Part shown: piece after piece, positions 1-64,000 of the stretch
How positions within the stretch are numbered: the stretch's first letter is position 1
Layout of the letters: each line of letters opens with the position of its first letter
NCBI GenBank assembly: GCA_907165135.1
Contig: OU015567.1
Location: forward strand, 15,810,001-15,874,000
DNA from: Oikopleura dioica
Taxonomy: Eukaryota > Animalia > Chordata
DNA length: 64,000 nucleotides
Direction of reading: 5' to 3'
The notes under the pieces: model-generated
Told to the model about the DNA's origin: nothing
The model's database searches: none
Seen by the model: the letters and a program-made list of their open reading frames with translations, nothing else
Made by a program: the position numbers and the translations under genes

Positions 1-205
1 AAAAAATAGTTTGAAGAGTTCTAGTGCCTATTTTGGAACTTTAGGTCCCATGAATTGCCTTGCGGGCATGACCCAGACCCCGTTATATGGTGCCCAAATG
101 AAAGCTCAGTTTCTGGGCTTTCTAAAACTGTATCATATGACCCTCCAACTAAGTTAGAAAAATGGGCCGAAATTTAGTCCGGTAAGCCTAGATATACTTC
201 ATTAA

Positions 206-412
206 GTGCTTTTTGCTGACATGTTTTTGTGGTGCTTTATGCGATACTACTCAAAGCTCGTTTATCCTCCAGCCCCTGTGGTCCAGGGAAATGCTGGCAT
301 CACGATTCTATGGTGTTTTCTGCTGATAAATGTTGTTTTGCTTTCCTTCTTCCTTCATTTTCTCATCAGGGAAGTGTTCATTTTTCCCGAAAAACTTGAA
401 CAGAAAACTTAA
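206..412 (+). CDS. 3' exon(s) of a hydrophobic membrane-protein gene
   Basis: ORF with TM-like stretches (GITILWCFLLINVVLLSFFLHFLI); 5' part unresolved. Confidence 0.3.
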   Translation: MLFADMFLWCFMRYYSKLVYPPAPVVQGNAGITILWCFLLINVVLLSFFLHFLIREVFIFPEKLEQKT

Positions 413-439
413 CACTTTGAAAGAAATTTCGGCGCTCCG

Positions 440-1105
440 AGGAATGCAATCGCACCAATAGAACCAGAAATGACAGAAAAACAAGAAGATTCTAGCATCA
501 TTAATGTCAGAAATTTCCACGTGACTCAAGTCGTTCTCGCTGTTCTACAGATATTGTGCGCTCTTACTGTCCTGGTTCTTCTTTTTCCTGGTGCTTGGCT
601 CTGGATGGGCTACTGAGTTTTTTTTTCGAGCCTTTTGTTTAAAAAAATAATTCAAAAAAAATAATAAAGAGTTTGGTTTGAGTTTTGTAATGATCAATTA
701 AAAGCAATAAAATCGGCCCCGGAAGAGCGATTTTCAAAGGAACTCAAAAAATAGCGCTTTTTAAAAATATAAATTTCATTTTTCAAAATGTTGCTAGAGA
801 TGTTCCGTCTACTATTGTACTGCCAATTTCCTACGCCATTGGACTGTGTACAGTAATCCTGACATCAGTAAATCGCCACGCCCATGGCCGCTGTTGTTTG
901 GCTTGGATTTTCGCGACGCATATCATCAGTAAGCTTTTCTTGTTTGCTAAACTGGCTATCTCGGTTAGTGTTTGGCGCGATGGCGCAATGGCTCATGCTC
1001 AGATACTTTCTCTTTCAAGATGTTTTGCAGCTCACGTTCTTTTGGGCTTCTACTGTTGTTGTGACTGTTTTGCTGATTGTCAGTGAAGCGTATCTTCTCA
1101 GGAAA
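440..1105 (+). CDS. Multi-exon multi-pass membrane protein (MS4A/CD20-like hydrophobicity pattern only)
   Basis: Exons read VTQVVLAVLQILCALTVLVLLFPGAWLWM / VPSTIVLPISYAIGLCTVILTSV...CLAWIFATHII / FGAMAQWLMLRYFLFQDVLQLTFFWASTVVVTVLLIV; exact junctions uncertain. Confidence 0.35.
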
Positions 1106-1160
1106 AAGTCGAATCAATTATTTTTAATTTTGAAAGATTCTTTCTCGAATCTTATTGGCT

Positions 1161-1302
1161 AGGCTCGGCAACCTGTGTGGAAAACCTGAGTCAGGTTCTG
1201 AGCTTGAATGAAAAGCCGCGGCTTCTTTTTAAAGAAAGCCGCGGCTTTTCATTTTAGCTCTTCAAAACCTGACTCAGGTTTTCCACGCAGGTTGCCGAGC
1301 TC
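1161..1302. mobile_element. MITE family A
   Basis: TIR AGGCTCGGCAACCTGTGTGGAAAACCTGAGTCAGG / inverted copy; flanks CT^AG; no TSD. Confidence 0.85.
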
Positions 1303-2855
1303 AGCTGATTGATCGACGGGCAAAATCGAGCTTTTTGATTGGCTGACTCCACAATAAATAGAAATTGAGTCGACTTTAGTTACAGTAGCTTTTCGACAGT
1401 TATTCCAAAGGAAAACTCCTCGAAAACTGGTGAAAAATTCGTAACAAAAGAAGAAAAAAGAAGTCACCACATAAAGATCGCTGTAACTTTCATTATTGCT
1501 TTGGAAATTGGCTGTTTTGTTTTTGTTGTTGTTTACGTTCTTTATTCACTTTTTTTTTTCTTTCGTGGGGATTTCTTTGAAGTCGAGTTCTTGGACGCTT
1601 TACTCAGTCATCATTTTCGACTCAATTTTTTAGCAAGAAAGAGGCTCAATCAATCGCGTACTCTCGAATCCGATGAGAACGGAAGCGGAAGCTCCACTAA
1701 GGGTTATTTCCAGAGCGCCTTTTTGAGGTTAATTTGCGCTTTGTTGGTCAATTCGGCTTTACATTTTTTCTGAACATGGAATTAACTCGTACGTGTAAAG
1801 CAGCCAATTTTCTGGCAAAATGCGTGATTTGAATGAAATTAAATGAATTTTAATAAAAAAAAAAAGAAAATTCAATCAACAAAAATTATTAGTAAGATTT
1901 TTTGGATCTTCGAATTCATCAAAAACCACGTGTCCAATCCCCAATTTTCAACCTCAACCCTTCGCAATCGCTTTAACAAGACTTAAGAAGTCCTAAAATC
2001 ATATTTTTTCTCGTTGCGAATTGAATAATATTTGTCCAAATTAGTCGAAACTGAGTGACCGCCACCGCTTGCCACCTGAAAAATCCTTCCTTGTCAAAAC
2101 AAAAATTTCCTTTTTGAAGAAAAATCTATTTTGTCGATTGCATAAGCTACTAGAGCAAAAAGAGCAGCTGGCGAATTGAATTTAAACATCGACGACGGCT
2201 GCTTGAAACACAATGTTTATGAAAATAAGGGTTTGAACCTTTCTAACTTTAATTTAGCAGCTGCGAAAATTCTTTGCTCTGGCGAAAATCTTTATTTTTT
2301 TCCGGAAATGAAATTTGAAGGTCAGATATTTCGGCAATCTTCTTTTGAAAATTTACCTTTTGACACCCTTATTTCGGGACAAACCAAGAAAAAGAAGTGC
2401 ATTTTCGGAAAGCCAATAAGATTGCTCAATTTGACCCACTGGCCAATCAAAAATCGAACCATAAAAATCATTTCTTTTACTTGGAGTGACACCCATATTT
2501 CGCGAAAATTTTTGAATCAAAAAAGTCTTTCTTTTTTTGTAAAAATAAATAAAATCAGATCAGTTCTATCAAATTTGTCGCCGTTCTAAAGATGAAAATT
2601 TTAAAGGCGTAAAATTATAGTTTCGCTGGGCACTAATGCATTTTCTAGCACCTCTAGCTCCAAAATCGACTTAAAAAATGCACCTTCATTAAGCTTCTAA
2701 TGCACGTTGCGTAACTAAGAAATTGGAGCGGGAGGAATATATTTCAATTGCATTTTTGAATTGGAGTCCTTATACAAAAGATGATCTATAAGTTATGGAC
2801 TATAAGTGTCATTTTTATTGAGATTTATTCTTTACTGAGCAGAAAATGTACAGAA

Positions 2856-3815
2856 TTATTTCAAGATTGTTATATTCCAGCGGACATAAATGCATCCTCC
2901 TTCGAGTTTGACCATTCCGCTTGAATCCGGCGTCAACTTCTTTGTCGAGTTCTTGATATCCCCATCATTCCAAAAATCGTCCACGTCGGCTTGAAAGTCG
3001 ACGCGTTTTCCTAAAAAATAAAAATCTCGAATTCGACAATCAATACCATTTTTAAGAATCCACAGTTTCCAGAATTGCCCGTCGCCGCCGTAGTTTTTGC
3101 TGTGCGTTTGATGTCGGATTGTCCACCTAGCTTCCGACACTTCTAAATTTTTGTCCCATGCAAACTTTATTTTGGATGAAAATCGCGTCGAAACAAAAAT
3201 CAAAAAACTAAAAAAATTGATTTTATCCAATTCCTTCAAATTATAAGTCGTGAAGCCACCAGCCATTGCTCGAAGCACTCTTCGCACTGCAGCTTCGTCG
3301 TGTTCTACTCGGACGTTACCAGTATCCAGTTCGAAGAAATGACCAAATCCATCAATCGGGGACAGCTGACCAAAAATATGAATTTTATCAGGTCGATGAG
3401 CAGTTTGATTCACTTCGCCAAGGTCACTGTTAACTTTCCGTTTACTCTCTTGCAGCATTTTCATTTCTTTCTCCACTTTTTGTGTGAAGCATTCAGTTGT
3501 TTTTCGGACATCCTCAATTTGAAAATCCCGCTCTTGATTGGCAAGAATCGTATTTTCCTTAAAGATTTCAAGCTCGCGAACTCTCTCCTCCAGTTTATCA
3601 TTTTTCTTTTTTAATTCATCTCGTTCTTGCTGAAGATCAAAAGCAAGATTTCGAAAGGTCTGGTTGTCCTTTTCAAGCTTGTTGATTCTCTGAAGAATCG
3701 ACTGGAGCGCAGAATCATCAATTTGGGGGCGATTTTCCCCGGCGTTGAGGTCTTGGCTTCGATAAGTTCCAAGCGAGCTCTCAGAAATGTAGGATTGTTG
3801 GTCAGCGTTTTGCAT
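2856..3815 (-). CDS. Coiled-coil + PRY/SPRY-like protein, kinase-less paralog 1
   Basis: ATG at 3815 (MQNADQQ); heptad region; C-terminal block shared with 4 other copies; in-frame 36-nt GT-AG intron inferred from the paralog where the same segment carries a stop. Confidence 0.7.
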   Translation of the reverse strand: MQNADQQSYISESSLGTYRSQDLNAGENRPQIDDSALQSILQRINKLEKDNQTFRNLAFDLQQERDELKKKNDKLEERVRELEIFKENTILANQERDFQIEDVRKTTECFTQKVEKEMKMLQESKRKVNSDLGEVNQTAHRPDKIHIFGQLSPIDGFGHFFELDTGNVRVEHDEAAVRRVLRAMAGGFTTYNLKELDKINFFSFLIFVSTRFSSKIKFAWDKNLEVSEARWTIRHQTHSKNYGGDGQFWKLWILKNGIDCRIRDFYFLGKRVDFQADVDDFWNDGDIKNSTKKLTPDSSGMVKLEGGCIYVRWNITILK

Positions 3816-4055
3816 TTTCGAAGGATTCTGGGTTAGTCGTCTCTCGATTTTTGAAAAGGCAAATGAGGTTCTGCTCAGATCTAAAGGCAAAAAGCAAATA
3901 GAACGACTTCTATTGCAAATATCAAAGCTGCGTTTAATTAGCTCTTGTGAGAATTTCAATAAAATCCATCGATTTTTTTAATAGAAAATAACAAAACTAA
4001 ATTAGTTGAACTGATCTTTATAATAAAGACATTTTTCAATTAAGTACATTGATAA

Positions 4056-5670
4056 TCAAGATTTTTTTGTCAGGAAATTTCGGCAGAATAATTGTTTGAT
4101 TGTAATATTCCAGCGGACAAAAGCCGTTTCGCCTTTGAGTTTGACCATTCCATCTTGATCCGGCGTCAATTTCTTCACCGAGATGTAGCTCTTCCGTAGT
4201 ATGATCTCAAAATTCGGCCACCTATAGCCGAATTATTCGTCTATATTTTCAATAATTCTTAATGAAAAATTCGGCCAAATTGACCGAATTATTATTGAAT
4301 TTGTAAGAGTCCTACAGTAAGACAGTTAATGGACTTTTCGTAACCGGCGCTAATTACGTTCGATATCGTTATAATTATTGCTAAATTGCCTGAGACCCCT
4401 CAAAACAAGTCGAAGCTTTTTTCGATTAAAAAAATATAATCGTAAAATTTTCTAAAATAAAGGTTAGGGTTAGGGGCACCTGCAAAAATGACGGAACAAC
4501 CTTACCCGAGGGGGATAGGCTAGGGTTAATTAGGGTTACTGAAGGTAACCCTAGACTAGACCCCGGCATCTTAGGACCGAGGGGCAGAGCCCCGAGGTAA
4601 GGGACAAGTAGATTGGATTATTTTTAACGTATAAAAAAGTGAGTGGTTAAATAAGAGCGCAGTTTTAAATCTTGGGGGCCGAATTTTTCATTCAAACGTT
4701 CAATTTTGGTCGAAAAATTCGGCCATGCTGGCCGAATTATTCATTCAGAATATGTCTTTATAAAAATTCGGCTTTTGGCCGAATTTTGAGGTCATACTAC
4801 CGCTCTTCTTGTTTTGCTGATGAATTTTGTCCGCGTCTGCTTCAAAATCAACGCGTTTTCCTACACAAAGCTAAATTCAAAGGTCCAAAACAGTAAATGC
4901 CTTTCTTGAGAAGCGACAACTTCCAGAAGCCATCCCCGCCGAATTTTTTATTGCTCGATTGATGTTTGATTGTCCATTCTCCTTCCGTCACTTCTATATT
5001 TTCGTCATATTTGAACTTTATGATGGATAAAAAATTGCCTTGAAAAATCTACAATTCTGATTGCGATTTTATCCCATTCCTTCAAATTAAACTTGCAAAA
5101 GCCAGCTTCCATTGCTTTTAGCACTTTTCGCACAGCAGCTTCGTCGTGTTGTTTTCGGACAGATTCAGAATCGTCTCCAGTAAAATGACCGAATCCATTG
5201 ATCGTGGGAAATTCGCCGAAAGAGTGGATTATTTCAAGTCGGTCAGCAATTTTCTTCATTTCAGTGAAATCCTTTTCGATTTTCTCTTTGAGTTCTTTTA
5301 GAGATGTCATTTCTTCTTTCACTTCTTTCGAAAAACCTTCAGTAGTTTTTTGAACTTCTTCAATCTGAAAATCGCGCTCCTGGTCTCCTAGAATCGAGCT
5401 TTCTTTGAATGTTTCAAGCTCAGAAACTCTGTTTTCCAGTTCTTCATTTTTCGTCTTCAACTCGTCTCTTTCTTGCTGCAGATCAAAAGCAAGCATCCGG
5501 AAGGTCTCGTTGTCTTTTTCAAGCTTAGTGATTCTTTCGAAAATCGAGTTCAGTGTTGAATTGTCGATTTTCGTGCTCTCTTCGTCCGAATTTTTGCCCT
5601 TGTTTTCGTAGTAGCTAGTTCCAAGGGAGCTCTCAGATTGAATGATCGATCTTTCATCCTCATTTGACAT
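4056..5670 (-). CDS. Coiled-coil + PRY/SPRY-like protein, kinase-less paralog 2
   Basis: MSNEDERS...; exons to KLTPDQDGMVKLKGETAFVRWNITI; second intron has GC donor (AAAG|gcattt); last exon split by TIR element 4195-4801. Confidence 0.65.
4195..4801. mobile_element. Non-autonomous TIR element in a coding exon, containing TTAGGG repeats
   Basis: TIR GTAGTATGA(T/C)CTCAAAATTCGGCC at both ends; 7-bp direct repeat GCTCTTC at 4188-4194 and 4802-4808. Confidence 0.8.
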
Positions 5671-6346
5671 TTTCGATGAATTTTAAGTTTTCTCTTTTTG
5701 ATTGACAAACATCACACTTACGAGTGACCAAGCTCTTTCGAATAAAATAAACATTACTATAAGAATAGTTTCATGTAAAAAAATCTTCCAAAAGACCCAA
5801 AAAATTTAAGGGTCAATCAGCGCTATTTACAACCTGCCCTTTAAAATCCTGTTTTCAATTTAAGCTTCTTCAAGAAATAAGGTATTTAAAGCACGTTACG
5901 CAAGAAAATTCGCTTGAAATCCGCCCGTGAATGATTTTGGTAATTGGCACTTAGTATTTACTCAAAAGTTTCTCCAAAAAAATTCGAATGCTGCGCCCAA
6001 AAACACGTCGTATGAACGTCAGCTCTTCGCTCCGAATTTTCTTGAAGAAAAAATCAGACAGTTTTTTCTTCATTATCTGTATTTTTGCGTGTTTTCGAAT
6101 GTAGCTCCACGTGGGCCTCTCCAGCTGCCGTATGCAGATCCTGTCGGAATATGCATTTGGCGCATCCGCTATTTATACTTCTCATGCGCCCTCGACCAGC
6201 CTCTAAGTCCGCCCTCTTCAAATCACTTGGAGGGAGCCACTAATGGTGCTTTTGTCAGCCGCTCTTGTCGGAGGACGTTTTACTTTCCCTGCATTGTTCT
6301 TTATCTCAAGTCCGTCCTCAACGCCAAGGTGGACGGGGGAAATTAA

Positions 6347-6834
6347 GGGGGTAGGACATCAAAAATTGGATCTTTATTCAGGCTTTTTCGATGACAAAGC
6401 ATATTCTTTTGTCTCCGTTTGGGCTCGGTAAGTGTAAAAACCTGAGTCAGGGTCCAAGAAAATTCGGAGGACCCTGACTCAGGTTATTATACAGTTTGCC
6501 AAGCCCAAATGGGGTGGTGTCAGGAATCGAAAAAAAATCTCGACTAATTTCGCGTTGGCGGCTACTCCGCGGCTGATTGGCTGGCGAGTCAAATCCGGGC
6601 TTCTGATGGGGAGGTGTCTGGAACCGACTAAAAAATTTCGACAAATTTTGCGTGGAAATTTTCAACCAATCAGAAGCCTGGATTCGGCAAACCAGCCAAT
6701 CAGCAGCCGAGTAGCCGCCCACGCAACATTTGTCGAAATTTTTTTGTCGGTTCCAGACACCATCCCCTTCTGATTGGTGGAAAATATCCACGCAAAATTT
6801 GTCAGTTTTTTTGTCGGTTCCTGACCCTACCCCC
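6347..6834. mobile_element. PIF/Harbinger-like MITE with nested family A (6421-6506) and family C copies
   Basis: TIR GGGGGTAGG / CCTACCCCC; 3-bp TSD TAA on both sides. Confidence 0.7.
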
Positions 6835-6969
6835 TAACGATGTCTATATTCTCGATAAAAATTTTATCGGGAATATTTTTATAGGTCTTAGTCAAGGCGG
6901 AAAGATTTTTAGTGATTTTATTTGCACGTGGATAAAATGTGTAATTTTCACAGTGAAAAAGAAAAAGAG

Positions 6970-9354
<2,385 letters not shown>

Positions 9355-10325
9355 TTTGATTTACACCTCTTTCTGAATGGTTGGATTGAAGGACATTTTT
9401 ATTATGAAAAATGCAGTTATTCAACTAGTCATTGATTTTGGGAAATTTTCTTCAAGAAATAGTATTAAATAGTACAATGACACCCTCATTTTACAAAACC
9501 AAATAATGGGAAACAAAAAATATCTAGAATGTTAAAAAAAATTACAAAAAAGTCTTTTCAAGTCGAAAATTTTAGTATTTTCTTGACATTTTATTCAAAA
9601 ATTGTAAGAAAAAAAAATTAAAAAATAGTGAATCTAGGTGACATTATCTCAAACCTGCATTTTTCTTTATAAAAATTAGGAAGTCGATCAAATCTCTAAC
9701 TTACAGTTCGTTTTTCGCCGGCCTGGACCTAAATAACTTCTTGAAAATCAGCGAAGTGATGAAAAATGACAACTTTGGAGCTTCGCAAAAAATGATCTAG
9801 AAAAAAATCTGCGATTGCCTCCAATTTGCCTGGCAAATTTTGCCAAACTGTTTTTTTGCCACGAAAACGCTGGGTATTTCTAGAGAAATTTTTTTCTTTG
9901 AGAAGTTGCGTGAGATTTTTTTGAAAAGTTTTTTCCCAAAACAATTTTAAGTTCAATTTGCAAAATTGCTCGAAAGGATGAAAACGGTCGATTGAAACCG
10001 CCGATACTGATCTACAAGCTTGGAATGTCTTTTGCGCCGGAATGTTTCAATGTTTCCGCGGAGAAGCAAAAGAAAATTCGGCGCTAGAAAAAAGGGAGGC
10101 TTCGGACGTGCCGATCTCGCTTGGCCGATGACATAAATATAGTTTTAAACCCCTTTTTCTTACGATCGGCGGAAATCGCAGCGTTGGAATGTCTTACTCT
10201 GCCAGCGCAAGTGCCGCTTCGCTGGTAAAAGTTGAAATAAATCGACTACGAAGGGCCCATGTCCAAGAAATTCTTAAAATTCTTGAGATTGAAAAAATAA
10301 GGAATACAAAATATAGGAGTTTAAA

Positions 10326-10482
10326 GGGGAGGTGTCTGGAACCGAAAAAAAAAATCGTCGAATTTCGCGTTGAAATTTTCCATCAATCAGAAGCCCGGAT
10401 TCGACTCACTAGCCAATCAGCTGCCGAGCAGCCGCCGACGCAAAATTTGTCGAAATTTTCTGACGGTTCCAGACATCACCCC
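10326..10482. mobile_element. MITE family C (other copies near 6608, 19650, 41132, 63840)
   Basis: TIR GGGGAGGTGTCTGGAACCG / CGGTTCCAGACA(T)CACCCC; internal paired CCAATCA motifs. Confidence 0.7.
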
Positions 10483-12674
10483 GTGTGTGCAAAAACTGAT
10501 TTTGATCGAAAAAATTTTTCGTCCAAATTTAACACTGTGACACCCTTATTTTTCAAAAATCTTTGATAAAACAGAATTCAATAAACGTTTGAATTATCTA
10601 AAGATGCTGAAAAATAAGGGTGTCACTCTGTAAATTTTGAAGAAAGCAACCGATAGCTTCCTCAACAAGTCAGCTTCAACCAAGTGTAAATATTTGTCTC
10701 GTTATTACTCTCCGAAATGTGTCACTTTTTTCAAGAATATTTAGCCTTTTTTCCTGCTCTCGACATTTCGCGACATTCCAAATTCAACTGACAACGCCTC
10801 CAACTCCGTACTTTATGTCGATTAGCAGCTTCAGTTTTGAACTTGTAAAAAATAGCAGTAATTTGAGTCACGTGGCAATTTGAGAATTTCAGTTATTCGC
10901 AAGAATTGGCTTCTTTTGCTTTTTGCATCGGAACACTTTTTTAATTGCGGATTCTCGATTGGATTGAAATTGACAGATTTCAGCCGCTAGTACGTAAAAG
11001 AGCCGACAGATGACGCGTTTAATATTTTTCTTTTGAATTTATTGCAAGTTTTAATAATTCGACTAAAGTTACGATTGAAATGCGGCAGAAAAATCACCAT
11101 TTTGCTTTTGCGACAATTTAAAACGATATTTTTTTCCTAGAATAAGATGAAAAATTTCAAAAAAAGTCAATTTTTTGACAAATCAGAGGGCCGGATTCGG
11201 GGATACCGGCCGCTAGAGAGCCAATCAGAGTTCAGTATTCGGAAAATCATCGAAAAATTTTTTGCGACTTATTTTTATTAATTTGCGACCCTTCTTTGTG
11301 CATCGGAAAAGTCACGTTTTCTTCGATCATTTTTTAAATCAAAATTTGTTTTGTTGACAAATTGTCGATTATTTTCCGATAAGAAGTTGGGCCCGATAAA
11401 AATCGATTAGACTCTTTTTTCATGAAATGCGGAAGGCTTTGTTTTCGAAAATTGGCGATATTCGCTGCTATCTTAAATTTCACACACTTGAGCCAGCTCT
11501 CTAAACTTTACGTAAATTTAAGCATCATCTAAAGTAGCTCTATTCAGCGCTTCCCTTTTTTGCTTACCTTACTCTTTACTGCTGAGAACCCCTTTTCAAA
11601 TACAGTTAAATCGCCAAGATACAGACTCATCTTCGATGAATTCTAAAGTTCAAGCGATTCAAAGATAATTTCGACCAAAATATCCTCCGAAGCGAAGAAC
11701 GAAATTTGTTGAACTAAACGACCCAATTTTCAAGAGCTACCACACCTCGATCTTATCGCAATTTGCTTATCATTTAATGAGTTTTTGTGAAATTGCTTTT
11801 GCAAGGAAGAAAATTAGAAAATTGACTAGGATTTTATTTTTTCTTTTTTTTTTGAATCATAAAATGAACAGGATTATTTTCGTATTGATATATTCAAGCG
11901 TACATAAGACCATTCTCCGTTGAGTTTGACCATTCCGCATTAATGCCAACATCGTCTGCGTCGGCTCGAAAGTCCACGCGTTTTCCTTAAAAGTAAAAAT
12001 CTCAAATTCAACAATCAATACCGTTGAAAGTTAGCCACAGTTTCCAGGAATGCCCGTCGCCGCCGTGTTCTTTGTCATGAGTTTGATTTCGAATCGTCCA
12101 GCCAGCTTCCGACACTTCTAAATAATTGTCGGAACAAAACTTAATTTTGGATGAAAATCGCATCGAAACAAAACTCAAAAAAAACTTAAAAAATGCGATT
12201 TCATCCATTTCCTTCAAATTCAAAAGTTTGTAGCCGGCTGCCATTTGAAAATCTAAGCTCTCCTGGCTTTGAGCGCCGGTCTAGAATCGGCCTTTTCGAA
12301 AAACCTAGTTCTACCTTCTTAATTTTAAATCTTAATTTTAGACTAGGGTTTATTCTCCACGATGTGGTGACGACAGCTTTTGCGTATAACTACACTCAAA
12401 AATTTCCAATCATCGTTGGACTCCATATGCTCTAGCACCTTTACTTTTTGATTCGCTGGAACGTTGGCAAATTTTCGAGAAGATTTCAGTATTGGGTAAG
12501 TAAGGGGGCACACCTCATTAATCATACATTCATTCAACCTTCTTTTACCTGCAAATAAACTATTATGAATTGAAAATTGAAATCCCCAGCTTCTGGGGAT
12601 TCTAAAACTGTATTATACTCTCACCCTACTAAGCTAGAAAAATAGCTTAATTATTAGTGATTTACCCTACTCAT

Positions 12675-12870
12675 CATCGATGAATTCTAAAGTTCAAGCG
12701 ATTCAAAGATAATTTCGACCAAAATATCCTCCGAAGCGAGAACGAAATTTGTTGAACTGAACGACCCAATTTTCAAGAGCTACCACACCTCGATCTTATC
12801 GCAATTTGCTTATCATTTAATGAGTTTTTTGTGAAATTGCTTTTGCAAGGAAGAAAATTTGAAGATTGAC
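12675..12870 (+). repeat. Near-identical copy of 11630-11830
   Basis: Direct ~200-bp duplication read by eye. Confidence 0.9.
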
Positions 12871-13836
12871 TAAATGCGATTTCATCCATTTCCTTCAAAT
12901 TCAAAAGTTTGTAGCCGGCTGCCATTGCTTTGAGCACTCGTCGCACAGCATTCTCGTCGTAGGCACGTCGGACAGAATAAGAGTCGAGGCCGAAGAAATG
13001 CCCAAATCCCTCTAACGCACCAAACGATCCAACAATTTCCAATTCTTGCTCGGCATGAGTTTTGCTTTTTATCGCTTCTTCGAGATCGTCGTTCAGCTTT
13101 TGAATTTGCCTTTTGTAGCCATGATTGTCGTTATTAAGCGTGTTGTTGAGTCGTTTCAAATCCGCGTTTTCTTTTTTCAATCTTTTTGCAGAATCACGCT
13201 CGCCAGAAAGTTTTCTGTTTTCATTCTTCAAAGCAATGATTTCTCGATTCAGCGATTCGTTAATTATCAACGTCGTCTCAGCTTTTGATAGTCCAAAACT
13301 CAGATTCACCGGTGGAATGCGATTCTTCAACTGCTCGATCAAACTGACCAAGGCCGGATGAGTCATCAAAGCAGCAGCACTTTCTGCCAGGGTTCCAATT
13401 CTGGCTGAGCGCTGAGCGACATCTGAGCGTGAGCGAGCGACGAGCGAGCGAGCGATCGCTCACGCTCCGCTCACTCAACTGATTTTTATAGAGAACCGCT
13501 CAGTCGCTCGCTCGCTCAAGGTTAAAAAATATGATACCTGAGCGAGGTTTGAGCGAGGCTGGAGCGACATTGGAGCGAGGTTTGAGCGACGCCTGAGCGA
13601 GGTCCGAGCGACGCCTGAGCTAGGTTTGAGCGACGCTTGAGCGAGGTTCGAGCGACGCTTGAGCGACGTTTATTACTCACTAGCCAATTCTCCGCGCTTA
13701 TTGGCCGAGATCAAAGACCTCTTTAGTTGTTAGCAAATGAATGAGGAGGATTTTCATTCACGAATTTACTCAAAAGAGGGAATTTTTAATAAAGTCTGCG
13801 AATAATTTTAACGTATTGTTGCCAGCAATATACGGT

Positions 13837-14252
13837 TGGCGTGTTAGGTCGTTGGGTTTTCCCCGCCGTCTACAACCATTGAGTTGGTAACAATAAAAAA
13901 TTATTTTCGCCGAAATCCACTAACGTCAACCCTATATTTTTTGAAAATTTAGGCTACACTCGAAAATTGGTTTTGTTAGCTCACAATATCCAGGTGGCGT
14001 GTTAGGTCGTTGGGTTTTCCCCGCCGTCTACATCTGTTGAGTGAGTTCATAAAAAATATTTTTCGGTCAGCCTGATTTTTCATCGATACCCAAGCTTCAA
14101 CGAAAGCTACCATATTTCTTTTTTTTATTATTATTACAGCCATTATTAAACCGCTTACTTCAACAATTAGACTATCCCCATAAATTGGCTATGTTAACTT
14201 ACAATATCCAGTTGGCGTGTTAGGTCGTCGGGTTTTCCCCACCGTCTACAAC
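13837..14252 (+). repeat. Three internal repeats of GGCGTGTTAGGTCG(T/C)TGGGTTTTCCC(C)GCCGTCTACA
   Basis: Copies near 13838, 13996, 14213. Confidence 0.85.
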
Positions 14253-14524
14253 TGTTGAGTAGGTTAACAAAGAATGTTTTGCGGCTAGCCTGATTTTGAT
14301 TATACCAAAAAATTAAAATCTTGAGAGAGACAGGAGAATCTCTGATGATCAAAAAATACATAGGCTCTATTTGAGGCTCTTTTCTGAGCGCGTCGAATTC
14401 TGTGACAGCTGTGTCTACCGTCATGGATTTTTTTATATAAATTTTTCATTGTAAAACCTGCCAAAAATCGGTTAAGACCAAAATGCGACATTGTCGGTTT
14501 TGTCGGTGGTAAGAACCTTCTCGG

Positions 14525-14675
14525 CAGGGTGGAACGTTAGGACAACAAAATTGAAAAAACATTTTTTTTTCTTTGTCGGCGCTGCCCGGCTTTTTGCCAG
14601 CCCGCTTTGGCCGGGCGCCGACTTTTGCCCGCCCGATTTTTTGCCCGATTTGCCCGGACCCAACGTTCCACCCTG
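14525..14675. mobile_element. Small hAT-like TIR element, no TSD recognisable
   Basis: CAGGGTGGAACGTT / AACGTTCCACCCTG. Confidence 0.6.
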
Positions 14676-14820
14676 ACGCTTGACGGAGTCAAAAATTTTT
14701 CGCGTTCGCTTCGATTTCTGCTCGACATTTGGGCAAAATTTGAATGTCTGAACTAGTTAAAATTTTCGCTCGAGCGTCGCTCAAATGTCGCTCAGATATC
14801 GCTCAGATTTCGCTCAGACC

Positions 14821-15611
14821 TGATAGGGAGAATATCCCTCTTAATGTTAGGCAAGAGTCGCTCTTGCCCGTAGCAAACGCCTGTGATCATTTCCGGTTAC
14901 TTCCGGTGACATTAGATGACTTCCGGTTCACTTCCGGTGACTTCCGGTTCGCTTCCGGTTCAACTCTAGATCATTGCTATAAGTGTGCATCCATCCATAT
15001 ACCTTGCAAGAGCATAACTGAGCTGATGCTCGCTTGAAACAGCGCCATCTGGTGCATGCTCTCGCGCCCCATCTAGTGTCGGCTCTCGCGCCCCACCTAG
15101 TGTCAGCTCTCTAGCGCCACGTAGTGGACACTCATGAATAGCTCTCTAGTGACCTCTAGTGGGGACACACTAGCGCCACCTATGGTGAGCACAAAGCTTG
15201 AGATCTCATCCTGATTCATCAGTGACTGAGAATCGACTTCATTCGATGAAGGTCCTGGAACATTCTGGACACCCTTACTCACTATGACTCACGATTACGA
15301 AGGAGAATCATTTGGAGAATCTACTCGAATATTCCATCGCTGTTCTAAGAAGCTTGAAGATTCATCTATCCCGATCAAGGAGCTTCTCGACTGTTCTTAT
15401 TTTCCCTTTTCTGTACTATATAAAGCGTGCACTTTGCTGTTAGTGGATTATTACAATTGAGTAGAATAAAACCGACAAAACCAACTTGACTCTCTTTTAT
15501 CCAGCAGAAACCAGCAGTACCCGAAGAAGCGACAGCAAGTGCAGCATCAACCACTAGGACTCATAGAGTGCTAGTGGATCAGAGAGACCCCAGACATTCT
15601 TCTCCTTTAGA
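14821..15611 (+). mobile_element. Solo LTR
   Basis: 5-bp TSD AGACC (14816-14820, 15612-15616); TG start; TATA-like motif ~15418 and AATAAA ~15465; host GAGCGA repeat resumes seamlessly. Confidence 0.7.
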
Positions 15612-18280
15612 AGACCTCGCTCAGATCTCGCTCAAACGTCGCTCGCTCAGTCGCTCCGCTCGCTCAGCCGATTTTTGAAAAATCTCGCTCAGGCACTCGC
15701 TCGCTCAGCCCTCGCTCAATTCCCGCTCGCTCATCGCTCGCTCAAATTCAAAAATTTTTGGCAAAATTTGGAACCCTGCTTTCTGCTCTTTCGCCGATTT
15801 TAACAACAAGACATCTTCGGATCAAAGATTCCATCGCCGGGAAAAACACTTCTGCGGGTCTTTGCACTTTGCCTACGATGTTATTCATTGTTTGAAGCGC
15901 GTTTCTGCCAATAAATGGATGTCTTTTTCGATTTTACAAAGCTTTACATTCGTTTTTGCGATAAAATCTTTTTAAAATCGATCCTGAAAGTACATAACAT
16001 CTGAAAAATGATTCCAAGCGCCCAGACATCTTGAGAACAAGAAACTTGAGCACTGTTTCCGTCAGTATTAATCATTTCAGGAGCCAAGTAAGGATCTGTT
16101 CCAGCAATTCCAGTCGTCATAAACGTTTCTTTTGATTCTCGCGAAATATTGAAGTCAGCGATTTTGACCTGAGTTAAACTTCAAAAAAAATTGTTTTTGA
16201 ATACTCTTACTTGTTGTCCATCAGCAGAGAGGAGGATGTTTTCGGGCTTGATATCTCGATGCTTGATGTTTTTTCCGTGAATATACGCTAAAAGTCAAGT
16301 AAAAAAGGATTCTCTAGTACTGACTGACTCATCGCTAAAACCAGCTGGGCTGAGATTCGTAAAGCATCATTTTGAGCCCACGGTATCTTATTTGCAGTGC
16401 CTTCTACAAACAGGTCATCTCAAACGTCTGAAAGAATTGGACTGACCGTTGTTGAGCATTTTCTCAAAGAACTGAGCCAGATCACCGCCAGGCATGTATT
16501 CAAGGATCAAAGCATGATATCGAAGTCCATTTGGAGCGGTAAACCGAAAATCGTCCAGCAGTTTAACTACGTATTCGTGATCTTATTTTGTTTTCAATAT
16601 TGAACTTTTTGCGTGGGATCATTTGTACATTTATCATAAATGATTTATGAGTGATAACTGGAAACGTTCCTAGTTGTTTGAGCAGGTTAATTTCTAAATT
16701 TGCGTCTTGTTCTTGGTCGGGTCCGAGAAGGCCGATTCCTTTTAGCATCTTCAATTCGTTTTCTGAAAGAAATGCGTTTTTTATATTCGTTTGAAGCGGC
16801 AATGTACTATTGCCGATATTCGAAAGAGGGTCAGTAACCAGTCGGTAAACCGGTCATTTCTTGAATTTATTAATAGTTACACCCACCATTCAACTGTATA
16901 ATCTATCAAATAAAAGTTTTTGAAGCGCCAACCAGGCCCTTCGCAAACTTTCTAGCTTCCCCCGATAGAGAAAACTCAAAAACGGAATTTCCCGGAATTT
17001 CCAGATTTTACTGAAAGCTCAGAGCCTGAGTTTTCCAAATACATGAAAATTGACTACTCTTGAGCCCGGACGGGCATCAAAAAATAGTTTGAAGGAATCT
17101 AGTACCTATTTCGGGGCTTCAGGTCCCATGAATTGCCTTGCGGGCAAGACCCCTTGAAATGGCACCCAGAGGAAAGTACAAAAGCTGGGCTTTCTAAAAC
17201 TGTGTCATATGACCACAGAAATAAGATAGAGATGGCCCATCTCAAACCCCATTCTTGCCCTTTACTCACCATTTTCCGTGTCTTGAACAACGTAGTAAAT
17301 TTTCCCGAGTCTTGCCTCCTTCAGCTCTCGCAGCACCTTGTATTTCCCATTCAAGAGTTGCCCGATCAAGTCAGAATTCAAAGATGGCTCGGCTCCGGCT
17401 TGCTGTCTCCGGAAATCTTCCAACCCTGGAGCAGAAGGAGCTTGATCCGAAAATCCCTGGTTATTCCGATTTTTCTCAATTCTTGCGAAATTTTCATCGT
17501 TTTCGTTTGAACCATCAGAAGCGTATCCTCTAAAAGGCATGGAACGTCGGCAATCTCCGCCGCGAAAAAGCGTTTTTAGGCGCCGCATTGAAATCGAAAC
17601 TCTCAGTACTTTTGGTGCTTTTGTGAAATTTCGGAAGAGAGAACGGGGCCTGCTGCGTTTGCTATTTTCATTAATCGTATTAAATTAGTTTCAAGATCGA
17701 GGGACTTTGTCGCGATGGAAGCCTAGCGATGCAAGCATCTTGTTTTTAACAATATAGAATAAATGTCAAATTAGGCTCAAATTTATGATAAAGAATGTAA
17801 TTTTTCAGCGAACTTTTTTTGAAAAGAATAATTCTTAGCAAACTGACAAGCACATCGAAGAAGAATATTTTATGTAACCTTCAAAACAAAAATATTCTTC
17901 AAGGCTGTATTTTGATTCTAAGAGCGTCCTTGGGTCTAGGAAAATGCCAGAAAGTAGACGCAAAAACAAAAAATCTCGTTATACAAACAGCTATCTCCGG
18001 AAATTTCGCATTTTTTATTGCTCGCTATTTTCACCAAAAACCTCAAAACTCGGATGACTTTCATTTTTGATTTGTCCCACTGAAATCCCCGGAAAATGCT
18101 TATCCGATAAATTTGGAAAGAATTATAATTAAGAATTCACCATCATAAATGCAGACTTCGAACTTTGCCTGCAAATAGCGTTATTTACTAAGCATCGATT
18201 GCATAATCATTTCTTAAATAAAGTTGGCCCAAATTCAAGAAAACGTCGAATTTTGCAAAAAAAAATCGAGAGAAAGAAAA

Positions 18281-18959
18281 ATGGGCGATATCATTTCGAC
18301 GATTTCGTCAGCGATCACGTGGCCGAGTCTAGCACAAGTTTTATTTTTCGCCGAAGGATATCAGTTCTTTGCGCATGGACTTCTTCTCACTGGAGCGAAA
18401 TGCATGCCGCTCGATTTCGTCGAGAAAATTGGGTGAAAAGCGATTTTTCTTTTTAATTATAAATCTTATATTTAGACTAGGCTTTATTCTCCACGATGTG
18501 GTAACCACAGCTTTTGCGTATAACTACACTCGTAAATTTCCAATCATCGTGGGGCTTCATATGCTCGAGCATCTTTACTTTTTGATTCGCTGGAATGTCG
18601 GCAAATTTTCGAGGAAATTTCAATACTGGGTAAGTAAGGGGTGCAGATCATTATTCAGAAATTCAGCGTTTATGATGAGTTTAACGTAGTGATATCCTTA
18701 ATTCATTCTCTTTTTTTGAAATTCAAAGGAACTACAAGACTCATTATCTTTAATTGAAGCGGATTTCGAGCAGAAAAATAAGGGTGTCACTACGTTAAAT
18801 CTTCGGTAGGCGATTCATTTTATCATTTAGGTCTCCTACGATTGGTTTCAAAACAACGGCTCAAGCGCGATTGAAATCTGGCTCGGAGTTTTCTACGACA
18901 TGTCGACTCATATTTTCATGATGTATGCTCTCAAAGACGTAAATATGATCCAACCGTGA
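18281..18959 (+). CDS. Small multi-pass membrane protein of unknown function
   Basis: Exons MGDIISTISSAITWPSLAQVLFFAEGYQFFAHGLLL / LGFILHDVVTTAFAYNY...FQYW / VSYDWFQNNGSSAIEIWLGVFYDMSTHIFMMYAL. Confidence 0.55.
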
Positions 18960-20807
18960 GCAATTCTTCGATCTCATTCTTAAGGAAGTCGGCAAAAACG
19001 ACTTGATTGTCACTACAGCTGCCTGTGCGTTGATGTATCTTCTTATTCCGCCAACAGAGTAAGCCAAAATAAACCTGTTCAAGGTTTTCAAAAGAATTTC
19101 AGGGTTCTTCCTTTGGTCTCGCCCTCATCTGCTCCGGAATGGGTCAAGAAACGAGCATTTCAAAAAGAGGAAATTTACACCAACAAGAAACACCAATAAA
19201 AAACCCTTATAAAACCCTGAAATTTCATTCCTGATTCATTCCTTTCTCAAAAAAAAAACTCTTTCTGACAAATTTTTTTCTAATAAAATTCTGTGAAAAA
19301 TATATTGCCGCTGTATTGAAAATTGAAAACGACAATTTTCCGCCTTTCTCCTCGATTTCTGACTTCTGAAGCGATTTGAAAAAATAAAGGAAAGAAAATA
19401 CGATTTTGGAGAAAAAAGCAAAAGCTGGTGTTTGGGCAGGACCGGCGACTTGCGTGCTAAAGAAGAAAAATACAGAGCAAGAGAAATCTGGACAGCGCGC
19501 CGGAAGTGGACACTGATCATTCTGATTTGAGGTAGAAAAAAGGCTTGGAAGGGCTGAGAGAGAGGCGCGCTCTAACGGGGTAAGTACGGGACTTGATCAT
19601 AAAACGGCGGGATCGAAAAGAAGAAGAGGCTTGTAAAGAATGTTGGACTAAAGGGTGGTGTCTTGAACCAAAAAATTCGACAAATTTTACTTGGGCGGCT
19701 ACTCGGCTTCTGTTTGGCCGGTCAGCCGAATCCAGGCTTCTGATTGGTTCAAACTTTTTTGTCGGTTCCAGACGCCTCTCCGACTAATTACCGATCCAGG
19801 TCAAATAGTTAATTTTTCTTATTTAAACAATGATTTATTTTGATGAAGAAACAACAGAATAATAATAAAACTCTAAGGAAGATATTTTCAAGGTAATTAA
19901 CGGAGACCAACAAAAATAGGTAGGTCAGTCATTTTAAATAAATAAGCTTAAGACAGCTGCTAGAGCTTCAAATTCAAGCTGAATAAGGCTTATTCGGCCA
20001 GATCAAAGTACAGTGGACCAAGTATCAAATTAAGAGGCGCATATTTGTATAACAGGTACAGTGGATTAAGAGCACCTTTGTCTGCAGATTTAAGGATAAA
20101 CCTCAGAGGGGAGCACGATTGTTTCAGAAATGTGATGATTTAGAAAAAGGGTTTAATTTTTATTTTGAAATCACGTTTTTTTGTTGAAGAAATTTAGGGT
20201 TATGGTATTCTTACCAATAAAATGGACGGGCTAAAATTATATGTAGATTTTATTTTGCAATTCAGCCAATCAGCCGACAGAATGCTACCCATTCTTTCCC
20301 ATCCGATTCGTCTACTCGACAGATAAAGGCTTTTGATTGGCGTAAAATTTACATAAAATTTTCCTGAAACAAAGCTATTATGACTCGTGTTTATATTTTG
20401 CTTACTATCCAAGAGAATAGTATTCCCGATAAAAGACTAACCGCTAGTAGCGGTTACCGCTACTGTTTTTACAGGAAAAATTTCATATTAGTTTTAAGCC
20501 AATCAAAAGCCTTTATATTGCGACAAGATGAATCAGAAGGCAAAGAGTAAGTAGCATCCTGCCAGCTGATTGGCTGGCTTGGTAAATGAATTCTAGCTTT
20601 TGATTGGTTGAAATCTTCATTTTTTTTATTCAGCTCTGAAGATTACTGTTTGAATTAAAAATTATTACCAGACTTAAACTCCTGTAAAATTTCATGAATA
20701 ATTGTACTCGGCGAACAGTGGCTTTAGAGATAAAATGATAAGCCTCGGAAGAGTGCGAGAAAAAGATTTAACGGAAGGTGAAACCCCAACGTGACACTAG
20801 GTTCAAT

Positions 20808-23800
20808 TTAGGCCGAATCGCGGCAGAGATTTGCTTCCGATTTTAGGCTAAGTCCTTTAGCGCTTCTCATCGACTGCGAAGCCGCTTTCGACTTTGCGAT
20901 TGATTCCGGCGAAGCGGGTTGAAACGAGTCCTTCCCAGCCTCGACAAATTGCAACACGCTTTCGATCGAGTAGCCCCCAAGCAGGAAGTCCTCGTAGTAG
21001 ACGCGGTAGATCTCTAAAAATTGGTTCGCAAGCTGCATCAAGCGCTCAAGCACATTGACAAGTTCATGCATCATCACATGCGGCTTTTGTTGATGGTAAA
21101 TTCAAGAGGGGTTGATATTTTGTGTTAGAGACAGATTATACCAGAAGCCGCAAAATTCTGTTTCACATTGAAAATTGTGCTAAACTTTGTATTTTTAGTA
21201 AAAAAATCAGCGCCATCATTTAAGAGAAATATCAGCCAATCAGAGCCGCTTAAATATTCCATAGTCTATGGACCAGGGCTGGCAAATTAGGGTCCCGCCA
21301 GCCGCACTAATTTGAGTTAGAACCCTATTGTTAGAACCCTAACTCTCATTTTATAACTTTTTAGTGCGAGTAGTACGAGTTGGAAAAAGCCGCACTAAAA
21401 TCGTCCTAAAAGAGGCGCGCGCTTATTGGTCCGCCAATCATGGCGGGTCATTCGTTTTTCTTATCCATTCAGCTCCATTCTTTTTTCAATCTTCCACCAA
21501 TTTGTCCTCCGCGCCTGGTGGGAATCGCGCGCCGATTGGATGATGAAAAAGAGCCTCCTAATTAGTACGGTTAGGGCGGCGATTCAGTCCTAATAGACGA
21601 AAAAATATCAAGGAAAAAAAATGGGACGGGTAGGACGGGGATGCCGCACTAATTCGCACTAATTTTGAGTTAGAACCCTAACAATTTTTCGGTAGTGCGG
21701 CTGTTAGGACCCTAATTTGCCAGCCCTGCTATGGACCATAGATAATTTTAATTTTTTGATTGGTTATTGACTTGTTCACAGCGCCATCTACGGCGAAAAT
21801 ATTTGGTTACAACTTTTCTCTAAAAGAATTTTGAAAAAAAAACAGAAACAGCGCCACCTGTTTAATAATGTAGGCCAATCAGAATAAAAAAATCCAAAAA
21901 AAAAATTATTTTTTCTGATTGCTTTTTATGAAAAATAGGGTAGAAACAATTTTCAGAACAGATTTTTATGGAAAGGGTTTTGATTGGCTGGTAGGCCAAA
22001 TACAGCAATCTTATTGGTAATACAAAAATTCACTTCCAAAAATTGGTTTAGTCCAAAAATAAATATAAAAAGGCTTGAATACTGCGAAAAATGAGCCAAT
22101 AAGAACCTTGTATTGGCTCTTTTGGCCAATCAGCTTCTTAATACCGGAAAAACTAACAATTATTATGCTTAGCGAACCATCCCTTGAATCGTTTTCTTCG
22201 GAACATTTTGCCAATAGAACTCAGGTCCATTTTTCTTGAGCGGGGACTTGGAATACTGCCCTTTAGTCCGAGTTCTTTCTTGATTACCGCTAATTATTTT
22301 GTCACGTTTTGAATTGAATACTAATTAATCAAATTCGCTGATTGAATCGCGTGAGCGTCAACACGAGCGGCGAAATCAACTGTTTTCGAAGTATAATTTA
22401 TTATGCCGTATTTGGGATTTATTATCGACGCGGTGATCCGATAAACATCCATCGTCTTGAGTGGAGCTTAATTGCTCCACGAATCATTTTAAACACGCTT
22501 AGCTAATCTCTTCATAATCAGATTTTCAAAAGAAGCAGGAGTCATGAAATCAGGATTTTTTTTAATGCTAATATAGTGATACCCTTATTTAAATTTATCA
22601 ATAAGAAGATCAAGCAGTTTTTGTCTTCTTTTGAACGTTAAAATATCTGATACTGACCAAAAATTATAGAAGATTTTCAGAAAAAAATAGGATAAAATAA
22701 TCCGAATTTCTGAATTTCAAGTGCAGGAATAAGTGCAGCGGCTCGAGTCGACAAAGATTCGATAAATATTTCTTTTTCTAAAATCTGACTTGCCTACCGC
22801 CTAAATGCGGGCATCTTATTGGATTAAATTTTAAACTTAAAAATTGACCAAAATTGTTGTATTATTTTTCGACTCGTGACATCTCGCCAAAAAAATTTTA
22901 ATAGGAAAATTAATAAGGGTGTCGCTACCAATTTTTAGGAAAAACTTGATGAAAAATTTTGTTTCGTGATAACTCCTGTGATTCAAAAACCCGTACTTCT
23001 TCTTGGAAGGCTACTGTATTTGGGACAACGTTTCTATTGAAGATTGAATTCTTGATTGAAATTGGAAGCTACGGGAGCAGAAATACAACGAGCTCTCAAA
23101 CCTTTGTAACAAACACAAAAAAAACCAAGTGGATTAGCTCGACCCCGCCAAGAGTGTATACTTCTCTTCTAAAGTAGATAGAAGAGGCGGTTATGAAATT
23201 CTGGGAGATGAACAAAACTCATAATATTTTGAACAAGGCCCAAAATGGAAGCATAATCGAGCCACTAAGAAGCTATTTACAGTAATGACAACTAGAAGGG
23301 TTGACATCATTCTTCTGAGAACGAAAAGTAGCTTTTAAAACATTTTTTATATAGCTTTTTGATTGGTGAAAACTGATTTTTTCTACACAAGACTTCCTTG
23401 ATAACAATTTTCTCCATCGAAAACTCTGATTGGCCGACCGCGGAGTCAAAGTTCTTCTGGTTGAAAAATCGACCAATCAGAGCTTCGGATGGAAAAAATC
23501 ATAATCAAAGAAGCTTTCAGTAGAAAAAATTTGTTTTGACCAACCAAAAGCTCAGAAAAAATCTTTACATTTATTGGTATTCAGAACTCTTTCCTGGAAT
23601 ATGCGTGAATTGATCGACTCCAATTTCCTTGAGCACGAGCGGCCCTTCTTCTGTTGCATTCTCAAGTTGAGTAATGAGCTCATAATTCAAGTGGCAGGGC
23701 GCGCAGTGCCAAAAGAACGACTTCCAGTGCCAATTAAAGTCGGCTTGATCTTTGCTGTTGGCGATGTACTCGATAAACGCCTCTAACGAGCGGGTCTCGA

Positions 23801-26800
23801 AAAGAAGCGCCTTATCAGATTTTACTTAGGTGACGCTTATCGGCGACCCGATTCCGAAAGTAACATTCCGCGTGTGGTCGGGCGGATTCGCAGCGTCCTC
23901 AAATGGCGCTATCTGATTGAAGTAAACATCGTGGTACTTTTTCACATGTTCTTTCCTTTTAAAAGGGTTTAAACTTTTTAAAGGGCAAAGCTAGGGTAGC
24001 TTAGCTGCCTGCTTAGCTAAGCTTTCTAAAAAAGGGTAAACTTTGCTTAGCTAAGCCAAAATTCCTAAAAATGGGAAATTTAGCACAGCTTAGCTAAGCT
24101 TTGGTTTAAATCTGTTATCTTGGCTAAGCTGAGCTAAATTTTTATCTCTGCTTACCCTTGAAAAGCTTAGCTTACTACTGCTAAACGAAGAATTTGAAAG
24201 CTTAACTTCGCTTAACTAAACAAAGTCCGAAAAATTAATTAAGCTTAGCCTAGCTTAGTTAAGCTAACAGGAAAATCGACTAGCTAAGCTAAGCTTAGCT
24301 TTAAAATTTTGAGAAATTTCCGAATTTGCTTTTTAGTTAAAAGTTAGGTTGGAAGAGACTTTTTCAAGCGCTTTTTTTAAATATTAAGGAGGTAGTCCTC
24401 GGTTTTGATAAAATCCGAATTTTCAAATTTTCTTTGCAGATTCTAAAAGCTCGTTAAAAGAGCTACAAATTTTGTGTTGATCAGTTTTTTCAAATGCCAG
24501 AGGAAAGCCCCCAAAATCGCACTTGAAAAGTGAGATTTTGATGAAAAATTTGAAAAATTCGAATTTTTTTGACTTTTTCATCTAAAATTACTGTCTTATC
24601 TTTATTTATAATGGTCTCTAGAATATAAAAATTATAAATAATATCTCTTGTGTAAAGGTTTTATATGATAAACCTTCTTTCAAAAACTTATTTTTTTAAG
24701 TTTTTGAGACTCAAGGTTTGATCGATTGTATTACAAAATGATTTTTTTTAATTTTTAAATTTTCTTATATGGCAACTTTAGACCAGCGTATAAGCTTTCT
24801 AAAACTATATAGGGTTCAAATTTTCGATTGTGTTTTGGTTGTTCTACGCGTGTTCAAAAATAGGTCAAAATGACGATTTCGGCGGAGATATGTTAGTAAA
24901 TTGCTCTCTAGCTCCTTACGGAATTAATTAAATTTTCTATTGTTGAGTGGCAACTCTAGACCTGGGATGGATCTTTCTAAAACAGAAATTTTTATCCTCC
25001 TCTATAAGCCCAAATTTGTGTGAGCGCTGTTCAAAAAGTGCCGAAATCGCAAAAAGCGAGGACTACCTCCTTAAGAGAGATGGGAAGCTTATCTGTCATT
25101 ATTTGGTCAGGCGTTCTTATGCGCGCGCGAAGGATAATAAAGATAGCGCTTTTGTTTCGGGGAAAATTTTTGACATAAGTCAATGGAACGTGTCATAAGC
25201 TTTTTTGATTATCTCCTCAGGTGCTTTTCATGACGAAATCTTGGTCAAATAACAAATAACCGACTTTAAGAAAACATTGGAAATTATTATGAAAAGGACC
25301 TCTGATTGGTCAAAACCTAAACAGCGCCACCAAGTTAAACTCTTTAAAAGAACTAAAACACTATTTCTCCAGAAGATGGCGCTAAATTTTTGACCAATCA
25401 AATCGTATTTTGAGTTTTTTGCCGCTTTCTGATTGGTTTCATGAGAAAGATCTTTCGATTGGTGTAAAATAGAATAGCGCCATCATTTTTCGATTAGCCA
25501 ATCAGAAAACTACAATTAAAGAAGAGCGCTCTGATTTATAACCACAGATAAAACAGCTCATTTTTGAACTGCACAAAATTCAAACCCTGAACCTATGAGC
25601 AAAATTATCGGCATCAGATTGCCAGTCGACTTTTCCATCCTCCTTCAAAAACGTTCTGAACTTGTCGTTCCTTGAAATGGGATGAGAACTTGAAGCAAGC
25701 GACTCGGCAGGTTTGTTTTGACTTACTCATCCGGCGATGTTGCCTTGATCAATTCAATAAAGGTAAATTAACGAAGCTCTCATCCCAAAACATGCCGAAT
25801 AGAGGCGCGAAAAGGGATTCCGTACGTTCATCGTCGATTTGTACCGCGCTGAAAACACGACTCGCCAAAGCAAAATAAACAAAATAGAAGCGTCAAAAAC
25901 GAACAATTTCAAGTTGAAAAAACAATCACTAATCAACAACTCACGTTTATTTTAATTAACAAGGCTATCCTCTTGAACCGAGGGTGCCTAAGTTCGCCCG
26001 TTTCTGTTTGATTCGAAAATAGGATTTTGATGTTTTGGTAATAGTTTTCGCCGAATCTTGATTGTCAAATCAAATCATCTTGATTTGATAAAAAATGCTG
26101 CAAGTTGAAATATCTCATTCGGAATTCCTCATAGTCATAGTTTAACTCCAAGACGCAATAAGGACCAAAAATTTGCAATTAATTATTTCCAAGATTATTA
26201 TTTATTAAGGTATTTTATATTGCAAATTATAATAAATTATTATTAATTTTTGAAAAATTTCAAAAGCAAAATTTTTGGTCCTTATCACGTCTAGGGGTTA
26301 AAAAATTTAGAATGACATATTAGAATGACATGCAGCATTCTCTACCAACCTCCTGAGAACAATTTGGCGGGGCAGGGTTAAAAAATATATTTAGGGTCCT
26401 TGGTGCGTCAAGGGGTTAAAATTAAAGTGATGCATATTTTAATTTTAAGCATTCTTAATAAATTATTAATTTATCAAAAAAAAAATTAAATGAGAAATAT
26501 AGTAACATAGGTCATCCCCTTGTTACCAGGATAAACGTTGGCGAAAATCTGAATTTAGCAGGATAAACCCCAGGCAAACTTGCCCCCATGTTAGCAGGAT
26601 AAACTTTGGCAAAAGGGCTCATTGTTAGCAGGGTAAACTTTGGCACTCAATTAACAGGGTAGCGTGAATCATCAGCGCTCGCCCAGGGCGTGACGTAACA
26701 GTTAGCCCGAGGAGGACTCAACCTGCTGGAAGAAAATGCCAATGAAAAATATCTTCATAAAATCTGCTTGAAAATTTCAATATATATTTATAAATTCAGT

Positions 26801-29800
26801 ATTTAATACAAGTTAACGATTTTATCATAATTAATTTTAATTTTGATATTTATTCATATTTTTAAATTATTTATTTTTAGGGCTTAGGAGGGTAGGCACC
26901 AGAGTTGCAAATTTGGCTTTATTTTCGCTGACCTGAGTGAGCTGAGTTGAGCTATTTTTTACTGTATTTTAGTAGTAAAATTGTGTTGAAATCATTGAGC
27001 TGAGCTGAATGATTATCGACGATAATTTATCGTCTGAGCTGAGGAGATCAGTTCACTTTTGAAAATCACTGAGCAGTCTCAGCTCACTTAACTCAGCAAA
27101 TTTGAAACTCTGGTAGGCACATTATACGGTATTACTAATACTGTATTAGAAAGCTCAGAAGCTGAGCTTTATTTTGACTATTGATAACGGGGTGATCTCG
27201 TACCTGGCCCTTTTCGGACTCTAACCATCTTTCAAGAAGAAAAATCTCCAAAGTTGATCCCGAGTGATCCCAGGTAACCCCAACTTGACCTCAGGTCAGC
27301 AATGATGCAGATATTATATCCAATATTAGATATATAAGATATTAGTCCCTATATTCTATAATGATAAGGGCTATACTTCACCGAAGTCGCTTGATCTAAT
27401 GAATGGCCTCGGAATCCTGTAAACAGGAACAGAGACAGGAACAGGGATTTTATTTTTTGGCCCATTTTAATTAAAAAAAAATTATATATTAAAATTAAAA
27501 TTAATAACATAAAATTGTTCACTTGTATTTCAAGCAGATTTGCTTCATTCGCATTTTCTTCCAGCAGGTTGAGTCCTCCTCGGGCTAACAGTTACGTCAC
27601 GCCCTGGGCGAGCGCTGATGATTCACGCAACCCTGTTAATTGAGTGCCAAAGTTTACCCTGCTAACAATGAGCCCTTTTGCCAAAGTTTATCCTGCTAAC
27701 ATGGGGGCAAGTTTGCCTGGGGTTTATCCTGCTAAATTCAGATTTTCGCCAACGTTTATCCTGGTAACAAGGGGATGACCTATGTTAAAAAATATCTCAA
27801 GTAAGCGCTTTCTATAAGAAAAATCTGATTGGCGAGCCCTTCACTAAGAAATCCTTATCTTCGAACTCAAGATGGGCCAATCTGGGGAGGACGGAATAGA
27901 CCGAAGGAGCATGGAAGTCTTCAGGAACGGTCGACTTGAATAGATTGCTAGCGATAAAGCGAGACCACCTCTTTCTAACTTACCGGTTTCATCGCGGCTC
28001 CATCGAAATTAACCTTCAACGGAGCCAGCGCTTTCTGGTAATTTGTTGTTCCGCACTTGGGAGGCAAACAGACGAGCAGCCCGTCTGAACCTTTCTTCTG
28101 GATCTAATCCGCGGTCGAGTTAAAAGGTCGAGCCAATTTCGATTTTATGAAGCGCAAAAGTGCGATTTCCGACACATCGCCCAGCATTTCAAAAGAAATT
28201 GGATTTCTGACTCGCGAAAATACTCGAAAGTACTGATTTCACTCGTGAAAAAGTAGTAATCGCCACTTTCTGACACGTTGTGGCGCTGTTTCAAAATTGG
28301 CCAATCAAAAGCCTGGAAATCTTTAAAGCGAATTTATTTGTAAAAATAAGCCGTAATCGTAAGTTTTCAAATCTTTTATCATTAAAAAAAATTTTGAAAA
28401 TTTTATAGCTTCTTATTGGTCGATTCACGCATTTGAAATTTCGACCAATCAGAAGATAAGAAATTTAAAAATGGTCTAATTTTTCGCTTCAAACGCTGAG
28501 CCTTACTGTAATGATTTTTGTTCTCTACTTCTCTCATTTATGGTTTTCAAGGCTTCTGATTGCCCAATAATCAAACAGCGCCACCATTTGAGAATAATGA
28601 AATCATGGCATTTTCCGCGAATCAAGATCCATTCCTGAGTTCTTGAAAGCCGGCCCCTCAACTTTGAAAACAGGATTGCCTCGCCTTCCATAGCGCTCGG
28701 GGATACAGTCGTCCGTCGCTGCCAGTCCGTCAATTTTGACATGAACGTCTTGTATAAGTCGGTGCAGCGCGACAAGTTCCTCAAACGTTCCCGTTTTCTT
28801 CACTCTTTCAACTTTAATCTGGCTCAAAATCAAACTGTCAAAATTTGGAAATTTAAAAATTGCATCGTGATGGGAAAAAATGTTTTCTTGGATTATCATT
28901 TCTCTAGAAAAAAGCCATTTACAGTTTTATTTGGGTCAAAAAACGACAAAAAATACCAAAAGACCCGACCATAAGCAAATGACGACAGACGATGGCGCTG
29001 TTTCAAATCGACCAATCAGAACCCTAGATTTCGAATAAGAGGTAGGCTCTTAAACGAAGAGCCTTGTTATACAGTAAGTCTGGTTTTTTGCAGTTATTTC
29101 TTTCGTTAAAATTTCTTGGCTTCTGATTGGCCAATAACAAACAGCGCCACCTGGCGAAAAAAATCTAGAAAATCTTAGAAAATTAGTTTTTCATTTTCTT
29201 TTTTTCTTTGATTTTTTAATTTTTTTTTCAAAAAAAGCAGAATTTGCAGTTATTTCGGTCAAAAACTGTTTGTTCCGAAAATTTAGCGAAAAATGCTGAT
29301 CGCTTCCGTTGAACTGACGTATGCGTTTGTTTTTCTCCAGACCACTAATGGCCGTGTTCTGTAATACTATAAATATTTTGCGCTGTTATAAAATATTTGA
29401 ATATGTGCCGCAAAACCGTAACGGTATAAAGTTGCGTGGATAATCCTGTGTTGGTATGGCTTTTTGAGTAAGAACTTGGCGATTGCCACGTTTAAGGGGA
29501 TAGACTTTTTTGCTATGTATTAACATAGTGACACCCTTATTTTCTCTTGCCAATGAAAGGCTTAAACATTCATCTTTATTTTCTGAAGGCCAGAATTTTC
29601 TATTCGAAAATATTTTCACAAAAATTTTGACTCGAAATTGAAAAATTTTCCTAGAATATCCAAAATAGCGAAAAAATAAGGGTGTCGCAATCTAAAATCT
29701 TGATAAACTCTGGCCATTGTAATAAATTAGTTTTGACTGTATCGAACTATATTTTGAGCCGTTTTTGAGTGCAAAACAGAACAAGCACGTTTCAAAACTT

Positions 29801-31672
29801 GTTTTCTGTAACTGAACTGATCCGACTTTGGCTGCTCCGGGATTTGCTCGGCCGTTTTCGCTGCAGGAACGTTTTCAGGCGATAAGGACTCCTTATCACT
29901 ATCGGGCTCACTGAATAAAGGAAAATGAAAGTGTTTTCTTTTACAATTGTTTTGTATAAAGTCAACTATCGGCTGAACAGTTCCACTGATAAATTGTAAG
30001 AGCGGATGAGCACCGCCCTAACTGATTGCCAAAAGAGAGTTCTATTGGATTTTGTCTGGTTGGATTTTTGGTCAAAATTATCGCTTTTTTGTCGATTCGA
30101 TCCTCTTCCTGTACCTGCGCTCGGCAACCTGTGCAGAAACCCTGAGTCAGTGTCTGAAAGATAAAAAATTTAAAAATTGATTAGATAGGTAAGATATGCC
30201 GAGCGGCTTACTATTTAAATAAGCCGCTACGCGGCTTTTCATAAAGGATCTTTCAGACCCTGAATCAGGTTTTCTACAGAGGTTGCCGAGCCGAAAACTG
30301 CACCACGTTTTCCCTTTTCCGGGGACCCCTGTAATATTTAATTTTCGAAGTTCGGAACTTCCAAATTTCATATAATTTTCGTTTCTGAAATGTGCTCTTC
30401 CTTGAACGTGACCGGTCGGTTTTAGAATCAGGCACTCTCACCTGTTGTCGTTTTTCGTTAACGAGGGCGGCTTTTGATTCTGTTGATTAGCGGTTTTGGC
30501 GCGGACGTGTAGCTAAAGTGTACGGTAAGATGACGTGCAAAAGGCTCTTTTTTTCTGCGCCAAGTGTAACATTTTTCGGATTTTTGCGCCCTGAGCCCGT
30601 CATTTCGCATTTGCCAGCTTTCTTACACGTTCTCAGAAACGCCGAAAAAACGCAAAACGCGGAAAGTTGCGAAATAAACAAACAAGCGTGGTACAGAATA
30701 GTTGCTCGGCCCACCTACTTATGGACCTACTGCGGTTAATGAGAACTGGTAGGAGTCTATTTAAAATGCACGTGGAGCATACCAAATTGATAATTCCCTT
30801 TTACCGTACTTTTTTACTCAAAAAATGGGATAAAAATAGAGTTCAATATCAAGAACTGGATCCTTGGCTCGGCAACCTGTGAAGAAAACCTGAGTCAGGT
30901 TCTCTGAAACAGACATAAAAGCCGAGACCCTGACTCAGGTTTTTACACAGGTTGCCAAGCTCAAACTGGATCTTTCTTAAGACATTTGGCAAATCGTCCC
31001 CTTAGAATGTTTTTCAGGGAATCTGTCACTGAAGTTTCATTATAAAAAGGGTTTTTGTGAAAAAAAAGAAAAAAAATCTGAGAAAAATTTTTATTTTTCG
31101 GCAAAAAAACTCGGTTTTATTTCAAAAATTAGCTCTAAAATTGGGTGAACGATGTCGGTCACCTTAAAAAGAATACTACCTAGGTATATAAATACATAAT
31201 ATAAAACAGTTCTCTTTTCTTCAAGACAAGCAATCGGCTCTGATGATGGACTTTCTGTTCCGAAAACGTTAAGCCTGCAATAAAACGAACTCAATATAAA
31301 ATACAGGTATTTTTAAGGGAAAATCATCGCTAACGCGGTTCTTGAAAAATAATTCTTATTGAAGATTTCAAAATGATACCTTTGAGCTTGAAATCTTTTT
31401 TGCTTAATTGCTGATTTCAGTTAGGATTAGGGTTAGGATTTCTCAAACGAAAATATGATGAGTAAATTTGCCAAATGTGCTTTATCATTTAAGAAAATAA
31501 GAGTATCACCATGAAATTTCAACCAAAAGAAGATTCTAGTTCCAGTTTCTTTTACCTGATTTGAAGAAGAAATGATATTGAACGCCCAAACATAAACAAT
31601 GACTGTAATGACCACTGCACATCCGACAAATGCCTTCTGCAAATCCCTGTAAGTCATTCCTCTGCTTCTCAT
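20808..31672 (-). CDS. Carbohydrate sulfotransferase, CHST8-14 (Sulfotransfer_2) family, with long TE-filled introns
   Basis: TM anchor (AFVGCAVVITVIVYVWAF); 5'-PSB CLPPKCGTTNYQK (~28050); 3'-PB NVRNPFSRLYSA (~25810); NWHWKSFFWHCAPCHLNYE; EIYRVYYEDFLLGGY; middle exon borders only partly resolved. Confidence 0.85.
21274..21728. mobile_element. hAT MITE (intronic)
   Basis: TIR CAGGGCTGGCAAATTAGGGTCC; perfect 8-bp TSD CTATGGAC. Confidence 0.9.
24388..24915. mobile_element. MITE, possibly Kolobok-like
   Basis: TTAA-GGAGGTAG ... CTAGCTCC-TTAC; imperfect TIR and TSD. Confidence 0.45.
26146..26297. mobile_element. piggyBac-like MITE
   Basis: TTAA on both sides; TIR CTCCAAGACG..TAAGGACCAAAAATT. 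Confidence 0.7.
26505..27785. mobile_element. Foldback-like element with ~230-bp TIRs
   Basis: Near-perfect long inverted repeats with internal TTAGCAGGATAAAC units; TA flanks. Confidence 0.8.
26900..27112. mobile_element. hAT MITE nested in the foldback element
   Basis: TIR CAGAGTT(G/T)CAAATTTG; perfect 8-bp TSD GTAGGCAC; AGCTGAG repeats as in 57687-58190. Confidence 0.9.
29527..29689. mobile_element. MITE family D (also ~10537-10627, ~22535-22927)
   Basis: TIR GTGACACCCTTATTTT / AAAATAAGGGTGTC(A/G)C. Confidence 0.65.
30117..30293. mobile_element. MITE family A
   Basis: Family TIR; flanks CT^AA. Confidence 0.85.
30865..30962. mobile_element. MITE family A (short)
   Basis: Family TIR; flanks CT^AA. 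Confidence 0.85.
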
Positions 31673-31968
31673 CTTCTTTTTTTTTTCTTTTTCTGATTGA
31701 GGAATAAATAAGCCTTTTGTCTAAGACTTTTATTCGCAAATTGGTGCTGTAGATTTTCGATCGTAAAAAATCAACGCGGCAATTTTTATTTCGGCGATTT
31801 ATCGATTCTTGTCGAAATTCGTGAAAATGCGTGTTTACCAAAACAAATCACTTTCAGGGCTCTCTTTCTGCTTTTACAGTTATTGATCAGCCTATTCATC
31901 AAAGGAAAAATAAAGGATCGTTAACTTTGAGCTCCTCGCTTTCTCAAACACGTGATTTTATCTTTTCT

Positions 31969-32124
31969 GAGCTCGGCAACCTGTGTAGAAAACCTGAGTC
32001 AAGATCTGAAAGAGTCAAAATGAAAAGCCGTTCCGCGGCTTTATTTAAAAAAAGTCGCTTCGTGGCTTTTTATTTTTGGTCTTTTAGAGCCTGAGTCAGG
32101 TTTTCAACACAGGTTTTTGAGCTC
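31969..32124. mobile_element. MITE family A
   Basis: Family TIR; flanks CT^AG. Confidence 0.85.
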
Positions 32125-33549
32125 AGTTTTTGTAGCTCCTTTTTTATCTATCGGAGGAGACATACTAATTATAAGATTTGAACTGATAAAATATGGAATT
32201 TGGTCGGTTTTTACAGGTAACGTTATATTCCTTGAAAAAGTGTGACTTTGTGGAGACTAATAATTATGATGCCATGTCCAGTCGTAAAAATGTCGATTTC
32301 AAGTCAAGTTTTCTGAATATTCTCTCGTAATATTGAGAAAATATATACAAATCTGATGCAAATGATTTGACAAAGAAAAATCAATATTTTTGCCAAAATT
32401 AGGGCAAATTCGTCAATTTTCGGCAAAAAGTCCAATTTTCAATCGCGATTTTGGGGGTGAAGGAGTCGAGATAGACCCCAAAAATGAAGCCCAAAATCGT
32501 TTTTTGGCCCGTAGAATCCATTTCCGGAGTCAGAATTTTAAAATTCCGAAATTTGATTTTTTTGAAAAAAGCTGACGAGCCCTTAATGACTTTCCATTGC
32601 AACAAAGGTATTTTTAAATTTTTCATTCCTTTCCTTATTTCTAGGGACTGAATCTTTACTGAATCTTCTCTGTAACTGTAAATAAATAAATCTCCTTCTG
32701 TCAAATCATAATTTAGAAAAAATAAACCAGCGTAAGAAATGGCAATAAACAAAAAAACTTTAATCACCCCAGGGAGAAATAATAATTCCAAGCCGGTGAT
32801 AGTGAATTCGGCGATGATTAAAATCAGGATTCTTTGTTTATAAAAATTATTCCGGCAAAGCGCGGCTAAGGAGCAAATGCCACTCTTGCGTCAGCGAAAA
32901 ACAAAATTATTTTTCTTGGAGATTTGAGCTCTTGAAAATTTATGAGCTGTGATAATTTGTTGCTTCTTCGCTGTTTTGGAAGTAAACATGTCAACTTAAA
33001 TATCAGAACCCAAGTGCTCATAAAAAAAACAGTTTTTTTTCGTGATAAAATTGCTTTTTAGGGGGTTAAAAAAATTTATGGAAGTGATTTTATGGATCAG
33101 GGTTTTGATTGGCCGGTAGGCCAAATATAGCAGTCTTACAGTAAGACTCTTACTGGTTATCCAAAAATGCATTTCCATAAATTGGCATAATCCTTTTTAA
33201 GGGGGTAAACATCATAAATGGTGATTTTCAAGATAATTTTTCGCCAAAAATTAAAATATTGACACCCTTATTTTATCTTTTAAATAGAAACTTTGAACCC
33301 TAAAAATGAAAGTTTCACAAAATTTTCTTTTGTTTTTTCTTTGATGCCATATTTGCATAGAAACGTGCAGAAATATTGACAGTTCTAACATTTTGGCTTT
33401 CACAGATTTTAGATAATATCTTAAAACGTATTTTGAGCAGAAAAAATATGGGGGTAACAATGTTTTTTAACCATGTTTAACCATGTTTTGGGTAACCATG
33501 AAAAGAAAAATCATCTCGAAAATCCAGTTTGCGATATCTACTCCCTTAA

Positions 33550-33657
33550 CCCGTTGCCGAGCGCGTAGCATTCAGGATGCTACAACCTGCCCTGAGGCTC
33601 GAAATCCAGCCTTACTATTGGCGTACTGCCTTCACACAGTTAGCGCTCGGAAACGGG
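33550..33657. mobile_element. piggyBac-like MITE
   Basis: TTAA-CCCGTT(G/T)CCGAGCGC ... GCGCTCGGAAACGGG-TTAA. Confidence 0.75.
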
Positions 33658-34949
33658 TTAAAATTAAAAGTGAACAGAATTATTTACTCGTTAAAATGGG
33701 GACCCCTATTTTGTTTCAAATCGTTTTTGGAGTCTTCCCACTAAAGGAGTTCTTTCCTTTGAGATTCGAAAAAGTGACCGTGTCTAACAGAAAAACTCGT
33801 TGATAAAATACTGAGAAGCGCGCCTGTATCTGGCTAGAATTAGCATATTTTATTAGGCGCGTTTCGCCACCACGAATTTCAATCAAATAAAACACGATAA
33901 TTGAGCCGCCGCCGGATATTGCGACATTTTTGGCAAGTTCAAAAAACCTCCCTCGTGCATTTTCAATCGCCCCGACATGAGTGTTTCATAAGCTGCTGTT
34001 TTGTTCGATTAACGGGACGCGAAAAGACAACTTTTTTCAAAAACCAAAACAAACAAAAAAAAAGTTCTAAAATTTTCGGGTTTCTTTTTGGCTAAAAAAC
34101 TGGCTTGCGCCACCACTTTCTCTTTTGGCTAAAACTTGGCTCGGCAACCTGTGTAAAAAACCTGAGTCAGGACCAGAAAAATATGGAGAAAACCTGTATT
34201 TTTAAAATCCTGACTCAGGTTTTCATCTTCATTCGATTGAAAAAATATTCTTTTCGCCTTTTTTATTGTTAGATAAGAGTTAAACTTGTTATGTATCCGA
34301 GAACGCCTTGACTTGTCAAAAAAGCGTTAAAAACTGTTTTTTTTCCCAGGAAGAGCGTCGGAATAATATGGACGGGCGTCGCACGCATTTCTTCTGGCTT
34401 TGGAAAAGATGGAGGAGCAGACCACGGAGATAGGCATCGCCGATGATCGCTGGCATCTCCCCTATCACTCGATTTGCTAGAATAACCTTTATTATTTACT
34501 TAAATATTCTCAGACCCTGACTCAGGTTTTCAAATTATTGATAACGCTGTTATCTTGAGGAAAGAAAGAATATTTCTTCGCGAATTTTAGTCGAAAAATT
34601 ATCGAAACTCGTTTCGGAATAATTTTTAACTCGGATATAAATTTTGTATATGATGATCTTCTCATTTTAACTTGCCAAACCTGCGATCAAGGATCTTTTG
34701 CACATTCCGCCTATTTGCGAATTTTAACTTGAAAAAAAAAATAAATTTTGAAAAGATAAAATTATGCAATTTCTAAAAACAGCGCGTTTTAGAGAGGCGA
34801 ATCTGGCGCAGCTTTGCGTCAAATTTGTCACGTAAAGCTTTCCGGGCTTGACGTATCCGTTTTTAATTTTTGTATTTTCAGTTGGAGGAAGTCCACATCG
34901 GGGAGAAACTACTAGAAGTAGCGCTAGAAAACGAGGGCCCTGACTCTGA

Positions 34950-35108
34950 AAACGCGAATCCAATGGGAATAAAGAGCTCCTCCCGAATCCGATCAACTCG
35001 ATCAAGATCATCCACACCATCTCCCGAAACTACAAAACTTCTGAGAAGATGACTTCACTCTTTATCAAGGTGGCTTATCAGATGATCGGATCCTGAAGGG
35101 CGTATATC
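34950..35108 (+). pseudogene. Axonemal dynein heavy chain (DNAH5/8-like) N-terminal fragment
   Basis: ELLPNPINSIKIIHTISRNYKTSEKMTSLFIKVAYQMIGS*RAYI closely resembles the DHC_N1 segment [40 protein letters not shown] as recalled; internal stop, frameshift ~34973, ends at a MITE. Confidence 0.7.
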
Positions 35109-35109
35109 T

Positions 35110-35225
35110 GGGCCCGATAACCTGTGTAGAAAACCTGAGTCAGGTTTTGAAGAGGTAAGATGAAAACCCGCACCGAACGAAGCCGCAAAGCCTGACTCAG
35201 GTTTTCTACACAGGTTGCCGAGCTC
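35110..35225. mobile_element. MITE family A
   Basis: Family TIR; flanks CT^AG. Confidence 0.8.
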
Positions 35226-35344
35226 AGTTATTTTATATACCGTATATATCAAGCAGGAATGGTAAGGAATGGGAAGGATCGTTCGGCAAGCGGACTTTTA
35301 ATTAAACCATATCGTTGAAAATATCCCGTTGATGGACGTCAATT

Positions 35345-35968
35345 GTGATAAGCGTCTCAAACTTGACACGATTTTCGATCGAGCTTGTTGAGTTCCTGCG
35401 GTGCTTTATCGATGAGCGTGTTCAAGAGCTCGAGGAAGAAGTTGTTTGTTTTTTTTTCATAATCGAAGGGTCAGCAGCGTTTCAGAATCTTGAGTCCAAA
35501 AAATTGATTTCGAACTTCGAAGAGTCCGATTTTGGGCAAAAAAAAATCACAGAAAATTTCATTTTTGCAAAACTTCAGAATTTCAACCACCTCCTGGAAA
35601 GTATTAAGAAGGTTCTCGTCACTGTTCGAGTGCTGAGCAAGCTGTTAGCTCTCAGAAAAGATGGGATCGATTCAATCCTCGAGAAGAAGAAGCTGGAAGC
35701 TTTTGAAACGAACATTAAGATGTTACATCTTAGAGGCAACCCCGTTAAGCTCGATTTTGTCGGCGCCGATTTGAATGACGAAGGTTCTATAAATTATTTG
35801 GAGATTCGAATTGGATCGAAGAAGCCGGTGCCAAGGACAAAGGTGTTAGAGATTCTCGCCATGTTCCAGCCGCTCTCTAAAAACATCAACTTGAACAAGC
35901 AAAAAGCTTATCAAGACTTGTTCAGGCGTTATCCGAAGCAAGATCTGAACGATTCTCTCCTTCAATAA
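35345..35968 (+). CDS. Orphan coding region, probably with small introns
   Basis: 207-aa open frame; no family recognised apart from a possible dynein-like patch. Confidence 0.35.
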   Translation: MISVSNLTRFSIELVEFLRCFIDERVQELEEEVVCFFFIIEGSAAFQNLESKKLISNFEESDFGQKKITENFIFAKLQNFNHLLESIKKVLVTVRVLSKLLALRKDGIDSILEKKKLEAFETNIKMLHLRGNPVKLDFVGADLNDEGSINYLEIRIGSKKPVPRTKVLEILAMFQPLSKNINLNKQKAYQDLFRRYPKQDLNDSLLQ

Positions 35969-36929
35969 GCAAAACAAGATCCAGCAGGGTCAGAGTTCTT
36001 CCCTTTTTTTACCAAATTTTCAGGGTCACATCACATTTGGAAGAAGTTCTAGTGCCCAAAAACTCGCTGATTGAAAGGACTTTTTTTTCAACAATAGTTT
36101 GTTTGGGCTTATCTTCACCGCGCTTTTTGGCATCGTTTTTCTCAACGACCTGCTGTTTTTTGACAAGAGCGAGGTGTTCCTGTAGAACAACCTTCTTTCC
36201 TCCCGATAAAAAGGATTGTCAACAAGCTTGTTCACGGTTCACTGGGTGTCATCCAAAAACTGGGAATCATCGGAATGGGGAATTTCTAATGCGATGTCGG
36301 CAATAAGAGCAAATACTTCTTAATCGGCATTCCAAATCATTTGGCCAATTATTATGAGTCATAAATAATTTCAACTCTTTCTAGCTATTTTTGAAAATAA
36401 TTGAAAGTAACCGCTAAATCATGATTTTGACCCTTGAAAACAGGCAGCTCTTCAAACGAATGGACGAGCGAATGGCCGTCATCCGGCCACTTCAGCTTGA
36501 ATTCAAGATACTTGATACCAAGGACGCCAAGACGGCCAGCAAGACGTACAATCAAATCAGCAGCACTTTTATTGAGTAAATTACGATGTATCAAAAAATT
36601 GATTTTTTAGAGAAAGCCCCTAAAAACGCACATTTTTAGCTTTAGCATTTCTCTGCAGTATGGATTCGCCAGAAACAACTGAATCAGTAGAACCAATTTA
36701 AAAATCATTTTCGAATTTTTTTTCATAAAAAATATGATTAAAAAACAGAATTACGTAAGAAAATTTCAATTCTACCTCACTTGTTAAAAAATCGAGCGCT
36801 TGATTTTTATTCGCGCATCGAAATCAACGAGGAGTTTTCATTCATTTTTCTTTCGCTGATGAGAAGTGCGAATATTTTTAAAGGCTGTTTTTCGAAATCA
36901 AGATAGGAAATTTTATTTTATGTACAGAA

Positions 36930-39290
36930 TTATTGTCGAATCGTAATGTTCCAGCGGACAAAAGTATGTCCTCCTTCGAGTTTGACCATTCCTTTTGAAT
37001 CCGGCGTCAACTTTTTCGCCGAGTTGTAGCTCTTCCCAGTATCACCGCCAATATCGTCCGCGGTGGCTTGAAAGTCGACGCGTTTTCCTAAAAAATAAAA
37101 TCTCAAATTCAACAATCGATACCGTTGTAAGTGAGCCACATTTTCCAGAATTGCCCGTCGCCACCGTAGTCTTTTTTGCTCGTTTGATGTCGGATTGTCC
37201 ATCCAGCTTCCGACACTTCCAAATTTTTGCATTGAAAAAAACTTTATTTTGGCTGAAAATCGCGTCGAAACAAAACTCAAAATACTGAAAAATGCGATTT
37301 AATCCAATTCCTTCAAATTAAAAGTCGTGAACCCAGCTGCCATTGCTCGAAGCACTCTTCGCACTGCTGCTTCCTCGTGTCCTCTTCGGACAGATGAAGA
37401 GTCGTCGCCGTTGTAAAGTCCAAATCCGTTCAGTGGTGATGCGCCGAGGAATTCAACCTTTTCTTTCAGTCCTTTATTTTCTGTTTCCAGCTTTGTGATT
37501 TTGTTTTGAGCTTCCTTCAAAGTCTCCTGTGTTTTTGTTAATCTCTGTTCAGCTTTCACCATAAATCCATCATTTTCTTCTGTGTCTCTTCAAGTTTCTT
37601 CTGCAACTCCGCAATCAAATGATCATTAATAACATCCTTGGTCTCCAGTCGATTGAGTCCAAAAACGAGATTTTCGGGTTTGATTCGATGTTTGAGCTGC
37701 TCGACCAAACTCCACAAAACAGGCTGGTTCATCAAAGAAGTCACGCTTTCGACTCGCTCGCCGATTTCGACGACCAAACACTGCTTGATCAGACTTTCCA
37801 TTACAGGGAAGGCGACTTCGGCTGGACTTCGAATGTTTTGGGCGATGTTCATCATTGTTTGGAAATGGTTGTCCGTGGCGAAGGGATGTCTTTTTTCAGT
37901 TTTGAAACTTTATTTTGTGAGAAAGTATTTTCGAAAATAAAAAATAAGAGAAGAAATAAACTTTTCTAAAATTTGGTAAAACTGTCCCTAAAAGTACAAA
38001 GCATTTGCATAATGATTCCGAATGGCCACAAATCTCGTCGGAAAGAGATCTGCTCGGTTTCCTTATCAGTGTTTGAAAATTGTTGAAACACCGGTCTGAG
38101 GAAGAACCGTCCAATTTTTTCGGAAAAATGTCGGCTAAAATTCAAGCAAATATCCGCTCAATGATTTTGGGTAGAATAAATTTTTGGAAGAGATTTTTAT
38201 GAAAAGGGTTTTGATTGGCCGGTAGACCAAATACAGCAATCTTATTCGTTATCCGAAAATTCAATTCCAAAAATTGGTTTTGTCTTTGATTTTCGGAACC
38301 TTCTTTTTCAAACACTGTTCCTGATTCTTGAGTGTTTCCGGCGGGTAATAGTCAATTGTTCCTGCGACGCCGGTATTTTTGGTCGCTTCGATTGTTCGGG
38401 AAATGTTGAAATCGGCCAGCTTCGCCTAATTTTTGCATTTATTTTGTGAAGTCATCGATTATTTACCGTTTTCTTATCAGCAGAAAGAAGGACATTTTCG
38501 GGCTTTACGTCTCGGTGGATTACATTTTGGGAATGAACGTAGTCTATTTTAAAATTACGACTTTATTATTCAAATTTCCTCAAACCTAGAGCAACAGCCA
38601 GTTGAGCCGTTATCCGAAGCGCTTCGTTTTCATCCCAGGGTTCTTCAGTTTCTTTTCCTTCTGAAAGAATCAATAAAGAAAGAATGTTATTGCTGAATCT
38701 TACCGTTGAGAAGCTTCTCTTTGAGATATTCGGACAAATCGCCTCCAGGAAGATATTCGAGGATTAGCGCGTGGTAGGTGAAGTTTTTTGGGCCATTGAA
38801 AACGAAATCATCGAGTAGTTTCACGACATAGTCGTTGTCTTTTCAGAGGTTAAAAATTGAATTGAAATAATGAATCAAGCAAAAACTTATTCAAACAAAA
38901 TCAAACCCCTTTCCTAGTTTTTGAAGCAGGGCAACTTCCGATTTTGCGTCTTCTTCTTGCTGTTCATTTAAAAGTGCGATTCCCTTGAGCATTTTCAACT
39001 CGTTGTCTAAATACGATTACGAAACCGCCCCTTCCACACTTCCCCTTACCATTTTGAGTATCCTCAACGAGGAAGTAAATCTTCCCATCTCTCGACTCTT
39101 TCAATTCTCTGATCGCCTTGTAGCGCTGGTTGATCATCTCACCTTCCATTTTCGTCAAAATTCGATTCTGCTGAATGAGAAGACAGAATTTGCAGCGCGG
39201 CCGGCTTTTTTATTTGCAAAGATCGCCTTCTTCAAATTCTGCAAATATTGCTCAGAATTCGCCACCGCCCAACAACTGTATTTGTTCTGT
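36930..39290 (-). CDS. Ser/Thr kinase-coiled coil-PRY/SPRY-like protein
   Basis: HRDVKPEN, KLADFNISR, YPPE, DLWPFG, coiled coil, shared C-terminal block; extra 259-nt GA-AG intron; possible frameshift near 37560. Confidence 0.8.
38067..38317. mobile_element. hAT MITE forming a GA-AG intron (38062-38320)
   Basis: TIR CAGTGTTTGAAAA; 8-bp TSD TTCCTTAT / TTCCTGAT. Confidence 0.9.
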
Positions 39291-39397
39291 CTATTTACAG
39301 GTCTTCGTCGAAAATGAAAATTTCCCGGATATTTTTAAAAGAGACAGAATGAAAACAAAAATTCATAATATTTTATTAAGTTTTATTTTTTTATTGA

Positions 39398-41459
39398 CTA
39401 AAAGAAGAAAATAAAAAGCAAACAAGCAAAAGCCATTGAAATTGAAGCTGAGGATGCGGAAGAATCTCTGTTGAGCGGCAGTCCATTTCTTTCCCAAATT
39501 TCTTCAAGCTGCTCTTCGCATTGAGTCTTGTTATTTGGCGCATCGCAGAAGAGGTTGGCTTCAATGCTTCGAGCAGATCGGTCGAGTTCCTTCGCTTGTT
39601 CGAGCAGATTCCCGTCGAAACTGTCTTCAAAGCCGCCCCAAATAGCGCCGAAAAAATAATTCTTCTTCGCTAAGAAAATGGTCCAAAGAAGACAAAATCA
39701 GTGTTTTTTACCGTGTTTCTGGACAAAAGGAATGTATTCTTTTAGCATCAAATTGAATCGGGCGCTAAATTGAAATTTTTCTTTCAGAAAATTTTCATTT
39801 GAAAAAAAAACCTGTAAATAAACCATCGCAAAACGCCAGTGTAAAAGGTTTGTTCCTCAGGATGGCCGATTGTATTTTCAAAAGTCATGATGTTTTGGAG
39901 CATAGGAATAACTTGTTCCGCATGTGCTCGGCAACCTGTTTAGAAAACCTGAGTCAGGTTTTGAAGAACTAAAATGAAAAGCCGCTTAGTCAATATTTTT
40001 AAATAAATAAAAGTAATTTTGTTCGCTACGCGGCTTTTCATTTCAGGCTTTCCAAGCCTGACTCAGGTTTTTACACAGGTTGCCGAGCCCAGTGTTCTGT
40101 CAACTCAGTAGCGTCCGAGACTGCATTGTAGAACTCGACGGATTGAAGCATTTCCATCACATCTATAATTTGCACGAAAATTTTGTCGCACAACTGAATT
40201 TTTACCGTCACAAGCTTCGGGATACAAAGCGACGAGACGAACGAACGCCCATGCTGTTCCAACATCGCTGCCGATCGAGTCGATTTTAGTAAAATTTCCG
40301 CTGAAATGCGTTTTAAAAAATAATGAATCGAAAGAGTACCTGAAGTATTTTAAGTAGAACGCGTGGAATTTCTCGATCGGGGGTTTAATAGCTCTGCTGA
40401 ATTGTTTGACAGCATCGTTGACTCCAGAACAGATTTCGTTGGCATAGCTTCGCGGCACAGTTGATCGCTTTTTGAGAGGAATATTGGTTTCAGTTAGGGT
40501 TAGGCCCTGACTGTCAGGGTAGGGGGAGAAGACTAAGTAGAGTTACTCAGTTTGGGTTAGGGTTAGGTATTCAATGTAGGGATAAAAACAAATATAAGGG
40601 CGCCTTCAAAAAAAATGGTGGTAATAATCCTTCCTGCAAGAAAACAGCGATGATATCGGTCACATGAGTAAGATCTTCGAATACAAATTGATTGTCATTT
40701 TCTTGATAAAATCTTTTACCTGGAAGTTCAGAAGACCCGTTGTTGAAAAACGGAGCCAGTGGCTGGAGAATATACTCAAACACATTATTCGCGCTTTCGC
40801 CCTCTACTTCAGTCAAAAGAAACGCGGCAACGGAAGTGATCATATCCTCGATTTCCCGCGTTGAAGACTCGCTAACTTCAGCAAATATATCAAAAATGAA
40901 CTTTCGAATAGCGGCGACGTCCAATTCGATGCTCTCGCGCTCAGTCGAAAAAACTTCAATCCCGCTTTTGCACCAGTCGTTGTCCCACTTGAAAAGGATG
41001 AATTTCGCGATGGTGATTGTGTCCAAATAAGTTGCGTCAGAGAAATTGGAGGAAAACAGAAGCCCGGCGATGTTAACATCTTCTTCAAGCCGTCTGAAAG
41101 GAACATGATTTTCAATTTCAGGCTCCAATTCGGGGTAGTGTCCGGAACCGACAAAAAATTCGATTTTTCGAAATTTTTTGTCGGTTCCGGTCACCTACTC
41201 TCAAATTCGACTAGAAAATCGACTATTTCGGGCCCAAACCACAGTTTTTCCGACAATTTTGGGCTTACTACTGTATTCACCTTATGGTTTCCTTGACAAA
41301 TGCAACTCCAAAAGCAATATCTTTTATTTCATTTTTCTCCGTCTCATTCAGACCATCCAGTGCACTCATATCGTCCACAGTCGCATGACAAAGAGTTCCG
41401 AACTTTTCATCAAAAAACTGGGCAGAAATGCCTGCAAAGAGGCAAATACCAAGTCGCAT
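39398..41459 (-). CDS. Secreted, probably GPI-anchored orphan protein
   Basis: Signal peptide MRLGICLFAGISA; phase-consistent exons checked from ~40460 to the stop; C-terminus SSASSASISMAFACLLFIFFF*. Confidence 0.75.
39924..40090. mobile_element. MITE family A inside a coding exon
   Basis: Family TIR; separates ...TELTEH from (Y)AEQVIPMLQ... Confidence 0.85.
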
Positions 41460-41621
41460 TTTATCTCTTTGAAAATCAGCGAAGAGGGATGCGATGAAAA
41501 AATGATTTGATTTCAATGATTAATTCCGGCCGGAAATGCATCGACGATTTTTGATGAAAAATGCTTGGATTTAATTTTTTGTTGTTTGACATCGGTGAAA
41601 TTGGTATGGTTTTGTTTATTT

Positions 41622-41661
41622 CAGTAAAGCTTTCGGATGCTGAGATCCATCTTCAGTACTA
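41622..41661 (-). ncRNA. Hammerhead ribozyme (antisense copy)
   Basis: Reverse complement of 42012-42051. Confidence 0.75.
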
Positions 41662-42011
41662 GAATAAAGTGTAAAGAATACGAAAAGAAGTGAAAATATT
41701 TTGAGGGCTAGACTTTGAGAGAGAGTAGCGCACTGAAGTTCAAATGAAAGATTTCAAGAGAAATAAATTTGGTCTAGAGAATTTTTGAAAGAATAAATGT
41801 TGAACTAGAGATTTTTTGAAAATGATTAATATAATCGGGCTTCGGATCATTTTCAAAAATCTCTAGTTCAACATTTATTCTTTCAAAATTCTCTAGACCA
41901 AATTTATTTCTCTTGAAATCTTTCATTTGAACTTCAGTGCGCTACTCTCTCTCAAAGTCTAGCCCTCAAAGGTTTATTTTTACTTCTTTTCGTATTCTTT
42001 ACACTTTATTC

Positions 42012-42051
42012 TAGTACTGAAGATGGATCTCAGCATCCGAAAGCTTTACTG
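42012..42051 (+). ncRNA. Minimal type I hammerhead ribozyme
   Basis: Stem I TAGTA/TACTG, core CTGAAGA, stem II GGAT/ATCC, GAAA, palindromic helix III (AAGCTT). Confidence 0.8.
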
Positions 42052-42106
42052 AAATAAACAAAACCATACCAATTTCACCGATGTCAAACAACAAGAGATT
42101 ATCTTA

Positions 42107-44575
42107 ATGGAAAACAGACATCACCGTATCTACGAAATATACGAATGTACCCGTAAAATCGTACGAACAAGAAGTAACAATTTATTCCTCGAGAGATGTT
42201 TAACTGCTGGACTCAACCCTAAATTCACCGCCTTTTCTTGTCAATTCCTATCGAAGGTAAACTGGTCGCCGCATGTTATCCACCAAAAACGAACGAAGAT
42301 CACTAAAAACGCTATATTTAACAATCAAGCTAAAATTTCTCATCTTAATTCTCAGCTTCATCATCTTAAGTTAAAACATTTTCATAATTCCTCCGATACA
42401 TTTACCGACTCATCCATCGAATACCATTTCAAACTTGCAAATGAGCATGAATCATCTCATACTAAAATTCTTAATCGAAAATTTGAACAATTGTCATCAC
42501 CATCATCTGATCAAGCATCCATTCATATTTTCAATGACACAAATATTGAAATACCCCATTCGGTTATCCAGATTCTTAAATTTTCAAGTAAACGACCAAT
42601 CGGTGGCTCGCCCACAACAGTTAGAATTACGGAGAGTTTTGAGTATCTTTTTAACAATGTGTTAAAGTATTGCAAAGATTTAAAATTGGACGCGCTAGAA
42701 ATAGATGAAATCAAAACAAAGCTAAAAACTCAATTTCATTTTTTACGAAAAAGTTATTCATCATCTAATGACGCTAAAATCCTAAAAGATTTTCTCGCGA
42801 AACACCCCGATTACTTATTTATTAATGTAGATAAATCTGAAAATTTGAGATTTTGCTCATTTGAGTATTACAAAAATAAACTTTTGGAAATTCTCACTAC
42901 AAATAACTATAAACCAATTACACATGATCACACAGAACTAAATTATTTTCGAATGAATAATATTATCGAAATGCTTAAACCATACATAAGTCATAAATTA
43001 GAAAAACAAATTAAACCAAATTTCAATAGCAGAATCGGCTTCGGCATAAGCAAAGAATCGAAAGAGAATAAACCCCTTCGATTAATTGTTAGCGGAAGAA
43101 ATGCTATTTCATCAAATATAGAACAATTCTATCTTTTACCAATTCTGAAAAAGTTAGAAGGCTTCTGTAAATTTCAAATTCGAGACACTAAACAACTTAA
43201 AACTAATCTGACTAATATAAGAAATAAATTTGACCCAAAAATTCACTGTATTTACAGCCTGGATATCGTCAAAATGTACGACAATATCAATGTTTTCGAA
43301 GCAATTAATTTTATTTGTGATAAAATTTATGCATTTCCTAATAAGTTTTTTCCCAAAAAAGATAATAATAATGATAACCCTTACTCTAATCTTGATTCAA
43401 ACATACCACCACGATCACTTTTTCAGTCTATTTTGAAAGCAACCCTTACAGATTTTACAAGTTTTAAGACCCTTGTGGGAGACTATCAACAAATACAAGG
43501 TATAAGCATGGGAGGACAAATAAGTGGACTCATAGCGAATATTTATGCAGCAAAAGTTGAAAACCCTATTATTACTAAATTATTGAGAAATAATGACATT
43601 ATTCTATATAACAGATTCGTCGACGATTCCATAATTATTGGCACAAAATCAAGTAAACTGAAACTTTTCGCGTCTTTAAATTCAGCCGACAAAAATTTGA
43701 AATATAAAATTGAACATTCAACAAATAAATCTATTAATTTTCTGGACACCACAATTAAATTTTCAAATAAAACTAGCCAATTAGAGATGGAACATTTCGA
43801 GAAAAAGTCAAAAAGTTCCGTTACAATGAATTACAAAACTTCCATAGCCCCTACGTCTCATAAACGTAACACAATTTTAGGATCATGTAATAGAATTAGA
43901 AACGCATGCACAAATCAACAAGATGAAGACAAAGGTCTTTCTAAACTTAAATCTAAATTAATCAAAAACAATTTCCCTAAACAATTTTTGAAAAATGAAA
44001 TTGATAAATTTAAAAATAACTCAAACAAAACTAAAGATAAAGATTTTGATTCCTCTCTATTTTTATCGCTAGATTTTACTTCTGAACGATGTAATACAAT
44101 ACACAAAAACATCCTAAAAATTTTCCAAACTCATCTCCCGCGATTCAAATTAACAATTAGTTGGCGATGCATCAGATTGAATTCAATATTAACTCCCCTT
44201 ACTAAACCTAGAAAAGACACGGAAAACCGAAAGGCGTGCATTTACTCTTTCGTATGCGATTGCTCTCAAAACTATATCGGCCACACAAAGCGGCAATTGA
44301 ACACTCGTATTTCAGAACATGGTCAAAAAAGTCGAAAATCGGAAGTCGGAGTCCATATTTTTAACTGCAATAATTATAAAAATAATCTTCTTTCTAACTT
44401 TGGTTCCAAACCAACTCCATCTCAACGTTTCCAGTACCTAAAATCTCATTTTACTGTTCTAAAAGACAATGTCTTCGATTATTTCAAACGAACTTTTATT
44501 GAATCATATCATATCCATTTCTGCCAACCTTCCCTTAACAGACAACGTCAACACCAATCTATAACAATAATATAG
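42107..44575 (+). CDS. PLE reverse transcriptase + GIY-YIG endonuclease (822 aa, uninterrupted)
   Basis: LRLIVSG, SLDIVKMYDNI, QGISMGGQISGLIANIY, RFVDD; CIYSFVCDCSQNYIGHTKRQLNTRISEH. Confidence 0.95.
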   Translation: MENRHHRIYEIYECTRKIVRTRSNNLFLERCLTAGLNPKFTAFSCQFLSKVNWSPHVIHQKRTKITKNAIFNNQAKISHLNSQLHHLKLKHFHNSSDTFTDSSIEYHFKLANEHESSHTKILNRKFEQLSSPSSDQASIHIFNDTNIEIPHSVIQILKFSSKRPIGGSPTTVRITESFEYLFNNVLKYCKDLKLDALEIDEIKTKLKTQFHFLRKSYSSSNDAKILKDFLAKHPDYLFINVDKSENLRFCSFEYYKNKLLEILTTNNYKPITHDHTELNYFRMNNIIEMLKPYISHKLEKQIKPNFNSRIGFGISKESKENKPLRLIVSGRNAISSNIEQFYLLPILKKLEGFCKFQIRDTKQLKTNLTNIRNKFDPKIHCIYSLDIVKMYDNINVFEAINFICDKIYAFPNKFFPKKDNNNDNPYSNLDSNIPPRSLFQSILKATLTDFTSFKTLVGDYQQIQGISMGGQISGLIANIYAAKVENPIITKLLRNNDIILYNRFVDDSIIIGTKSSKLKLFASLNSADKNLKYKIEHSTNKSINFLDTTIKFSNKTSQLEMEHFEKKSKSSVTMNYKTSIAPTSHKRNTILGSCNRIRNACTNQQDEDKGLSKLKSKLIKNNFPKQFLKNEIDKFKNNSNKTKDKDFDSSLFLSLDFTSERCNTIHKNILKIFQTHLPRFKLTISWRCIRLNSILTPLTKPRKDTENRKACIYSFVCDCSQNYIGHTKRQLNTRISEHGQKSRKSEVGVHIFNCNNYKNNLLSNFGSKPTPSQRFQYLKSHFTVLKDNVFDYFKRTFIESYHIHFCQPSLNRQRQHQSITII

Positions 44576-44780
44576 TCGGGCACTTTTTGAAAATGATCCG
44601 AAGCCCGATTATATTAATCATTTTCAAAAATCTCTAGTTCAACATTTATTCTTTCAAAAATTCTCTAGACCAAATTTATTTCTCTTGAAATCTTTCATTT
44701 GAACTTCAGTGCGCTACTCTCTCTCAAAGTCTAGCCCTCAAAATATTTTCACTTCTTTTCGTATTCTTTACACTTTATTC

Positions 44781-44820
44781 TAGTACTGAAGATGGATCTC
44801 AGCATCCGAAAGCTTTACTG
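44781..44820 (+). ncRNA. Hammerhead ribozyme in the 3' pLTR
   Basis: Identical to 42012-42051. Confidence 0.8.
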
Positions 44821-44954
44821 AAATAAACAAAACCATACGGATTTAATTTTATTTAATAAATTTAGCTCAATCAGAAAATGAACTGCCGAATAGATATTCG
44901 TGGAAAAATCACGGACCGTTTTTTCCCTAAGCCCTGTAAATAGACAAAATAAAT

Positions 44955-46973
44955 ACAGTTGCTGGGCGGTGGCGAATTCGGAGCAATATTTGCAGAATTT
45001 GAAGAAGGCGATCTTTGCAAACAGAAAAAGCCGGCCGCGCTGCAAATTCTCTTTTTCATTCAGCAGAATCGAATTTTGACGAAAAATGGAAGGTGAAATG
45101 ATCAACGAGCGCTACAAGGCGATCAGAGAATTGAAAGAGTCGAGAGATGGGAAGATTTACTTTCTCGTCGAGGATACTCAAAATGGTAAAGAGAAGTGTG
45201 GAAGGAGCGGTTACGTGATCGTGTTTAGACAACGAGCAGAAAATGCTCAAGGGAATCGCGCTTTTGAATGAACAACAAAAAGAAGACGCGAAATCGGAAA
45301 TTGCTTTGCTCCGAAGACTAGGAAAAGGGTTTATTGACCAGATCTTAAAACTTTCTGGAATGAACTACAAGTTAATGAAAACCTCTCAAAAGACAATGAC
45401 TATGTAGTAAAACTGCTCGACGATTTCGTTTTTACTGACCCGAACAACTTCACCTACCACGCTCTGATTCTCGAATATCTTCCAGGAGGCGACTTGTCCG
45501 AGTATTTGAAGGAGAAACTTCTCAACGGTAAGATCAAGCAGAAGCATTTTTCCATTGCTTTTTTGTTTCAGAAGGAAAAGAAACTGAAGAACCGTGGGAT
45601 GAAAATGAAGCGCTTCGGATTACTGCTCAACTGGCTGTTGCTCTAGGTTTGCACAAATTTGAATAATTAAATCGTAATTTTAAAATAGACTACGTCCATT
45701 CCCAAAATGTGATACACCGAGACGTCAAGCCCGAAAACGTCCTGCTTTCTGCTGATAAGAAAACGGTAAACAAACTTTAACGTCATCAGAAATTTGAGAA
45801 AATTAAGGCAAAACTGGCCGATTTCAACATTTCCCGAACGATCGAGGCGACCAAAAACACCGGTGTCGCTGGAACAATGGACTTTTATCCACCCGAAACG
45901 CTTAGAAATCAAGAAACTGAGCAGATCTCTTTCCGACGAGATTTGTGGCCATTTGGAATTATCATGCAGATGCTTTGTTCTTTCAGGAATAGTTTTAAAA
46001 TCAAAGATTTTTTGATTTTCTTTATGAAAATTTGAAAACTGAAAAAGACATCCCTTCGCAACGGATGACCCTTTGCAAACAATGATGAACATCGCCCAAA
46101 ACATCCGTCAACCAGCAGAAGTCGCCTTTCCGGTCATGGAAAGTCTGATCAAGCAATGTTTGGTCGTCGAAATCGGCGAAAGAGTCGAAAGCGTGACTTC
46201 TTTGATGAAACAGCCTCTTTTGTGGAGTTTGGTTGAGCAGCTCAAGAATAGAATCAAACCGGAAAACCTCGTTTTTGGACTCAATCGATTGGAGACCAAG
46301 GATGTTATTAAGGATTATTTGATTGCGGAGTTGCAGAAGAAACTTGAAGAAACGCAGAAGAAAATGGTCGATTTTATGGGAAAAACCCAGCGGACTTTGA
46401 AGGAAGCTCAAAGCAAAATCTCAAAGCTCGAAACTGAAAACACTAAACTGAAAAAACTGTCGGGTTTCTCTGCGGATCACCACATGATGGATTTGGTCTT
46501 TTTCATGGCGACGACAAACGATCTCAGCACTACGAACATGATGTGCCAAAAGTGCTTCGAGGAATGGCTTCTGGCTTGACGACTTTTAATTTGAAGGAAT
46601 TGGATAAAATCACATTTTTAGTTTTTTGATTTTTGTTTCGACGCGATTTTCATCCAAAATTAAGTTTTGGCTCAACGACAATTTCGAAGTATCGGAAGCT
46701 GGCTGGACAATCCGACATCAATCGAAGAGCAAAAACTACGGCGGCGACGGCTTCTGGAAAATGTGGCTTCTTTTCAACGGTATTGATTGTTGAATTTGAG
46801 ATTTTTATTTTTTAGGAAAACGCGTCGGTTTTGAAGCCGACGCGGACGATATTGACCATTATGATGGGAAGAGCTACAACTCGGCGAAGAAGTTGACGCC
46901 GGATTCACAAGGAATGGTCAAACTCAAAGGAGAACGACTTTATGTCCGCTGGAATATTACTGTAAGAAAGTAA
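44955..46973 (+). CDS. Ser/Thr kinase-coiled coil-PRY/SPRY-like protein (inverted paralog of 36930-39290)
   Basis: Same motifs and introns minus the hAT intron; two single-base shifts in A-runs (~45085, ~46455) mean pseudogene or sequencing error. Confidence 0.75.
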
Positions 46974-47494
46974 TTCTGTAAATTTATATAAAATGATGAT
47001 CGATTTTAAAGCAAAGACTTCATTTTCAAATATATTCGCGCTCCTCATCAGCAAATACTAGTAAGAACTATCTTTGTTGAAATTTCTAGTCGCGAATTAT
47101 TTTTAAACCTATTCTTTTAAACCTTTTTCAATCAATTTTCAATTAAAAAAAATAGAAAAAAGCTTTAATTATTTATTCTTTTTTTTTTTCAGACACATTT
47201 AATTTTCGAAATACCAAGCTTTTAAACCTAGCTTTTTATTTCATGCAAACTTTAATTAACTGATGCAACTTTGATAATAAATTATTTTTAAAAATTAATG
47301 AAATTCTGCATATTTCATTTTCCTGACCAAAACTCCTTGCGTCAATAAAAGTCCAGAGCTTTCCATTTCCCTCAATTCATGCGAAAAACAACTGCCGCGG
47401 GCGGTTTCGTTCTGCATAAAACGGTCGTTACACCCCACCTAGTCTCAATCTTCTAGAAAATTTCAGGAGAAAATTGAAAATCAATTATAAAAAA

Positions 47495-48032
47495 ATGAAA
47501 TTTTTCAACGCTCTCGCATTTTTCGCTGGTTCAATTTCCGCCAGATCCAGCGGAGCTCCAGGATATACTCCAATTCTGCAAAATTTGAAGCCAGGAGGAC
47601 CTCATGCCAGATTGTGGGCGACCAAGTAAGATAGAGAATGGTTAAAACTCGTATTTTTCGAAAATAGTATTTCAAAATATTCACAATTTTGTTTACAGAG
47701 AAGAATTTGGCCCTGCCCATCACCACATCAGCTTTGGCTACGACGAGTCCTCCGGCGAAGTCGTTTTCGTCAACGGCGACAACGACGCCAAAACATTCAA
47801 GGGTCTTCTTCTCCGACTGACTGGCGCTGAGTTCAACGGCATTCCCGGCGGCTTCAAAGGCTACCCCCACCAAAGCAACTATTTGACGCACTCATCTCCC
47901 GCCTTGAAAAGCACTGCCGATGTTCGCTTCCCGATCTCCTGCAATCCAGGCGACAGTGTCAAAGTCGAAGCGACGATGGCGATCAAAATCAACGAGTTCT
48001 TTTTCGATCTCGTCGGCGAATTTCAGTGCTGA
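47495..48032 (+). CDS. Small secreted reeler-domain-like protein 1
   Basis: Signal peptide, SSGAP, PH, FKGLLLR, LTHS, VKVEATM; one GT-AG intron; frameshift ~47568. Confidence 0.6.
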
Positions 48033-48158
48033 TTTTTTTTGTTTGACTGGTATTTGAAATAAACTGTCAACAGCTAGAATGATCTTCAAGCGTAATCGAA
48101 GCCGCAGGGCCACTCAAATTTTTAAATGAAAGAGGAAATTTTCAGCAGATTGAAAATC

Positions 48159-48812
48159 ATGAAACTCAAAATTTTATTCCTTCCTTTTTCGTTTTCTTAC
48201 CCAGGCGGCGCGCCGGGATTTTCAAGAGTCCTGGAAGCTGGGCTCGGCAATCTGTGTAGAAAACCTGAGTCAGGGTCTCAAAGATATTTCAAGAAAAGCC
48301 CTGTAGCGTCACTTTTCCAATGAGTTTCGCCAAATCAGCTTGCCAAAGAAAAGCAAGGGGGTTTTGATCAAATATCTTTCAGACCCTGACTCAGGTTTTC
48401 TACACAGGTTGCCGAGTCCAGCCCGCAAGACCTGAGCCCAACATTGATGAGTCCCCATTCAAAAACTTGGATTCAAAGAGACAAATATGGACCCACCCAT
48501 CATCACCTCAGCTTCTACTACGACGAGTCCAAGAGAACAGTGATCTTCAAAAACGGGGACAATGAGCCAAAACGATTCAAAGGACTGCTTCTCCGAGTGA
48601 CTGGTGCTGAATTTGACGAAATTCCTAATGGCTTCGAAGGGTTTTCCGGCCAGTCGAACTATTTGACGCATTCGAATAATTTAATCAAAAGCACTGATGA
48701 TGTCCTTTTTCCGATCAAATGCAACACGGGAGATAAAGTGAAAGTTGAAGCGACGATGGCGATTCATAAATACTTATTTTTCTATGGAATAACTGGAGAG
48801 TTTACTTGCTAG
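48159..48812 (+). CDS. Small secreted reeler-domain-like protein 2
   Basis: Paralog of the previous gene; first exon split by MITE A 48240-48419. Confidence 0.65.
48240..48419. mobile_element. MITE family A inside a coding exon
   Basis: Family TIR; flanks GCT^AGC. Confidence 0.85.
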
Positions 48813-49169
48813 AGAAAAATAAAACAACACGAACCTGCAAATTTTGCTTCTTGCAATTATTAAATAAATCATGAATAAATGAGTGGCCGTTTTTTCTCAC
48901 CGAACCTTTATTGAATAAAAAATCACCAAGTTTAATTGACTTATTATATGGACACCACAGAAAGAGAAGGTAAATTGGGCAGCATTGAGATCTAGTAGGA
49001 TTGTTAACCTGTGAAGAAAACCTGAGTCAGGGCTAATAATCAAGTTCTTTCGGACACTGACTCAGGTTCTCTGCACAGGTTGCCAAGCCCAGATTGAGAT
49101 AGGCAGAAAAGATGTAAAAATGACAGTGATTGATGACTCATCAATGATGAGTTAAAAAACCGGATAATT

Positions 49170-51003
49170 TCAAACAAGAAGATGCAACTTGTTTCCTTCG
49201 ACGTATCCAACATCGCAGTGGTCAGGCTCGAGACTTTCGCTCAAATCTCGGTATTCCGGAATGCAGAAATCCTCTGAACCGGCAATTTAAAAGCCGAAAA
49301 AGAAAATATGATACTTAACAAGGTTGATAACTGGCAGGGTAGTTTCTTCAGCGTCGTTATTATCTATGAACACTGTAGCTTTTTGAGATTTAGAAATTTT
49401 CCTTTGGACGGCTTTGATTTGAAACGTAAATGCATCAGTATAATTCTTCAAATTTAAAACAAGATGGATGACGCCGTTAGTGCCAAGTTTAACCGATACA
49501 CTGCATTCTCCTCGATATTTCAAGAAGCACAAGTATGTCAAATCGTCATTTGGTTCATCAGAACCGAGCCATCTTCCAATGCTTCCCAGCGCAAAATATC
49601 TTCCATTATCACGAGGTTCTTTCAACGGAACTTGCAATCCTGTACTATCGAATTTATAAACATCGCAGCGCTTTAAACAGTACAGAATAGAATCGCAAAT
49701 TCCAAAATATCTTTCTTCGAATGGATCCGGATGTGATGAGTGCAGTCTCAGTACGCCCGATCGGTCATCATTTATACGTGTTATATGTTCCACCGTTTTC
49801 GGGCAGATTGCCAGAGAATAATGACGAACTTCTTTCGTATTCAAATCACAATGAAAAAGTTTCGCAGACAAAGAAGGAAGTCGAGGGTAAACGACCACGA
49901 GCCAATTAGATTCGCCGATGAATCTTGCCCAAATCGAATGCCTACCCCTTGGAAGGCTGAAATCGAAGCTCCAAAAAATCTTTTCTTGTCCACCAGAAAA
50001 ACTGCTAAAATCGACAACATATCGACGCATGGGTGTATCTTCTTGATAAAAAGTATCTTTGAAGTTGAGTACAGGATGTAGATTCATACAAGGATTAGTT
50101 TTATAATCTCTCCAAGATCGTTGCCGAGAGAAATTTCGGTTTATTGGAGAATAAGTAATTTTCTCGTGCAGAAAATGTCTCTTGCGTCCTAATTCTAAAA
50201 CAGTTGAATTGATACACTTTTGACGAGTAGAATTAAACCTGCAAACTTTAATGTTTCATAATCAAAGAAAGCCGGCAAATCTTCGTGACGGTGCCCCAAA
50301 AAAACTGTTTCGAGCATGGTTATTGAATCTTCAGGTTCAAAGTCATAATACTTAATCGGAGTTGCATTTTTTTTTCAAAATTTCTCTTTTGCTTAGATGA
50401 TTTTCACAAGAGGCAAGCTGACTGTTATTTTTCATTTGCAACTCTTTCCTCGATAAAATTTTGTGGATCATATTCAATTGGTTCGATAATCGGTGAGCGC
50501 TCGTCATTTTCGCGATTAATCTTGAAGATACGATCTCCGGCCCGGTCTTTAGTAAAAATCTAGGCAAATTGAGAGTGAACGTTTCAAAAGTTATATTTTC
50601 TTACATATGAGCCAGAAAATTTGACAGAAGAACCGAAGAACTCATGTTCTGTAAATAATTCCATCGTCGCTTTTGGAATCAGTTTCTTCTTGTTGTTTTT
50701 GAGATCTTCTCGCTTTTGAATAATTTTCATGATTTCAGAGAGACGATCAGGTTTTCCCTTTTTCTCTGCTTCGAATTCTTTTCCAACGAGATCAAGAATT
50801 GTGTCTCTTTCGTAATGATAGTTGAGAAAGTTTCGGCAAAAAAGCGTTCTCGTCAGATCATCAAAAGATCGATCATCGGATTCCAGAACAAAAGGGGCGA
50901 GTAGAGTCAATGAATCCATCGGCATTCGCTCAAAAATCAGCTCGGACAAAATTTGCGGATAATCGAGCATCTTTCTTAGAGTTGAGCGACGAAACTCATC
51001 CAT
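49170..51003 (-). CDS. F-box-like protein with unrecognised C-terminal region
   Basis: LDYPQILSELIFERMPMDSLTLL resembles an F-box; downstream exons open to VEGNKLHLLV*. Confidence 0.5.
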
Positions 51004-51215
51004 TTTAGCCGATTTTTTTACTTTTTGGATCACTAGAAATTCAATTTTAGACCCTTTTTACATTTCAATATGTGGTTTATTTAAACATTCATTTTTCAAA
51101 TAATTCGCTCGCTTTTTGAGTTGAAGCAGCATAGATACACTTTACTTTGCAGTGTTGGATACAGAAGATTTCTTATCTTTCAGTTTTTTTGTACAAAATT
51201 TTGAAAAAGTAAAAT

Positions 51216-54200
51216 TTAAAATAAATCGTCGTCGTCGTTGTCGAGGATCAGGGCATTTTGATTTTGGTCATCTGAGGCTGAAAAATTGGTTAATTTTCAA
51301 TTTTTCGAGGAGTTTCTTTAAGAAACTTTCTTACCACCAGGTTGTGAAGCAGAAGTGAAGACGGGACGGTGGCACAGTGGGCAGACGTTTTTCAAGCGCA
51401 GCCATTTCTTTATACAAAGCCTGAAAAAAAAAGTTAGATTGAAATCATGTGTTAGGGGGTAGACATCGAGATAGGAAAATTTCTAGCGAAAACTTATCGT
51501 CAAAAAAGTTCGAGCCTTTTTTATCAAACAAAATAGTGAGTGAAAAAGATAATTTTCTGAACAAATCTCTTAAAATTTTCTAATTTTTTAAATTGGGGAC
51601 CCCAATTTGGATTTCCCCGATTCGGAATTCGGAATTAACCTGGTTATTTCATCTTTATATCTTGGAATAAAAAAAATCCTCACACAAAGCCTAGCCCTTA
51701 TTAAGTACTGAATAGCTGGTCAAAAATGAACCTTAGAATTCTGATAATTTTGTCCTTACTTGTGGAATCTATGCTGACAACTTGTCTCCACGACGGGATT
51801 CGAGGAACAAGTCTGAACGGCAAAATCTTCGTAGCAAATTGCGCATAATCTATCCGGCTCAGGAATCTAAACAAATCTAAAGCCACGCTAAAATGGCGAT
51901 TGTCTTTACCTCCGAAACGTCGACGACCTTGAGCTTGTCAAGCAAATCGGCGGTTTGAAGTCGGAGCTTGATCGATTTCGCCGTTTTGGTGAAAGTTCTG
52001 TAGATATTGAAATAGGTGTGGATAGTCATCATCAGAATTCGGACGACGGTCATTATTGGACGCTCGAAGATCAGAACATAGCTGAAATTCAAAAAGGATG
52101 AAAGAAAGTGGGAAGGAACTCTTGGCTCGGCAACCTGAGTAGGAAACCTGAGTCAGGGTCTGACAGATCAAAAATGAAAAACCGCGTAGCGTCTTTTTTA
52201 AGAACGAAGCCGCAAAGAAGTTTAAAATAAGATTGAATGATATTTTTGCGAAGCTACTTTGCGGCTTCATTTTCAAAAAAGCCGCTGCGCGGCTTTCCAT
52301 TTTTGCTCTTTCACACCCTGACTCAGGTTTTCTACTCAGATTGCCGAGCCTAGGGAGGGACTTACATGGCATTTATCAACATAACGATTCCGCCGAGGAG
52401 TTCTACTCCTTTTGAAGCCGTCTTTGTCCAGAAAATCGTATCTACGAACAAATATCAGTTGAAATGAACAATTAAAAGAAAAACCTTCATCAGCGTCATT
52501 TTGATTCAACCAGTAAACGGCGAAAGACGTGACCGCTTTGACGATCAGTTCCAGCGTAAAGACAAAAACGGGAATCGACCAAGTTGAGATTTCATGATTT
52601 TTGAGCAGCTCAATTTCGATGCAAAGCGGAATGAGGAACAACGCAAACATCGCCTGATTATTTTGTTGTCAAAAAGATCAAAAGAAGAAGAGAACCTGTA
52701 AAGGACGAGAAACAGAGCGCCCGTCGACATGGTTGCTGTTCAGTTCGGCGTCGACGATTTCGTGGAGGTAGTGGAGACAGGCGACCACTTCCAGCCAGCT
52801 GTTTTTGTAAGCGCGCTCGAATCGTTCTTCGGGACTCATGAAGGTGATTCCTGTTTGCAGCGCCATGAATCCGTGAAGCATTCCTAGTTTTTTAGTTAGG
52901 AAGATAGTCTATTTGCGAGATTTTTTTAGATTGCCGCGAAGAGAAAGCGACAGAAAATCGCGAGATTTCGGCACGATCTACTTTTTGTTATTTTTGTCGC
53001 TCCTATTTTTTCCTTACCAAGAAACTGTCCCATCCGCTGCCCCCTCTCTTCGGGATCATTCGGTTCTTCTCCATTTCCCAGCCATCTTTGAATAGCGACG
53101 CCGAGCCAAACTCCCGGCCCAGAAAGAAAATACGCAACTGCAAAGACGGAAAACAACGAATCAGTAGTAATCAAGACGATGGAACTGACGATTGTGGAGG
53201 GCATGTAGTCGCCGAAATATTGCATTTCGACAAACTCGTGGAGGCCAAAAGCGGACATGTTCATCATTGCCAGACCGGAAGAGTTGAGACTCGTTATTGA
53301 GAGCTTTTCGATGTCAGGACTCGACTGAATATAACTTTAGATTATTCAAATATCCGTTTTCGAAGAAGAGGCGCGAAGCGACAAAATTTGCGCGGGCGAC
53401 TTTTTGAGACAGTGCCGGGAAGCGACAAATGAATCCGACAGAAAACCCACTTCACGACTTTCTTTTACTGGTATCTGATTGGGCAGCCAAGTGAATAGAG
53501 AAATCTGATTCGAGAAAATTGTCGCAGAAAAGGGTCTATGTCGCATTTTTTTTTTGTCGCAGCGCGGCTTTCCGGCTGCTAATTGGCTACTAGCCAATGG
53601 CTAGCTGACTACATACGGGCTTCTGATTGGCCAAATATATTTATTCATAGTCAATCAGAAGCCTGCATTCCGCTTTCTGTCCAATCAGCGCCAGAAAAGT
53701 CGACAACGCAAAATTCGTCGCAATTTTTGTCGCTTTCCCATTTTTACCTCAATAAGGCTTTCTACAGATTTGCCGAAATGCGTGTAAGTCGAAATCGCGT
53801 GCAAAACGCTCTTGATGATCATCGAATGGAGCAATATTTTAAGAATGATTCCAAAAGCTGGATTGTTGTTCATCAGCGTTTCCAGCATCAGGCGGAGGCC
53901 GGTTCGCATGTGCGCGTAAACTTGAGTTTCCGGATCGGTGTTTTCTTCCTCGAAAATGTTGTTGTACTGTTCGGCTGTTTATAGGGTTAGCAATCGATAA
54001 ACTCGAGTACTCGAGGTAGAAAAGACTTTTTCAAACTAACTTTCAAATTTTAAACCCTGGCTATGTCAGTATCATGAATCGTCCGTAAAATCTCTCTGGT
54101 AATCGGAATGATCATATTTCTGAGACACATGATTCTGATTCCAAGAAGAATGTAATACGCCGCGCTTTCGAAGTTCGCGAAAAGCATTATTACTCCCACT

Positions 54201-55123
54201 GCGATGGCGGGCAGTTGGGAGAAGGACCAGCGCGAATCTTCGTCTTCAGGCTCGATGATCATCAAATTTGAAAGCGTCGCGCGGAAGAAGATCAGGTTGA
54301 AGAGCATAAACGCCACGCGGACCAGGTACTGCAAATTCAAAATAATGAATAGAATTTTTCTTCCAAAGCTATTATAATAACACCCTTATTTAATTTCACC
54401 GAAAGAAAGATTATTCTATGTTCGATGGAAAGCTAACACTAGAACATTCCCTAAATAAGGCGGCATCATAAAAAAATGTCGACAAAAAGTTCGATTTTTG
54501 CGACAAATTTTTCATAAATTTGATTGGTCGGCTAGGCGATTGCGGAAATCGGGAAGGCGGCACGAGGCGACAATTTTCGGCCGGCAATTCTAGCGAGAAT
54601 TTAAGAAAATTTTGGACCAATAAGATTGCCACATTCGGCGGGTAGGCCAATCGGATTTCAGAAAATAGTATTCCGATTCGCGCTGCAATCCCGTCTAAAA
54701 TTCGACTAAACTTTTGGGCAAGATCGTCGACTTTTTTGTCTATTCGAGTCAACTCCCAGGAAAAATGGCTATTTTAGAAGAAAAATTCGCAAAAAAATCG
54801 CAAACCTGAAAATCGGGAAGTTCCATCGGGGCAAGACCGATGAGTCCGTAAATTGGCGGCGAATCGGGTCGCGTCAAATTGAGCAAAAAGGCGTCTACCA
54901 GGTTTAGCATACAATGGCCAATATAAACGAGAACGAGGCGGTAGTACTGGGGGATTTTGTCGTCGTGAAGAAAAAGCGGAATAATGGAGCCGAGCCAGAG
55001 CTGGACGCTGATCCAAGTCGGGGTCGAGTCGTGAAGGATTCTTCCCGAAACGAGAGCTTCGATCATGATGAAGAGCGGAACTCGGTAGAGCTCTTTTGGA
55101 ATGTTGAAGTTCCATCTGAACAA
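51216..55123 (-). CDS. Multi-pass RING-H2 E3 ligase, RNF139(TRC8)/RNF145-like
   Basis: ELYRVPLFIMIEAL; many TM exons; CAICY...CQHRFHK LCIKKWL..KNVCPLCH; true start may lie near 55570. Confidence 0.85.
52123..52351. mobile_element. MITE family A inside a canonical GT-AG intron
   Basis: Family TIR; flanks CT^AG. Confidence 0.85.
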
Positions 55124-56859
55124 TAGGATAAGAAAGGGAGGTGCACGACGAAAGCTGCGGAGAAAAAAAAAGAGATGAACCGAAGCGACAAAAATAAGCG
55201 TTGATTTTATGTCGCAAAATCAGTGTCGCACGAATCCTGGCGTCTTTTGTCGCGAAAAATGATGGAATTATTCTTTTTTACAAATTTCTCATTGGCTGAT
55301 TTTTTATTTGAAAATTTAGTCACTCAAAAATTGTCGCTTCGTGTAATACGGCCTAAGAAACCGGATTTCTGTCGCGAATTATTTCGCGCAAACGCGACTG
55401 TAAAAAACGAGGCAAACCTGAATGGGTCAATTTCTCTTCGCGCAACTTCCATTTTCCGCGAATTTCTTTGTTCACCAAGTTTTCGTTGTTTTTCTTGCAA
55501 ATAAAATATACACTAGAAAGACTTCGGAATAGGCGTTGTCTTTATTTCAGAACCTTATCGACCTCGGCATGTCTAAATCAGCAATCTGAAATAAAATGAT
55601 GAAAGTCACGAGTTTCTATCGTAAAAAGAGAGAGTTCTGGAAGAGCTTTTTTACGGCAAATAATATGTTTGAGACAGACAAGTCAAGTTTTGTCTCGAAA
55701 AAATACAAATAAAACTGAAGGAACTCAATAAATTTGCAGTTTTCTCGAGGTAACGACTCGAAAGGACAAAAATTTCGACAAAATTCTGCGTGAAAATTTT
55801 CGACCAATAAGCAGTCTGAATTTGGCTAATCAGCTAACGGAAAATTTTGTCGTATTTTTTGTCGATTCGAGCCTTCTCACCTTAGTTTCTTTTTTTAGAA
55901 AGAAAAATTGTATTTTTAGTCGAAAATGCAAGATTTTGAAATCGAAAAAATTTGAGTCAAAAAGATAAATTTCTCAAAAATACGATTTTCTCTTAGAGGT
56001 AGACTACCAATTATGATCGAAAAAAGGGAAAATTCAATTTAGGCACCATAAATCCTTTCTTCAAATAAAACTCTGGATGATTCTACGCTGGCGCTGATTG
56101 GTCAAAGCCAACAGAAAGCCATTCCGCAGCGCAGTTGTCTCCGTTTTTCGTAAAACGTCAAATCTCGTCGCCGTCTCGTAAAAATTAATTTCTCAGAGTT
56201 TTGAAAGGAAGAAAGAAGGAAAATGAAAGGAGAGAACTAAAGAAAAATTGGCGGAAGCATGCGAAGAAAATTGCTCTTTTTATCGATTTTTGGATTTGTG
56301 CGCGCTCAGGATTCAGGAAAACCGGCTCAGATTTAAAGATTTTTGGGTTATTTTAGGTGCTGGCGTGAATCGACCAAAAATGCGACGAAAAAAATACGAT
56401 TTTTTGCGAATTGTTTTTCTGAAAGTCGATTGGCCTATCCGCCCTATCCGCAAATCTGATTGGTCTAAAATTAAACCCAAATTTAGGTCAAAATTGTCGC
56501 ACTTTTTGTCGATTCCTCATACCATTCCAAAAAGTTTTCGAAATTTAGAAACATTTTTTGTCTTTTAAAATTCGACCAAATTTTCGTGAGAATGAAAATG
56601 CCACGCTGTCAAGAAGAAACTCCTTTTCAAACATAAAATTTACGTCGCCTCGGCTCCAAAGTACGAAAAAATCCGTCGCTAGTCATTTCCGTATTTTATT
56701 AGCGCTTTTGATCTGAACACATCTTTCAGCTGCAAAAATGTACAATTCTAATTGACTCAGTCTTATCCCTTTTCTCGGCCTGATTGTACTCAACAAACAA
56801 TCGTCAATCGTAATAATCAAACTGTAAATATTGGCCCAGTGACTGTTGTTCTTTTGTCA

Positions 56860-57022
56860 GGGCTCGGTAACCTGTGTAGAAAACCTGTGTCAGGGTCCAA
56901 AAAGAGCTTTGATAAAAACCGCGTAGCTTCGCGGCTTATTTTCTAAAAAAAGCCGCTGCGCGGCTATTATTAAACCTCTTTTCGCACCCTGACTCAGGTT
57001 TTCTACACAGGTTGCCGATTCC
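56860..57022. mobile_element. MITE family A
   Basis: Family TIR; flanks CA^AG. Confidence 0.85.
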
Positions 57023-57099
57023 AGTCTTTCATTTTTTTTATTAAAAGCAAAAATTCTGAGCCCGAAAAAAAGAAGCCGAAAAAAGCAAAAGCTTTTTTG

Positions 57100-60000
57100 A
57101 CTGGGACGACAAAACCGTTGACGGCTATTTTTGCCACAATTCAAGACTTGCTTTTTTCAATGGCTTGAACGAAAATGGCGATGTTGATCTGAGCAAGTTG
57201 CCGGAAATTCCAAAAAAAGATGCGAACAAGTTTTTGAAGGTAAAATATTTTTTTTTTTTGATTTTGAAATCAAGGAAGATTTTGATTATTTTTTTGAATT
57301 TCTGACTGGGCTCGTCCTAATATAGAAAAAAATAGAAAATGGACACACTTGCCGAGCCCGGGCCCAGATTTCTGAATGTTCACTGAAAATCATCTTTCAG
57401 ACCGAAACGTCCTTCTCCGTGCTAAAATTCGGCGGCTTCTTCGAGCGCTCGCTAGAACGAGTTTCCATCGAAGAATATTGCGACGGAGAAAAACTCGGCG
57501 ACAACGAATTTTCCACTTGTCGAGAAAAGAAGCGGGCTTTTGTCAACGACTTTTGCAAAGAATCCGACAGTTTATTTTTCTCGAAGAATTTTGGATCGCT
57601 GAAGAAGTTTGAAACGAAGCTGAATTCGGTGAGGAAACAAAAGTATGATCGCTGCATGGAACATGTCAGAAGGAGAATGACTCAGGCAGAGTTGCCAATT
57701 TTATAAGCTTAGTAAACTGAGCTTACTAAGCTGCCAGCTAAGCTTATTCAACTAAGCTAATCAACTAAGAAGTTGGCTTAGCTGAGCAAGACTGATTACT
57801 TATGTCGGAAATGATGAGGAATTTTTTAGCAAAGTAAAACTTAGCTGAACTAAGTCGAATCGGAATTGAAAGGCCTATGCTGAGCTTAGCCAACCTACGA
57901 CACATGCTGTAAGACTTTTCCTTTACGATAAGTTGAGCCAAGCATTAGCTAGGCTTAGCTGATTTTGCCAAAAAAGAAATGCAAAAAGAAGCTAGCTAAG
58001 CCTAAGCCGAAAGGCAGCTTAGCCTAAGGAAGCTTAGCTTCGATGAAATAATTCTATTAAACTTAACGCAGTTGAGCTCAGCTGGTTTCTAGAGAAAATA
58101 AGAGAAATTCAGCTGAGCTTAGCCAAGCTTAGCCCACCGCTTATTTTTAATTAATTTTAACCAATAATTTGCACAAAATTTGCAACCCTAGGCTCAGGTC
58201 ATGGGCAAACTCGCTGGAAAAGAAGTGAAAAGTGACGAGGACTCGAAAAAGAAATGGCAAATGGAGTTGAAGCCAGACCGGTTGTTCAGAGGCTGGTGGC
58301 ATGAATTACAAAAGGCGTTTTTGCGAGTTTGCATGACAGACAAAACCGACTGCGCTAGAAAGTGCAGCCACGAAAATGGAGTCTGTCAACTAGCCAAAGA
58401 TCCGACGGCGAATGAAGATGACGAAAAGTGGGTTTATGAATGCCAGTGCCAGCCGGATTACGAACCAGTCGTCTCATCGAACACAGATCCAATGGTCGTT
58501 TCCGAACTTTGCAACAGAACAAAAGTCGACGCTCCAAAAGGCTCGTGCTCTCCCCTCAGGCACGCAAAGAGATACGAAATGGCCCGAGGCGCGACGCCGG
58601 ACAATCCAATGACGGAACTTCGAGACACGATTCCAGTCGACCACCAGTTTCTCTGCACCTCACTGAGGCCAAAGAATGAACCGTGGGATTGCGACTACGA
58701 TATTGAACGAGAGACTTGGCGAAAAAGACGAGCGATTGGTAGCAAAATTGAAAGAAATGAGTTCATTTCGCAAACGGATTTCGGCTACTTTCCCTGGGTC
58801 GTCGAATTGAACCACTATCCTTCCAAGAATTTTAAAAAGCCAAACGCAAAGATTGAGGAAAAAGTTACTGAGAAAGACAAGATGAAAGGAACAGACACTC
58901 ACAGGGACGGGTTCGTACCGGGGGTCGTATTTACCGGATTTTAATAATTGTAGGCATCATTAATTTTGCTAGAAAAGGGGGGGCTGTTCATCCTCTTAAT
59001 TCCAGCATTTTTGGCCTTGTTCATCGCGCCAACGCATTAGTAGCTCAAGCAGTGGCCACTAAAGCTTCGTCTCCTTCATACTTAGAAAAAGGGACGAATA
59101 ACTTATTCGGAATTAGGCCACACATGCTGCATGTGACATGCAAGAGGTTTAAGGATGAACAAGGCCACCCCCTATTATGCACACCAACCCTCTGAAAGAT
59201 GTTCTGGAACTCTGATCGCTGGGAACAAACAGTCAGGCCAGGACTTCATTATCACAGCCGCCCATTGCTTTTGCGCCGAGCAAGAAATCGGTCAATGGCT
59301 CGTCCGAATCGGCATCATCGACAACACAAAGCATCTAAATCTCTACCAAGGAAAATTGGATGCCCTGACTGAAGCGCACCTCGGCCCAGAAAAATACGTC
59401 GACGTGACGATTGATCACTGGCAAATGGGCGCTGAAAATGATTATTTGAATAATGGCTGCAATACTGGAATGGGATCGTCGGCGACTGGAAAAGACGATT
59501 TCGCGATTCTTTATTTGAACGGAAGAATGAGGCAGAAAATTCGAGAGAGTCTTCAGCACAACGTCAGGCACAGCTGCGTCAATGGAATCGACAATTTCAA
59601 TCAAATCAGAAATGTCGATTCGATCAGCGATTATTACGGAAGCAAGTGCTTTTTGGCTGGATGGGGCAGTCATAAAAAAGATGTAAGTACCATTTCTTTT
59701 TTAATAAAGACATGAATTTTTTTAGGAATATATGACGCTCGGAATTCCGAAAAAATCCAACTTCATCAACGTCAAAGTGGTTCCCTTCGAAGAATGCCGG
59801 GACGACCCTATTTACGGCCTGAGCAACGATCCCGGAATCGATCCAGACGAGTTGAAAAACATCGATCCGAATAATTCGCCGTTCATTTGCGCCAAGGGTT
59901 TCGAAGGAAGCAGCAGTTGTGCTGGCGATTCAGGCGGAGGACTGTTTTGTTTTTCGGAAGAAGGCCAAAGTGTCCATTTGCTCGGGCCGCTGCATGGGAC

Positions 60001-60249
60001 TACTGCTTCTCGGTGCGAGGTAAGAGAGGGAAAATGAAGCTGATTTCTGATGCCGTTTTCAGGAGGGCGGATACATGTACTTCGCAAATTTGGCGCACGA
60101 GCAATATCGAAGCCTCATCGAAAAGAAAAAGAAAAAAGCTACTCAAAGAGACGAACTGTAATTTTCAATTCTTCTGTAAATTTATATTTTTTTGTTTTCT
60201 TTCCAAACTAGTTCCAAAAGGAAAATACTCACATTGCCTCGCTTCATAA
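57100..60249 (+). CDS. Modular S1 serine protease: Gla-like, EGF-like, trypsin-fold domain
   Basis: TAAHC, DDFAIL, GDSGGG triad; RKRR|AIG site; EGF-like CSHENGVC..CQC; 5' end unresolved. Confidence 0.85.
57687..58190. mobile_element. hAT MITE forming a GC-AG intron (57686-58197)
   Basis: TIR CAGAGTTGCCAATTT / AAATTTGCAACCCTA; 8-bp TSD GACTCAGG / GGCTCAGG. Confidence 0.85.
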
Positions 60250-60445
60250 ACCACTTACCGATCTTTACTTCAAATCTTACGAAAAATCGACTGTAAATAA
60301 AACTGATACGTATTTTAAAGCGAAATTCGAAAAAAACTAGAGAGACTGAGTAAGAGACTATTTGAATCGTAAAGAGCTTAAGTGTCGAGAATTTATCTGT
60401 ATTTTGATAAAATACAAAGAGAATAAAAATGTATCAGTTTTTTTT

Positions 60446-62572
60446 TCAGAAAATTTCATTTGTCTCAGTGTTCCACTTGTAACCAAAAAGGGTAAAGTCT
60501 CTTTCGTATGCTTTGAAAAGTTTGTTTCTCGTCGGAATCGAAATATCTTTCATCAGAGCGTCGATTCTTTCTTGAATCGCGCTGTTCTCGTCCGTGCTCG
60601 CGAAGCCTCCTACAGCTTGGTGGCGAATATCTTCGTAGCCAGCTGGAATCTCGATTTGAGGCAAAGCGTCGAAGACTTCCGAAAGCTCGGAGAAGAGATT
60701 TCCCACGTCCACGATCGCGTCGTATTTGTTGAAAAGGCAGGTGTTGCGGACTCCTCCTTTTGTTGCCGGGCCGGTGATTGGAGAAAAGTGAGGGTCAAGA
60801 GTCGCCAGATCGTGCTGGAGAATGAATTTCACGAATCGGGGGAAACTGATCTAAAGAATACAATAATTATCATTTAATAAATTACACAAAGCTTAAAATT
60901 AATTTCTCTGAAGGCCAAAATTATGATTTTTCTATTTTTTCTATTAGACGTAGCGGCTTTTCATTTTTGATCTTTCAGATCCTGACTCAGGTTTTCTACT
61001 CAGGTTGCCGAGCCCAGGTAATAAGGGTGTCACTCTGCTAAATTTTGCTATGAAAATTTGAAATAAAAATGCTTACAATATGATCTTCGTCGCCAATATG
61101 CTTCAAATTTTCAAACTCCAAGCAGCTATCTGGCACTTTTTTGTTGTTCGCACCAAAGTGTCGTACTAGAGGGTAGCAGGGAATCTGCTGTGTCGATCCG
61201 TAAGTTGTCTCTGGAACGTAATACTTGTCGTAAAGCTGCTCCATAATCTGAAAACAGGTTTAGTTTTTTTCCTCCCTTGAGAATAGAGCAAAGAGCTTGA
61301 AAAATTTATAAAATTGGCTTGGATTACAGCGAAAAAACTCTGTAAATCAATTATTTACTCGGCTCTTACACACTTGAGCTAGGTTTCATTACTGTAGCTT
61401 CTGTGGCAATAGAATTATCTTAGAACTTACAAATTGTTTTTCAGTGACGAAATATCTGAAGGACTTGGCGCGGAGGAGGAGATTAAGTCCGTAGCGGATG
61501 CCTGGGCCGCCTTTATTTTTAATATTGAACTTGTCGTTCCAGGCCGAGGCTAAGCGCAAAATCGGATGGCGGACGACTAAGACTTTCAACGCGGAACGGC
61601 AGTCGTTTACCAGCTTCTGCCCCTTGATTCTGCCAAAGGAGATTGTTTTTTGAAAAAAAAATAAGACAAGCAGAAAGATGCCCCCTTTCCTGTGGTTGAC
61701 GAAGCGAACGGCAGATCTGTAAGAATACGGCTGCCCGGGCTTTTTTTCTTCGATCAGGTTTTTCGGGAGCTCGAGCAACTTGAAGGCCATTTGGAAGATG
61801 TATTGCGACGCGCATTTGTTAGGCACGGAGATCATCAAATCACTCGAGATGAAAAATGAGCTGTTTTAGAGCTTCCAATTTGAAATTCACTAATTTTTGA
61901 TTATTTAATAGAAATATGGATATGGAACTTAAAACCTTTTTGGTAAAAAATGATGTGAAAGCTTTTCCTATAGCCGGAATTTTCTTTGCAAAATTTCGGA
62001 GATTTCCAATTTCTCGGCTTTTCGTTGTAAAATTCTTCGCATTTTTCGTACATCGCGGTGGCCCTCCTAAAGATGCTTGAATTTTCATGCGATTTCTGCA
62101 AAAAGTCAGGAATGACTGTCGTATTTTCGTTTCCAAAAAGATCATTTTCAATTTCTTCTTTGTCTTTGAGTTTTGATGGCGTTTTCAGAGAACTTTTTTC
62201 TTCAGAAATTTTCGGTTTCTTTGAATTTTTTGTGTCATTTTTCCCCGTCGATGAGTTAAATTTTGCTGTTTTCGGTGACTTTTGGATTGTCGTTTTTGTC
62301 GTCGTTGTTGTTTTCACAGTTGTTGTTGTTGAAATTCCCGTTGTTGAAATTTCCTGTGTCGTTTTTGTCACTCGATAGGTGGCGACAGCATACTGAATCT
62401 TTTGAATATACTGTTCTTCTTCATTTTCTAAACTTTGCATGCCAAAGAGAACTGAAATCGTCAGTCCCCGAAGAACTTCAAAAATCATACCTGTCATCGC
62501 GAAAACGACGTAAAAAAGCGTCGTTCGATTAAAATTGAAATTGCATGGAAAAATTGGAAATCCTCCATTCAT
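60446..62572 (-). CDS. Second carbohydrate sulfotransferase (Sulfotransfer_2 family)
   Basis: TM anchor, Thr-rich stem, SVPNKCASQY, VVRHPILRLASAWNDKF, DPHFSPI, YERDFTLFGY. Confidence 0.85.
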
Positions 62573-63040
62573 ATCAATCTTGCACTTCTTCTGTTTTCCG
62601 ATTTTTCTCTGTTTTTTTACATTCAATTTTTGAGAAATTAATTAAAGTGGCGAAAAAGTAAGCGCGGCGGGGAGAAAACTGAAGAGTCCTTTTCTACGCT
62701 ACTATGTCAACAGAAAAGGTCGAAATGATTATTGAGCTTTGAGGAAAAGACGCCTCGAAAAACGAATGCTGGAATCAGATGAAATATTCATCGCCGTCTA
62801 TTTTTACGCTTGGATAATGGAGAATGGATCGTGGAGAGACATCTTCGCTGAATTATGGATGCGAAGGAAGAAATCATTTATTGCAAGTCAGATGAATGTT
62901 TCTATCAATTTTACGACACGAGTCAGTTTGAAACAGAAAGTGAGGTTTTCATTTTTTTTTTCACATATAATGCAGCGTAATTTGCCGATAGAAACAAATA
63001 GGGTTCCATGAAAATTGGGTTTTTGACTTCCCTTCTTGCT

Positions 63041-63305
63041 AGGCTCGGCATCTTGTGGGAGTCTGATTATGAAAGAGCCGCAATGAAAAGCTGCGTAGCG
63101 GTTTTTTACTATTAATTTTAGCCGGAACTTTAAAATAGCCAATAGTCGTCAGGAAGGTATTTTTTTCCTGACGAACCGTAGGTCACCCCAATAGTCTTGT
63201 AATATTGTCTTTAAAATATTGCAATACAATTTACAGAGAAAATAATACCGACGCGGCTTTTGATTCATAGCCAGACTCAGGCATTTAACACAGGTTTCCG
63301 AGCCT
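63041..63305. mobile_element. MITE family A
   Basis: Family TIR; palindromic flanks TTGCT^AGCAA. Confidence 0.8.
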
Positions 63306-64000
63306 AGCAAGGGAAGTAAGTAAAAATTTACAGTGTAAATCCAGTAAGCGAGTATCTGAATATGCATTATCGATCCTTCGCCTTCGAATGATGATGGTAT
63401 TACATGATGAAAAAAGATGTTCGATCTGTGGCGAAAGCGACTTTCAATTTGAATATCGAAATCGCGCAAATCGCCGCTAGAGGGCTCGTCCAAGTCGCTT
63501 TTAATAATGCAAAACGCTTCTCCTTCGCCTTTGACAGGACATATTTCTTTGCTCATCTGACAAAAAATAACTAATATATATTCACTCAGAAAAATTCTTT
63601 TCAAATTTTTGGATCGTAAAATTTGCGCGAAAATGATGTTTGATGATTCTGGGCCAAGTTTGCGGAGAGATTTATGATTGATGGAAGTTTATGGATCGCC
63701 TGAATTTTATATTTCGGAAAAAGGCCAAAAACAGAAATTGAAAATAGAGAAGAGATGTTGAGAGAGATGTCATGCAGGCTCTACTCCCAGTACTACCAGC
63801 TCAAACTTACTGTAAGTCGGATAAAAGCAATTTTTTGGGGAAGTGTTTTGAACCGACAAAAATATTTCGACAAATTTTTCGTGGAAATTTTCAACCAATC
63901 AGAAGCCAGGATTCGGCTAATCGGCAAATCAGCAGCCGAGAAGCCGACCACGCAAAATTTGTCGAAATTTTTTGTCAGGTCTTGACACCAACCAAGTTTT

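Follow-up and report, generated by a model that had tools for sequence, protein, structure and literature searches.

Introduction

Non-canonical introns of the G*-AG type are reportedly present in the larvacean tunicate Oikopleura dioica (Denoeud 2010). In the annotation of the OKI2018_I69 assembly, 11% of introns are non-canonical (PMC8008620). In Fritillaria borealis, more than 90% of introns have non-GT/AG ends, mostly AG/AC and AG/AT with a YAY triplet ahead of the 5' site and at the 3' end, reportedly shown by Iso-Seq and linked to a duplicated U2AF (Henriet et al. 2019 Curr Biol, via PMC11282704, PMC13326754). In the introners of Micromonas, Aureococcus, dinoflagellates, Styela clava and others, excision of a DNA transposon together with one target-site duplication (TSD) is reportedly exact, and the TSD provides one of the splice sites (Huff 2016, Gozashti 2022/2025). 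Oikopleura is not named in the introner surveys that we searched, and the literature searched, outside which Denoeud 2010 fell, contained no report of MITE-derived introns in O. dioica or of a transposon origin of its G*-AG introns.

Here we analysed a window of 64,000 nucleotides of chromosome 2 of O. dioica OKI2018_I69 (Okinawa) that contains six elements, labelled E1 to E6. An origin of the window in Fritillaria was considered and rejected, partly on account of its short GT-AG introns. The elements are plausible candidates for transposon-derived introns, a kind known from Fritillaria.

Results

A sequence-only reading of the window had placed six insertions with terminal inverted repeats (TIRs) within coding exons, and all six were recovered as such. 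Each has TIRs and a flanking 8-bp TSD, and deletion of the element with one TSD copy leaves the open reading frame uninterrupted at 6/6 loci. The two TSD copies match at 8/8 positions in E2, at 7/8 in E1, E3 and E6, and at 6/8 in E4 and E5. The coding status of the flanks is backed by independent sequences for E1, E2, E3, E5 and E6, and paralogues without the insertion are known for the hosts of E1, E2 and E3. The host genes on chromosome 2 are young and for the most part specific to the lineage, with tandem and inverted duplicates.

4188..4808, minus strand: E1 with its TSD copies (element 4196-4800, putative non-autonomous)
13380..15786, minus strand: E2 with its perfect TSD (element 13388-15778, a 2391-nt composite, putative non-autonomous)
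38059..38325, minus strand: E3 with its TSDs (251-nt hAT-like MITE, 38067-38317)
39914..40100, minus strand: E4 with its TSDs (family-A MITE, 39922-40092)
48230..48429, plus strand: E5 with its TSDs (family-A MITE, 48238-48421)
57679..58198, plus strand: E6 with its TSDs (504-nt hAT-like element, 57687-58190)

The terminal repeats fall into four groups (E2 with E6, E3, E4 with E5, and E1). The earlier suggestion of unrelated families, of at least three types, nevertheless fares less well, since all six share a TSD length of 8 bp, E4 and E5 represent a single family (family A) residing in two different genes, and the termini of E2 and E6 have 15/17 bases in common. The hAT-type TIR start YARNG (CAG.G / TAG.G) fits E2 (CAGGG), E3 (CAGTG) and E6 (CAGAG/TAGGG), and is absent from family A (CTGGG) and E1 (GTAGT). 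E1 to E6 are ordinary putative non-autonomous DNA transposons of the 8-bp-TSD (hAT-like) kind, a TSD length that P and Merlin elements also make and that is hence not exclusive to hAT. At least 11 pairs of family-A termini or remnants occur in the window, two of them exonic. Besides E4 and E5, the TSD copies of a family-A element at 1159-1304 match at 6/8 positions, and those of a short derivative at 57306, ATTTCTGA, match perfectly. A test of the longest open reading frame through the empty site, applied to all family-A copies, was too noisy to sort exonic from non-exonic ones.

We then compared splice routes with chance expectation. An in-frame GC/GA/GG..AG removal route, as had been listed for each element, does exist in every case but is expected by chance: when the same elements were placed in exons at random by simulation, 82-100% of the insertions offered an in-frame G[ACG/T]..AG route, and the simulated probability that all six have one is ~0.59. 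Under a tighter definition adopted post hoc (net change of at most 3 nt, both splice sites no more than 12 nt away from the element ends), routes were found in 6/6 elements against a null of ~0.01. Exact excision with G*-AG ends is available only for E3 (GA-AG) and E6 (GC-AG), and not for E1 (closest routes GG-AG, +3 nt, and GA-AG, -3 nt), E2, E4 (where the acceptor-side terminal CAG of family A is mutated to CAT) or E5. Fritillaria-type AG/AC or AG/AT ends are absent from the exact-excision registers of five of the six elements; E1 alone offers AG..AC.

Relaxed donors are used by native introns of this genome, as the sequence-only reading had assumed. These include a GG-AG intron at 38907-38839 that is kept in both kinase paralogues, K1 and K2, a GC-AG intron at 4900-4861 near E1, and a GG-AG intron at 58905-59198 that is implied by a cDNA-like contig (L005) and at whose ends no terminal repeats were found. 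A broader proposal is that any DNA transposon inserted into an Oikopleura exon will probably turn into an intron, the spliceosome taking almost any G-N donor, and that such insertions are a main source of the non-canonical introns of the species. In the simulation, low-damage G*-AG routes near the element ends were open to 34-79% of random exonic insertions, and family A ends in CAG, so that the upstream TSD need only have a G at offset 0, 3 or 6. However, this proposal would rest on six loci with predicted splicing, one of them in a dead host, and the native non-canonical introns examined have no terminal repeats. We regard it as unlikely.

The best case is E5, which has persisted across lineages in a host gene that is subject to purifying selection, the behaviour expected of an intron. 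It lies between the signal-peptide codons and the body of the small secreted-protein gene F2 (48159-48812, plus strand), with TSD copies CCTGGAAG and CCCGCAAG (6/8), and its empty site is in frame and agrees with the TE-free paralogue F1. One orthologous DNA contig from Tara Oceans (L002), 9% diverged, has E5 at the identical site, with 92-99% identity in the host exons and 65% in the interior of the element. Between these two sequences, exon 2 of F2 shows a dS of 0.31 and a dN of 0.034, and the signal-peptide exon a single synonymous change; a dN/dS of 0.11 while both lineages carried E5 suggests that F2 stayed functional after the insertion. The downstream TSD copy differs between the lineages at 2/8 bases, as expected of non-coding sequence, which is a weak hint that this copy is intronic. 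Both lineages conserve 36 splice routes. As RNA, E5 is computed to form a near-perfect hairpin (-121 kcal/mol, z = -15), and in family-A elements such a hairpin of long inverted repeats may draw both borders together.

The same repeats could instead be partly translated, if canonical GT..AG pairs inside them were used, or be bypassed, if translation restarted downstream. Family A has CTGT/GTAGAA (slash, splice point) close to the 5' end and three AGs towards the 3' end, and in E5 the route AATCT/GTGTAG ... ACTCAG/GTTTTC is in frame, stop-free and conserved in both lineages, adding 17 residues. Canonical donors of the gene set look like GTAAAAA, which resembles repeat sequence, and E5, E2 and E6 are each closely followed by an ATG. 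Conversely, a stem of ~50 bp encloses the GT and AG sites inside E5, GT-based routes through E4 meet a stop or shift the frame, and a restart would lose the conserved signal peptide of F2. Use of internal sites or a restart is, in our view, quite improbable, and removal of E5 near its borders is the reading that we prefer.

E3 (TIR CAGTGTTTGAAAA, 13/13; TSD TTCCTTAT/TTCCTGAT, 7/8) lies in the last exon of kinase paralogue K1 (CDS 39149-37966, minus strand), whose duplicate provides an empty site.

44929..47055, plus strand: inverted paralogous copy of 36852-39305 (kinase K2 and paralogue E), E3 empty site

Self-BLAST of 36852-39305 against this copy gave 79-85% identity in two blocks abutting at 45913/45915, where a base-level alignment showed K2 to be empty at the E3 site. 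Exact excision of E3 is possible with GA..AG ends, CAG/GAACAG...GATAAG/GAA, and leaves an intact K1 CDS of 687 nt. The dN/dS between K1 and K2 is 0.05, with the 23 codons downstream of E3 included, which is only suggestive of a functional host, as the ratio spans all the time since duplication. Both E3, with its perfect TIR, and E2, with its perfect TSD, may be recent, in which case the intact frames of their hosts say little about tolerance.

E6 (TIR CAGAGTTGCCAATTTT / TAGGGTTGCAAATTTT; TSD GACTCAGG/GGCTCAGG, 7/8) interrupts an exon of a plus-strand gene for a trypsin-like protease (exons from 57078 to 60037 or beyond), whose exons downstream of the element match the Trypsin family. Exact excision is possible with GC..AG ends, CTCAG/GCAGAG...GGCTCAG/GTCATG. 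The orthologous contig L005, from a relative, is continuous over the E6 site, reading ...RMTQVMGK..., and its junction is exactly that predicted by GC-AG excision; being cDNA-like, it is mute on the presence of E6 in the DNA. For E3 and E6, removal through these sites would restore the ancestral message exactly.

E4 (TSD TGTTCCGC/TGTTCTGT, 6/8) is a real element, but the limits first given for it (39924-40090) were 2 nt short at each end, the true ones being 39922-40092. It is located inside an exon of an orphan gene (about 41459-39398, minus strand) with a signal peptide and a hydrophobic C-terminus. The adjacent introns, 40-47 nt long, are canonical GT-AG introns, and the frame is unbroken to either side of the element; coding status at E4 is read only from these flanking open reading frames joined via canonical short introns. 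A search of representative sequences with the host exon returned a Tara open reading frame that stops short of E4.

The hosts of the remaining two elements are decayed or poorly supported. E1, with a 25-nt TIR paired at 24/25 positions and the TSD GCTCTTC at 4188-4194 and 4802-4808 (7/8 as an 8-mer; period 614 nt), interrupts paralogue B (minus-strand CDS, about 5670-4056) in its last coding exon, at a position where paralogues A, D and E are continuous. The exons flanking E1 fall within an intron of the chimeric gene model g8393, the only model recovered in a gene-model search with paralogue A. E2 (TIR CAGGGTTCCAA; TSD CTTTCTGC, 8/8) sits in paralogue C (minus strand, ATG at 15888), within the first coding exon, and the reconstructed empty site of E2 aligns without gaps with paralogues D and E.

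36930..37855, minus strand: paralogue D of the E1 and E2 hosts, without either insertion

The E2 host has a 46-nt frameshifting deletion near 11942, and no gene model spanning 9355-15670 of the window has been called; we judge this host to be a decayed paralogue, a pseudogene. E2, and possibly E1, would belong to paralogues that are decaying or unsupported, where splicing is not required.

An alternative is that no element is spliced. The insertions could all be neutral or mildly harmful, in hosts that are redundant, unexpressed or dying members of multi-copy families, or the allele could be recessive in the single assembled male, with the routes coincidental, as their chance frequency allows. 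Paralogues of all the E1 to E3 hosts occur in the window; the host of E2 is a pseudogene outside the gene models, the exons around E1 fall in an intron of the chimeric g8393, and the assembly derives from one individual (PMC8008620). The interval 34.3-41.5 kb gave no expression signal in the listed RNA runs, of which those mapped are apparently from a diverged lineage: 18 RNA contig runs had almost no sampled words in common with 34300-41500 (hosts of E3 and E4), and three RNA runs mapped on 34500-40499 yielded 2-4 reads, 90-95% alike, all at ~35820-35900. DNA contigs mapped on the latter interval were too short to bridge the elements, and contigs L003 and L004 fall short of the insertion sites. 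The hosts of E2, E4 and E5 are absent among the OKI2018_I69 gene models searched; the TE-free neighbour F1 also has no gene model, which indicates that annotation is simply sparse here, and searches for gene models with F2 and protease exons returned metagenome open reading frames only. An absence of splicing at all six loci is nevertheless difficult to align with the retention of E5 at one site over ~9% divergence in a constrained host, with the strong constraint on K1, or with the E4 host, whose other splice sites and frame are all intact though the TSD copies differ at 2/8 positions. We consider such an absence possible but on the unlikely side.

Discussion

The sequences show the insertions with their TSDs and empty sites, the age and conservation of E5, selection on the hosts of E3 and E5, and native GG-AG and GC-AG introns close by; from these we infer the splicing of any element and the sites used. 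On that basis we see about an even chance that the window holds a mixture of hAT-like elements in coding exons, some of which persist as transposon-derived introns while E2 and possibly E1 do not. Among the candidates, E5 most likely persists as such an intron, E3 and E6 probably do, and E4 does so less certainly. The host U2 spliceosome would cut out these elements, with the donor and the AG acceptor lying at the TSD/TIR borders or close to them. A tentative generalisation, which we hold to be possible without thinking it likely, is that generic hAT-like MITEs in coding exons of O. dioica are routinely neutralised by a permissive U2 spliceosome, with a G-N donor in or beside the upstream TSD, an AG from the TSD or the terminal CAG of the element, and repeats folding the borders together. 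Such insertions would then be a main source of the ~11% G[ACG]-AG introns and would represent an earlier, milder stage than Fritillaria. The sequence-only reading had gone on to propose that intron creation may be a general property of the spliceosome and not of one element family, a claim for which six loci are too few and which is essentially the thesis already published for F. borealis.

If splicing is true, the window catches ordinary MITEs turning into introns in an animal that has a compact genome and can be cultured in the laboratory, with paralogous empty sites and a datable shared insertion (E5) at hand. It would link the long-known G*-AG introns of O. dioica to transposon insertion and make the species an intermediate step from canonical genomes to Fritillaria, whose introns are almost all non-canonical. 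If no splicing occurs, the window simply shows transposons eroding redundant young gene copies.

The closest parallel is with the MITE introns of Fritillaria, which likewise occur in a larvacean tunicate without a minor spliceosome, have TIRs and TSDs at their borders and occupy lineage-specific positions (PMC11282704, PMC13326754). Both cases support the idea of a permissive U2 spliceosome that neutralises transposon insertions in genes. Unlike in Fritillaria, the predicted ends here are G[ACG]..AG, the loci number only six, of which two are compatible with exact excision, and splicing is predicted from sequence. Introners resemble our predictions for E3 and E6 in the exact removal of the transposon with one TSD, and the presence of one family in two genes (E4, E5) is a further introner-like trait; introner families are, however, specialised, with mostly GT-AG introns in hundreds of genes, whereas the elements described here are generic MITEs found mainly outside coding sequence. 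With the known G*-AG introns of O. dioica, the elements share the predicted GA, GC and GG donors and the AG acceptor, and native examples of such introns occur in the same genes.

Six insertions in coding exons

All six of the terminal inverted repeat (TIR) insertions that the sequence-only reading had placed within coding exons, here E1–E6, are real and exonic: each is bounded by TIRs, has an 8-bp target-site duplication (TSD) and is flanked by coding sequence. Once the element and one TSD were deleted, an open frame ran through the site in 6/6 cases.

Transposon insertions, with window positions, ends and TSD match
4196-4800, E1: 25-nt TIR; TSD 7/8
13388-15778, E2: ends CAGGGTTCCAA; TSD CTTTCTGC, 8/8
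38067-38317, E3: TIR CAGTGTTTGAAAA, 13/13; TSD 7/8
39922-40092, E4: family A; TSD 6/8
48238-48421, E5: family A; TSD 6/8
57687-58190, E6: ends CAGAG/TAGGG; TSD 7/8

The description of these elements as unrelated families did not hold. They form four TIR groups, yet all are hAT-like with 8-bp TSDs, and the types are therefore not unrelated; E4 and E5 belong to a single family, and E2 and E6 agree at 15/17 terminal bases. The family shared by E4 and E5, family A, is one abundant MITE family whose consensus has CTGGGCTCGGCAACCTGTGTAGAAAACCTGAGTCAGG at its start and the reverse complement of this at its end, giving the terminus ...CCCAG, and at least 11 copies or remnants of it occur in the window. 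Both the E3 family and family A are highly repeated genome-wide, as words within these elements occurred at hundreds of times the depth of words in the flanks in DNA contigs from another individual.

Frame-restoring routes compared with chance

Each element had also been credited with an in-frame removal route from a GC, GA or GG donor to an AG acceptor. Such routes are present but at chance level: G[TCAG]..AG pairs that keep the frame and avoid stops numbered 6-41 per element within 15-60 nt of the borders. In a simulation that re-inserted each of the six elements, in either orientation, at 3000 randomly drawn sites within eight of the window's coding ORFs, 82-100% of insertions had at least one such pair and the chance that all six would have one was ~0.59, such that the observation of routes carries no weight. 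Under a stricter definition set post hoc (net change ≤3 nt, both sites ≤12 nt from the element ends), 6/6 elements had a route, compared with 33-79% of simulated insertions per element (null product 0.0105), though the sequence-only reading may have listed only elements with routes; this result hints at survival of spliceable insertions.

Exact G*-AG restoration of the ancestral message was found only for E3, as GA..AG (CAG/GAACAG...GATAAG/GAA, slashes marking junctions), and for E6, as GC..AG (CTCAG/GCAGAG...GGCTCAG/GTC). Two of six is not unusual given a per-element expectation of 6-29%. Clean exact excision is predicted for these two elements, whose hosts are constrained or conserved. No exact G*-AG excision was possible for E4 in the registers at the element ends, and the acceptor-side terminal CAG of family A is mutated to CAT in this copy.

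An element shared by two lineages

E5 is the strongest candidate of the six and very probably a genuine intron of transposon origin. The element separates the signal-peptide codons of F2, a small secreted-protein gene, from the body of the gene, and is absent from this position in F1, the tandem paralogue of F2. E5 is also present at the equivalent position, flanked by TSDs CCTGGAAG/CCTGAAAG, in a 1664-nt Tara Oceans metagenome contig (L002) that is 90.7% identical to window 47675-49040. F2 exon 1 differs between the two by one synonymous change, and exon 2 is 92% identical (dS 0.31, dN 0.034, dN/dS 0.11); dN/dS for F1 was 0.065. The low dN/dS, together with the occurrence of E5 in both lineages, indicates that F2 is under purifying selection while carrying the element, as expected of an intron.

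The 38-nt termini of E5 were 95% identical between lineages, while the interior was only 65% identical and rearranged (window 48276-48383 vs. L002 793-979). This low interior identity is due to internal rearrangement, not point divergence: the inner palindrome of family A (AAAAGCCCCGCAGCGG...CCGCTACGGGGCTTTT) is kept in the Tara copy and its right half is lost from the window copy. Candidate routes conserved in both sequences numbered 36. Two differences between lineages in the downstream TSD copy fit non-coding sequence better than coding, which weakly favors an acceptor at ...AAG/ACC. E5 is predicted to form, as RNA, a stem of ~50 bp with near-perfect pairing (−121 kcal/mol, z = −15), which would bury internal GT and AG sites and draw both borders together. 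The predicted RNA fold of E3 showed no excess structure (z = −0.5).

Host genes of E1–E3

Self-comparison of the window showed that the hosts of E1–E3 are members of a repeated two-gene unit, in which a short kinase adjoins a coiled-coil orphan gene, with five orphan gene copies (A–E) and three kinase copies. B hosts E1, C hosts E2 and the kinase K1 hosts E3.

Copies of the coiled-coil orphan gene
2856-3959, copy A
4056-5670, copy B
about 11880-15888, copy C
36930-37855, copy D
46073-46985, copy E

A 2.4-kb inverted segmental duplication (36852-39305 vs. 47055-44929, 79-85% identity) comprises the kinase and the orphan gene. A further copy of the pair is located at about 11880-17363, and the orphan gene recurs at 2856-5670. 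The cluster is of the birth-and-death kind, several of its copies (C, probably also D and E) being frame-shifted. The E1 site is empty in paralogues A, D and E, and the E2 site in D and E; the kinase paralogue K2 is likewise empty at the E3 site, reading AATCAAGAA/ACTGAGCAG exactly there.

The last exon of copy C has a 46-nt deletion that shifts the frame off the conserved C-terminus, and no gene is called within window 9355-15670; the E2 host is therefore a dead gene, a pseudogene. Copy B is intact except for E1, and has a 40-nt GC-AG intron at 4900-4861 (minus strand) where its paralogues use GT-AG. A protein search with the uninterrupted paralogue at 2859-3959 (minus strand) as query matched one NCBI protein, Oidioi.mRNA.OKI2018_I69.chr2.g8393, whose locus agrees base for base with the window and so places it in the Okinawa assembly of O. 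dioica. This model joins the first exon of B to A, both its body and its 5' region (span about −200 to 5670, one end lying beyond the window), such that E1 and its flanking exons fall within an intron and these exons are unsupported by the gene model, which itself looks like a chimeric prediction over two tandem genes.

The 687-nt coding sequence of K1 is intact given exact excision of E3 and removal of a 69-nt GG-AG intron (38907-38839, minus strand) that is conserved in K1 and K2. dN/dS between the two kinases was 0.05 (dS 0.58, dN 0.027), with five synonymous changes and one non-synonymous change in the 23 codons after E3. The GG-AG intron also has a GT one base 3' of the GG that preserves the frame.

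Exactly between the arms of the inverted gene duplication, within 41598-44844, is an 822-aa ORF (42107-44575) that had no Pfam match. Its flanking repeats are both inverted (41598-41859 vs. 44844-44584, 98.9%) and direct (41846-42075 vs. 44617-44844, 96.5%), and it has a C-terminal motif (...CIYSFVCDC..YIGHTKRQLNTRISEH...) that we take to recall the GIY-YIG nuclease of Penelope-like retroelements.

Host genes of E4 and E6

The ORFs flanking E4, in an orphan gene, are joined by four canonical introns and intact on both sides of the element. The protease gene hosting E6 has intact exons, those downstream matching the Trypsin family. A JGI contig from a relative (L005, ~68% protein identity) is without two of the window's introns and thus looks like cDNA; it is continuous over the E6 site (...ERMTQVMGK...), and its message agrees with the junction of a GG-AG intron of 294 nt in this host gene (58905-59198, plus strand). 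A start codon and signal-peptide exon for the protease were not found in window 56560-57080, the L005 equivalent reading MRGKLLGVLLSISGLVSA; the sole ATG nearby (56740) meets a stop after five codons, beyond which this frame encodes a hydrophobic stretch.

Family A also occurs elsewhere around this gene. A derivative of ~80 nt (57306-57385, CTGGGCTCG...GCCGAGCCCGGGCCCAG) with a perfect 8-bp TSD, ATTTCTGA, is located within the canonical GT-AG intron 57240-57400, and a full copy (56858-57024, TSD 6/8), its left border coming after a good acceptor-like tract (ttgttcttttgtcag), lies directly upstream of the protease exon at 57078.

Expression and annotation

Mapping of three RNA runs, along with a set of DNA contigs, to 34500-40499 placed 2-4 RNA reads, all at about 35820-35900 and 90-95% alike, a likeness that points to a diverged cryptic lineage. 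Older RNA contig runs shared almost no sampled words with window 34300-41500. The RNA runs listed thus gave no expression support for the E3 and E4 hosts, those mapped being apparently of a diverged lineage.

The OKI2018_I69 annotation was built with AUGUSTUS and RNA-seq hints and includes 11% non-canonical introns (PMC8008620). Three staged RNA-seq libraries went into it. Protein searches found no gene models for the E4 and E5 hosts, and likewise none for the transposon-free F1, which indicates that this region is sparsely annotated and that the E4 and E5 hosts are not singled out. Short GT-AG introns of 40-50 nt occur throughout the window, as fits O. dioica.

Comparison with known systems

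O. dioica is known for GA-AG, GC-AG and GG-AG introns, and in searchable texts we found no link between these and MITEs. Introners that complete a splice site from the TSD occur in algae, dinoflagellates and, among tunicates, Styela clava. The concept of MITE-derived introns has already been published for a related larvacean, Fritillaria borealis, for which reports describe genic MITE insertions whose TIRs and TSDs mark the intron borders, removal by a permissive U2 spliceosome, and >90% of introns as non-GT/AG, chiefly AG/AC and AG/AT (PMC11282704, PMC13326754). The six elements are therefore a candidate further case of transposon-derived introns, not a new mechanism.
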